Part shown: positions 1 through 41,787 of the stretch, in pieces
Position numbering within the stretch: position 1 is the first letter of the stretch
Layout: every line of letters begins with the position of its first letter
Assembly (NCBI GenBank): GCA_017463935.1
Contig: JAFUEM010000024.1
Coordinates: forward strand, 1 to 41,787
Source of the DNA: Kiritimatiellia bacterium
GTDB lineage: Bacteria > Verrucomicrobiota > Kiritimatiellia > RFP12 > UBA1067
Direction of reading: 5' to 3'
DNA: 41,787 nt
Notes under the pieces: generated by a model
The model's input: the letters and a program-made list of their open reading frames with translations, nothing else
What the model was told of the DNA's origin: nothing
Database searches by the model: none
Made by a program: the position numbers and the translations under genes

Positions 1-795
1 ATGCGCGCGCACGCGGTGCGCGGGGTGTCCGAGATGGCGGCGCGCGGCATCATCGACCGCAGCCGTCTTGACTGGAAGACGCGCTTCCGGCTGGGTCTGC
101 GTCCGACGGCGATCGGCCGCGTGTGGCTGGCGGCGCTCGGCTACTGGCTGGTCACGGGGATTGCCTGCGGCCTCGTCAATCCGTCCCTGCGCGCCGATAC
201 GCTGACGCGCTATGCGCCGATGGCGGATGCGTTTGCGCGCGGCGACTGGTTCGAGGCGTTTCATCCGCGCTTCGGCGTGCTGTTCCAGGCCGTGTCGGGC
301 TCGCTGGCCTTTCTGTTCGGGATCGACGGCGTGCGCGCCGCGTCCGCCGCCGCATTCCTGTTCCTGGCGCTGGCGGCCGTCGCCGTGTGGTGCTGCGCTC
401 GGAGGCTGTGGGACGCGCGGACGGCCTGGTACGCGTTCGCCTTCGTCCTCCTGTCGGAAATCACGTTCCGCTATTCGTTCGACGGGCTGCGCGAGAGCAT
501 CAAGTGCCTTGGGTTTGCGCTCGTCGCGCTTGGCATTGTTGAACGACGGTCGCGCTGGTACGGGCTGGGCCTTTTTGTGCTGATCACGGGCTTTTCCTAC
601 TGCTTCGCCACCGCGAGCGTGCTGGCCTTCGCCTGGTGCGCGGCGTGCGCGGTGCGCGGCGCGTGGCGCCGGCTGCCGGGCGTGATCGGCGGCTGGCTGG
701 CCGGCACGCTCGCGGTGACGGTGATGGTTCACGCCTACACCGGGCACTGGCTGCCGACGCCGCACTTCATCAAATACCTGGGAGGGTTCCTGTGA
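1..795 (+). CDS. Multi-TM membrane protein, GT-C/ArnT-PMT-like N-terminal half; probably truncated at the window edge
   Basis: Many hydrophobic helices. The 'RADTLTRYAPMADAF..HPRFGVLF' loop resembles GT-C first-loop D/HP motifs. The first ~35 aa resemble a GT2 C-terminus, so the ORF may begin upstream. Confidence 0.55.
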   Translation: MRAHAVRGVSEMAARGIIDRSRLDWKTRFRLGLRPTAIGRVWLAALGYWLVTGIACGLVNPSLRADTLTRYAPMADAFARGDWFEAFHPRFGVLFQAVSGSLAFLFGIDGVRAASAAAFLFLALAAVAVWCCARRLWDARTAWYAFAFVLLSEITFRYSFDGLRESIKCLGFALVALGIVERRSRWYGLGLFVLITGFSYCFATASVLAFAWCAACAVRGAWRRLPGVIGGWLAGTLAVTVMVHAYTGHWLPTPHFIKYLGGFL

Positions 796-1490
796 TCGTC
801 CTCGTCTGCCTGGCTGCGCTCGCGCTGGTCTTCCGTCTGGCGACGCACCGTCTCCGGCGCGAGGAGCTGGCCGTGGTCGCGGTTGCGTTCGTCGGCTTCT
901 TGATGGTCTGGGCCCAGATCTGGATCGCCGACGGCAAGCCCTTTCCCGAACGGCGCTACTGGCTGCAGGGCTTCGTCCTGCTGTTCCTGTGGGCCGCGTG
1001 GGGCGCCTGCCGCGTATCCGACGCCCTCGCGCGTCGTCTGCCGCCGGCGCGCTTCTTCGCGCCGACGCTCGTCTTCCTCCTGCTGGCGCTCGACATCGTG
1101 GCCCTGTTCAAGCCGCGGATCCCGGTCGGACGGCATTACGTGCATGCCCAGGCCGGCGCGTGGGCGGCGGCGGCGATCCGCGCGGACTGGAAGGGGCCGG
1201 CCCGGGATGAAAAGGTGGCGTTTTCGATCCGGGACTATCATCCCGCCGCGCGTCCGATCGTCGAGACGCCCGCCCATCTGCGGCGCGTCGTCTACGAGGT
1301 GGGCGGCCGCCACGCCCGGATGGAGGTGTTCGGAGCCTCGGACGCGCCGGACTACGTGCTGGACGAAAATCGCCAGTCGACCACGTTGAAGAAAGGGGGC
1401 TATGAGCTGATGGCGGAGCGCGCTTTCGGCGAGCGTCACTTTTCTCTCTACCGGAGGAAGACCCGTCACCGGAGGACGAAAAAGCCATGA
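792..1490 (+). CDS. Membrane protein, possibly the C-terminal half of a split GT-C-type transferase
   Basis: GTG at 792 overlaps the previous stop (GTGA). Four TM segments, a 'PERRYW' motif, then a soluble domain. Stop overlaps the next ATG. Confidence 0.55.
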   Translation: MIVLVCLAALALVFRLATHRLRREELAVVAVAFVGFLMVWAQIWIADGKPFPERRYWLQGFVLLFLWAAWGACRVSDALARRLPPARFFAPTLVFLLLALDIVALFKPRIPVGRHYVHAQAGAWAAAAIRADWKGPARDEKVAFSIRDYHPAARPIVETPAHLRRVVYEVGGRHARMEVFGASDAPDYVLDENRQSTTLKKGGYELMAERAFGERHFSLYRRKTRHRRTKKP

Positions 1491-2296
1491 TACCTCGGAT
1501 TCTTCATTACATCTGGCTGGGGTCGGACGATCTGCCGCCGTCGGCGCGCGCCTTTGTCGACGGGTGGGCGCGGGCGTGTCCGGGCTGGCGGATCCGCCGC
1601 TGGGGCACGGCCGATCTGGCCGGCGTGGACGTCGGTTTCGTGAAGGAGGCGCTGGCGGCCCGAAAATGGGCGTTCGCGAGCGACTGGCTGCGTCTGCACG
1701 CGCTGGCGCGGGAAGGCGGGTTCTATCTGGACACGGATGTCGAGCTGCGCGGCTCCCTCGAGCCGTTCCGCGACAACGACCTGTGCATGGGCTGGGAGGA
1801 TTCGGGCTATCCGCAGACGGCCCTCATCGGCGCGACGGCCGGCTGCTCCGTCATCCGGGAACTGCTGGAGCTTTATTCGTCGCGCCGCTTCCTCCTGCAG
1901 GACGGCGTCTACAACGAAATCACAAACAACGTGGAGTTCGCCCGGCTGTTCGCGCGTCACGGCGTGGACGTGACGAAACTGCCGCGCGAGACGGAGACGG
2001 AGATCCTGCCGCGCGTCCGCTTCTACCCCGTCTCGCTGTTCAGCCATCCTGTCGGCGATCGCCCCAACGTGGCCACGCATCATGAATCCGGCACGTGGCA
2101 GGAGCCGTACCAGCGCAAGCGCGTGCTGGACCTGCCGCGCGGGCTGCGCGTCATCCGGCTGAAGCGGCGCAAGGCCGCCACGGACGCCTCGCCGCTGAAT
2201 CTGCTGCCGTCCGAGAAACTGATCTGTTCGATCCGCCTGGGCCGCCGCGTGTGGGCGTTTGCGCGCTGCTCTGAAACCCATTCCGATTTAAGCTGA
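1487..2296 (+). CDS. Glycosyltransferase family 32 (DXD sugar-binding, Och1-like)
   Basis: MIPRILHYIWLG, WAFASDWLRL, EGGFYLDTDVE motifs. Confidence 0.9.
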   Translation: MIPRILHYIWLGSDDLPPSARAFVDGWARACPGWRIRRWGTADLAGVDVGFVKEALAARKWAFASDWLRLHALAREGGFYLDTDVELRGSLEPFRDNDLCMGWEDSGYPQTALIGATAGCSVIRELLELYSSRRFLLQDGVYNEITNNVEFARLFARHGVDVTKLPRETETEILPRVRFYPVSLFSHPVGDRPNVATHHESGTWQEPYQRKRVLDLPRGLRVIRLKRRKAATDASPLNLLPSEKLICSIRLGRRVWAFARCSETHSDLS

Positions 2297-3247
2297 ATGC
2301 GTATGGTACCAAAAATCTCTATTATCATACCGGTTTACAATGTGGAGGCGTTCCTTCCCGAGTGCTTGGATTCGGTGCTGGCGCAAACTTTTATTGAGTG
2401 GGAGGCTATATGCGTCGATGACGGTAGCACAGATCGTTCTCGTGAGATTTTGTCCGCCTATGCTATTCGAGATGCCCGCATAACGGTAATTAGACAGACC
2501 AATGCAGGAGTTTCTGCTGCCAGGAACCATGGCATGAAACATGCGAAGGCCGATTTGCTGTGTTTCTTGGATTCGGATGATGTGATCGCGCCATTCTGTC
2601 TTGCCAGATTGTATGAAACTTTAACATCAACCTCTGCAGATATTGTTTGTGGCGGAGTCTTGTATGGCGAAGAATTGCCTGCTTGGCGAATGGTCGATAA
2701 GCCTGATCTCAAATTCTTCTCGGGTATGCATTGTGTACATAAGGCTGCTGCTTTTGATGGTAGCTATGCGGGCTTGTGGGGCAAGCTGTTTCGCCGAGAG
2801 ATTGTTGATGGACTCTGCTTCCCCGAAGAACTTGGAACATCAGAAGACAGAATATTCCTTTGCAAAGCATTCTTCCGCGCGAAAAGGGTCGTTGCTGTCG
2901 AAGAAACGGTTTACTTTTACCGTCAACGAAAGGGGTCGATAGTTCACAGCGGACTTTCAGAAACCCGTATTCGAGATTTATGTCTAGCCGAAGAGGTCTT
3001 GTTCAATTGGGCCAAAGGTGCAAAGCTCCCGAACGAGACCAGAAAATTCGTAAACAAGTCGTGCGCGAAGTTTATTTTTAAAAACGGTTTTAAGTTGCCT
3101 CGTAGGGCAGATAGAAAAAATTTATCCAGATGGTATTCCATTACACGTCCGATTTTGGCGGAGTTAAAGAAGCGCGGTGTGTTTCAGACAAAGTATTTGC
3201 CGCTCCGCAGCCAGATTAAGGCATGGATATTCTTGCATGGCGATTGA
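2297..3247 (+). CDS. Glycosyltransferase family 2
   Basis: ISIIIPVYNVE, CVDDGSTD, NAGVSAARN, FLDSDD, SED. Lower GC than the flanks. Confidence 0.92.
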   Translation: MRMVPKISIIIPVYNVEAFLPECLDSVLAQTFIEWEAICVDDGSTDRSREILSAYAIRDARITVIRQTNAGVSAARNHGMKHAKADLLCFLDSDDVIAPFCLARLYETLTSTSADIVCGGVLYGEELPAWRMVDKPDLKFFSGMHCVHKAAAFDGSYAGLWGKLFRREIVDGLCFPEELGTSEDRIFLCKAFFRAKRVVAVEETVYFYRQRKGSIVHSGLSETRIRDLCLAEEVLFNWAKGAKLPNETRKFVNKSCAKFIFKNGFKLPRRADRKNLSRWYSITRPILAELKKRGVFQTKYLPLRSQIKAWIFLHGD

Positions 3248-3258
3248 TTCCCGAAATT

Positions 3259-3267
3259 TGATATAAT
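3259..3267 (+). promoter_or_regulatory. Extended -10 promoter (TGaTATAAT) of the GT8 gene
   Basis: TG-a-TATAAT in the intergenic gap, followed by an AGGAG RBS and ATG at 3287. Confidence 0.6.
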
Positions 3268-3286
3268 GACCACATAGGAGAATTAT

Positions 3287-4297
3287 ATGGATTGCAAAAG
3301 CGTTAAACCCGCATTCGAGAAGGACAATATCGCTATCGCATTTGCGGTGGACCAGAATTATTTGCCTTATCTCAAATACGTGGTTAAGTCGATTGTCGCA
3401 AACCTCAAGCGCGGCAATCTCGACATACTTGTTCTGCATGGCGGTAAGCTGGACGGCGGAGAGTTGCTGGCGTATTTCAGCAACTTCCAGAATGTGTCCG
3501 TAAGATTCGTAGATGCTAGTGCGTACTTCAATGCCGTCATCGCACCGTATTTTGTGCAACGCGAGTATTTAACTATTGCGTCCGTCTACAGACTCATGAT
3601 TCCCGATTTGCTGCCGGCCTATGACAAGATGTTGTGGCTTGATGCCGACATTGTGGTTACGGGCGATATAAGTGAACTTTACGGCGAGGATCTGGCAGAC
3701 TTCTGGCTTGGCGCGGTGAAGGGCTTCGGATTGGGCGACCATCCGCGCAAGACACATGAAATCAAACGTTACAAGACACTGCTCCAATGGGCAAAGAAGT
3801 ACAACTTCAATCCATGGCAGAAATACATCAATTCAGGCGTGCTACTGATGAACCTTGCGGCGCTGCGGGCTGCCGATGTCGAAAAACGGCTTGTCAATAT
3901 AGCCATTGATCCATTGTCGCAGTGGCCAGACCAGGACGCTTTGAATGTCGTATGCCGTGGGCATATCAAGTATTTGGATGAACGATGGAACTTCCAAGTG
4001 TTCACACATCCTGTGCGCGAACTGCCAGGCCCGGGGATCGTGCACTACATAGGCAAAATCAAGCCGTGGTGCTCGCCACGGGTGCAACATGCCGATCTGT
4101 GGTGGAACTATTTCTATTCGGACGGTCAAAACGCGGAATCGATGAAGCGCATTCTAAAGGTTGTTTCAGATTCGTACGAGGAGAGGCTTGTGGAACTCAA
4201 CGCCAAGTGCCGAAAGATAAAGCGCTCGGTCTCGTATAAGCTAGGAAGGGCTCTAACCAAGCCTTTCAGGGCCATTACCGGTGCCAAAGACCTCTAA
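3287..4297 (+). CDS. Glycosyltransferase family 8 with C-terminal coiled-coil/amphipathic tail
   Basis: FAVDQNY, YRLMIPDLL, WLDADIV, YINSGVLLMN, DQDALN, HYIGKIKPW. Ends RSVSYKLGRALTKPFR. Confidence 0.92.
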   Translation: MDCKSVKPAFEKDNIAIAFAVDQNYLPYLKYVVKSIVANLKRGNLDILVLHGGKLDGGELLAYFSNFQNVSVRFVDASAYFNAVIAPYFVQREYLTIASVYRLMIPDLLPAYDKMLWLDADIVVTGDISELYGEDLADFWLGAVKGFGLGDHPRKTHEIKRYKTLLQWAKKYNFNPWQKYINSGVLLMNLAALRAADVEKRLVNIAIDPLSQWPDQDALNVVCRGHIKYLDERWNFQVFTHPVRELPGPGIVHYIGKIKPWCSPRVQHADLWWNYFYSDGQNAESMKRILKVVSDSYEERLVELNAKCRKIKRSVSYKLGRALTKPFRAITGAKDL

Positions 4298-4346
4298 CGA
4301 CTATCCCGCCCTGCGTCGAACGGATGAACGGGAAGGGAGGAACGAA

Positions 4347-4556
4347 ATGAAACCTTTCATTGAATCGCAGAGCGACGAGATCGCGGCGAACTTTCTCGCG
4401 CTCAAGGCGCGCGACCGGTACGCGATCGACATGGCCGCGTCGGTCAACATCGGCGACAAGCCGCGCGACCTGGAGGCGGGCGAGCGCGCCGGTGTCGGCA
4501 CGAACATTCTCTTCACGGGCGGCGGTCCGGCCGCGGGAGAAGGGGGCCAGTCATGA
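4347..4556 (+). pseudogene. Chimeric gene stub: nucleotidyltransferase (MNT)-like head plus GmhB/HAD phosphatase C-terminus
   Basis: GGAGG RBS, then MKPFIESQSDEIAA followed by YAIDMAASVNIGDKPRDLEAGERAGVGTNILF (HAD motif IV GDxxxD only). Stop overlaps the next ATG. Confidence 0.6.
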
Positions 4557-5944
4557 GCGCGGCAACGAAAAAGCATTCGCTGACGCCGGGCCGGTTCCGC
4601 GTGCTGGCGCTGATGGCGGTCGATCTGCTGTGCCTGCTGGTCGTCTGGTATCTGCTCGTCAACCTCTACCGGGCGTTCGGCTTCGGGCAGTACCACACGC
4701 GCGACTACTGGCATCTCTGGCCCATCGCGTTCATGTATCTGAGCGTGAATGTCGCCACCCGGCTGTACCACGGCAACATCCTCTACCCGGCCATGCCGCT
4801 GTCGCCGGTCGAGGAGTTCCGGCGTCTCTTCGCCTCCTCGCTCTTCGCGCATCTGCTCCTGCTGGCGATGCTGGGGTTTCTGCGGACGAATCTGGAGTAT
4901 TCGCGCTTCATCATCGTGGCGGCGGGCGTGATTGTCGGCCTGCTGGCCCAGCTGTCGCGCAATCTGCTGCGGAGCGCCCTGTTCAGGCTGCGGATCTGCC
5001 AGATCCCGGTGGCGCTCGCCGGCGGCGGCAAGACGGCCCAGCGGGTCGAGGCCATCCTGCGGAACAACGCCTACGTCGGGTTCGACGTGGTGCTGCGGTT
5101 CGACGACGCGCATCTGCGCGACATCGTCGGCGAGTCGCGCCGGCATGACGTGAAGATCCTGCTGGCCTGCCAGGACGAGCGCTTCTTCCGCGCGCAGCTC
5201 CGGGAGTTCACCGAATGGTTCAGCTACATGGAATATCTGCCGCGTGCGGAAGTGTTCCCCGTCTTCGGCGCGCATGCGGTGCTGATCGACGGCATCGGCG
5301 GCCTGGAGATGATGAACCAGCGGCGCATGAAGGCGCTCCGGTGGGAGAAGAACGTCCTCGACTTTCTGCTGGCGCTGGCCGGGGTCTGCCTGACGCTGCC
5401 GTTCTTCGCGGTCATTCCGGTCCTGATCAAGCTGACGAGCCCGGGGCCGGTCCTCTATCGCGCCCGGCGGCTGGGCAAGAGCGGGCGGGAGTTTGACTGC
5501 CTGAAATTCCGCTCGATGTACGCAGACGCCGACCGGCGGCTCGAGGAGGTGCTCGCGCGCGACCCGGCGCGGGCGGCCGAGTTCGCGGCGAACTTCAAGC
5601 TGAAGGACGATCCGCGCGTGACGCGCTTCGGCCGGTTCCTGCGCAAGACGTCGCTGGACGAGCTGCCGCAGCTGTTCAACGTGATGCGCGGCGAGATGGC
5701 GTTCATCGGGCCGCGCCCCATCGTCGCGAAGGAGATTCCGTTCTACGGCAGCGACTACGAGGTTCTCCGGACGGTGCGGCCGGGCATCACGGGGCTGTGG
5801 CAGTGCTCGGGGCGCTCCGACGTCGGGTACGAGCGGCGGGTCGCGCTGGACACCTACTACATCCTGAACTGGTCGCCGTGGATGGACATCTGGATCTTCA
5901 TCAAGACGATCGGCGCGGTTCTGTCCATGCGCGGGGCGGTGTAG
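4553..5944 (+). CDS. Initiating undecaprenyl-phosphate sugar-1-phosphate transferase (WbaP/WcaJ family)
   Basis: N-terminal TMs plus Bac_transf domain: KFRSM, DDPRVTRFGRFLRKTSLDELPQL, GPRP, PGITGLWQ. Confidence 0.93.
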   Translation: MSAATKKHSLTPGRFRVLALMAVDLLCLLVVWYLLVNLYRAFGFGQYHTRDYWHLWPIAFMYLSVNVATRLYHGNILYPAMPLSPVEEFRRLFASSLFAHLLLLAMLGFLRTNLEYSRFIIVAAGVIVGLLAQLSRNLLRSALFRLRICQIPVALAGGGKTAQRVEAILRNNAYVGFDVVLRFDDAHLRDIVGESRRHDVKILLACQDERFFRAQLREFTEWFSYMEYLPRAEVFPVFGAHAVLIDGIGGLEMMNQRRMKALRWEKNVLDFLLALAGVCLTLPFFAVIPVLIKLTSPGPVLYRARRLGKSGREFDCLKFRSMYADADRRLEEVLARDPARAAEFAANFKLKDDPRVTRFGRFLRKTSLDELPQLFNVMRGEMAFIGPRPIVAKEIPFYGSDYEVLRTVRPGITGLWQCSGRSDVGYERRVALDTYYILNWSPWMDIWIFIKTIGAVLSMRGAV

Positions 5945-5970
5945 GGAAGCAACACGGGACGGGCATTATT

Positions 5971-5979
5971 TGATATACT
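5971..5979 (+). promoter_or_regulatory. Extended -10 (TGaTATACT), likely leaderless promoter of wzm
   Basis: TATACT at 5974-5979, 7 nt before GTG 5987, no SD sequence. Confidence 0.55.
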
Positions 5980-5986
5980 ATCTCGT

Positions 5987-6754
5987 GTGATTGATCAATT
6001 GAAAAAATATCAGTTCCTGTTCGAGGAGCTCGTCAAGCGCGACTTCAAGAAGAAGTACAAGCGCACGGTGCTCGGCATGGGGTGGAGCATCCTGTCGCCG
6101 CTGCTGGTGCTGCTGGTGATGAAAATCATCTTCACCCAGTTTTTCGGCCGGACGATGACGCATTACACGACCTATCTCTTCTGCGGACTCCTGACCTTCA
6201 ACTGGTTTTCGGAGTCCACCAACCTCGGCATGCGCTGCCTGTATGCGAATGCCGCCGTCTTCACGAAGATCAACGTGCCGAAGTACCTCTTCCTGCTGGC
6301 GAGCAACGTGCAGACGCTGATCAACTTCGCGCTGACGCTTCTGGTGTTCTTCCTCTTCTGCGCGATCGACCGTATCGCCTTTACCTGGCGGTTCGTCCTG
6401 CTGATCTATCCCATCTTGACGCTGCTCGTGTTCAATATCGGCATGGGGCTCGTGCTGTCGGCGCTCTTCATGTTCTTCCGCGACGTCGACTATCTCTGGC
6501 GCGTCTTTCTCCGGCTCCTGATGTACGGCTCGGCCATCTTCTACACGATCGACCAGTTTTCCGCGCGGCTGAAGCTGGCGTTCGCCTGCAATCCCGTTTA
6601 TCGCCACATCGCCTACTTCCGCGAGGTCGTGATCGACGGTACCGTGCCGTCGCTTCCGGCGCATCTCGTGCTCGCGGGATTTGCGCTGGCGGCCTTCGCC
6701 GTTGGTGCGTTCATGTACAAGCATTACAACACGAAGTTCCTGTATTATGTCTAA
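5987..6754 (+). CDS. wzm: ABC-2 polysaccharide exporter permease
   Basis: ELVKRDFKKKYKRTVLGMGWSILSPLL, six TMs, FRDVDYL, NPV motif. Confidence 0.92.
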   Translation: MIDQLKKYQFLFEELVKRDFKKKYKRTVLGMGWSILSPLLVLLVMKIIFTQFFGRTMTHYTTYLFCGLLTFNWFSESTNLGMRCLYANAAVFTKINVPKYLFLLASNVQTLINFALTLLVFFLFCAIDRIAFTWRFVLLIYPILTLLVFNIGMGLVLSALFMFFRDVDYLWRVFLRLLMYGSAIFYTIDQFSARLKLAFACNPVYRHIAYFREVVIDGTVPSLPAHLVLAGFALAAFAVGAFMYKHYNTKFLYYV

Positions 6755-7709
6755 ACCGAAGGTGATGCTCGCGTGCCAGGACGTCTCCATTCGCTACATG
6801 GTTGGGGACTTCAAGGCGATCGGCCTCAAGGAATGGGTGATGCGCCGCCTGACCGGCAACTACAAGGTCGTCGACTTCTGGGCCGACCGCCATGTCAGCT
6901 TCAAGCTCCGGCAGGGCGACATGCTCGGCATCATCGGCACGAACGGCGCAGGGAAGTCGACGCTTCTGAAGGCCATCTCCGGCATCATGGAGCCGACGAA
7001 GGGGCGCATCGTCCGGCGCGGGAATGTGTCGGCGCTGCTGGAGCTCGCCAGCGGCTTCGACGGCGACCTGACGGTGAAGGAGAACGCCTACCTGCGCGGC
7101 GCGATGCTCGGCTACACGCGCGCGTTCATGGACGAGACCTATCCTTACATCATCGATTTTTCGGAGCTGAAGGCGTTCGAAGACAGCCCGTTCAAGCAGC
7201 TGTCGTCGGGCATGAAGTCGCGCCTCGCCTTTGCCATCGCCTCGCTCGTCAAGCCCGAAATCCTGATTCTCGACGAGGTGCTGTCCGTCGGAGACGGCGC
7301 GTTCAAGGCGAAGAGCGAGGCGAAGATGCGCGAGATCATCACGGGCGGCGCGACGACCATTCTCGTCTCGCATTCCATCGCGCAGGTGCGCAAGATGTGC
7401 AACAAGATCCTCTGGCTCGACAAGGGGCGGCAGATTGCGTTCACGGACGACGTGGAAGGCGCCTGCGACTGCTATGAAGCGTTCCTGCGCGCGCCGGCCG
7501 GAACGGAGCCGAAATTCGATCCTGACAAGATCGCGGCGAAGCGCGCGGCGGCGAAGGCCGAGGCGGAACGGCAGGCCGCGGAGCGCCGCCGCCAGGAAGA
7601 AGAGCGCCGCCGCAAGGCGGCCGAAGCCGCTACGGAACTCGCGCGTCTGCGCGCCGAAGCCGCGAAACTCGAAAAGGTCCGCCGCATCCTGAAAGGAAGC
7701 GGGAAGTAA
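6747..7709 (+). CDS. wzt: ABC polysaccharide exporter ATP-binding protein with charged helical C-tail
   Basis: Walker A GTNGAGKST, signature LSSGMKSRL, Walker B ILILDE, VSH. ATG 6747 overlaps the wzm end. Confidence 0.93.
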   Translation: MSKPKVMLACQDVSIRYMVGDFKAIGLKEWVMRRLTGNYKVVDFWADRHVSFKLRQGDMLGIIGTNGAGKSTLLKAISGIMEPTKGRIVRRGNVSALLELASGFDGDLTVKENAYLRGAMLGYTRAFMDETYPYIIDFSELKAFEDSPFKQLSSGMKSRLAFAIASLVKPEILILDEVLSVGDGAFKAKSEAKMREIITGGATTILVSHSIAQVRKMCNKILWLDKGRQIAFTDDVEGACDCYEAFLRAPAGTEPKFDPDKIAAKRAAAKAEAERQAAERRRQEEERRRKAAEAATELARLRAEAAKLEKVRRILKGSGK

Positions 7710-7839
7710 TGAAGATTCCGAAGACAGAATCGAAGACTGTCGAGTTCAAAACCGCGTTCAGGCAGGAGGCGATTGCGTCTCAGGCGGCCTTTCTCAAATC
7801 GAAACACTCAAGACAAAAGAAAAGGAGCGGCAGCAATGA
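7709..7839 (+). pseudogene. Gene stub: AlbA_2/Schlafen-like DNA-binding protein head plus unrelated gene tail
   Basis: TAATG-coupled MKIPKTESKTVEFKTAFRQEAI (ExxxVEFK motif). A different frame ends ...ETLKTKEKERQQ* with an ATGA overlap onto the next gene. Confidence 0.5.
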
Positions 7840-8591
7840 TAACAGTCGGAATCATCGGATGCGGATTTGTCGGCGGCGCGCTGAAGGCGTGGCTGGAGGA
7901 GAACAACAAGGACGTCAAGATCGTCGTCAGCGATCCGCCCAAGGGCATGAATGACGACATTTCGGGCGCGGATGTCTACTTCCTCCAGATCCACGTGCCG
8001 ACGGAAGATGACGGCACGCAGGACCTGACGCTCATGAAGCAGCTCATCACGGCGCTGCCCGACAAGCCCGTCTTCGTGCGCACGACGATCCTGCCGGGGA
8101 CGAGCGAGATGCTGTCGAAGGAGACGGGCCACCGCGTCTACTACATGCCGGAGTTCCTGACCGAGCGCACGTACATCGAGGACTTCAAGCGCCAGCCGAT
8201 GGTGTTCACGGGCGAGGTGGAGCTCCTCTCGAAGATCTTCAAGGGCAAGACGTTCACGACGATGAGCCCGCTCGAGGCGGAGATCACCAAGTATTCGCAC
8301 AACGTCTTCGGCGCGTACAAGGTGACGTACTTCAACGCCGTCTACGACTACTGCAAAAGGATGGGGGCGGACTGGGCGCGCGTACACGCGGGGATGCTCC
8401 TGTCGGGCTACATCAACGACACCCACACCTATGTGCCGGGTCCCGACGGCCGCTTCGGCTACGGCGGCAAGTGCTTCCCGAAGGACGTCAACGCCTTTAC
8501 GATCCTGACGCAGGGCACGCCCCTCGGCACGCTTCTGACGCCGCTTCATGCGCTGAATGTCCACTTCAGGGGGCATGAGGAGCGGATCTGA
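7836..8591 (+). CDS. Short UDP-glucose/GDP-mannose dehydrogenase family protein
   Basis: GIIGCGFVG Rossmann motif, VPT, PEFL, AEITKY, catalytic GYGGKCFPKD. No C-terminal UDP-binding domain. AAGGAG RBS. Confidence 0.85.
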   Translation: MITVGIIGCGFVGGALKAWLEENNKDVKIVVSDPPKGMNDDISGADVYFLQIHVPTEDDGTQDLTLMKQLITALPDKPVFVRTTILPGTSEMLSKETGHRVYYMPEFLTERTYIEDFKRQPMVFTGEVELLSKIFKGKTFTTMSPLEAEITKYSHNVFGAYKVTYFNAVYDYCKRMGADWARVHAGMLLSGYINDTHTYVPGPDGRFGYGGKCFPKDVNAFTILTQGTPLGTLLTPLHALNVHFRGHEERI

Positions 8592-8592
8592 T

Positions 8593-8640
8593 GCCGTTGG
8601 CAAGGTGTTGCGGCTTTTCGGCGCGAAGTGCAGGTGGTGA
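8593..8640 (+). repeat. Orphan copy of the glycosyltransferase 3'-tail repeat (AVGKVLRLFGAKCRW*)
   Basis: 44/48 nt identical to 28381-28428. Confidence 0.9.
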
Positions 8641-8666
8641 CGGCACATTCTGAAATATGCTATAAT
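8637..8666 (+). promoter_or_regulatory. Sigma70-type promoter with extended -10 (TGCTATAAT), leaderless, of AAA gene 1
   Basis: TATAAT at 8661-8666, 7 nt before ATG 8674. 8638-8666 is 25/29 identical to 28566-28594. Confidence 0.75.
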
Positions 8667-8673
8667 ATGCGGT

Positions 8674-10263
8674 ATGGAGAAGGTGGCGACAGACATCTAT
8701 TCGTTCGCGGAGCTGCGGAACGAGGGTTTCACATACGTCGACAAGACGCATGAACTTTACGCGATGGCGTCGGGAGACGTCGGCAAGCAGTTCTTCATCG
8801 CGCGTCCGCGTCGCTTCGGCAAGTCGCTCGCCGTCTCGACGCTGAAGGCGCTGTTCGAGGGGCGTCGCGAACTTTTCAAGGGTCTCGCCATCGAGCCCCT
8901 CTGGGACTGGTCGAAAAGGTGGCCCGTGCTGCATCTCGACATGGGGTCGATGCAGGCGCGAGACGTCGACGAGTTCAGAGAGCTGCTTGTCAGACAGCTG
9001 GAGAGAAGGGCGTCCGAGTTCGGCATTGAATGTCCGAAAGCGGACATCCCGTCGGAAATGTTCACGTCACTCATCGACGCGCTTGCCGCGAAGTCGCCGG
9101 ACGGACGGATGGTGCTTCTGGTGGACGAGTACGACAAGCCGCTTCTGGGGCATCTGATGAAGCCGGACGTGACGGATTTCCGTGACGAGCTGAAGGCGTT
9201 CTACTCCGTCATCAAGACTCTCGAGGCAAGGCAGCGCTTCACGTTCATCACGGGCGTGAGCAAGTTCTCGAAGGTGTCGATATTCTCCGATCTGAACAAC
9301 CTCAACGACTGGACGATGGATGCGACCGTCGCCACGCTCTTCGGCTATACGCACGAGGATGTCCTGAAGTATTTCCAGGGGCGCATACACGCGCTCGCCG
9401 AGGCGCACGGCCTTGCCGACGAGGAGGCGTTTGCGGAGATTGTCAAGTGGTATGACGGCTACAAGTTCCACCCGGCGGCACAGCCAGTCATCAACCCCGT
9501 CTCGCTCGGGCTCTGCTTTCAGAAGAACGACTTCGCCAACTACTGGTCGCAGACCGCGCTGCCGACGTTTCTGGTCGATATCCTGCGCAAGAAGCCGCTC
9601 GATTTCTCGTCCATCGACATATCCGAGTCGGAGCTCGGGAACTACGAGCCGACCAACCCGCGCGACACCACGCTCCTCTACCAGACCGGCTACCTGACGA
9701 TTTCCGGCTTTCGGAACATCGGCGGCTCGCGCCTCTATTCGCTCGACTTCCCGAACCGCGAAGTGCGCGAGTCGTTTCTGCACGATCTCGCGCCCGTGTA
9801 TTCCGGGCTTCGCGAGGACATTGCGGGCTCCGCGCAGATTGCGGCCATTACCGCGCTTTACGACCATGACGTGCCGAAGTTCCTGAAGGCGCTCAGAACG
9901 TTCTTTTCCAACATCCCGTACAGCCTCACGGACCGCCAGAACGAGCAGATGTGGCAGACGGTCGTGTACGTGATCCTGCGGCTCATCGGCGTGAGCGCCG
10001 AGGGCGAGGTGCAGACGAACGAAGGGCGCATCGACCTTGTCGCGAAGACGCCGGGCGACATCTACATCGTCGAATTCAAGCTGGACCGCCCGGCCGCCGA
10101 GGCGATGGAGCAGATCAAGGGCAGGGACTATGCCGGAAAATATGCCCTCGACGGTCGGCGCGTCACGCTTGTCGGCATTTCGTTCTCGTCGGAGAAGCGC
10201 ACCATCGTCGAGGAACTCGTCGAGGAGTTTCCGCAGGGCGGCAAGGTCAGAGGTGGGATGTGA
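8674..10263 (+). CDS. AAA-ATPase-like + PD-(D/E)XK nuclease (PDDEXK_9) protein, copy 1
   Basis: YVDKT, RPRRFGKS, LLVDEYDKP, FITGVSKF, WYDGY, LYQTGYLTI, FPNREV, GRIDL..YIVEFK. Confidence 0.92.
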   Translation: MEKVATDIYSFAELRNEGFTYVDKTHELYAMASGDVGKQFFIARPRRFGKSLAVSTLKALFEGRRELFKGLAIEPLWDWSKRWPVLHLDMGSMQARDVDEFRELLVRQLERRASEFGIECPKADIPSEMFTSLIDALAAKSPDGRMVLLVDEYDKPLLGHLMKPDVTDFRDELKAFYSVIKTLEARQRFTFITGVSKFSKVSIFSDLNNLNDWTMDATVATLFGYTHEDVLKYFQGRIHALAEAHGLADEEAFAEIVKWYDGYKFHPAAQPVINPVSLGLCFQKNDFANYWSQTALPTFLVDILRKKPLDFSSIDISESELGNYEPTNPRDTTLLYQTGYLTISGFRNIGGSRLYSLDFPNREVRESFLHDLAPVYSGLREDIAGSAQIAAITALYDHDVPKFLKALRTFFSNIPYSLTDRQNEQMWQTVVYVILRLIGVSAEGEVQTNEGRIDLVAKTPGDIYIVEFKLDRPAAEAMEQIKGRDYAGKYALDGRRVTLVGISFSSEKRTIVEELVEEFPQGGKVRGGM

Positions 10264-10373
10264 AGCGTGTGTGTATTCGGTCTTCGTCCGCGTCAGCGAA
10301 CTCGGGAATCGTCGAGAGCTGCGGCGGCAAGAAAACCGGCGGATGCTGCCGGAAGGAGGGCGAGGAACGATGA
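10260..10373 (+). other. 37-codon mini-ORF/stub coupled at both ends
   Basis: GTGA overlap with the AAA stop and ATGA overlap with ATG 10370. Reads VKRVCIRSS...KEGEER*. Confidence 0.4.
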
Positions 10374-13300
10374 AGAAAGCCGTGCCAGAAGACATGAAGG
10401 ATGCTCACGGCCTCTCGATAGATGTCTCCGTAGTCGTCCCGACCCATCGCCGTCATCAGTTTCTGAAGGATGCGCTTCAAAGCGTGTTCAAGCAGAAAGG
10501 CGTCGGTTTTGAGGTGATAGTCGTAAACGGCGTCGAGGACGACACGGATACGGATGCAGTCGTATCCGAATTCGACGTTGTCAAATACATACGGTCGAAA
10601 GAATATCTGTCCTGCAGTTCGAAGCGGGCCTTGGGGCTGTCGCTTGCAAAAGGCAGATACATCCATTTCATCGATGACGACGACTACATGATCGATGACG
10701 ATTTCTACAGGAAGGCCGTCGCCTTGCTGGATTCCAACGGCGAAATATCGTCGTTCTCCGGCAACTCCAGATTCCGGTTCGAAAGCACGGAAGGCGGAGA
10801 GCCGAAGTACAGCGATGCCGCGCCGCTGCCTTCGGGGCGCATCAACGGGCTTGAATACTTCAAAGTGCCAGCTGGAATGGGGCAAGCCCGACTTGATGGC
10901 GACGGTATTCCGCAAAGCGGCTCTTGTCGCCGACGATACCCTGCGGGAAGTCAACGATTCTTCGATCTATCTTCAATCCCTGCTGCACGGCGACGCATTC
11001 ATAATCGAAGATCGCGTTTGCGTTTACCGCAAGTGGGGCGGCTCCATCAGCCATGGTGGCGAAGGGAACGACTTGCGGCTGAAGATGGATACGGCCATTC
11101 AGAAAGAGCGCTTCTACCGTATCGTCGCCGGCAAAATCGCCGATGCCGGCAAGTGGTGGCGCGGAACGTTCGCCATGAACCTCAACTATTTCAGGCGTTC
11201 GACGCCCGATGTGCTGGAAATGGTGCTGTTCGCGGCGTGGGGCGTGCTCCATTCCCATGGAGATGGAGAGCTCGCGACCGAGTGCGCTGCGGCACTTGCC
11301 GCGATGCGGCCCGGAGCATTCGCGGGCCTGCCCAGCATGTCAAGTCGCCCCAGGATGTTGCTGCATCTCAGAGCGGCGCTTCACAAAATATTCCTCGGCG
11401 CCGCTGGAAACTATGAACCATATTATTCGCAGTTGATGGCGGACTTGGATGCCGAAATACGAAGAAACGGCCAAGTTTCCGATTTGGGCTTGGCGTATTT
11501 CACCGGCTTCCGCAATTTCGGCGATTTGCTCGGGTGCAGCCTTGTTGAATATCTTTGCGGCCTGCACATGTGCAACCAACCGCTTGGCGCGGCAGACATC
11601 GTGTCGGTCGGCTCGCTGCTTCAGGGTCTGTCCTGCCGCTTTGCCCAAGCGCAGGCGACCGCCGCCCCGCTTCACGTCTGGGGAAGCGGATTCCTCCATC
11701 CCGTCGAGCTTGGCAGGCCGCCTGTCAAGGGACGCGTGGTGTTTCACGCGGTCCGCGGGCGGAATACGCTCGCGCAGCTCCGGGAAACGGGACTCGTCGA
11801 TCCGGGCGAAGCTGTCGCCCTGGGCGACCCCGGCCTTTTTTACGCAGATCTGGTGCCAGGCGTCGAAAAGACGAAGAAAGAGTTCGACGTCGCCATCGTG
11901 CCGCACCATCTGGACAGCGAAGAGTTCAAAGCCGTCGCCGACGAACTGGCTTCGCAGGGTCTATCCGTAAAGTTCGTCGATGTCCGTCACGCCAACCCTA
12001 TGCAAGTCGTGCGCGACATCGCGGCATCGCGCAAGGTGCTGTCCTCTTCACTGCATGGAATCATCGTAGCCGACTCGCTCGGCATACCAAACGGGCGCAT
12101 TGTCGTGGATGGCTTTGAAACCGACGAAGAGAGGATGCGCAACGAAAGCGACTACAAATTTTCCGATTACTATTCCGCATTCGGCTTGGAGTGCCCAGAA
12201 CACATCAGCCTTTCAGAGTTGAAGCGCTCTCCCCGCAAGACCATTGAAAGCATGGTCGATTTCGTTCCGCAGGAAAAAGTGGAGGAGTGCAAGCGCAATT
12301 TGCTGGCCGCGTTTCCGTTCCCGAGGCGCGCGTCCGCCGCCGCCTTTCAAGATGTGCCGCAGTCGCCGGGCGTATCCGTAGTCGTCCCGATATGCAACAG
12401 CGAATACTATCTCCGGGAATGCTTGGATAGCGTGCTTTCCCAGGAGGAGTTCGCTTCGTTTGAATTGATATGCGTCGATGACGGCTCGACCGATTCTTCG
12501 GCCGCAATCGTGGAAGCCTACGCCGCAAGCGACCGCCGCGTCAGATTGCTCAGGCAAAAAAACGCCGGTCCCGGCGTCGCGCGCAATGCAGGGCTCGACG
12601 CCGCGCGCGGAGAATACATCTTCTTCCTCGACGCGGACGACCGCCTCTCCTGCGGCGAGGCGCTTCGCGAGGCGTACGAACAGGCGAAGGCGGACGACCT
12701 CGACGTCCTGCTCGCCGACGCCAACGACATGTCGGAAATCGGCAACGTGACGCGCAGCAACAAATATCTCTTGCGCGACCTACTTCCGGCTGCGCGCGTA
12801 TTCCCGCCGGAATCGCTAGGTGCAAATCTTTATATTGCGGCGACAATGTCGCCTTGGGCAAAACTGTTCCGGCGGCAATTCCTTGAAAAGAACGCGCTCA
12901 GGTTTCCGGCGCTCAAGCGGTCGGAGGATTTCCCGTTTGTACAGTTGGCAATGTCGCTCGCGCGTCGTATCGGCGCGTTGATCCGTACGGCGGTCGATCA
13001 CCGAATCGGCGTGGCGACGTCGCTGGAATCTACCAAGGACGAGACCCCGCTCGCATTCGCCGAGGCCGAACGGATATTTAGGGATTCCCTGTCCGAACAC
13101 GGCCTGCTGGACAAGTTCAGGGAGTCGGACAATGTCGCGCATGCTATCTATATTGCGTACAACCTGCACAGATTACGGCGTTTTTCTGATTTCAGGGCAG
13201 TTGCACAATATTGCGCGAAGGTATTCCCAGGTCTCAAGTTGAAAGGCGATGAAGCAAGTATATCTGCTTTTTCATATACGCATAAGCGCCTTGCGAATAT

Positions 13301-13937
13301 CGCTGCGACGGCGAATGACACGGATAGTTTGGCGGATGTCTTTGCCGAGATTAGAGCCATGGCGCGTGTAGAGGCCTTTCGCAATTCAAGCGAAGCGACC
13401 CTTGCGGCGAAGGACGCGGCGCTGGAGCAGCTGCGTGGCGCGACGGTGCAGCTCAGGGACAATATCGAGAAGCTGCGAGAAGCGATTGCGGCGAAGGACG
13501 CGGCGCTGGAGCAGCTGCGTGGCGCGACGGTGCAGCTCAGGGACAATATCGAAAAGCAGCGCGAGGCGATGGCCGCGAAAGATGCGTCCTTGGAAAAACA
13601 GCGCGAAACCACGGCGCAGCTCAGGGGCAATATCGAGAAGCTGCGCGAGGCGGTCAAAGTCAAAGATGAGGCGTTGGAACAACTGCGGGGAAACGCCAAA
13701 CGGCTGCGCGAGGCGAATGCCGCGAAAAACGCGGCGCTGGTGCAGTTGCGCGGTGCGACGGTACGGCTCCGCGCAGTGATTGAACAGCAGAGAAAGTCCA
13801 TGGCCGACAAAACCAAAGCGGTGATTGACCGCGACGCTGCAATTGAAAGATTGCGTTGCGATGTCGTCGAAAGGCAGCGTGCCGTGGACAGCTGTGCGCA
13901 AACAATCAGGCATTTAAAGGAAATCGTAGATCTATGA
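10370..13937 (+). pseudogene. Multidomain GT2 + polysaccharide pyruvyltransferase + GT2 + coiled coil, interrupted by a +1 frameshift near 10862-10864
   Basis: First frame: VSVVVPT..YIHFIDDDD up to LEYFK. Next frame continues CQLEWGKPD, then NFGDLL, VGSLL, AVRG, LGDPGL, SSSLHGIIVADSLGIP (pyruvyltransferase) and a second GT2 (CVDDGSTD, FLDADD). Confidence 0.8.
13402..13780 (+). repeat. 84-bp (28-aa, 4-heptad) tandem repeats encoding a coiled coil
   Basis: Units start at 13402, 13486, 13570, 13654, plus a partial unit. Consensus AAKDAALEQLRGATVQLRDNIEKLREAI. The first two units are nearly identical in DNA. Confidence 0.9.
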
Positions 13938-15349
13938 AACAGTTGAAGAAGCCATCCAGAAACGGAATGCCTGAAGGAACGCCGGATGTCACGGTCATTA
14001 CCGTTGTTTTCAACGCGTTCAAAGGCGCGGGCGAAACCGCGCTCAGGGAATGTCTGGATTCCGTCCAGAATCAGACAGATATTCGGATCGAGCATCTGAT
14101 CATCGACGGGGCGTCGAACGACGGCACGACCGAGTTCATCTCCGGATACGACAATCAAAACCATCCCATCGTGTTCATCTCTGAACCGGACAAGGGAATC
14201 TACGACGCGATGAACAAAGGCATCGCCCAGGCTTCCGGCGAATATGCGATTTTTCTCAATTCGGACGACTTTTTCCACAATCCCGCCGGGATGCGCGAAT
14301 CGGTCAAACGTCTTCGCGAGACGGGTTGTGATTTCTCGTATGCGCCTGTCGTCGTGCTGCGGGATGGGCAGGTTCGCGACGTGCTCCATTCGCACGCGGA
14401 CGGGCGGTTGATTTTCTGCTCGATGCCTTTCTCCCATCAATCAATGGTGTCGAAGACCGACGTCCTGAGAAAAATGAATAGCTACGATATTTCCTATCGC
14501 AGTTCGGCGGATTACGACTTGATTCTCCGGATGGTGCTGTCCGGATGCACGGCCTGCTACGTCGATTGCGCGTTTTCTACGTTTCGTGTCGGCGGCTTTT
14601 CGCTCCAGAACATCGATACGAGCCAGCGCGAATGTGCACTTATCTATTCGCGGTTGCTGCCGCCTGTCACCGGGTATCCGCTTTCGCCGGAAAAAGCGCA
14701 CAGGATGTTCGTCTGGAAGATCATCCCGCGCGAAACGAAGGTGGCGCTGATCGACCGCTACACCCGCTCGTTCAGAAAGTGGCAGCCGCCGCTCGGGAAA
14801 ATCACGCCGCCTGAGAACGCCGAAACGCATGTGCTCGCGACGCGCTTCACGCGTTCCGCTGCCGACGACTGGGTTGACAGGCAGATTCCCGTCTGGCAGT
14901 TTGACGAATGCAAAAAAGTGTTTGCCGGCGAGCCGGCGCAGGATATCGTCTGGGCAAGCGATTTCTGGCATTTGTATTCATCGTATCTTTATGCAAAAAA
15001 CGGCGTCCGATGCGGCAAGAATCTCGGGATTCTCTTCCGCATCCCCGAAAATCTCAGGGGCGTGCGTACGCGTTTGCGCATTGCGTTTTCGCCGTTCTTC
15101 CGTCCGGACATGCCCAGACAGAGGTTTCGCTTCGCGGTAAACGGAAAGGTTTTCGCGGAAGTATCGGTAAAACGCTCTGTGTCGGTTGTTTGTGAGCTCC
15201 CGCTCCCGCAGGATGTCGCGGAGGATGGCTTTCTCGGCATAGAGATAGATAGCGGAGACGCCACGATCGCAGCATATTTCGGAAAGTCGATGGATTTGAG
15301 ACCTCAGGGATTTTTGTTCAGTTATGCAAAAGTGGAGGTCGCAGAATGA
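13934..15349 (+). CDS. Glycosyltransferase family 2 (WcaE-like) with extra C-terminal beta domain
   Basis: VTVITVVFN, IIDGASNDGT, SEPDKGIYDAMNKG, FLNSDD, HQS, ADYDL. ATGA-coupled. Confidence 0.9.
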   Translation: MKQLKKPSRNGMPEGTPDVTVITVVFNAFKGAGETALRECLDSVQNQTDIRIEHLIIDGASNDGTTEFISGYDNQNHPIVFISEPDKGIYDAMNKGIAQASGEYAIFLNSDDFFHNPAGMRESVKRLRETGCDFSYAPVVVLRDGQVRDVLHSHADGRLIFCSMPFSHQSMVSKTDVLRKMNSYDISYRSSADYDLILRMVLSGCTACYVDCAFSTFRVGGFSLQNIDTSQRECALIYSRLLPPVTGYPLSPEKAHRMFVWKIIPRETKVALIDRYTRSFRKWQPPLGKITPPENAETHVLATRFTRSAADDWVDRQIPVWQFDECKKVFAGEPAQDIVWASDFWHLYSSYLYAKNGVRCGKNLGILFRIPENLRGVRTRLRIAFSPFFRPDMPRQRFRFAVNGKVFAEVSVKRSVSVVCELPLPQDVAEDGFLGIEIDSGDATIAAYFGKSMDLRPQGFLFSYAKVEVAE

Positions 15350-17307
15350 AAACCTTGCTTGACGTTTCCAATGTAATCCAGAATCGCTTGACGCTGGCGA
15401 TCGTTTCGGCTTATGCGCGCAGGGGGGGGGGGGAGCTTCCTGAGCTTTATGCAAATACGGCATCGGTCGCGCAAATCCGCAAGTTCCTCGCCGAAAAGAC
15501 CCCCTGCACGAGGTGGCGGTTCTTTGTTGCACATGTCGATCCTTATGCCGATATGGTTGCCTGGCTTGAAAAAGGTCTTGCGTTCAAGTCGGCGAAAGGC
15601 GGTCTCGCGCTTCGCGGTTCCGCCAGATTTTTAAGCTTTTGCTGCCGTGTCCTTCTTCCATTGTTCACGGTGCTCAGCAAGCGCTCGGCGAAAAAGAATT
15701 CGTTGCTTGCGAAGTATGACGAGTTTTTGACTGTTTATCGCCCCGCACCTGCCTCTATCGTCCAGAGCGGACTCAAAATCGTTTCCGTCCTGCCGAATCC
15801 GGCGGCGATGAAGTTCCCGGAGAAATTCTTCAAGGATTCCAACTACGACTGGATGCGGAACCGTTTTCGCAGGCTTACGGACAAGGATGTCGTAATTCCC
15901 GCCCCCGACGCATGCAAGGAGGACATGCTTGTCTATGGGCCCGGTCTTCGCGAAGAGAACATTTTGAATGTCGCGCGCCCCGGCTCGGACGTCGATACAT
16001 GGGCGGATGGCATCGTTGCCGGGAAGCCGACAGGAGGGCGAGGCTACTACATCAACAACTGGCACAACAACGCCCCTCGCTCCGAGCTGCCTCGACCGCT
16101 TCTCGTCGGCGATATCGCCGTCATGCGGTGCCGCTTCCGCCTGGCGAAATCCTACAACGTCCCGGTCGATGGATTTGGCACGGCGTTGAAGTTGGGCGAT
16201 CCCCGCTTTGCCGCGCAGTTGAAGTCTTTCCTCCGCGCACATCCCTACAAATATACGTCGGCGGTTTTCATGGTCGGCAACCAGCTTGCGCAAAAGCCTG
16301 CGCAGGACATGCGGATTCTCAAGGAGCTTCAGGAGCTTGCCGGATGCGAGGCCATGCTTTGCTCGCCGTTTCCTGCGCACATGCAGGAGAAGAAGTATGT
16401 CGGCGCGGTAAACGCGGAGATGGCGGCCGGCCAGCGCGACTACATGGCGATGCTGGCAACGCGGCTCGGGTGGCGTTTCGTCGACGTGTTCCAGTACGTG
16501 ATGGAAGAGGCGCATACCGACGAAAGCACGGCGTTCTGCGCCGGGCGTTCGCATGTCGGCATGTCGCATTCGCTTCGCTCTCCCGACAAGACGAGCGCGC
16601 AGCAGATCAACGACGACGCGACCGCGATCCTGGCGATGGCGCTGGGGCTGAAGGAAGACGACGGCCCCGCCCAGAAGAGCGTCTATGAAGAACTTTTCAA
16701 GGCCGGCAAGATCGCGCCCGGCGAGGCCAAGCTCGAGTTCGAGGAGTGGGAAACGTTGACCATCAACGAGAACAGGCACTGCCGCTATCTGTTTGTCGGC
16801 GGCTGCCTCTTGCGCGACTGTTGCGCGGCGAGCGCCAAGCTGAAGTCGAAGCCTACGTCCGAGGTGTATGCGTCAAGCCACTCGATAGCCGATCCGGCAT
16901 ACATCGAGGGCCTGAAGTGCATGATGGAGGGCAAGACTTACGATGTCGCCTACTTCAATTTCGGTGCGCATTTCTTCCTGCATACGCGCGAAGAGTTCAC
17001 AAAGGCGTTCGACGAGATTCTTTCGATCCTGGCGGCGCATGCGCCGAAAGTCGTGCTGCTGACGCTGCCGGAGCTTGCCTCGACGGGCGAGTCGGATCGC
17101 GAGGAGTGCGACTTCAAGAACGAGAAGATCCGTTGGGCGAACGACCAGCTGCTCACGGTTTACTCGAAGAAGTACCCGGTCGTCCCCGTCCACCAGATGG
17201 CGCTCAAGTACGCCGCGCACCGCTGCGACTACTTCCATTTCGAGCGAAGCGTGTACGACGCGCTTTTCAAGGAGATCCAGGAGCAGATCGGCGAACCCGC
17301 CGAATAA
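15346..17307 (+). CDS. Hypothetical protein with degenerate SGNH-like domain(s) and a 5' poly-G tract
   Basis: C-terminal YLFVGGCL..YFNFGAH..DYFHF resembles SGNH blocks I/III/V. ATGA-coupled, 653 aa open frame. Confidence 0.6.
   Translation: MKTLLDVSNVIQNRLTLAIVSAYARRGGGELPELYANTASVAQIRKFLAEKTPCTRWRFFVAHVDPYADMVAWLEKGLAFKSAKGGLALRGSARFLSFCCRVLLPLFTVLSKRSAKKNSLLAKYDEFLTVYRPAPASIVQSGLKIVSVLPNPAAMKFPEKFFKDSNYDWMRNRFRRLTDKDVVIPAPDACKEDMLVYGPGLREENILNVARPGSDVDTWADGIVAGKPTGGRGYYINNWHNNAPRSELPRPLLVGDIAVMRCRFRLAKSYNVPVDGFGTALKLGDPRFAAQLKSFLRAHPYKYTSAVFMVGNQLAQKPAQDMRILKELQELAGCEAMLCSPFPAHMQEKKYVGAVNAEMAAGQRDYMAMLATRLGWRFVDVFQYVMEEAHTDESTAFCAGRSHVGMSHSLRSPDKTSAQQINDDATAILAMALGLKEDDGPAQKSVYEELFKAGKIAPGEAKLEFEEWETLTINENRHCRYLFVGGCLLRDCCAASAKLKSKPTSEVYASSHSIADPAYIEGLKCMMEGKTYDVAYFNFGAHFFLHTREEFTKAFDEILSILAAHAPKVVLLTLPELASTGESDREECDFKNEKIRWANDQLLTVYSKKYPVVPVHQMALKYAAHRCDYFHFERSVYDALFKEIQEQIGEPAE
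15422..15433 (+). repeat. G12 homopolymer (candidate phase-variation tract, currently in frame)
   Basis: a-GGGGGGGGGGGG-agc at codons ~26-30 of 15346..17307. Confidence 0.85.
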
Positions 17308-17343
17308 GTGACGACATGACAGGAGCTGAAAGGAAGTGGCGCC

Positions 17344-20300
17344 ATGAGTAGAGCATGCACTATGGGATTTGCGATCGTGGGAGCGTTCGCATCTTTTTCC
17401 AGTACCTTCTCGTCGCAGGTGGAAAGCGAGACGGACGAAGTCTTGCCCGTTGCCGCCATCCGGTTTGCGACGACTGCGCCTGCGCTCGGACAGGCCGTCG
17501 AGACGACGCTCTCCGGCGCGCTGTCCGACCCGGGCTATCGCTGGATTTCGTGGCCGGCGTGCGGCGATGCGGCGGAGGGAGTTGAGGTCGGCACGGGCGC
17601 GTCGTACGTCCCGACCGAGGACGACCTCGAGCGTTGGCTGCAAGTCCAGGTCTGGCAGGGCGACACGCTCGTATGCAGCAATGCGCTGTATTTCAGCCGT
17701 CTGCCGGTCGTCTACCTGACGACGGACGACGGCTTCGCCGTGACCAACAAGGAATACGTCTCGGCATCGCTGAAGATTCAAGGCAATTCCGAGTTCGCCC
17801 AGCAATACGACGGTGCTACGCAGGTGAAAGGTCGCGGCAATTCGTCGTGGTCGATCTACCCGCAGAAATCGTATAAACTCAAGCTTGACAAGAAGACCGA
17901 CCTGTTCGGATTCGGGAAGAACAAGCATTGGGTGCTGGTATCGTGTTTCCACGACAGGGCGCTTCTGCGCAACAAGTTCGCGAGCGAACTTGGCAAAGCC
18001 CTCGGCATCGTCGGCATGGACATGACATGGGTCGATGTAGTTTACAACGGTGAATATCATGGCGTCTATATGCTTTGCGAACATCTTCGCGTCGGCGACA
18101 ACCGCGTCGAGATTTTCGACTGGGAGGACGAAGCGGAGTCCGTGGCAGGCAAGCTGTACAAGGCTGTCAAATCCGCTGCCGCGCTGACGGCGGAGGATAA
18201 ATCGGCGCTCGAAACGCAGATGTCCGAGGATTTGTCCTGGATGTCCGATGGATTGCTCGTATTCAAGGGACAGACCTACGACTTGTCGGACTACGGCCTG
18301 AAGAAGGATTATGATTTTTCTGGCGGGTATCTTTTCGAAGTGGATGACAGGCTTAGCGGTGTTTCGCGGTTCAGGACGCCGGAAGGCGTGAAGGTGCTTG
18401 TCGACAAGCCTGAATTCGCCAAGAGCAACGCCGAGATGTTCAGCGTGGCGACATCGCTCTGGGCGCGTTTCGAAGCGGCGTACAAGTCGGCGGACGGGCG
18501 CAGCGGCGACGGTACGCGCTATACCGAAATAGCCGACCTCGATTCCATGGCGGCATTTTGGCTTGTCAACGAACTCTTTGGGCAGAACGACACTGCCAAC
18601 AGCCGGTTCAGTTTTATCGACCAAGGCGGGAAACTGACGTTCGGGCCTGTCTGGGATTACGACTACAGTTCTGCCGCAGGATTGCTTGCATCACAAGCAG
18701 GCTTGAGTTTTACGACATTTTTCAACCGGAACGCCGACAACTGGTTCCGCGATTGGGTGCGCCACCAGGATTTCAGAAGCCGCGTCATCGAGCTGTACTG
18801 GCGGATTGCGCGCCCCCAAATGTTGGAAATCGCCGATTCGCCGGCACTTGAAGAACTGATAACCCGCCTGTCTGAAGCGGGTGCGGCCGAAGACGCCCGC
18901 TGGGGGGCGTATCCAAATCCCTACCGCGCCGAGGCGGTGATGCCGTCACATGCTGAAGACGTCGAGAACTGGCACAGTTACATCTTGAGGCACCTCGCGT
19001 GGCTGGATGTGCAGTTTTCCTCCGAGAAGTCTTTTGCGCAGTGCTTGAAAACAGTCTGTCCAGACCAGGGGTGCATAGCCTATGATTTGGCCGGCGGCGC
19101 GACCACGAGCGAACTCCGGACGCTCGTCGATCCAGATGCGTGGTTCAACATATCCCGCCCAAAGCGCCAGGGCTACGTGTTCGCCGGATGGACGGCCAGC
19201 GGCGACATCTCGGCGAAAGCCAGATGGTCGGTGCAGCGCAACACATCGCAGCCGATGACATCCGCGACTCTCTGCGGAACAAACAGCAATTACTGCGCGT
19301 TCAGGGGATTGGCCGAGCCGGGCGGCGTCGTCTGCCTGCGCGCGAACTGGGTTCGTCCAGGCGGCGGCTATGCCATCGAGTACGATCTGGCCGACGGGCG
19401 GGCCGAAGCGACGTATCCGGTTTCGGCTGCCAAGGATGAAGATCTGGAACTCCCCGCGCCAGTGCGCAATGGCTATGAGTTCGCCGGGTGGTCGTTGGAA
19501 GGAAGTCTTGCAGAAGAAGCGTCTTTTTCTGTTCCGGGCGCCGATGCGTCCGGATTGTCCGGTGCCATCGCGTATGGCGGTGGTTTCGAGCGTTGCAAAT
19601 TCCGCAACCTGGCCGTGTCTGGAGGTTTTGTGCGCCTCACGGCGCGTTGGACGATTCCCGGCGGCTATGCCGTCGAGTACGAACTCGGCGGCGGCAAGGC
19701 GGGTTCTTCGTATCCGGCTTCGATCGCGCGCAAGGGCTGGCTCTACTTGAAAACGCCGGTGAAAGAGGGCTATGTCTTCGCCGGGTGGTCGCTCGTCGGC
19801 GATCTTTCCGCCTCTGGACGCTATTCGACCCAATCGGGCGTCTCGCAGCTGCTCGATCCTGCGGCACCGTCTTATGGCGGCGGACACGACTATTGCTCGT
19901 TCTATGGCCTGCTCAAAGAGGCTGGCGTCGTTCGCTTGTGCGCGAACTGGGCCGTTCCCAAAGGGTATGCCGTCGAATACGATCTGGCAGGCGGCGTCGC
20001 AACCGGCACATACGCGGCTTTGTTCAAGGCGGCGGTCTGGACGACCGTGCCAGCGCCGCGCCGCGATGGATACTCGTTTGCGGGATGGATTGTCGAAGGG
20101 GCGGAGATCGGCTCCAATGCGCGTTACTCTGTCGTGGCCAACGAACGCCATCCTGTTCTCGCCGGGACGCCGTGCGGTGCTGGTTACTCAAGATGCTCGT
20201 TCAAGGAGTTGACGAATGCCGGCGGAGCTGTTCGCCTAACTGCGCAATGGCAGAGTGTCATTACCAAGTCTTCTCAGCTGAAAGCCATCTCCATGCAGAT

Positions 20301-20544
20301 GGCACCGGAACCGCTTGTCGTCGAAGGCATCCTGGGCGATGGGTTTGGATGGTTCAAGATGACGCTTGACTATGGATCATGGCCTGGTGTGGCTACGTTA
20401 AGCATCGTCACATGCGCAAGTCAAGACGAGTTTGACTGCTTTGTTTTCGCATGCGATGATCAAGAATGGCGGCTGGTGGACAAAAATGGCGGACTATGGA
20501 CTATCTGCCGCGAAGAGGACATGGATGTTTGCTATGGATTATGA
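17344..20544 (+). CDS. Secreted CotH kinase family protein with four InlB-B/Flg_new-like repeats
   Basis: Signal-like N-terminus. KGRGNSSW, KSYKLKLDKK, YHGVYMLCE, GYLFEVD, GPVWDYD motifs. Repeats YDLAGG..P.R.GY.FAGW. Confidence 0.85.
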   Translation: MSRACTMGFAIVGAFASFSSTFSSQVESETDEVLPVAAIRFATTAPALGQAVETTLSGALSDPGYRWISWPACGDAAEGVEVGTGASYVPTEDDLERWLQVQVWQGDTLVCSNALYFSRLPVVYLTTDDGFAVTNKEYVSASLKIQGNSEFAQQYDGATQVKGRGNSSWSIYPQKSYKLKLDKKTDLFGFGKNKHWVLVSCFHDRALLRNKFASELGKALGIVGMDMTWVDVVYNGEYHGVYMLCEHLRVGDNRVEIFDWEDEAESVAGKLYKAVKSAAALTAEDKSALETQMSEDLSWMSDGLLVFKGQTYDLSDYGLKKDYDFSGGYLFEVDDRLSGVSRFRTPEGVKVLVDKPEFAKSNAEMFSVATSLWARFEAAYKSADGRSGDGTRYTEIADLDSMAAFWLVNELFGQNDTANSRFSFIDQGGKLTFGPVWDYDYSSAAGLLASQAGLSFTTFFNRNADNWFRDWVRHQDFRSRVIELYWRIARPQMLEIADSPALEELITRLSEAGAAEDARWGAYPNPYRAEAVMPSHAEDVENWHSYILRHLAWLDVQFSSEKSFAQCLKTVCPDQGCIAYDLAGGATTSELRTLVDPDAWFNISRPKRQGYVFAGWTASGDISAKARWSVQRNTSQPMTSATLCGTNSNYCAFRGLAEPGGVVCLRANWVRPGGGYAIEYDLADGRAEATYPVSAAKDEDLELPAPVRNGYEFAGWSLEGSLAEEASFSVPGADASGLSGAIAYGGGFERCKFRNLAVSGGFVRLTARWTIPGGYAVEYELGGGKAGSSYPASIARKGWLYLKTPVKEGYVFAGWSLVGDLSASGRYSTQSGVSQLLDPAAPSYGGGHDYCSFYGLLKEAGVVRLCANWAVPKGYAVEYDLAGGVATGTYAALFKAAVWTTVPAPRRDGYSFAGWIVEGAEIGSNARYSVVANERHPVLAGTPCGAGYSRCSFKELTNAGGAVRLTAQWQSVITKSSQLKAISMQMAPEPLVVEGILGDGFGWFKMTLDYGSWPGVATLSIVTCASQDEFDCFVFACDDQEWRLVDKNGGLWTICREEDMDVCYGL
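19075..20252 (+). repeat. Four ~100-aa repeats in the CotH protein
   Basis: YxLxxG starts at 19081, 19381, 19678, 19978 (spacing 300/297/300). Confidence 0.8.
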
Positions 20545-21487
20545 TGTAACAGTCGTGACAGTCGTTTACGAGTTGGTGAAAGGCGGCCGCAAGGACTTCT
20601 TTTGCCAATGCGTGGCGTCTGTTGCTGCGCAGTCAGGGGTGCGCATCGAGCAGATCATTGTCGATGGTGCCTCTGCCGATGGCACGAAGGAATTGATTGC
20701 AGATTGCGTCGGCGAGCGTGACAATGTCACATGGCTGTCCGAGCCGGACAAGGGCATCTACGATGCGATGAACAAGGGGCTGAGGCTGGCCAGAGGGCGC
20801 TACATCACATTTCTCAACAGCGACGACTATTATCACGATTCAAGTGGACTGAGGCAGGTCGTGTCCCGGCTTGATTCCTCGAAGGCTGATTTTTCCTATG
20901 CGCCGGCCGTCATTCTCAAGCGGAATGGCACACGATCGACTTCCAGTCCGCATGTGAATCCGGATCTGAGAAATATTCTGAAGGGCATTCCGTTTTCCCA
21001 TCAGACCGTCTTGGTTCGAACCGACCTGATGAGGAAGATGGGCGGATTCAACTTGAACTATTATCGAAGCGCTGACTATGCCTTTGTCATGGAGCTCGTG
21101 TTCGCCGGGAAGAAGGCGGTTCGCGTCGAAAACGATTTCGTGACGTTTCGGGCCGGCGGCTTCAGTTGCAAGAATCCGTCTGAAAACCAGCGAGAGCATT
21201 TGGCGGCTTTCTCGGCTCTCGCAAAGCGCTACCTTGGACGCGAGCTGTCCGAGAAGGAATTGAAAGCGTATCTTTATGCATGCATCATGCGCTCTTTCGG
21301 CGTGGCGGCGCTCCGTGACGGTTGGGGCGGCGCGGAAAACGACGTCGCGCCGCTGCTCGCGCGCGCTTTCAAAGATGTTGCGCGTCTCGATCGGGAGGTT
21401 TGGTCGCTGAAACGGTCCTTTGCGTATTGCGTTGGCATGTTTGTCACGTGGCCGGCGCGGAAATTGTGGAATATGGTGAGATGGTGA
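20534..21487 (+). CDS. Glycosyltransferase family 2 (WcaE-like), paralog of 13934..15349, with tail motif
   Basis: IVDGASADGT, SEPDKGIYDAMNKG, FLNSDD, ADY. Ends RSFAYCVGMFVTWPARK. Alternative start at 20525. Confidence 0.9.
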   Translation: MDYDVTVVTVVYELVKGGRKDFFCQCVASVAAQSGVRIEQIIVDGASADGTKELIADCVGERDNVTWLSEPDKGIYDAMNKGLRLARGRYITFLNSDDYYHDSSGLRQVVSRLDSSKADFSYAPAVILKRNGTRSTSSPHVNPDLRNILKGIPFSHQTVLVRTDLMRKMGGFNLNYYRSADYAFVMELVFAGKKAVRVENDFVTFRAGGFSCKNPSENQREHLAAFSALAKRYLGRELSEKELKAYLYACIMRSFGVAALRDGWGGAENDVAPLLARAFKDVARLDREVWSLKRSFAYCVGMFVTWPARKLWNMVRW

Positions 21488-21512
21488 GGTGGTGAGATGG
21501 TTTGGCGGTGAG
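21473..21512 (+). repeat. Five imperfect 8-bp tandem repeats (ATGGTGAG)
   Basis: atggtgag atggtgag gtggtgag atggtttg gcggtgag. Confidence 0.75.
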
Positions 21513-21521
21513 GTATGGACG

Positions 21522-21578
21522 GGAGGGTCACGCTTGTCGTGACCTTTTTCCTGCGGTCGCGACAAACGCGCCCCTTCC
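21522..21578. repeat. REP-like palindrome doublet in inverted orientation; first copy also terminator-like
   Basis: GGAGGGTCACG-cttgt-CGTGACC (21522-21544, then TTTTT) and an inverted degenerate copy ggtcgcgacaaacgcgccccttcc (21555-21578). Confidence 0.7.
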
Positions 21579-21608
21579 GCTGTCGACCTGCCACTAACCA
21601 CTTAAAAA

Positions 21609-21617
21609 TGCTATAAT
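21609..21617 (+). promoter_or_regulatory. Extended -10 (TGCTATAAT), leaderless promoter of AAA gene 2
   Basis: TATAAT at 21612-21617, 7 nt before ATG 21625. Confidence 0.75.
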
Positions 21618-21624
21618 ATACGCC

Positions 21625-23217
21625 ATGGAGAAGTTGGCGACAGACATCTATTCGTTCGAGCGGCTTCGCGAGAGCGGTTTTACGTACGTTGACAAGACGC
21701 GCGAACTCTACGCGATGGCGTCGGGTGACGTAGGCGTACAGTTTTTCATCGCGCGTCCGCGGCGCTTCGGCAAATCGCTCGCCGTATCGACGTTGAAGGC
21801 GCTTTTCGAAGGGCGGCGCGAACTTTTCAAGGGCCTGGCGATCGAGCCGCTCTGGGATTGGTCGAAGAAATGGCCTGTGCTGCATCTCGACATGGGGACG
21901 ATGCAGTATGATACCGTAGAAGAATTAGACCAGTCCTTGAGAGATTATTTTTGCCTAATGGCATCGGAGGTGGGTGTTTCGCTCGACCGGACGAAATTGA
22001 TGCCCGACATGTTTCGCGATATGATACGCGAGTTGGCGGCGAAATCCTTCGACGGTCGATGCGTAGTCCTGATCGATGAATACGACAAGCCGCTCTTGAA
22101 AGCGCTCGATACCACAGATGTCTGCAAATTCCGAGACTACCTGAAACCATTCTACGGCGTTGTGAAATACGAGGGTGAGAAACAGCGCTTCACGTTTATC
22201 ACGGGCGTGAGCAAGTTTTCGAAGGTGTCGATATTTTCGGATTTGAACAATCTGAAGGACTGGACGATGTACGCGAGCGTCGCGACGCTTTTCGGCTACA
22301 CGCACGAGGAAGTGCGCAAGTATTTCCCTGGACGCATACATACGCTCGCCGAGGCGAACTCGCTCACGGACGAAGAGGCGTTCGCCGAAATAATCAAGTG
22401 GTACGACGGCTATAAGTTCCATCCTTCTGCCAAACCTGTCATCAATCCGGTTTCGCTCGGACTTTGTTTCGAAAACAACGATTTCGCCAACTACTGGTCG
22501 AAGACGGCGGTGCCTACGTTTTTGATCGCCATCCTCGCGAAGCATCCACTCGATTTTTCGAGCGTGAACGTGAGCGACGACCGCCTGGAGGCGTACGAGC
22601 CGGAGAACCCCGACGTCACGACGCTTCTCTACCAGACAGGCTATTTGACGATCAAGGCTGCGCACCGCCTGAACGACATGACGGTTTACGACCTCGGCTT
22701 CCCGAACAGGGAAGTTGCAAACTCGTTCACTTCGAGACTTGCGCCGGCATATGTCGATATGGAGCCGCCATCCGCAGAGTCTGCGCAGATAGCGGCAGCA
22801 CGTGCGCTGTTGGCGCACGACGTCGCGAAGTTCATAAAGGCGCTCAAGACGTTTTTCGCGAATATTCCGTACGACCTGACGGACAGGCAGAACGAGCAGA
22901 CGTGGCAGGCGATCGTGTATGTGGTGCTGAAGGCCGTCGGCGTGGGCGTGCAGTCGGAAGTGAAGACGAACGACGGGCGCATCGACATGGTGGTCGATCT
23001 CCCCGGCGACATCTACATCGTCGAATTCAAGCTCGACAAGCCTGCGTCAGAGGCGATCGAGCAGATCAAGGGCAGGGACTACGCCGGGAAGTACGCGCTT
23101 TCCGGCAAGCGCGTCACGCTGATCGGCATCTCCTTCTCGTCTGAAAAGCGCACCATCGTCGAGGAACTCGTCGAGGAGTTTCCGCAGGGCGACAAGGTCA
23201 GAGGTGGTGAGGCGTGA
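21625..23217 (+). CDS. AAA-ATPase-like + PD-(D/E)XK nuclease protein, copy 2
   Basis: Same motifs as 8674..10263 and clearly paralogous, 12,951 bp apart. Confidence 0.92.
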   Translation: MEKLATDIYSFERLRESGFTYVDKTRELYAMASGDVGVQFFIARPRRFGKSLAVSTLKALFEGRRELFKGLAIEPLWDWSKKWPVLHLDMGTMQYDTVEELDQSLRDYFCLMASEVGVSLDRTKLMPDMFRDMIRELAAKSFDGRCVVLIDEYDKPLLKALDTTDVCKFRDYLKPFYGVVKYEGEKQRFTFITGVSKFSKVSIFSDLNNLKDWTMYASVATLFGYTHEEVRKYFPGRIHTLAEANSLTDEEAFAEIIKWYDGYKFHPSAKPVINPVSLGLCFENNDFANYWSKTAVPTFLIAILAKHPLDFSSVNVSDDRLEAYEPENPDVTTLLYQTGYLTIKAAHRLNDMTVYDLGFPNREVANSFTSRLAPAYVDMEPPSAESAQIAAARALLAHDVAKFIKALKTFFANIPYDLTDRQNEQTWQAIVYVVLKAVGVGVQSEVKTNDGRIDMVVDLPGDIYIVEFKLDKPASEAIEQIKGRDYAGKYALSGKRVTLIGISFSSEKRTIVEELVEEFPQGDKVRGGEA

Positions 23218-25520
23218 AAGATATTGCGCGACCAGACATCAAACCGGCATTTGCCGAGCGGAACATTCCCGTTGCGCTGGCGACGGACGAGAATTATCTG
23301 CCGTATCTCAAAGTCACGATAAACTCGGCGATTGCCAGCTCTCCCGGAAGCAATCTGGACATCATCGTCCTGCACGCGGGCATCCCGGAAGATGCAATTC
23401 TGGATTTCACCGCCAGATACGCGGGAACCGGCAATGCGTCCGTGAGATTCGTAGATATTTCGGAGGAACTGGAAACGTCCGGGCTTTCGGACTACAAACA
23501 GACGGCCAGGCTGCCGCTGTCGTCGTGCTATCGCCTGCTGCTCCCCCGCATCCTTCCCGCATACGGCAAGATCGTGTATATAGACGTGGACGTCGCCGTG
23601 TGCCGCGACCTCGGCGAGCTGTATGCGACGGACGTTGGCGACAACTGGTTTGCGGCCGCGAAAGACGTAGTCTACACCACAAAGCCCGAATATGTTTCCT
23701 GGGCGGGGAAGTGGGGATTCACGGAATGGGACGGCTACGTCAACACCGGCGTCCTGGTCATGAATCTGGAGCGTTTCCGCCGCGAACCGGTCTTTGACAG
23801 ACTCAAGGAGATCGTTTTCGAAGCGGCTAAATGGAACTGCGCCCAGGACGCCCTGAACTTCGTCTGCAAAGGGGCGATCGCGCCGCTCGATCCGCGCTGG
23901 AACGTGCAGCTCGGCGACTACTGCATCTCGAAGCAAATCGCCTTGACCGGTGAAGAGATGTGGATCGCGCATTTTACAGGAGGAGAAAAGCCTTGGAAAT
24001 ATCCGGTGCATCGTTATTCACACCTCTGGTGGCGACATGTCGATTGTTCCGACGGCTTTTCTGTCGTATTGTGGCGGAGCGCGTTTGATGTTGCCGATAC
24101 AGTCGTCAGCCAGGGTGAAGGAATAGCCGTTTCTGTAATCGTTCCGGTTTACAACGCCGAAACATATCTCGTCCAAATGCTTGTCTCGCTGGCGGCGCAG
24201 ACGCTTCGCAACATTGAAGTGATTTGCGTCGACGATGGATCAACCGATGGTTCTTGCGCGATATGCGAAAGATTCGCGGCGGCGGACGCTCGGTTCAAGA
24301 TTTTGCATCAGACGAATTCCGGGGCCGCCGTTGCACGCAATAGAGGCATTGGCGAGGCTCGGGGAAGATGGCTCTTCTTTGCGGACGCCGATGACTTCTG
24401 CCGTCCAGACATGCTGGCAGACATGGTTGCCGAGGGCAAGGCCAGGAACGCCGATATTGTCGTAGCGGGGAGCTTTCGCTTTGATGCCCGCCAGATTGGC
24501 GAGTGCTGCAAGGTCTGCATTCCTGCAAAGTATGTCGAAAAAGAGCAGCCGGTGTCTTGCCATACCGATGGCGTGAATGTCTTCTCTGGCCTTGGCTTCG
24601 CTCCGTGGAACAAGCTGTACAAATCAGATTTTGTCCATGCCTGCGGCATCCGCTATCACCAGACTCCGCCCAACGACGACGTATTCTTCGTGCTGGCGAC
24701 ACTGATTCTCGCCCGGCGAATTGCCCTGATGTGCAAAGAGTATTATTATTACAGGGCGTTTCTTGAGACAAGCCAGATGGGGCAGGCTGACAAACACCCT
24801 GCGAACTTCCTGGCGTCGCTTCTCGAAGTGCGTGACATTGTCGCCACGCAAAAAGCTATTATTCAACAGGATTTCTTCGTCGTGGCCGTCAAATCCTGCT
24901 TCGATAACCTCATGATGCGAAAGACACATGAAGGAATCGTAAATACATACGCCGCAATCCGGGACGGAGGGTTGGAGGCATTAAGGCTTCCTTTCGCGGA
25001 TGAGACATGCGCGGATATCGGGATATGTCGTAAAGCATTCGCCCTCACTCTTGCGAAAGCGGATGTCCTTATTGTGCTTTCAACATACTGCCGCGAACAG
25101 CATCTTTCCGAGTTGTCCTCTCTACTCACGAGAGATGTGGCTCTCCTCAAGCTTAAGGGGTGGCTGGCGGAGAAAACGGCACAATACGAAGCGGCTGACA
25201 GCCGAATCAAGGTTCTCCGCGAGCAGTCTGCCAATGCCGGCAAACAGGCAATTGCGCGGAATGAGGCGCATAAGCGCGATGTCGAGCGCCTGAAGACGGA
25301 TGTGCTCAAGTTGAGGGGATGGCTGGCGGAGAAGACGGAACAATACAAGGCGGCTGACAGCAAAATCAAGGCTCTCAACGAGCTGCATTCCAAAATGCTT
25401 GCCCAGAAGGAAGCATATAGGCGTGACGTCGACAACCTGAAAGGCCGGATAGCCGCGCTGGACTCCGCGTTAGCGAAAAGCAACCGAATAATTGCAGAGA
25501 TTTCTAAATCAATTGGATAA
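23214..25520 (+). CDS. GT8 + GT2 fusion glycosyltransferase with coiled-coil C-terminus
   Basis: TDENY, YIDVDV, VNTGVLVMN, AQDALN, HFTGGEKPW, then VIVPVYN, VDDGSTD, FADADD. A 53-aa duplication lies at 25146/25305. GTGA-coupled to AAA gene 2. Confidence 0.9.
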   Translation: MKDIARPDIKPAFAERNIPVALATDENYLPYLKVTINSAIASSPGSNLDIIVLHAGIPEDAILDFTARYAGTGNASVRFVDISEELETSGLSDYKQTARLPLSSCYRLLLPRILPAYGKIVYIDVDVAVCRDLGELYATDVGDNWFAAAKDVVYTTKPEYVSWAGKWGFTEWDGYVNTGVLVMNLERFRREPVFDRLKEIVFEAAKWNCAQDALNFVCKGAIAPLDPRWNVQLGDYCISKQIALTGEEMWIAHFTGGEKPWKYPVHRYSHLWWRHVDCSDGFSVVLWRSAFDVADTVVSQGEGIAVSVIVPVYNAETYLVQMLVSLAAQTLRNIEVICVDDGSTDGSCAICERFAAADARFKILHQTNSGAAVARNRGIGEARGRWLFFADADDFCRPDMLADMVAEGKARNADIVVAGSFRFDARQIGECCKVCIPAKYVEKEQPVSCHTDGVNVFSGLGFAPWNKLYKSDFVHACGIRYHQTPPNDDVFFVLATLILARRIALMCKEYYYYRAFLETSQMGQADKHPANFLASLLEVRDIVATQKAIIQQDFFVVAVKSCFDNLMMRKTHEGIVNTYAAIRDGGLEALRLPFADETCADIGICRKAFALTLAKADVLIVLSTYCREQHLSELSSLLTRDVALLKLKGWLAEKTAQYEAADSRIKVLREQSANAGKQAIARNEAHKRDVERLKTDVLKLRGWLAEKTEQYKAADSKIKALNELHSKMLAQKEAYRRDVDNLKGRIAALDSALAKSNRIIAEISKSIG

Positions 25521-25530
25521 AAGGGCGACA

Positions 25531-25697
25531 ATGCTTTTTACATCTCTAGAGTTCCTGTTTTTGTTCCTGCCGGTATGTCTGGCGTAGCGGCCTATTACCT
25601 TATTGAACTTCCCGGCGCCAAGCTTCTTGGGGCGATTTACGGTATGCTGAATATTGATGGAAATACAAAAAAGGAAAAAAAGGAAGATGCACGGTAA
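25531..25697 (+). pseudogene. Stub: MBOAT (AlgI/DltB-like) head plus acyltransferase-3-like tail
   Basis: MLFTSLEFLFLFLPVCLA* (25531-25587). Another frame reads VAAYYLIELPGAKLLG...EDAR* and overlaps ATG 25687. Confidence 0.6.
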
Positions 25698-28428
25698 TCC
25701 TACATCTACGGAGGATTCCTCTCCACTGGTATCAGTAGTGCTTCCGGTGTTCAATGTGGAGCACTACATCGTCGAATGCCTTGATTCGATAGCGGCGCAG
25801 GATTATCCGAATTTCGAGGTCATCGCGGTCGACGACGGCTCTAGCGACGGGTCGCTGCGGCTGCTGGAAGAGTATGCCTCTTCGCACAGCGCAATGGCAG
25901 TCCTTCACCAGGAAAACTCTGGTGCCGGCGTTGCGCGCAACAAGGGCATTGCGGCAGCGAAGGGCAAGTACGTGCTGTTTGTGGATCCCGACGACGCAAT
26001 CGAACCTTGCGCACTTCGCGAACTGGTGGAAGTGGCGGAGTCCAAGTCGGCGGAGATAGTGCTGTTCAGCGCCGCGCGCTATGATGCCGAACTGAAGACT
26101 CTGGTAACGCTGGCGCACCAGCCTAGACAAGCGATCGACCTCCCGGAGGTGTTTGCGGGCAGTGACATGGCGTCGAATATCTATACAACATTTTCTGATG
26201 GACCGGCTCCGTGGAATAAGCTATTTCTCCGGCAGTTTATAACCAACCATGGATTATCCTTCCAGTCGCTGCCACGCGTAAACGACCTAAGCTTCTCGTA
26301 TTCCGCCCTAGCCTTGGCGAAGCGTATCTGCGTTATTGACAAGGCATACTATAGATATCGGACAAACCGCAAAGGGAGTTCCCAGAATACAACCGACCGC
26401 GATCCATCCCCCGTTTGTGCCGCATACCGCCGCCTCAAGGAAACGCTTTCTGGCAAGTGCGTGTTCGCTGATTTTTCAGACAGCTTCTACAAGGCGTTCT
26501 ACAGCTCCTGCTCGTACACGTTTCGCCAAATGAAGCATCTGACAACGGCAAGGCGGCTGTTCGATTTGCTTCATTCCGAGTCGATGGCCTCCATCGCTGG
26601 TGCAAAGCTCGGCCGAGACGCATTCGCGACCGACAAGGAGTTTGCCGCATACGCGGGCTTTTGGGAAGAACGATCGCCCTATCGTCTGATGCTGACCCCA
26701 AGACAACGCAATTTCGCCGACGATATGCCGGCCTTGCCGAAGAGCGGCAATGGCAAGGTGTTGGGCATAATGTGCGGGTCCTTGCGCCCTGGTGGCATTG
26801 AGCGCGCCGTGACACATCTAGTGCCGATGTTCGTTAGAAACGGATTTGACGTCGTGATCATGACTTCGGCTCCGCCGACTGACATGGAGTATGTGCTTCC
26901 CGACGGTTGCATAAGGTTGACGATTGGCCGCGATTCCGAAGACAATTCCCGGTACGATCGCATAAGAGCTGCAATACTCAAGTACGGCATCGGTATTGTA
27001 ATTGCCCACGAATACTACATGTTGACCATCGGCAAGGACATAACCGCAATACACTCTGCCGGAGCATATGCCGTCGTGCATCACCACAGCGTTTTCTCGA
27101 ACATGTACGTGAGGGATAACCGCGAACGCTCTCTTCCGCAACTGCTCAGGGCATACAGGACGGCGGACGCAATGGTGACGCTTTCCGATATCGACGCGGA
27201 TTTTTTTGGCATGATGGGCTGCAAGACCCTCAGAATTACGGATCCCGTGCCGGACATTCCTCATCCGAAGTCAAAGGCATCTTCCGGGCACACCGTGATA
27301 TGGGCGGCGCGGTTTGTGGACGGCAAACGCCCATTGGATGCCGTCAGGATATTCGAGCTTGTGCTCCAGCAGGTTGCGGACGCAAAACTGGTGATGCTGG
27401 GCGATGGACATGCGGAGCAAAAAAAGCTTGTGGATGATTATCTTTCCACCCGCCCGGATCTCAGCAGGGCGGTTGAGAGAAAAGGCCATCAACCTGATGT
27501 TTTCGCTTTCGAGCGGGAGGCAGATGTCTTCCTTACGACAACCAAGTTTGACGGATTCTCGCTCTCGGTGGTAGAGGCCAAGGCAATGGGCCTGCCGGTC
27601 GTCACGTATTCCATGCCATATCTTGAGACGGTGAAGCCTGGGACTGGCGTACTGTCGGTTCCCCAGGGCGATGTGGCTGCGGCTGCCGACGCCATCGTGC
27701 GGATTTTCAACGACGAAGCGCTACGAGCGAGGTTGTCTGGCGAGTCGAGGGCATCATACGAGCATTTCGCGGCGTTCGACCAGTGGGCGGCGTATTCGCA
27801 GCTGTTCGGCGCACTCAGCGGAACAAGTGTGCTCCCCGAACGAGATGTCAAATGCGAATCGGCTACGATTATCGTAAATACTCTCATAGAGCATGTTGAC
27901 TTGGCCATGGGGCGCGTCCTGGAAAAATCCGCCAAGATGGCATCCCCGAATCTATGGTGCAAAAAAGACGAAAGAAATCCGAAGACAGCAGAAAAGAGAA
28001 TAAAGAGTCCTAAAGTTTCGATCATCGTGCCTGTGTACAATGCGGCACCCTATCTGTTGGAATGTCTGGATTCACTGGTCGACCAACTTGACGGCAATGT
28101 CGAGGTAATCTGCATCGATGATGGATCGACGGATGATTCCGCGCGCATCATCGCAGCGTATGCGGAGAAGCGGACGAATGTGCGGCTTCTCCAGCAGGCG
28201 AGAGCGGAAGTTTCGGCGAGAGCCGCGCAGAAGAAGATCGACGCGCTCCGCAGAGAGATATCAAGGCTGCGCAATTCCGAGTCGTATCGCGTCGGGATGG
28301 TTGTCACGTGGCCGGCGCGGAAGGCGTGGGGAGGCGTGAAATGCCTGCGCGAGAACGGCGTCAAGTACACCGTCAAGCACGCCGTTGGCAAGGTGTTGCG
28401 GCTTTTTGGCTCGACGTGCAAGTGGTGA
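25687..28428 (+). CDS. GT2 + GT4 fusion plus truncated second GT2 and tail module
   Basis: GT2 (VVLPVFN, VDDGSSD, FVDPDD), GT-B (GGIERA, KFDGFSLSVVEAKAMGLPVV), then a GT2 fragment cut after VRLLQQ and joined to the NSESYRVG..TWPARK tail. Confidence 0.87.
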   Translation: MHGNPTSTEDSSPLVSVVLPVFNVEHYIVECLDSIAAQDYPNFEVIAVDDGSSDGSLRLLEEYASSHSAMAVLHQENSGAGVARNKGIAAAKGKYVLFVDPDDAIEPCALRELVEVAESKSAEIVLFSAARYDAELKTLVTLAHQPRQAIDLPEVFAGSDMASNIYTTFSDGPAPWNKLFLRQFITNHGLSFQSLPRVNDLSFSYSALALAKRICVIDKAYYRYRTNRKGSSQNTTDRDPSPVCAAYRRLKETLSGKCVFADFSDSFYKAFYSSCSYTFRQMKHLTTARRLFDLLHSESMASIAGAKLGRDAFATDKEFAAYAGFWEERSPYRLMLTPRQRNFADDMPALPKSGNGKVLGIMCGSLRPGGIERAVTHLVPMFVRNGFDVVIMTSAPPTDMEYVLPDGCIRLTIGRDSEDNSRYDRIRAAILKYGIGIVIAHEYYMLTIGKDITAIHSAGAYAVVHHHSVFSNMYVRDNRERSLPQLLRAYRTADAMVTLSDIDADFFGMMGCKTLRITDPVPDIPHPKSKASSGHTVIWAARFVDGKRPLDAVRIFELVLQQVADAKLVMLGDGHAEQKKLVDDYLSTRPDLSRAVERKGHQPDVFAFEREADVFLTTTKFDGFSLSVVEAKAMGLPVVTYSMPYLETVKPGTGVLSVPQGDVAAAADAIVRIFNDEALRARLSGESRASYEHFAAFDQWAAYSQLFGALSGTSVLPERDVKCESATIIVNTLIEHVDLAMGRVLEKSAKMASPNLWCKKDERNPKTAEKRIKSPKVSIIVPVYNAAPYLLECLDSLVDQLDGNVEVICIDDGSTDDSARIIAAYAEKRTNVRLLQQARAEVSARAAQKKIDALRREISRLRNSESYRVGMVVTWPARKAWGGVKCLRENGVKYTVKHAVGKVLRLFGSTCKW
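28303..28428 (+). repeat. Full copy of the GT 3'-tail repeat
   Basis: Matches 29575-29665 (83/91 nt) and 8593-8640 (44/48). 28301-28322 matches 21441-21462 (22/22). Confidence 0.9.
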
Positions 28429-28482
28429 CGCCGAGCATAAAATGGGTGCGCCGTCTCAAATCAAGGCCGGCGAACTTTAGCT

Positions 28483-28563
28483 TTCGGGAATGAGATGCCT
28501 TAATTTTCGGGAGTGAAATGCTTTAATCTTCGGGAGTAGAAAGATTTATTTTTAGGGAATGCC
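28483..28563 (+). repeat. 3.5 imperfect 23-bp tandem repeats (TTCGGGARTG...TTAAT) upstream of a promoter
   Basis: Units start at 28483, 28506, 28529, 28552. Confidence 0.75.
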
Positions 28564-28564
28564 A

Positions 28565-28594
28565 TTGACGGCACATGGCGATATATGCTATAAT
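28565..28594 (+). promoter_or_regulatory. Sigma70 promoter TTGACG-N18-TATAAT with extended TG
   Basis: Near-consensus -35 and -10, followed by AAGGA and ATG 28629. Confidence 0.8.
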
Positions 28595-28628
28595 TACGCA
28601 CAATTTTTTGCAAAAAGGACTTATTGAG

Positions 28629-29554
28629 ATGAGGGCGGAATACAAGAAACGTGTTGTAGCAGGATGCGGATGCGTCCGATGAGCCTGTGGGAGTCGGGAG
28701 AATCGACCGGAGAAATTTCTCTTTCAGCGCTTTTTGATGGTGCTGGCGAGGTGTCGGGACGATCGTCAATTGGCGTTGATGAAATCGCCCATCTTGTCTG
28801 CCGTGGAGGATGGCCGCAAGCGGTGCTTGCCAAGACGCCTCGGGCGGCGTATATGAAGTCTTCCAGTTATGTCGATGAAGTCGTGCACGAAGACGTTCAC
28901 AGGGTTGATGGCGTTGAGCGCAATCCCGATCGTGTGAGGAATCTGCTGAAATCGCTGGCCAGAAACATCTCGACCATGGCTACAAATGAAACCATCTTGC
29001 AAGATTTAAAAGCCAACGATTCGTCCATCAGCGAAAAGACGCTTTCTTCATACTTGAACGCACTGCGAAAGATATTTCTGGTGGAAGATGTTCCAGCTTG
29101 GTCGCCGTCACTCAAGTCCAGGTTGGCGATTCGTTCGGCGATGAAACGGCAGTTTGTCGATCCTTCGGTCGCGACGGCCGTTTTGGGCGCGACGCCCAGG
29201 CGATTGCTGAATGACTTTCGCTCTTTCGGGTCTTTCTTCGAGTCGCTCTGCGTAAGAGATGTGCGCGTATACGCCCAGACGCTTGATGGCGAGGTGCGGC
29301 ACTATCGCGATCAGACCGGGCTTGAAGCCGATATGATTGTTGCATTGAAAGATGGGCGATGGGGTGCGGTCGAGGTAAAGCTGGGCGCAGGCGACATTGA
29401 CAGCGCGGCGGTGGGACTCAAGAAACTGAGTGCAAAGGTCGATGTCGGCAGGATGGGGCATCCTTCATTTCTCATGATATTGACCGGCACGGATCTTGGC
29501 TACACGCGGGACGATGGCGTTGTTGTCTGCCCGCTGGGTTGCTTGAGGCCATGA
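28629..29554 (+). pseudogene. AAA_14/DUF4143 ATP-binding protein with the P-loop domain internally deleted
   Basis: Head MRAEYKKRVV (28629) joined out of frame to RMRPMSLWESGES..GGWP..FVDPS..FESL..YRDQTGLEADMI..AVEVKLG. No Walker A/B. Confidence 0.8.
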
Positions 29555-29676
29555 AATATTCTGCGACATTCTCCGTCACGTGGCCGGTTCGGAAGGCGTG
29601 GGGCGGGATGAAATGCCTGCGCGAGAACGGCGTCAAGTACACCGTCAAGCACGTCGTCGGAAAGGAAGGGATATGA
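29551..29676 (+). pseudogene. 41-aa collapsed glycosyltransferase (head MKYSATFS plus tail repeat)
   Basis: In-frame MKYSATFS-VTWPVRKAWGGMKCLRENGVKYTVKHVVGKEGI*, with ATGA overlaps at both ends. Confidence 0.75.
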
Positions 29677-31115
29677 TGGACAATAACTCTCAAATGGAGT
29701 CGGATCCCCGCGAGCCTCGTTCCTTTCAGGAATGGGCGAAAATTCCGTTCGCCGAAGGGGTCGCCCGATGGCGCGCGGTGTTCCGCGCCGCCGCGCCGGA
29801 GGCGATCGGGGAGGGCGTGGCGGCGTCGGTTGTCATCCCCGTCTACAACGCCGCGCCCTATCTGCCGCAGATGCTGATCTCGCTCGCGGCGCAGACGCTC
29901 GCGAACATCGAGATCATCTGCGTCGACGACGGCTCGACCGACGCATCCCTTGCCGTCTGCAGGGCCTTTGCCGCGCACGACCCGCGGATCAGAGTCCTTT
30001 CGCAGACCAACCAAGGCGCGGCCGTCGCCCGCAACAACGGTCTCCTGGCGGCGGTCGGGCGGTGGGTCTTTTTTGCGGACGCCGATGATTTCTGCCATCC
30101 TGCGATGCTGGCCGACATGGTGGCCGCAGGCGAGAAGGGGGCCGATGTCGTCGTCGCGGGACGCCACTACCTCGACTTCCAAGGACGGCGGAAAGGGCTG
30201 ACCAAGAAAATCCCCAAGGCACAGCTCGCCCTGGGCGAGACGGTGACGTGCGAGACCGAGGGGTTCGATCCGTTCGCGGGGAGCGGGGTCGTCGTGTGGA
30301 ACAAGCTTTTCCGGCGTGCATTTCTGATGGAGCGGGATCTTCGCTTCGCTCGCCTGCCGACGAGCAATGACATGAACTTTGTCGTGTCTTCCTTGCTGCG
30401 GGCGGAGCGCATTCGACTGCTGCCGAAAGCCTATTATTACTATCGCGCAGAGAATCCGACGGGAATTGTCGGCGGCATGGATCGCTATCCGACGGTCTTT
30501 CTGGAAGCGTGGCGCGAAGCCGGACGCGAGATCGCCTCTCGGTCGGTGCGTCTGCAGACGCAATTCTACACGGCGGCCGTTTCGGCGGCCTTCTGGCATC
30601 TGACGCGCGTCAAGTCCGCTGCCGGTCTGCAGGCCGTCTATCGCGCGCTCCGTGACGGCGGCCTGGCCGCGCTGAAGGGCGAGGCGGTGGACGCGGGCGC
30701 GCTCGACCTGGGGACGTTGCGTGCCGCCTACGATGCGCTCATGCGCCGCGAACCGCTGGAGGTGGTGCTGCTGGCGCTGTTTTCGGCACAGAAGCTCACG
30801 TTCGATGAAACGCGGCAGAGCGCGCGCAAGAGCAGGGCCCGGGCGGTCGCGCTGGAAGGAAAGGTGTCGGCGCTGGCCGCCGCGCGCGACGCGCTGGCGG
30901 AGAACGTGGCGGCGCTGAACACGGCGCTCGAGGCGGCGCAGAGCGCCTATCAGGCGGAGGTTGCGCGGCTGAAGGCGAAGGTCGGCAGCCTCAAGAAATC
31001 CAAGGCGGCTCTCGCGCGGCAGCTCCTGGATGTGAAGCGTTCGCTGTCCTACCGGCTGGGGCGCTGGGCCACGGCGCCGTTCCGGCGGCTGAAGAAACTC
31101 GTGCGACAGAGTTGA
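29673..31115 (+). CDS. Glycosyltransferase family 2 with coiled coil and tail motif; paralog of the GT2 half of 23214..25520
   Basis: GEGVAASVVIPVYN, VDDGSTD, FFADADDFC. Ends KRSLSYRLGRWATAPFR. Confidence 0.9.
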   Translation: MMDNNSQMESDPREPRSFQEWAKIPFAEGVARWRAVFRAAAPEAIGEGVAASVVIPVYNAAPYLPQMLISLAAQTLANIEIICVDDGSTDASLAVCRAFAAHDPRIRVLSQTNQGAAVARNNGLLAAVGRWVFFADADDFCHPAMLADMVAAGEKGADVVVAGRHYLDFQGRRKGLTKKIPKAQLALGETVTCETEGFDPFAGSGVVVWNKLFRRAFLMERDLRFARLPTSNDMNFVVSSLLRAERIRLLPKAYYYYRAENPTGIVGGMDRYPTVFLEAWREAGREIASRSVRLQTQFYTAAVSAAFWHLTRVKSAAGLQAVYRALRDGGLAALKGEAVDAGALDLGTLRAAYDALMRREPLEVVLLALFSAQKLTFDETRQSARKSRARAVALEGKVSALAAARDALAENVAALNTALEAAQSAYQAEVARLKAKVGSLKKSKAALARQLLDVKRSLSYRLGRWATAPFRRLKKLVRQS

Positions 31116-31131
31116 TGGCGCAGCGGAAATA

Positions 31132-31140
31132 TGATAAAAT
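31132..31140 (+). promoter_or_regulatory. Extended -10 (TGaTAAAAT), near-leaderless promoter
   Basis: TAAAAT at 31135-31140, 9 nt before ATG 31150, no SD sequence. Confidence 0.5.
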
Positions 31141-31149
31141 ACCCCGCGC

Positions 31150-31890
31150 ATGAGAAAAACATATGTCTACGGCGGTGTTCTTGCAGGTGGCATCGGTTCG
31201 CGGATGTCCGGCGCAGGCAAACCCAAGCAGTTTCTGGAAGTAGGCGGCGTGCCGGTGCTTGTTCGGACCGTGCGACGGTTTCTGGAGCTGGACGAGCTCG
31301 CCGGCGTGGTGCTCGCCATGCACCCGGACTGGCGCGATTATTCGCTTGACCTGCTCCGCACGAGCGGCATTGACGTCTCGCGCGTGGAGATCGTGAGCGG
31401 CGGTCCGTCGCGCTTCGAGTCGCTCGTGAATCTCGCGAACGGCTGCGCATCGGCCGCCGCGCGTCGGGGGCTGGCGGGGCGTCTGCTGATGATCAGCCAC
31501 GACTGCGCACGGCCGTTCGTGTCCGCCGACATCCTGCGGCGGAACGTTGCCGCGCTGCTGGACGGCGGCTGTGACATGGCGACGACTTCGATCCCGACCA
31601 TTGACACCGTCCTGTTGTCGAGCGACGGCCAAAAGGGGGACTGCGTTCCGGAACGCTCGACCGTTTTTCTGGATCAGGGCCCGCAGACGGTCGACGTCGA
31701 GCATTTCCTGGGTCTTGTGGACAGCCTCTCCGCGGACGAGCGCGCGCGCTACATGGAGGCGGGGCGCCTCTACATGGAAAAGGGGTTCAACGTGCGCATC
31801 GTCGCCGGAGATCGCGGAAACTTCAAGCTGACGACGCCGTTTGACCTGGTGCTGGCGGAGCGACTGCTGGCCGACGGCCTCGTCAAATAA
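31150..31890 (+). CDS. IspD/TarI-family polyol-phosphate cytidylyltransferase
   Basis: LAGGIGSRM, PKQFL, GGPSRFES, HDCARPF, QGPQ, NFKLTTPFDL. Confidence 0.9.
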   Translation: MRKTYVYGGVLAGGIGSRMSGAGKPKQFLEVGGVPVLVRTVRRFLELDELAGVVLAMHPDWRDYSLDLLRTSGIDVSRVEIVSGGPSRFESLVNLANGCASAAARRGLAGRLLMISHDCARPFVSADILRRNVAALLDGGCDMATTSIPTIDTVLLSSDGQKGDCVPERSTVFLDQGPQTVDVEHFLGLVDSLSADERARYMEAGRLYMEKGFNVRIVAGDRGNFKLTTPFDLVLAERLLADGLVK

Positions 31891-31909
31891 AAAAAGGGGG
31901 TGGAGCGAG

Positions 31910-32818
31910 ATGAAATATCATGTTGAAAATGAATTTGAAATCGAGTCTCAGATTGAAATCGCGGATGTCAAAAAACTCGAGATCGACATTTTAAGGACGT
32001 TTGTCGCGTTTTGCAATGAACACGGCCTGAAATATTTTCTGGCCGGCGGCACCCTGATCGGCGCGGCTCGTCACAACGGCTTTGTGCCGTGGGACGACGA
32101 CATGGATGTTTCGATGCCCCGGCCCGATTTCGAACGTTTCCGTGAATTGACAAAAAACGGCACGCTGGGCCGTTACGAGATTCGCTCCATCAGCCTGACG
32201 CCCGACGTCTATGCGCGTCCTTTTGACCGCATCGTCGATCCGCGCTACATGACGCGCGTCAAGGTCGACCAGGTCTACATCTCTCCCTGGCTGGACGTGC
32301 ATGCGCTGGACGGACTGCCGACGGACGAGAAGGAGGACCGGGCGCACTGGGCGAAGGCGCGCTGGAACAAGCGGTTCAGCCGATGGACGCGGACGCGCTT
32401 CTGCGACGAGAAGAGCAAGATCAAGGGACTGTTGAAGAGGCTGGTGTTCTGGCCGGTCTATCTGCGGGGGCCCCATCATTACGCGAACGAGTTGACGAAG
32501 CTGGCCAAGACGTACGACTTCTACGAGTCGGAGTACATCGCGGCGTTTGTCGCGGGCTACGGGCACAAGGAGCGCATGCCGCGCTACTATTTTACAGATG
32601 GCGAGGAAAAGATGTGGTTCGAGGGCATTTTGTGCTCCGTGCCGCCGCACTGGGATCTTGAGCTGGCGCACATGTACAAGAACTACAACAGTCTGCCGCC
32701 GAAGAAAAAACGTGTTGTTCACATGGTTCGGGCATGGAAGCTGAAGACGCCGCTGAACCGTTTCCTTGATCTCATCGAAGAAAAAGACGAGTCGGCCAAA
32801 AGCGGGGAGGATGCCTGA
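31910..32818 (+). CDS. LicD family phosphotransferase
   Basis: GGTLIGAARHNGFVPWDDDMDV, LDVHALDG, FEG. Confidence 0.92.
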   Translation: MKYHVENEFEIESQIEIADVKKLEIDILRTFVAFCNEHGLKYFLAGGTLIGAARHNGFVPWDDDMDVSMPRPDFERFRELTKNGTLGRYEIRSISLTPDVYARPFDRIVDPRYMTRVKVDQVYISPWLDVHALDGLPTDEKEDRAHWAKARWNKRFSRWTRTRFCDEKSKIKGLLKRLVFWPVYLRGPHHYANELTKLAKTYDFYESEYIAAFVAGYGHKERMPRYYFTDGEEKMWFEGILCSVPPHWDLELAHMYKNYNSLPPKKKRVVHMVRAWKLKTPLNRFLDLIEEKDESAKSGEDA

Positions 32819-33468
32819 TGGAACCGAATGTGGCAAGGTTGATCGACGGCTACGTGCGAGCCGTCCAGACGGGAATCGACTGCGGAAATCGCGGTGTCAT
32901 CTCGCTTCGTGCGCCCGGCGGTGCGTTCGTCAAGCGGCGCGATGCGGTGAATACGCAGATCGGCGAACGTGACATCGTGCAGGCGGCGCCGGGCGGCATC
33001 GGCGATGCCGATGCGCGCGTGCGCGCGCATCTGGCGATCTTCGACGCATTCCCGTCCGTGAACGCCGTGGTGCAGCTTGACACAAGATGGTGTTCCGTCT
33101 GGGCGACTCAGGAAGAGGAACTGCCGCCGCTCAATGCCCTGCACGCCCGGTATTTCTTCGGTCCGGTCCGTGTCACCGGCGTCATCGCCGGCGAGTCCGA
33201 CGTCAACGAGGAGATCGGCCGGCGGGTGCTGGAGCTTTTCGAGACGCGCGTGATGGCGCATACGCCCGCGGCCTTCATCCGCAATCTGGGCGCCCTGACG
33301 TGGGGGGAGACGCTGGAGTCGGCGCTGGAGCGGGCCGTCGTCCTGGAGGAGCTGGCGTGCCGCGCCTGGCAGGTGCGTCTCGCCGTCGGTCCGGAATTCT
33401 CCTATCTGCCGTATCGTGTGCGCAAGCAGCTCTTCGCGGGTTCTTTTACGGGTGAAAAACTTGGCTAG
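32818..33468 (+). CDS. Class II aldolase/AraD-like protein with degenerate metal site
   Basis: HLAIFDAFPSVNAVVQLDTRWCSVWA, HARYFFG, TWGETLESALERAVVLEELA align to AraD by eye. Confidence 0.75.
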   Translation: MEPNVARLIDGYVRAVQTGIDCGNRGVISLRAPGGAFVKRRDAVNTQIGERDIVQAAPGGIGDADARVRAHLAIFDAFPSVNAVVQLDTRWCSVWATQEEELPPLNALHARYFFGPVRVTGVIAGESDVNEEIGRRVLELFETRVMAHTPAAFIRNLGALTWGETLESALERAVVLEELACRAWQVRLAVGPEFSYLPYRVRKQLFAGSFTGEKLG

Positions 33469-33491
33469 CCAATATCGAAAGGATCAACACG

Positions 33492-34532
33492 ATGAAATGT
33501 ATCGCGATTGGAGACGTGTTCATCACTCCCGACATGATGCGGGCGGGGATCGCGCGTTTTCCTGACCTGATCGACAAGAGCGACGTTTTCTTCTTCGGGC
33601 GCAACAATCGCAAGACGATGCGCAACGTCGTGAAGATCATCGAAAGCGGCGGATTCGAGGACCTCGACGTCCCGGAGGAGGCGCTCGACGCGCTGGCGGA
33701 CGCCGAACTGCTCATGGTGCATCTCTGCCCGGTGACAAAAGACGTCCTGGCGCACGCGCCGAAACTGAAGTACATCCTCTGCAATCGCGGCGGGCACGAG
33801 AACATCGACCTCAAGGCGGCGGCGGAACGCGGCATCCACGTCATGCTGAACCCGGCGCACAACGCCAACGCCGTGGCCGAATTCACGGTGGCGACGATCC
33901 TGGGCGAGCTCCGCAACATCTCGCGCTCGCATCTGGCCCTGAAGAGCGGCGAATGGCGGGAGAAATACCCGAATTCAGGCCGCATCATCGAGCTCAAGGA
34001 CCTGACCGTGGGCATCATCGGCTTCGGCAACATCGGGGAGCTGGTCTGCGAGAAGCTGTCGAGCTTCGGCTGCCGCATCCTCGTCGCCACGCGCAGCGAA
34101 CACGCGCAGACTAATCCGCGCATCAACTGGGACCGGCTGGAGTTTACCAGCTTCAACAGGGTGGTGACGGATTCGGACTTCATCTCCGTGCATGTGCGCG
34201 ACCCGAAGAAGCGCGTGCTGTTCGGCGCGCGCGAGTTCAACATGATGAAGCCGACGGCCTACTTCATCAACACGGCGCGGCCCTACGTGATGGACTATGA
34301 CGCGCTGTTCGTCGCGCTGTCGGAGAACAAGATCGCGGGTGCCGCCATCGACGTGTTCCCGAAGGAGCCGCTGGGCTTGACGTTCCCGCTGGTCTCGCTT
34401 GACAACATCACGCTGACGAACCATCGTGCAGGGGACACGGTCAACGCCTACAGCGACAGCCCCGCCATGATGTTCGAGGCGCTGCGCACGTGGCTGAACG
34501 GCGGCGCGGAGCCGAAGTTCCTCGTTCGGTGA
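33492..34532 (+). CDS. D-isomer-specific 2-hydroxyacid dehydrogenase family (SerA-like fold)
   Basis: RGGHENID, NANAVAEF, GIIGFGNIG, INTAR, DVFPKEP, NHRAG. Confidence 0.9.
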   Translation: MKCIAIGDVFITPDMMRAGIARFPDLIDKSDVFFFGRNNRKTMRNVVKIIESGGFEDLDVPEEALDALADAELLMVHLCPVTKDVLAHAPKLKYILCNRGGHENIDLKAAAERGIHVMLNPAHNANAVAEFTVATILGELRNISRSHLALKSGEWREKYPNSGRIIELKDLTVGIIGFGNIGELVCEKLSSFGCRILVATRSEHAQTNPRINWDRLEFTSFNRVVTDSDFISVHVRDPKKRVLFGAREFNMMKPTAYFINTARPYVMDYDALFVALSENKIAGAAIDVFPKEPLGLTFPLVSLDNITLTNHRAGDTVNAYSDSPAMMFEALRTWLNGGAEPKFLVR

Positions 34533-34541
34533 GGCGGGCGC

Positions 34542-35360
34542 GTGGCCGTGAGCTCCGATTTGCGGCGAATTCAGCAACAGGGGGTTGGGCTTCTGCGGCA
34601 GTTTTCGGCGTTTTGCGGGGAGCATGGCATTCGCTATTTCATCTGCGGCGGCACGTTGCTGGGCGCCGCGCGGGACGGCCGGTTCATTCCGTGGGACGAT
34701 GACGTCGATGTCGTTGTGCCGCGGGCCGATTTCCGGCGACTGGAGCTCCTTGCGACGGACCATCCGCCTGCGGGCGTCTATTGGCTCGGGCAGGCCAATC
34801 CGGCCCATGCGGAGCCGAATGTCTTCTGGGGGAAGTTCTGCAAGATTGACAGCGACATCGTCGATGCCCACGCCAATGGACGGGTTGTCCATCACTTCGG
34901 TCTTGACGTGCTGCCGCTGGACGAGCTGCCGCGCGGTCGGTTCCAGCGCGTTCGCCAGCGCTTCCTCTCTTATTACTATCAGCATCTCTCGTCGCTGCTG
35001 TTCGGCGGCGCCAGCCCGCGCCACCGCGGCGTGAAGGCGATCCTGCGGCTGGCGCTGGCGCCGTTCAGCACGAACGCCCGCACCGTGGCCGAAAGGTTTC
35101 GGGCGGTTGCGGCCATCGGCGAGGGGGCCGGATCCGGGCGGCTTGTCAGCCTGTGCGGCCGCTATGGATACGCGCACGAGCAGTTCCCGGCAGAATGGTT
35201 CGCTTCGTCGGTCTACTTGCCTTTTGAGGGGCTGAGCCTGCCGGCGGCGATAGGTTGGCGCGGCATGCTCGAGATGGCGTACGGAAAGGACTGGATGACG
35301 CCCCGGCAGGATGTCGCGGGAAGACGTCACTACAAAGTAAGGGAAAGGGAACAATCATGA
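34542..35360 (+). CDS. LicD family phosphotransferase (second)
   Basis: GGTLLGAARDGRFIPWDDDVDV, LDVLPLD, PFEG, LEMAYG. Confidence 0.9.
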   Translation: MAVSSDLRRIQQQGVGLLRQFSAFCGEHGIRYFICGGTLLGAARDGRFIPWDDDVDVVVPRADFRRLELLATDHPPAGVYWLGQANPAHAEPNVFWGKFCKIDSDIVDAHANGRVVHHFGLDVLPLDELPRGRFQRVRQRFLSYYYQHLSSLLFGGASPRHRGVKAILRLALAPFSTNARTVAERFRAVAAIGEGAGSGRLVSLCGRYGYAHEQFPAEWFASSVYLPFEGLSLPAAIGWRGMLEMAYGKDWMTPRQDVAGRRHYKVREREQS

Positions 35361-38300
35361 AAAGACGAATCTTGAGCCGTGCGGTCGTTGCCGTCCTGGC
35401 GCTGTCCGTCTGCGGACGTCCGCTGATGGCGGAATCGTTTCAGGCGACCTACGAGGCGGCCGACTGGCTGTCGAGCGACGTTGACGCGCCGACGCAGGGC
35501 GATTCCGTCAGCCAGCAGACGGATGCGCTGCAGGCCATGATGCGGCAGGCTGGCGAGGCGGCGCGCAACGGGCGCGTGAAAGTCCACTTCGGTGCGGGTC
35601 GATACGTGATCGACGACTATCTGCCGATCTACTCGAACATGTCAATTGAGCTTGACGACGACGCGACGGTTGTCTCGGTTTCGGAAGCGGCGCCCGGCAT
35701 GTTGACGGCGCACCACTTTGATGAAGATGGCGGCCTGTGTCCGCGCGATGAATCCTGTCGTCATGCCGGCTATTCGCAAATTACGAACGTGACGATTTGC
35801 GGCGGCACGTGGGACAGGAACGCAAATCCCTTGTGCGACACGTACATCGTGCGTCTGGTGCACGGTGCCGACATCGTGATTTCGAACGTGACGTTCAAGG
35901 CCGCATCCGACCATTTCCTGAACCTGTCCGGCACGTCAAATGTCGTCGTGCGGTCCGTCCGCTTCCGGGATGCCGTTCGGTATCAAGGAGAGGATCCTGG
36001 TTTCTGGGGGAAATTCGCGTGGGGCGACGAGACGCGCTACACGACCATCGAAGCCGTTCACCTGGATTACTGCAGCCTGGAGGGAGAGCCCAACGCCCAT
36101 CCGCTTGACGAGACGGCCTGTCAGGACGTTTTGATCGACGGCTGCTCTTTTTCAGGCGTCTTTGCGGGTGTCGGCACGCATCACAATCCGCTGGGCGAAA
36201 AGGCCCGCGGCGTGACGATCGTGAATTCGCGGTTCGAAAACTGCCTTTCCTATGCGTGCTATGCGTTTGGATTCTCAAACCTTGAGATCAGAAATTGCGA
36301 TGTGCGTGGCGGCGAGGGTCTGGTTTATGCCTCGCGTTCCGATTTGTGCGCGGAGGAGAATGTTGTCGATTCGGCCTCCGCCAGCGCGGTCTATGTCTAC
36401 GACGCGAGCGACGGTCTGTTCAGGAACAATGCTTTTTCGAATTCGTGCGCGACGGTCTTCCGCGCCAATGGCGAGAGCCGCCTGGTCGCGCTGACCAATG
36501 TGATCCATGTCGCCGGTCGGCATGGCGTATCGGCGACCGGCGGGCGCGTCGTCCTTTCCGGGAACGCGATCAGCCGCACGACGGAGAACGGCGTCTATGT
36601 CGACGGCGCGACGGCCGAAGTCTGCGACAACGAGATCGCGGAGCCCGGAACGGCTGGCGTCCGCGCGGACAATGGCGCCGCGGTGGTCGCGTGCGGGAAC
36701 AGGATTTCCGATGCCGGCACCCATGGCGTTTCCATCGGCGTCAACGCGTCGTTCGCGATTTCGGACAATGCGATTCTGCGGGGCGGGGCAAACGGCGTTC
36801 GCGTCGAGCAGGGCGCGGACGGAGGGTCTGTCTCCGGGAACGAGATCGCGTCGTCGGGCGAGCGCGGCATCTACCTGCTGGACGTCAGGGACGTCCGGGT
36901 CGAAGACAACGCGATCAGGGATTCGGCCCTGCATGGTCTCTTTGTCCAGGGCGGTTCGGTCGCGGCGGTCGGCAATGCGATCGACACGACGGGGAAGGAC
37001 GCGAACGGGGTGTTTCTCAAGCAGACGACGGCGATGATCGCGACCAACACCATCGCCAACGCCGGGGCTTCGGGCATACGCGCGGACGACGGCACGACGC
37101 TGGTCGCCAGCGGCAACATCATCACGAATCCGCAGGCGCACGGCCTGTCGATCGGCGGGCTTTCGTCGTACCGTCTGGACGGCAACGCGGTCACGGATGC
37201 GCGGAAAACCGGCATCTTTGTCAGCGCCTGCCAAGGCGGCGGCTCTGTTTCTGGCAACCGGATAGCGCGTAGCGGCGAGAGCGGCATCTCGTTGGTCCAG
37301 TCGGAGGGTGCCGTCGTGTCCGGCAATCAAGTCGAGGTGACAGGCGGCTTTTCGGAGGGCATTTATGTGCGCGAGGCGGCGACGGCGACCATTCGGGACA
37401 ACACGGCCTTGATGACGGGCGGTCATGCGATTCGCGTTCAAGGTGCGGCGGGCAAGCCGATGACGGCCGTCCTTTCCGGCAACACCGCGCAGACGGCCAA
37501 CCCGAGCTATGCGGATATTCGCGTCGGCGACTACTGCCTGAATTGCGTGCTGACTGAAAATGTCACCTCTGACGGCGGCATCAAGGTCTCCAAGAACGAA
37601 ACGAGCGGCACACGCATCATCGAACCCGTGTGCGTCTATTCGGTGACATTCGACGGCAACGGGGCGACGGGCGGCAAGATGGCCGCGCTGTCGGTCAACG
37701 TCGGCGAGACGACGGCGCTGACGGCGAACGCGTTCACGCGCACGGGCTGGACGTTTCTGGGCTGGGCGACGAGGAAGGACGCGACGGCGGCGGACTACGC
37801 GGACCAGGCGAAGGTGAAGGATCTGGCGAAGACGGACGGTGCGAAGGTGACGCTGTACGCGGTGTGGAAGGTGAACGCCTACACGGTGAAGTTCGACGGG
37901 AACGGCGCGACGTCGGGCGCGATGGCGGCGCAGGCGCGGACGTACGGCGACGGCAAGGCGCTGACGGCGAATGCGTTCAAGCGCACGAACTGCCATTTCC
38001 TGGGCTGGGCGACGACGAAGGGCGGCGCCGTCAAGTACACCAACAAGCAGGCGGCCAACCTGTCGGCGAAGGCCGGCGCGACGGTGACCTTGTACGCCGT
38101 CTGGAAGATCAGCGCCTACAAGGTGGCGTTCGACGGGAACGGGGCGACGTCGGGCGCGGTGGAGGCGCAGGCGATCAACGTCGGCGCGGCGACGGCGCTG
38201 ACGGCGAATGCGTTCGCGCGCACGGGGTACACGTTCCTGGGCTGGTCGACGAAGAAGGACGCGACGGCGGCGGACTACAAGGATGCGGCGAAGGTGAAGA

Positions 38301-40129
38301 ACCTGACGAAGACGAACGGCGCGACGGTGACGCTGTATGCGGTGTGGAAGGCGAACGCGTACACGGTGAAGTTCGACGGGAACGGGGCGACGTCGGGCAA
38401 GATGGCGGCGCAGGCGCGGACGTACGGCGACGGCAAGAAGCTGCCGGCGAATGCGTTCAAGCGCACGAACTACCATTTCCTGGGCTGGGCGACGGCGAAG
38501 GGCGGCGCCGTCAAGTACGCCGACAAGAAGGCGGCCAACCTGTCGAAGAAGGACGGCGCGACGGTGATCCTGTATGCCGTGTGGGAGATCAGCACGTACA
38601 AGGTGGCGTTCGACGGCAACGGGGCGACGTCGGGCACGATGAAGGCGCAGGCGGTCAACGTGGGCGCGGCGAAGGCGCTGCGGGCGAATGCGTTCGCGCG
38701 CACGGGCTGCACGTTCCTGGGCTGGGCGGCGAAGAGGGACGCGACGAAGGCGGACTACGCGGACCAGGCAAAGGTGAAGAACCTGACGAAGACGAACGGC
38801 GCGACGGTGACGCTGTACGCGGTGTGGAAGGCGAACGCGTACACGGTGAAGTTCGACGGCAACGGGGCGACGTCGGGCACGATGAAGAACCTTGCGATGA
38901 CGTACGGCAAGGCGAAGGTGCTGACGGCGAATGCGTTCAGGCGGACGAACTGGACGTTCCTGGGCTGGTCAACGAAAAAGGGCGCGACGGCGGCGGACTA
39001 CAAGGACCGGGCGAAGGTGAAGAACCTGTCGAAGAAAGCGGGCGCGACGGTGACCTTGTACGCGGTCTGGCGGCGCGACAGCTTCACGGTGAAGTTTGAC
39101 GGCAACGGGGCGACGTCGGGCGCGGTGAAGGCGCAGAAGATGGACACGGCCGCGAAGACGGCGCTGACGGCGAACGCGTTCAAGCGCGCGGGGTACGAGT
39201 TCCTGGGCTGGTCGACGAAGAAGGACGCGACGACGGCGACCTACGCGAACAAGGCGAAGGTGAAGGACCTCGCGAAGGCGGGCAAGAGCGTGACGCTCTA
39301 CGCGGTGTGGTCGCTCCCGGCATGGGCGCACGGCACGTTCAACGGCTCGGGCGGCTACATGCCGGACAGTCAGTACGCCGACTGGTCCGGCGGCGTGGCC
39401 GTGGCGAAGATCTCGTCGCTCGGCAAGCTGTCGGGCACGCTCACGCTGGAACACGACGGCGGCACAAAGGCGGTCGCGTTCTCGGCCAAGACGTTCAGCA
39501 AGTATTACGCGAGCCGGACGATTGACCAGTTGTGCGATCTGCTCGATTACGACGAGGAGGACGAGTATGGGATCCTGGACGACATGGCGGACGGCATCGC
39601 CCCTTCGACGGTGAGCGCCTACGTCTACAAGGGCGTGTCGTTCGCGATGCCGGACGCGACGACGCGCAAGGCGAATCTCGTGCTCCTGTCGTGGCCCTCG
39701 GGAGACGGGAAGACCCTCATGGGCCGGATCTGCCTGTCGATGATGGCGGACATTGAGCTGGAGCTGCGCGAGAATCTGTTCGTGTCGAAGCGCGTGACGC
39801 TGCCGCAGTTCAGCGGCACGCCGAAGAAGGCGTTCAAGGTGGCTGCGGCGGCCGAGGACGCCGAGGAATGGGAACGGGCGCTCGCGGAACTGACGAAGGT
39901 GGAGGTGACGTTCGGCGCGAACGGCCAGCTGACGATCGTCGGTCTCAACGGATCGAAGAAGGTCTGGACGACGTCGGCGACGCTGAACCTCTGGGGACGG
40001 GAGGGGAAGTCGTTTGACGTCGGCACGGACTTCCTGACGCCGACCGGCCGGTGCCTGTGGTTCGACTGCCGGCTCACGCCCGGCAAGGACGGCAAGATCA
40101 CGGCGAGCGGCATCACGTTCGAGTGGTGA
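35357..40129 (+). CDS. Large secreted protein: right-handed parallel beta-helix (pectin lyase-like) plus seven InlB-B/Flg_new repeats
   Basis: Signal peptide, FGAGRY and GGTWD motifs, many GNxI/xGI coils, FDGNGAT..NAFxRxGxxFLGW..TLYAVW repeats. Confidence 0.85.
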   Translation: MKRRILSRAVVAVLALSVCGRPLMAESFQATYEAADWLSSDVDAPTQGDSVSQQTDALQAMMRQAGEAARNGRVKVHFGAGRYVIDDYLPIYSNMSIELDDDATVVSVSEAAPGMLTAHHFDEDGGLCPRDESCRHAGYSQITNVTICGGTWDRNANPLCDTYIVRLVHGADIVISNVTFKAASDHFLNLSGTSNVVVRSVRFRDAVRYQGEDPGFWGKFAWGDETRYTTIEAVHLDYCSLEGEPNAHPLDETACQDVLIDGCSFSGVFAGVGTHHNPLGEKARGVTIVNSRFENCLSYACYAFGFSNLEIRNCDVRGGEGLVYASRSDLCAEENVVDSASASAVYVYDASDGLFRNNAFSNSCATVFRANGESRLVALTNVIHVAGRHGVSATGGRVVLSGNAISRTTENGVYVDGATAEVCDNEIAEPGTAGVRADNGAAVVACGNRISDAGTHGVSIGVNASFAISDNAILRGGANGVRVEQGADGGSVSGNEIASSGERGIYLLDVRDVRVEDNAIRDSALHGLFVQGGSVAAVGNAIDTTGKDANGVFLKQTTAMIATNTIANAGASGIRADDGTTLVASGNIITNPQAHGLSIGGLSSYRLDGNAVTDARKTGIFVSACQGGGSVSGNRIARSGESGISLVQSEGAVVSGNQVEVTGGFSEGIYVREAATATIRDNTALMTGGHAIRVQGAAGKPMTAVLSGNTAQTANPSYADIRVGDYCLNCVLTENVTSDGGIKVSKNETSGTRIIEPVCVYSVTFDGNGATGGKMAALSVNVGETTALTANAFTRTGWTFLGWATRKDATAADYADQAKVKDLAKTDGAKVTLYAVWKVNAYTVKFDGNGATSGAMAAQARTYGDGKALTANAFKRTNCHFLGWATTKGGAVKYTNKQAANLSAKAGATVTLYAVWKISAYKVAFDGNGATSGAVEAQAINVGAATALTANAFARTGYTFLGWSTKKDATAADYKDAAKVKNLTKTNGATVTLYAVWKANAYTVKFDGNGATSGKMAAQARTYGDGKKLPANAFKRTNYHFLGWATAKGGAVKYADKKAANLSKKDGATVILYAVWEISTYKVAFDGNGATSGTMKAQAVNVGAAKALRANAFARTGCTFLGWAAKRDATKADYADQAKVKNLTKTNGATVTLYAVWKANAYTVKFDGNGATSGTMKNLAMTYGKAKVLTANAFRRTNWTFLGWSTKKGATAADYKDRAKVKNLSKKAGATVTLYAVWRRDSFTVKFDGNGATSGAVKAQKMDTAAKTALTANAFKRAGYEFLGWSTKKDATTATYANKAKVKDLAKAGKSVTLYAVWSLPAWAHGTFNGSGGYMPDSQYADWSGGVAVAKISSLGKLSGTLTLEHDGGTKAVAFSAKTFSKYYASRTIDQLCDLLDYDEEDEYGILDDMADGIAPSTVSAYVYKGVSFAMPDATTRKANLVLLSWPSGDGKTLMGRICLSMMADIELELRENLFVSKRVTLPQFSGTPKKAFKVAAAAEDAEEWERALAELTKVEVTFGANGQLTIVGLNGSKKVWTTSATLNLWGREGKSFDVGTDFLTPTGRCLWFDCRLTPGKDGKITASGITFEW
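37637..39312 (+). repeat. Seven ~80-aa tandem repeats with 480-bp higher-order period
   Basis: FDGNG codons at 37649, 37892, 38129, 38372, 38609, 38852, 39095 (spacing 243/237/243/237/243/243). Confidence 0.92.
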
Positions 40130-40160
40130 GGGATCGAGGACACGATAAAAACTCTGGCTT

Positions 40161-41084
40161 GTGCGGCGTGCCTATTTGATAGACAAGGATTCTGTCGGCG
40201 GCGGGATGGAATACATCCGCCGCCAGATGGCGGCGCATTCCGGCGATGAATGCCGTGTGTTCTTCGCGGATCGCGGCGAATGCTCGGCCGGCATGATGAA
40301 CGAATGGGGTGCGTACATGATCCATGCCAACCACCTCAAGGCGCTCGTGCAGCTGTTCCGCAATCCGTTCGTGCGGCCCAGGGGAGAGGTCGTCTTTACC
40401 GTTCATGGCATCCATCTGCGCAAGTACGACTTCCTGCCGAAGACTGTTGCCAACCGCCTGAAGCGTGCTGCGCGCCGCGCGCTCGAGCGCCGCCTTTACC
40501 GCAAATGCGATGAACTGATCGCGCTCACGCCGACGGACGCCGCCGACATCCAGCGCCTCTACGGCCCCGGGCTCGCGGTGTCGATCGAGCCGAACACGGT
40601 CGACGCGGCAAAACTGCCGCGCCCGGCGAACCTGCGCTACGCGGCGGACGTTTTTGCTTTCGTCTGCATCGCGCGGTTCGATTTCCAGAAAGGTCAGGAT
40701 ACGCTGATCGACGCAATCGCGCGCGCACAGGGCGACCTGAGGCGCGCCGGGCGGCGCACGCTCCTGATCGGCGACGGACCGACGCTCGCGGCGACGAAGG
40801 AAGCGGCTACGAAGTCCGGCATTGCTGATCTCGTGGAATTCGCGGGCGAGATTCCTGATGCCGGAGTTTACATGACCTGTGGAAGAATTCTTGTCGCGCC
40901 CAGCCGCTGGGAAGGCATGCCTTATTTGCTTTTGGAAGCAGTCGCGAGAGGGCGGCGCGTCATCGCGTCCGACTGCCCCGGCAACCGCGACGTGCTGGCG
41001 GGCTACGCGCACGCGCGCCTCTTCCCGGTCGAGGATGCGGCGGCCCTCGCCCGGCTGATGGTGCAGGAGGAGGGAGCGCGATGA
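40161..41084 (+). CDS. Glycosyltransferase family 4
   Basis: GGGME, TVHG, ARFDFQKG, IGDGP, PSRWEGMPYLLLEA, ASDCPG. Confidence 0.9.
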   Translation: MRRAYLIDKDSVGGGMEYIRRQMAAHSGDECRVFFADRGECSAGMMNEWGAYMIHANHLKALVQLFRNPFVRPRGEVVFTVHGIHLRKYDFLPKTVANRLKRAARRALERRLYRKCDELIALTPTDAADIQRLYGPGLAVSIEPNTVDAAKLPRPANLRYAADVFAFVCIARFDFQKGQDTLIDAIARAQGDLRRAGRRTLLIGDGPTLAATKEAATKSGIADLVEFAGEIPDAGVYMTCGRILVAPSRWEGMPYLLLEAVARGRRVIASDCPGNRDVLAGYAHARLFPVEDAAALARLMVQEEGAR

Positions 41085-41787
41085 AGACGGCGCTGCTCCA
41101 TTACTGGCTGACGAATGTTCGCGGCGGCGAGAAGGTGCTCGCGGCTTTGGCCGGAATGTTTCCCGACGCCGACATCTTCACCCACGCATACCGCCCGGAG
41201 CGGCTGGCGGGGCTCTTCGCCGGGCACCGCGTGACGGAAAGCTTCATCGCGCGCCTGCCGTTCGGACGGCGACATCCGCAGGCGTACCTGCCGCTCCTGC
41301 CGCGCGCGTCGCGCGCGCTCAAGCTGGACGGCTACGATCTCGTCATTTCCAGCGAGTCGGGCCCGATCAAGGGCATCCGCAAGCCGGCAGGCGCGCGGCA
41401 CATCTGCTACTGCCATACTCCCATGCGCTATCTTTGGGACATGCACGACGACTACTATCGCTCGGCAAGGCCGTGCGGCAAGCTCGCAATGAAGTTATTC
41501 ACGGCATACCTTCGCCGCGAAGACCTGAAAAGCGCCGAGTCGGTCGACGCGTTCGTCGCCAACAGCGCGTTTGTCGCGGAGCGTATCAAACGCATCTACG
41601 GACGGGACTCCGCTGTCGTGCATCCGCCGGTGGACGTGGCGTTCTTCTCGGCCGCGCCGGCGGCGGAGAAGGGCGACTACTACCTCTTTGTCGGCGCACC
41701 TGTCGCCTACAAGCGGCTGGACCTCGCGGAGGCCGCGTGCCGGCGAATGGGCCGGCGGCTCGTCGTCGCGGGCGGCGGCAACGTCAC
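41081..41787 (+). CDS. Glycosyltransferase family 4 (WbaZ-like), truncated by the window end
   Basis: MKTALLHYWLTNVRGGEKVL, YDLVISS, HICYCHTPMRYLWD, ANSAFVAERI, HPPVD. ATGA-coupled. Confidence 0.88.
   Translation, partial: MKTALLHYWLTNVRGGEKVLAALAGMFPDADIFTHAYRPERLAGLFAGHRVTESFIARLPFGRRHPQAYLPLLPRASRALKLDGYDLVISSESGPIKGIRKPAGARHICYCHTPMRYLWDMHDDYYRSARPCGKLAMKLFTAYLRREDLKSAESVDAFVANSAFVAERIKRIYGRDSAVVHPPVDVAFFSAAPAAEKGDYYLFVGAPVAYKRLDLAEAACRRMGRRLVVAGGGNV

Follow-up and report, generated by a model that had tools for sequence, protein, structure and literature searches.

The truncated genes described here are probably scars of recombination and deletion in a hypervariable glycan locus; the scars are of a known kind and their density is unusually high (12 or more junctions within 25 kb). 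The window, i.e., the whole stretch of 41,787 nucleotides that was analysed, is an entire contig from the metagenome-assembled genome (MAG) of an uncultured Kiritimatiellae bacterium of the ruminant gut. The MAG is fragmented (354 contigs, N50 of 11.8 kb), and the comparison set comprised 117 genomes of the genus, 32 of them of high quality. According to Pfam, the window holds a modular cell-surface glycan locus with a sugar-phosphate transferase (PGT), Wzm/Wzt, many GT2, GT8 and GT4 domains and decoration functions (acyl, pyruvyl and LicD). Domains PF01061, PF00005 and PF02397 occur in one cluster together with many PF00535, PF01501 and PF00534 domains, by which the locus is assigned to the ABC-transporter-dependent (Wzm/Wzt) glycan pathways. 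The GC content is mosaic across the window (0.47-0.69).

The preliminary description listed six stubs, numbered here by position, and two internal deletions, and regarded most stubs as combining the first codons of one gene with the last codons of a second. Large deletions and replacements in this operon-rich locus are indeed real, since parents were found and the junctions are spanned elsewhere. Seven of the eight listed features are gene relics with an identified parent, the exception being 10260-10373, and a head of one gene with the tail of another is seen at only two of the six stubs (4347 and 25531). The missing part is present at the matching position of an allele or orthologue for the DUF4143 gene, the MBOAT region, the heptose genes and the glycosyltransferase (GT) genes between ugd and the tail described below; the AlbA_2 head stands outside such comparison.

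The first stub (4347-4556) proved to be a composite of heptose-gene pieces, with parents in C232, a contig of the same MAG, that runs into the PGT gene:

4315..4349, + strand: 3' remnant of hldE (the last 11 codons with the stop), 98% identical to C232 1680-1714, 11/11 residues in tblastn
4347..4410, + strand: gmhA head of about 22 codons, matching C232 and ending at the 10-nt microhomology CTCAAGGCGC
4401..4521, + strand: GmhB (HAD) domain piece of 40 codons, in frame with the gmhA head, 97.5% identical to C232 2583-2703
4522..4556, + strand: 5' region of the PGT gene (35 nt) in another frame; homology to C232 stops at 4521

Positions 4315-4413 align with C232 1680-1778 at 98% identity, and the junctions lie at 4314/4315, 4401-4410 and 4521/4522. 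C232 encodes an HldE-like protein (516-1712), GmhA and a GmhB-APH-GT2 fusion. The GmhA parent (1712-2275) passes TIGR00441 with 212 bits against a cut-off of 209.45 and the GmhB parent domain passes TIGR00213; HAD matches of the stub itself are weak. In the genome G041 a GmhB-APH-GT2 fusion gene lies directly upstream of the orthologous transferase gene, which points to this position as the ancestral place of the heptose genes. C232 may come from a co-binned strain, that is, from another cell than the window.

The fifth stub (25531-25697) is likewise a true head and tail, its two parts being mutually out of frame:

25531..25584, + strand: MBOAT head of 18 codons, ending at TAG 25585-25587, 83-94% identical to MBOAT proteins of 470-490 aa
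25580..25697, + strand: 3' end of a membrane-protein gene, in another frame than the MBOAT head, matched by a single 77-aa fragment (81% over 26 aa)

The two overlap by 5 nt (25580-25584), and a contig of the dataset X5 carries about 3,930 additional nt exactly at this junction. The 77-aa fragment (E 6.5e-4), itself free of Pfam hits, was the only match of the tail in a set of 5.8 billion proteins, and the 117 genomes of the genus gave no match (best E 0.065). By resemblance, the parent of the tail may have been an acyltransferase.

Several relics derive from one conserved GT 3' end of 150 nt, referred to as the tail, of which the window holds four copies with 90-92% DNA identity and shared exact runs of 22-45 nt:

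28283..28430, + strand: full tail copy, used as the reference for the relics in the alignment of copies
8593..8640, + strand: tail relic (last 15 codons and stop) without a start codon, 92% identical to 28381-28430
21423..21487, + strand: shortened tail at the end of a GT2 gene whose orthologue in the genome G066 has the full tail
29551..29676, + strand: ORF of a tail piece (36 codons; homology at 29575-29665 by tail alignment), overlapping each neighbour by an ATGA

In 26 of 116 other genomes of the genus the tail forms the C-terminus of GT ORFs of 235-1034 aa, and the repeat is thus coding sequence conserved at the protein level. The third stub (8593-8640) had been described correctly as a tail only. 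It begins 1 nt past the ugd stop (junction 8591/8593), its end provides the -35 element of the next promoter, and in G017 and G008 the tail is separated from ugd by about 5.5-6 kb of GT genes. At the sixth stub (29551-29676) the tail piece was confirmed, and no head could be identified either by the own-genome search or in the tail alignment; the region is collinear with G066 at 95% identity up to 29665.

Both suspected internal deletions, near 28197 and 28660, are real, and a frameshift is found in another GT gene:

10860..10890, + strand: frameshift in the first GT2 domain of a large GT2-pyruvyltransferase-GT2 gene, seen as GT2 homology in two frames
28003..28428, + strand: GT2 gene of which the first ~69 codons, a coiled coil and the tail remain, by comparison with a 701-aa G017 protein
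28629..29554, + strand: AAA_14/DUF4143 ATPase gene that lacks 358 bp between 28659 and 28660, with a shift of frame; intact in G066, X5 and X7

Relative to the G017 protein, the GT2 gene has lost about 540 codons in frame; its start codon is also gone, and it now reads as an extension of the upstream GT2-GT4 ORF. The gene order in G066 is a GT2d gene with the full tail, an intact DUF4143 gene and a tail relic, with which the window is collinear except for the 358-bp gap. The frameshift sequence is identical in C177 and in an X1 contig, and the genus has no close orthologue of the gene (identity of at most 39%) from which an intact form could be recovered.

The two remaining stubs stood up in part:

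7709..7801, + strand: head (31 codons) of an AlbA_2/HATPase_c_4/wHTH gene, 63-68% identical to the starts of AlbA_2/HATPase_c_4 proteins in G062 and G036
10260..10373, + strand: ORF of 37 codons with a GTGA overlap with the DUF1703 gene and an ATGA overlap with the GT2 gene

The second stub has the AlbA_2 head and no tail. Its ATG overlaps the wzt stop (TAATG), and the end given for it, 7839, belongs to another frame; the ORF continues out of frame to 7954, crossing the ugd start at 7836. At the fourth stub the ORF and both overlaps are real, and no parent gene was found in six frames of the own genome, in the DNA of the 117 genus genomes or in Pfam and NCBIfam. Its DNA matches in the genus are at chance level (21-53 nt), and the inspected G038:C30 contained no parent. 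Searches of the short stubs in Pfam and NCBIfam, with E values of up to 10 accepted, returned nothing usable.

Chimeric joins made by the assembler at repeats or between strains could in principle produce such structures: the MAG is fragmented as described above, contig C177 duplicates window positions 10003-15432, and the tail copies share the long exact runs already mentioned. This explanation is, however, largely refuted and extremely improbable. The X1 Logan contigs, produced by another assembler, show 0 differences across the fourth stub, the frameshift, the fifth stub, both internal deletions and the start of the sixth stub. In addition, runs of other studies carry the fifth-stub deletion (X7), the DUF4143 deletion (X6) and the GT2 deletion, which an X5 contig spans unbroken, the sixth stub is present in G066, and the second stub lies on the independent metagenome contig L063 (99.5% identity over 7617-8545). 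Metagenome contigs scanned for the exact pattern of the gmhA/gmhB junction yielded 0 matches, and the first and third stubs were seen in none of the independent assemblies. Between the first-stub pieces and C232, however, 2-3% of positions differ, and the homology at their junction is only 10 nt, which argues against a chimera there too. Full-length parents and spanning contigs, the lack of which would have spoken against the preliminary description, were found.

The same datasets reveal that strains differ in the MBOAT and DUF4143 deletions. Both are present in the window and in X1, X5 has both regions intact, X7 has the MBOAT deletion with an intact DUF4143 gene, and X6 has the DUF4143 deletion; X6 contigs end at 25471 and resume at 25581, on either side of the fifth-stub junction. 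Coverage of the window by X5-X7 is partial, many bins in 9701-23000 being empty.

Translational coupling and polarity are well established in bacterial operons, and native ATGA or GTGA overlaps are common between intact genes of the window (e.g., at 1487/1490, 15346/15349, 23214/23217 and 41081/41084). It had been suggested that the deletions were selected to keep a ribosome relay intact, and this was not supported. There is no preference for reading frame: frame is kept at two of the four gene-internal junctions with both frames known, where chance gives 1/3 (in frame at gmhA/gmhB and the GT2 deletion, out of frame at the 3,935-bp MBOAT and 358-bp DUF4143 deletions). At the fourth and sixth stubs, a complete relay arises in 31-53% of shuffles of the intervening bases (35-53% at the fourth), since xTGA and ATGA are already present in the fixed flanks. 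Most start/stop overlaps were inherited with the parental gene boundaries or come from such flanks, and the scars bear no sign of having been shaped for coupling. For example, the 5' overlap of the first stub, where the hldE-relic stop meets the gmhA ATG (ATGA), is the native one, present in C232. With a tolerance of 4 nt, complete mini-ORF chains were observed in two of seven gaps against 0.7-0.9 expected (p 0.14-0.20, uncorrected); with 10 nt, a tolerance chosen after seeing the data, they were observed in four of seven against 1.2-1.7 expected (p 0.007-0.046, uncorrected). The enrichment thus hinges on the choice of parameter.

Furthermore, the module boundaries bear three strong promoter-like sites and a terminator-like hairpin:

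8637..8666, + strand: promoter-like site (10/12, TG-extended) of DUF1703 gene 1 (8674-10263), from the promoter scan
21588-21617: equivalent promoter-like site of DUF1703 gene 2, from the same scan
28565-28594: equivalent promoter-like site of the DUF4143 gene, from the same scan

The hairpin at ~21522-21550 folds at -24.1 kcal/mol with a weak z of -1.58 and is missing from the terminator-scan list. Because of these sites and the hairpin, the locus is not a single operon, and a relay would be unneeded at the module boundaries. On the suggested reading, random deletions would persist only if ribosomes still reach the next start, the stubs serving as relay mini-ORFs that avoid Rho-type polarity or the loss of coupled initiation. 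Consistent with this, the native gmhA ribosome site is where the first-stub ORF begins, its TGA overlaps the new transferase start in an ATGA at 4553, the longer native 5' end of the transferase gene having seemingly been lost, and the fifth stub forms a chain from 25531-25587 through 25575-25697 to the ATG at 25688; the chains at the 10-nt tolerance point the same way. The out-of-frame junctions and the lack of enrichment at 4 nt argue against it, however, and the first and second stubs and the DUF4143 gap have no complete chain. Such survivorship is unlikely as the general explanation, and some selection against polarity is possible.

The scars would rather reflect repeated remodelling of a horizontally mosaic glycan locus by two ordinary processes. 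In the first, modules would be exchanged or duplicated through shared homologous sequence, mainly the 150-nt tail on the last GT gene of each module. In the second, RecA-independent illegitimate deletions would occur at microhomologies of 0-10 nt, and the stubs would be the residue of both. Breakpoint mapping agrees with short and varied microhomology, which amounts to 10 nt at gmhA/gmhB, the 5-nt overlap at MBOAT and at most 2 nt at DUF4143, the other junctions lacking close enough parents; no motif is shared by the junctions. Some overlaps may have arisen from breakpoints within a short boundary motif (stop TGA, start RTG, AAG). The forms ...GTGAAG... or ...ATGAAG... are found at the wzt stop/GT8-GT2 start (G041 and G066), the DUF1703-2 stop/GT8-GT2 start, the DUF1703-1 stop and the wzt stop/AlbA_2 start. 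Some deletions drop decoration functions, such as the MBOAT O-acyl module, and segregate among strains, as would be expected if surface antigens vary or the genes decay neutrally.

A dedicated deletion or end-joining process, as also proposed, found no support: microhomology is varied, and Ku (PF02735) was detected in 0 of the 117 genus genomes with a positive B. subtilis control. The NTPase/nuclease genes at the boundaries (DUF1703, DUF4143 and AlbA_2) could instead form a cassette-shuffling system that cuts or targets the tail. The four such genes or relics all coincide with module boundaries, and a tail copy precedes three of them; DUF1703 has a nuclease domain (PD-(D/E)XK), and the window and G066 share the DUF4143 segment at 95% identity, with flanks at 71-83%. 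The junctions lack a common motif, however, Pfam scans of the large ORFs of the window revealed no integrase or recombinase domain, and the DUF4143 gene is itself partly deleted. With no recombinase domain in these scans and a repeat that is coding sequence, the locus does not qualify as a site-specific, integron-like cassette array. A dedicated shuffling or deletion system is very improbable. DUF1703 was also rejected as a tail-associated element, its homologues in the two relatives inspected lying in unrelated, non-glycan contexts without tails. The window has two full-length DUF1703 paralogues (75% DNA identity) with AAA-ATPase_like and PDDEXK_9 domains, the architecture of a family (PF09820 and PF08011) described as of unknown function and expanded in some genomes (PMC6387759). 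Compared with what is described there, the window copies are placed between glycan modules and each has a strong promoter-like site to itself, and any role of theirs in the scars is hypothetical. It is decidedly improbable that the tail and the promoter-bearing DUF1703, DUF4143 and AlbA_2 genes together mark programmed exchange points of a module-shuffling system by which rumen Kiritimatiellae would diversify their surface glycan, with selection maintaining ribosome traffic across the scars.

No new mechanism is revealed by the window. Deletions between short repeats are classically known from lacI and are of the illegitimate, short-homology type. Similarly, one copy of a short repeat is kept at one junction of the window (10 nt) and apparently at another (5 nt), and inactivated genes erode stepwise; the window differs in that a single locus has accumulated the deletions, two or more of which segregate in natural populations. 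A deletional bias is described for bacterial pseudogenes (PMC6054270). A close likeness is to gene remnants in O-antigen and capsule clusters, such as those of Salmonella groups B1 and D1, for which wzy remnants formed by serial deletions are described (PMC3715488): dead pieces of sugar-pathway, transferase and processing genes in a surface-polysaccharide locus, strain-specific deletion states and junctions between blocks of differing ancestry. Compared with the remnants described in that source, the density in the window is much higher, the junctions are without IS elements, a GT C-terminal tail recurs at module ends and the host is an uncultured member of the Kiritimatiellae.

The window thus documents, with parents and population polymorphism, how a surface-glycan locus is built and eroded in an uncultured rumen lineage, and it illustrates that start/stop overlaps in scars can look designed and yet be inherited or due to chance. 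Strain variants with loss of function in the O-acyl module, the GT2 domain or the heptose genes may alter the surface that is met by phages and by the host.

The window is a mosaic cell-surface glycan locus in which GC content changes blockwise from 0.47 to 0.69 and every large gene lies on the + strand. More than 12 GT2, GT8 and GT4 domains are encoded, together with pyruvyl transferase, GDSL-like, CotH, IspD-like and LicD proteins (all by Pfam). It is a complete contig (C44) of a fragmented MAG (354 contigs, 2.79 Mb, N50 11.8 kb, GC 62%, 85% complete). Related loci were found in uncultured Kiritimatiellae or "Verrucomicrobia" MAGs from the guts of cattle, goat and other ruminants, and the runs containing window DNA are animal-gut metagenomes. 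The genes that serve as landmarks below are:

4553-5944, + strand, bacterial sugar-phosphate transferase, PGT (Pfam)
5987-7709, + strand, ABC-2 permease and ABC ATPase, Wzm/Wzt-like (Pfam)
7836-8591, + strand, short UDP-glucose-dehydrogenase-family protein, ugd (Pfam)
8674-10263 and 21625-23217, + strand, DUF1703 paralogues 1 and 2, AAA-ATPase_like + PDDEXK_9 (Pfam)
35255-40129, + strand, beta-helix protein of 1,624 aa with beta-helix/NosD repeats and seven Listeria-Bacteroides (Flg_new) repeats (Pfam)

Comparison within the genus gives a core order of heptose genes, transferase, wzm, wzt, (ugd), GT8-GT2, GT2, GDSL, GT2 ending in a conserved C-terminal tail, (DUF4143), tail relic and further GTs. 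Two such GT modules stand in tandem in the window (10370-21487 and 23214-28430), each preceded by a DUF1703 gene and closed by the tail, and a DUF4143 gene and a third GT set come after both. The GT2 and GT8 genes at 2297-4297 have a GC content of 0.47-0.53 against 0.61-0.69 in the neighbouring blocks and probably came from a donor of lower GC. Repeats are found in several genes: the beta-helix protein gene contains DNA repeats at 37633-39310 (75-83% identical), and internal repeats coding for coiled coils occur in GT protein C-termini (13390-13810 and 25146-25383). Insertions of 12 nt at 25390 in contigs of two metagenome runs (X5 and X6) represent length polymorphism between strains, and the C-terminal coil of wzt (7570-7616) shows a 47-nt difference in a contig of an independent metagenome (L063).

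The heptose genes survive upstream of the transferase as relics (stub 1, 4347-4556). Another contig of the same MAG, C232, carries genes for an HldE-like kinase/adenylyltransferase, GmhA and a GmhB-APH-GT2 fusion, of which GmhA and GmhB pass the NCBIfam cut-offs. Window positions 4315-4413 correspond to C232 1680-1778 at 98% identity, and 4401-4521 to C232 2583-2703 at 97.5%. Stub 1 retains the last 11 codons of hldE and the native ATGA overlap into gmhA, of which about 22 codons run in frame into 40 codons from the GmhB domain; the join sits within a 10-nt sequence common to both parents, CTCAAGGCGC. The left junction, between the 2297-4297 block and the hldE relic, lies 17 nt past the GT8 stop. 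Homology to C232 stops at 4521, and the final 35 nt of the stub are the transferase gene 5' region in another frame. In genome G041 the GmhB-APH-GT2 gene is located immediately upstream of the orthologous transferase, and therefore the heptose genes have been eroded where they stood, through at least three separate junctions. The HldE-like ORF of C232 (516-1712) aligns to the HldE model solely beyond profile position 99, with 343.9 bits against a cut-off of 521, and its own 5' end may be truncated or frameshifted.

Stub 2 (7709-7839) was initially listed among the collapsed head-and-tail stubs, ending at 7839. The head is genuine: over 31 codons it shares 63-68% identity with the starts of 393-486-aa ORFs in two genus genomes (G062 and G036), and the G062 match is an AlbA_2 + HATPase_c_4 + wHTH protein. 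The stop belongs to another frame, the ORF extending to 7954, and there is no tail. Several genus genomes conserve the sequence from approximately 7808 onward, which is the region natively upstream of ugd.

Stubs 3 and 6 derive from the GT tail. Its 58-aa C-terminal peptide (28252-28425) closes GT ORFs that are 235-1034 aa long in 26 of the 116 other genus genomes and is also present in named Kiritimatiellae MAGs. The copies in the window, 90-92% identical to one another in DNA, were delineated by DNA comparison:

28283-28430, + strand, full copy
21423-21487, + strand, shortened copy ending a GT2 gene, a scar absent from the preliminary description
8593-8640, + strand, last 48 nt (stub 3)
29575-29665, + strand, internal 91-nt piece (in stub 6, 29551-29676)

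Genomes G017 and G008 have 5.5-6 kb of GT genes downstream of ugd, with the tail at their end; in the window just the last 15 tail codons are left, 1 nt beyond the ugd stop. Genome G066 aligns collinearly with stub 6 at 95% identity, the relic tail behind the G066 DUF4143 gene being longer. Because of this collinearity stub 6 must predate the split of, or a transfer between, the two species and is no assembly product. The DUF4143 segment (28283-29665) and its G066 counterpart, from two species representatives, share 95% DNA and 98.6% protein identity, compared with 71-83% for the flanking GT genes; these sequence identities suggest recent transfer between species.

Stub 4 (10260-10373) is a real ORF with real GTGA and ATGA overlaps, and no homologue was found in its own genome, by DNA search of the genus genomes or in Pfam/NCBIfam. 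The 18-codon head of stub 5 (25531-25697) is 83-94% identical to the starts of 470-491-aa ORFs in genus genomes, one of which was identified by Pfam as MBOAT; the second ORF (25575-25697) has a single match, to one 77-aa fragment. The X5 contig (13.8 kb; goat gut, another study) aligns to 25584 and resumes at 25580, carrying about 3,930 additional letters at this point, and thus this strain keeps the region deleted at stub 5. About 3,935 bp are lost, which breaks the frame, and the two ends overlap by 5 nt. In a third study, a contig of 813 nt (X7) spans 25452-26264 with three differences, so the deleted allele exists elsewhere too. Near 28197 the full-length counterpart is a G017 protein of 701 aa that contains two GT2 domains: the first 69 residues match at 84% identity and the last ~90 match again, about 540 codons being gone with the frame kept. 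The start codon of this GT2 remnant is replaced, and the GT2-GT4 ORF upstream runs into it as a fusion; the X5 contig runs unbroken over the site. The AAA_14/DUF4143 gene is intact in G066 (427 aa), and the window is short of exactly 358 nt at 28660; these letters are present between 28659 and 28660 in X5 and X7 and absent from a junction-spanning X6 contig. A GT2 frameshift near 10870 is a further scar, missing from the preliminary description.

Misassembly is an improbable alternative reading of the stubs. Logan contigs from a possible source sample (X1), made with a different assembler, show no differences over 9701-10224, 10211-13431, 13523-23175, 23162-28366 and 28352-29638 and bridge all junctions within the 9701-29638 range they cover. 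Stubs 2, 5 and 6 and both internal deletions are further supported by independent studies, G066 and L063, the latter containing stub 2 in two pieces (96.4% and 99.5% identity). No independent assembly was found to contain stubs 1 and 3. A false join at stub 1 is unlikely, since 2-3% of positions differ between its pieces and C232, and the 10-nt junction homology is judged shorter than usual assembler word lengths. Another contig of the MAG (C177, 5,430 bp) duplicates window 10003-15432 at 99.98% identity, which suggests that the bin is redundant or heterogeneous in strains; the ends of C177 coincide with no stub.

It had been proposed that the large deletions were selected to keep ribosomes moving through the operon. 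The frame is kept at two of the four gene-internal junctions. Seven gaps were searched for an unbroken ORF chain connecting the stop of the preceding gene with the start of the next, and the bases of each gap were shuffled 1,000 times for comparison. Complete chains were found at stubs 4 and 6, and likewise in 31-53% of shuffles. With a 4-nt tolerance there were two chains vs 0.7-0.9 expected (p 0.14-0.20, uncorrected), and with 10 nt, a tolerance picked after the data were seen, four vs 1.2-1.7 (p 0.007-0.046, uncorrected). It is plausible that, locally, stub 1 delivers ribosomes to the start of the transferase, whose native 5' end seems lost.

The locus is also more than one operon. The DUF1703 paralogues, of a family described as having unknown function (PMC6387759), are 75% identical in DNA from 24 nt upstream of the ATG through to the stop. 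A strong promoter-like site with a TG-extended TATAAT lies in front of each. Just 7-8 nt separate the end of the TATAAT from the ATG, so a leaderless mRNA is possible. The DUF4143 gene is preceded by TTGACG-18-TATAAT (28565-28594), which is the best promoter-like site in the window. Directly upstream of that site, a 23-nt unit is repeated in 3.5 tandem copies (28482-28561), which could be a regulator-binding array. Just past the GT2 gene closing the first module there is a GC-rich hairpin followed by T5 (21522-21550), terminator-like, weak (z -1.58) and absent from the terminator scan output. DUF1703 homologues in two relatives occur in non-glycan contexts.

The scars first described are largely real and are unusually dense; the dedicated deletion or end-joining process then suggested for them is not supported, and Ku was found in none of the 117 genus genomes. 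The shared tails and paralogous genes would provide homology for unequal exchange, and microhomology at the smaller scars amounts to 0-10 nt. Several junctions coincide exactly with gene boundaries because those boundaries have a short motif in common, which reads ...AAGTGAAGGAT... at the wzt/GT8-GT2 join in G041 and G066 and ...GCGTGAAAGAT... at the DUF1703-2/GT8-GT2 join in the window. The 3' end of DUF1703-1 reads ...ATGTGAAG... and the join of wzt to the AlbA_2 head ...AAGTAATGAAGAT.... A break repaired inside this motif would retain the stop/start overlap without selection. Literature searches turned up no work dealing with the locus or with the genus. O-antigen clusters are well known to contain gene remnants, serial deletions and block junctions (PMC3715488), and deletional bias is established for bacterial pseudogenes (PMC6054270). 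We consider it quite probable that the mechanism is ordinary, namely cassette exchange combined with short-homology deletion in a hypervariable glycan locus.

Follow-up and report, generated by a model that had tools for sequence, protein, structure and literature searches.

Gene clusters for O-antigen and capsule synthesis are mosaics that recombine at conserved segments and collect the remnants of selfish genes. Homology-facilitated illegitimate recombination combines one homologous anchor with an illegitimate join. The stretch of DNA analyzed here (the window, 41,787 nucleotides) resembles O-antigen and capsule clusters in that genes for export and initiation, which are conserved, border a variable region of glycosyltransferase (GT) genes with lower G+C content, gene content varies between species, junctions fall at conserved stretches and gene borders, and relics are present. 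Two differences are apparent. First, the shared stretch is the coding end of GT genes rather than flanking housekeeping genes. Second, the lodged genes are orphan ATPase genes rather than insertion sequences. Three such genes are dispensable and are lodged in the variable part of this gut bacterium's surface-sugar gene cluster. The window as a whole is probably a mosaic glycan locus that has received independent insertions of orphan ATPase genes and has no dedicated shuffling machinery.

A preliminary description of this DNA had proposed integron-like diversification of the surface glycan. The window shares with integrons gene units that are separated by a repeated sequence and all lie on one strand. 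Unlike in integrons, the repeats are coding sequence without attC-like hairpins; in folds of the DNA compared with shuffled controls, tails A, C (both strands) and D gave z scores of −0.30, −0.24, −0.25 and +1.39, with no excess of hairpin structure. Integron cassettes are mostly promoterless and stand under a common promoter, whereas a TGCTATAAT box precedes each ATPase unit here and there is a terminator-like hairpin at 21520-21552. Among the 29 plus-strand ORFs across the window, Pfam found no IntI-type integrase and no other recombinase or transposase family, as the preliminary description had noted for integrases. No inverted repeats of the kind that mark invertible promoters and shufflons were reported at the tails or blocks by a repeat search of the window. 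An integron-like system is unsupported, and the idea that the repeats act as homology anchors is supported in part.

Gene content of the glycan locus

The window holds the components of an ABC-transporter-dependent glycan locus on one strand (all features below are on the plus strand, with domains assigned by Pfam): an initiating transferase (Bac_transf, 4553-5944), an ABC-2 permease (ABC2_membrane, 5987-6754), an ABC-transporter ATPase for glycan export (ABC_tran, 6681..7709), which synteny also places in the conserved left flank, and about a dozen GT genes of the GT2, GT4 and GT8 families. The G+C content of the variable GT region is below that of the rest, and the right part is richer in G+C. 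As a mosaic, the locus would combine at least two GT blocks with this G+C-richer right part. The genome was assembled from a gut metagenome and is 85% complete, and the related loci used for comparison are from Kiritimatiellae.

A short UDP-glucose-dehydrogenase-like gene (7836..8591, 251 aa form) follows the export ATPase gene. Homology ends at 8591 in two related loci (L076 and L080), and the G031 and G017 genes have their stop at the same point; the gene was therefore not truncated by the event that put the repeat copy (tail A) behind it. A small ORF at 7709-7954 was considered as an accessory-gene remnant and was rejected as having no Pfam support. The gene at 10370..13937, which has its own ribosome-binding site, encodes a multi-domain GT (GT2, pyruvyl-transferase-like, second GT2 and coiled coil) and in this assembly is split over two frames near 10862, where the contig of sample X9 has two more letters. 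The GT2 gene that ends in tail B is given as 20432..21487, the start being the longest-ORF coordinate; its true start probably lies later. A protein with GT8, GT2 and coiled-coil parts is encoded at 23214..25520, and the homologous GT8 part comes after the export ATPase in G024, G109 and G125. The gene at 25654..28428 encodes a GT2 and GT4 protein fused in frame to a GT2 stub and tail C. This stub of 67 residues (aa 785-851) shares 97% identity with the beginning of a free-standing 699-aa GT in G031, whose residues 69-627 are missing from the fusion. The first gene of the G+C-richer right part (29673..31115) encodes a GT2 and coiled-coil GT with a weaker tail motif.

Tail copies at the ends of glycosyltransferase genes

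The tail is a conserved C-terminal GT peptide of ~48 residues that follows a coiled coil, and its DNA occurs in four places in the window and nowhere else in its own assembly. Alignments bear out the four positions given earlier, at 85-92% identity. Of the copies, only tail C (28283-28430) is full. Tail B (21423-21469, 85% identical to 28283-28329) is the truncated C-terminus of the GT at 20432, whose G024 homologue bears the full tail. Tail A (8593..8642) is a headless relic comprising the last 15 codons and stop; it is 92% identical to 28381-28430 (E 9e-12), is out of frame with the upstream gene 7836..8591 and is present in the contigs of samples X6 and X9. Tail A and the promoter behind it form one unbroken alignment with the final part of the second G024 tail and its promoter, which heads a GT gene there, unlike that of tail A. 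Tail D (29575-29665, 91% identical to 28303-28393, E 1.4e-28) is a headless relic within a 41-codon ORF (29551..29676) whose ATG overlaps the stop of the preceding DUF4143 gene and whose TGA overlaps the ATG of the next GT; it ends at 29665, where the second G024 tail continues.

The tail peptide was matched in 20 of 117 genomes of the genus, with two matches in four of them and a single match in the rest. A search of the organism's own genome and its relatives, as the preliminary description had suggested, thus found the repeat to be real, though confined to these four places here and usually present once per genome elsewhere. The open frames that bear it range from 349 to 1034 aa and have unlike bodies. 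This C-terminal peptide, so far without a Pfam family, usually marks one enzyme per genome and may be a docking or membrane-binding module.

It could be argued that the likeness of the tails reflects protein-level conservation only, that the relics arose by random deletion and that tail homology was irrelevant to rearrangement. The peptide is near-invariant across nine species, and the third codon position varies most in the alignment (0.28, 0.26 and 0.42 differences per site by codon position), as this explanation would predict. However, headless tail ends recur in G024 and G069, the latter relic being the same as tail A at 23 of 24 positions, and the junctions discussed below also weigh on the question.

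ATPase genes and their promoters

Two of the three ATPase genes, ATPase1 (8674..10263) and ATPase2 (21625..23217), are of the DUF1703 type, with AAA-ATPase_like and PDDEXK_9 domains (PF09820 and PF08011; 173.6 and 66.7 bits for ATPase1, 173.9 and 70.9 bits for ATPase2). Both retain the D...ExK nuclease motif, as read by eye from the translations. Identity between them is 71% for the proteins and 74.6% for the DNA, and their nearest relatives differ; the homology of ATPase1 to other copies is confined to about 8650-10242. The third gene (28629..29554) matches neither of these profiles and carries DUF4143 only. Compared to an intact 446-aa G024 protein with AAA_14 and DUF4143 domains, it has lost 358 nt between 28659 and 28660, a gap that removes the P-loop AAA_14 part and shifts the frame; a hand reading of the sequence gives 17 codons from ATG 28629 before the first stop. 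The remainder is ~97% identical to the intact gene, and the contig of sample X5 has a longer form (1437 letters where the window has 1079). The product matches the PADLOC defence candidate PDC-S01 (E 6.8e-42), and the G024 counterpart has both of its domains, AAA_14 followed by DUF4143. The third gene, having lost the P-loop part, is a broken member of this class and resembles a defence candidate in sequence. PADLOC gave no match for either DUF1703 protein. One ATPase/nuclease cassette repeated three times, as first described, therefore gives way to two DUF1703 genes of only 71% identity and a broken gene of another family. The start/stop coupling claimed for all three holds for ATPase2, whose stop codon shares GTGA (23214-23217) with the GTG start of the following gene; the third gene is coupled only to the relic ORF made of tail D, and ATPase1 is followed by about 106 nt, then GGAGG and ATG 10370, with no overlap.

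Each ATPase gene does have its own promoter, with TGCTATAAT at 8658, 21609 and 28586. The extended −10 promoter of ATPase1 spans 8638..8666, and its box ends 7 nt before ATG 8674, which points to a leaderless mRNA. The box of ATPase2 (21609..21617) likewise ends 7 nt before ATG 21625. The promoter of the DUF4143 gene (TTGACG...TGCTATAAT, 28566-28594) lies in a stretch conserved in G024 that comprises a spacer with short direct repeats, the promoter and the DUF4143 leader (28431..28628). Four TGNTATAAT were observed in the window against 0.12 expected, the fourth at 3259 ahead of another GT gene. An exact TATAAT starts 13-16 nt ahead of the start codon in 14 of 24 copies from relatives. Behind the tails of G031, G109, G017 and G024, comparable boxes are found 0-8 nt ahead of GT2 starts. 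Judged from these sequences, the predicted extended −10 box is a trait of the ATPase gene unit that relatives also have in front of GT genes. The promoter block behind tail A is similar to the one behind tail C (repeat family D19), a likeness that ties the tails to ATPase promoters more closely than chance insertion would.

DUF1703 matches were found in 28 of 61 genomes, with up to 24 matches per genome, including fragments at contig ends. In the genome studied here there are two full copies, both at this one locus; with an assembly that is 85% complete, others may have escaped assembly. Neighbouring genes elsewhere are diverse: the downstream neighbour belongs to a GT family at one of 41 loci, and none of the 25 families recorded upstream, for 38 neighbours, is a GT family. 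Neighbours were taken as the longest nearby ORF, a choice that may admit spurious frames. Two further species (L088/G021 and L141, the latter with an internally deleted copy) have a DUF1703 gene or remnant at the homologous locus, so that, with both genes of this genome, some affinity for glycan loci is possible. Within the literature consulted on PF09820/PF08011 genes, no link to glycan loci was found. In the portions of the account of Cardinium considered here (PMC6387759), the DUF1703 family is expanded, recombining and horizontally spread, with an unknown role. ATPase1 and ATPase2 have the same two-domain architecture and are multi-copy in relatives, as in those portions; they differ in being only two in their genome and at a single glycan locus, and in having a conserved promoter box positioned so that the transcript would be leaderless, a feature that those portions do not contain.

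Might the ATPase genes have been retained because they serve the locus, as regulators or as promoter donors for the GT block behind each? A terminator-like G+C hairpin with a T run (21520..21552, from a fold of 21423-21560 and the sequence) lies downstream of the GT at 20432 and ahead of the ATPase2 promoter, and the end of ATPase2 overlaps the start of the GT8 gene. The X9 contig lacks 8722-10355 (joint 8721→10356), a deletion that takes ATPase1 and spares the promoter and the ribosome-binding site of the next GT. The DUF4143 protein also has a weak match, below the Pfam cut-off, to a winged-helix regulator domain. However, it is the coding parts that are being lost, most DUF1703 copies adjoin unrelated genes, and the stop of the export ATPase gene overlaps the GTG start of the GT8 gene in G024 and G109, with no ATPase gene of this kind between them. 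A serving role is therefore very unlikely. On the favored reading, the ATPase genes are independent, self-contained units from two unrelated families of scattered orphan genes. They would have been inserted at junctions between genes or carried in with imported blocks, and their promoters may now read also into the GT genes behind them.

Junctions in relatives and in other gut samples

Compared to G024, two of six junctions lie inside tails, from which it follows that tails have served as recombination junctions; the other four are at gene or domain borders or within a gene. The clearest case is the G024 homologue of the GT at 20432, in which the sequence equivalent to window position 21462 is joined directly to that of 28283-28659, placing the junction inside the tail. 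About 40 nt are common to both sides of this B/C junction. Tail D, cut at 29665, is a further case. The DUF4143 unit is ~97% identical to G024 while its flanks are about 72-88% identical, the tract is bounded by two tails, and the order tail-DUF4143-tail is common to both. Conservation of the peptide alone agrees with the four junctions outside tails and with the deletions seen within the species; the shared ~40 nt, the tails that bound the 97% tract and the fact that two of six junctions fall in tails that make up roughly 1-2% of the region (estimated from coordinates) speak against it, and it is unlikely to be the full explanation. The B/C junction could be read as homology-facilitated illegitimate recombination, with about 40 nt of shared tail to one side and unlike DNA to the other; a tail-to-tail deletion in the G024 line fits equally well. 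Here, unlike in that process, the evidence is a pattern in finished genomes alone.

In three independent samples, contigs keep the order of the window across tails A, B and C. Tail A is spanned in X6 and X9, tail B together with ATPase2 in X9, and the stretch from tail C over the DUF4143 gene to the next tail in X5; together with the tail-DUF4143-tail order shared with G024, these contigs rule out an assembly artefact. Uncovered parts in X5, X6, X7 and X9 were not counted as absence, and contig C177 is a mere duplicate of 10003-15432. The changes seen within the species are microhomology deletions or indels, none of them tail-to-tail. The match of the X5 contig begins exactly at 23214, the GT start that overlaps the ATPase2 stop. 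Joints and loose ends near 14100-14230 and 20740-20780 were left out, as they fall on the conserved GT2 motif and stem from many organisms. Two apparent ATPase1/ATPase2 recombinants in X9 (joints 8826→22056 and 22601→9666) were also rejected; the first has only 24 letters on its shorter side, and joints of this sort often stem from other organisms. Switching of gene content at the tails, as had been suggested, thus occurs between species at some tails, while the samples remain colinear; likewise, the anchor role proposed for the tails agrees with the two junctions inside them and not with the other four.

In a fuller form of the model in the preliminary description, mobile GT cassettes would be delimited by tail, promoter and ATPase/nuclease gene, the conserved blocks would serve repeatedly as homology anchors, and the nuclease might make the breaks. 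Several observations speak for such cassettes. Every GT block in the window has an ATPase gene at its head and a tail at its end, as cassettes predict and contrary to the reading favored here. Two junctions are inside tails, two species have the DUF4143 unit enclosed by a pair of tails, the gene that follows the tail-plus-promoter block differs between G024 and the window, and the nuclease motif is retained in both DUF1703 proteins. However, the adjacency does not recur: the tail is absent from all 58 related DUF1703 loci, only two of which belong to a similar glycan locus, and from 24 loci of relatives, and only one of ten tails in other species is followed by an ATPase gene. The tail is usually single in a genome, the ATPases come from two families and different lineages, with one broken and one missing from the X9 contig, and colinear samples and the lack of an integrase or excess hairpins add to the case. 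Mobile cassettes of this kind are highly improbable. A related possibility, that tail and promoter form a portable recombination anchor that swaps GT blocks between Kiritimatiellae, with the DUF1703 and DUF4143 genes riding along or triggering exchange, is unlikely; if true, it would be a recombinase-free way to diversify the surface glycan.

Taken together, the tails look like occasional junctions of ordinary recombination and not like integron-like parts. In a mosaic locus of this kind, past recombination and deletion would have had some junctions in or beside a tail and others at GT domain borders and gene borders, and would have left the truncated tail B and the headless relics A and D. 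The tail may have aided recombination between GT genes because it is among the few DNA stretches common to otherwise unlike ones. Whether a given event was an insertion here or a deletion in a relative is inferred.

These results turn a proposed new diversification system into an ordinary, well-documented example of how a surface-glycan locus evolves as a mosaic, from a gut phylum that has received little study. They provide evidence for within-species gain and loss of orphan ATPase genes of the DUF1703 and DUF4143 types, with the conserved extended −10 box, apparently placed for leaderless transcripts, as a by-product.

The locus and its repeated tails

The window is one entire contig, 41.8 kb long, from a metagenome-assembled genome that is 85% complete in 354 contigs; related loci are labelled Kiritimatiellae and come from animal guts. 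Nearly all of its long ORFs are on the + strand, and by Pfam they read as a surface-glycan locus, with an initiating sugar transferase (4553-5944, + strand), an ABC-2 permease and ABC ATPase (5987-7709, + strand), about 12 glycosyltransferase (GT) genes of families 2, 4 and 8, a CotH/Flg_new protein, LicD genes, a cytidylyltransferase and a large beta-helix/Flg_new protein. The G+C content of the variable blocks at 23-29 kb is 0.50-0.56, below that of the flanks (0.62-0.70).

In-frame tandem repeats occur in the 1624-aa beta-helix protein, within its Flg_new part (37628-39377, 237/243-nt units), and in GT coiled-coil regions (13404-13837 and 25139-25393, 84-nt and 159-nt units). A small ORF at 7709-7954, beginning at the ABC ATPase stop, had no match in a Pfam scan; a relative's locus, L088, carries ~270 nt of non-GT sequence between its ATPase gene and GT8 (7571-7846), and each may be what is left of some other accessory gene. 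Two contigs of the same assembly resemble parts of the window. The first, C177 (5430 nt), is a 99.98% copy of 10003-15432 and reads as a redundant contig rather than an alternative arrangement. The second, C232, gives two 98% matches to 4315-4521 with a spacing ~800 nt wider, which hints at another arrangement or an insertion in the spacer 5′ of the initiating transferase gene.

DNA of a GT 3′ tail had been described at four places, and this repetition is real, with similarity far above chance. Tail A (8593-8642) is 92% identical to 28381-28430 in tail C (28283-28430; E 9e-12), 28303-28393 is 91% identical to tail D (29575-29665; E 1.4e-28), and tail B (21423-21469) is 85% identical to 28283-28329. 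Within the own genome, tail DNA is confined to these sites. It encodes ~48 residues at the C-terminus of a GT, placed after the coiled coil; GTs 3287-4297 and 29673-31115 end in weaker versions of the motif. The peptide is near-invariant over nine species, in which differences per site at the three codon positions are 0.28, 0.26 and 0.42; the excess at third positions points to selection on the protein. It was found in 20 of 117 genomes of the genus, once in all but four (the own genome and the relative G024 among them), which have two matches, and the open frames bearing it range from 349 to 1034 aa with mutually unlike bodies. By this conservation and mostly single occurrence, the tail is a conserved protein module, usually one per genome, and the multiple copies in the window are the exception. 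Tail C is full, tail B is a truncated C-terminus, tail A consists of the final 15 codons with no gene attached, and tail D is a headless piece. The G024 counterpart of tail D has many amino-acid changes and has lost one conserved Cys, and both are therefore read as relics. Directly 3′ of tail B lies a short G/T-rich repeat (21470-21500), 16 nt of which are absent from a contig of gut run X9.

Junctions between and within species

In G024, the ABC genes are followed by GT8-GT2-coiled coil, homologues of 13856 and 15346, a GT 20432 homologue ending in a full tail and a DUF4143 ATPase gene that is intact; another tail, this one headless, and a promoter then lead to a large multi-GT gene. Six junctions distinguish the window from this order: 23214, at a GT8 start codon; ~24044 joined to 12567, at the GT8/GT2 domain border; 17307/20525, flanking an extra CotH gene; 21462 joined to 28283, in a tail, with ~40 nt shared by the two sides; a 358-nt gap within the DUF4143 gene; and 29665, within tail D. 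Gene content had been proposed to switch at the tails. Two of the six junctions do fall in them, the tails being ~1-2% of the region as estimated from repeat coordinates, but the other four fall elsewhere.

The DUF4143 unit is ~97% identical to that of G024, its flanks ~72-88%; the right edge of this tract is the start of tail D, and the left edge is near the tail C stop. Tail A and its promoter align without interruption to the second G024 tail's end and the promoter behind it, and this promoter heads a GT gene in G024; a 24-nt tail-end relic in genome G069 matches tail A at 23 positions. In GT 25654, a stub of 67 residues shares 97% identity with the beginning of a separate 699-aa GT in genome G031; since the stub is joined in frame to the tail, the body of the G031-like gene has been deleted in the window. 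Taken together, the locus is a mosaic, with junctions at tails but also at the borders of genes and of GT domains.

Within the species, Logan contigs from four independent gut runs were mapped on 8500-28499 at at least 90% likeness. One X9 contig joins 8721 to 10356 with 5-nt microhomology, so that ATPase1 is absent and its promoter and the ribosome-binding site of the following GT are spared; apart from this, X9 is colinear from 8500 to ~24006. The X5 contig begins to match exactly at 23214, after 3 kb of unlike sequence, and from there continues through tail C and the longer version of the DUF4143 gene as far as the following tail. Between tail A and its promoter, an X6 contig has 77 letters for the window's 8, and in an X7 contig 23971 is joined to 12561, a domain order like that of G024. 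At tails A, B and C, contigs thus run on without change, and no tail-to-tail junction was seen; since contigs drop rare variants, rare events may have gone unseen.

The large GT at 10370-13937, 3′ of ATPase1, is in two frames split near 10862. An X9 contig has two additional letters there, which would give a single ORF of ~1190 aa; C177 aligns gap-free over this stretch and appears to have the shorter form. The break would be either a strain frameshift or an assembly error.

The ATPase genes and their promoters

The preliminary description treated three ATPase/nuclease genes as one kind, and this does not hold. ATPase1 (8674-10263) and ATPase2 (21625-23217) encode PF09820+PF08011 (DUF1703-type) proteins, mutually 71% identical, whereas gene 3 (28629-29554) has DUF4143 only. 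Its G024 counterpart is a 446-aa AAA_14+DUF4143 protein; relative to this, gene 3 lacks 358 nt at 28659/28660, by which the P-loop part is gone and the frame shifted, and it is broken. A 13.8-kb contig from an independent goat-gut run (X5) has the undeleted form (1437 letters for the window's 1079). In PADLOC, the DUF4143 protein matches candidate PDC-S01, and a profile search with the DUF1703 proteins gave no match. A review table includes PF09820 among ATPase domains of defence systems (PMC10952713), and according to a Cardinium study, DUF1703 is a family of unknown role that is expanded, recombines and has spread horizontally (PMC6387759).

Of 61 related genomes, 28 have DUF1703 homologues; a single genome can hold as many as 24 matches, and many fragments lie at the ends of contigs. 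DNA homology among the copies spans only ~8650-10242, from the -10 box to shortly before the stop. In-place duplication of ATPase1 and ATPase2 was ruled out because their nearest relatives differ. Tandem arrays exist elsewhere: four consecutive genes on a Vicinamibacteria chromosome (L133, 4395-10739) and a pair in another assembled genome (L107, 161-3539). DUF1703 genes with 55-58% identity to ATPase1 are present on Faecalibacterium- and Gemmiger-labelled contigs (L115-L119, L137), which could reflect inter-phylum transfer or binning error.

Each of the three genes was said to have its own promoter, and TGCTATAAT is indeed present 5′ of all three. TGNTATAAT occurs four times in the window (0.12 expected), the fourth at 3259, 5′ of a GT8 gene. 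Among 24 DUF1703 copies of relatives, 14 have an exact TATAAT beginning 13-16 nt 5′ of the start codon, some of these copies being just 33-40% identical, and the promoter is therefore part of the gene unit. Its position would give a leaderless ATPase transcript. Extended -10 boxes end 7-10 nt 5′ of the start codon in most DUF1703 genes surveyed (8658-8673 and 21609-21624 in the window; loci L018-L045), and similar boxes lie 0-8 nt 5′ of GT2 start codons behind tails in G031, G109, G017 and G024 (loci L076, L077, L079 and L080); such proximity points to frequent leaderless transcription in the clade. A terminator-like hairpin (21520-21552) precedes the ATPase2 promoter. Start/stop coupling to the next ORF, also proposed for all three, stands for ATPase2 (GTGA overlap, 23214-23217) but not for ATPase1, which is followed by ~106 nt, GGAGG and the ATG at 10370; gene 3 overlaps only a 41-codon relic ORF consisting of tail D.

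The pairing of tail and ATPase gene is not recurrent. No tail was found in 58 related DUF1703 loci or in 24 loci of relatives, and of ten tails of other species for which downstream sequence exists, just one, in G024, has an ATPase gene behind it; G125 and G126 were left out of this count, their contigs stopping 86-309 nt past the tail. In Pfam tallies, DUF1703 neighbours include glycoside hydrolases, SecDF and transporters; a GT family lies 3′ in one of 41 loci, and none is among the 25 families listed upstream of 38 loci. Among the related loci compared, a similar glycan locus surrounds a DUF1703 gene only in L088 of genome G021 (ABC, ATPase, GT8) and in L141, where the copy has an internal deletion. 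In G069 (L078), the stretch 60-200 nt past the tail holds another tail-end relic together with a spacer resembling 28431-28565; Pfam-less ORFs and FeoB come next, with no ATPase gene.

Possible mode of recombination

Compared to an integron, the window differs in several respects: Pfam scans of its + strand ORFs found no integrase, the tails have no hairpin potential (fold z-scores -0.30 to +1.39), and the units have their own promoters. Integron-like diversification, including a part for the nuclease in shuffling, is thus not supported. Imported and resident DNA may instead have recombined, with the tail, a conserved coding module, serving as one homologous anchor. At the B/C junction, a block ordered as in G021 (ATPase, GT8-GT2, tail-bearing GT) would have entered a resident tail; the opposite event, a deletion in the G024 line, would be the alternative. 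The ATPase genes, on these comparisons self-contained and scattered units whose presence varies, would have arrived by insertion or as passengers, and their promoters may now transcribe into GT blocks. Collectively, some junctions of this mosaic lie in tails, and the proposed homology anchors hold in a weak, evolutionary sense; the locus is an ordinary mosaic glycan locus hosting orphan ATPase genes.
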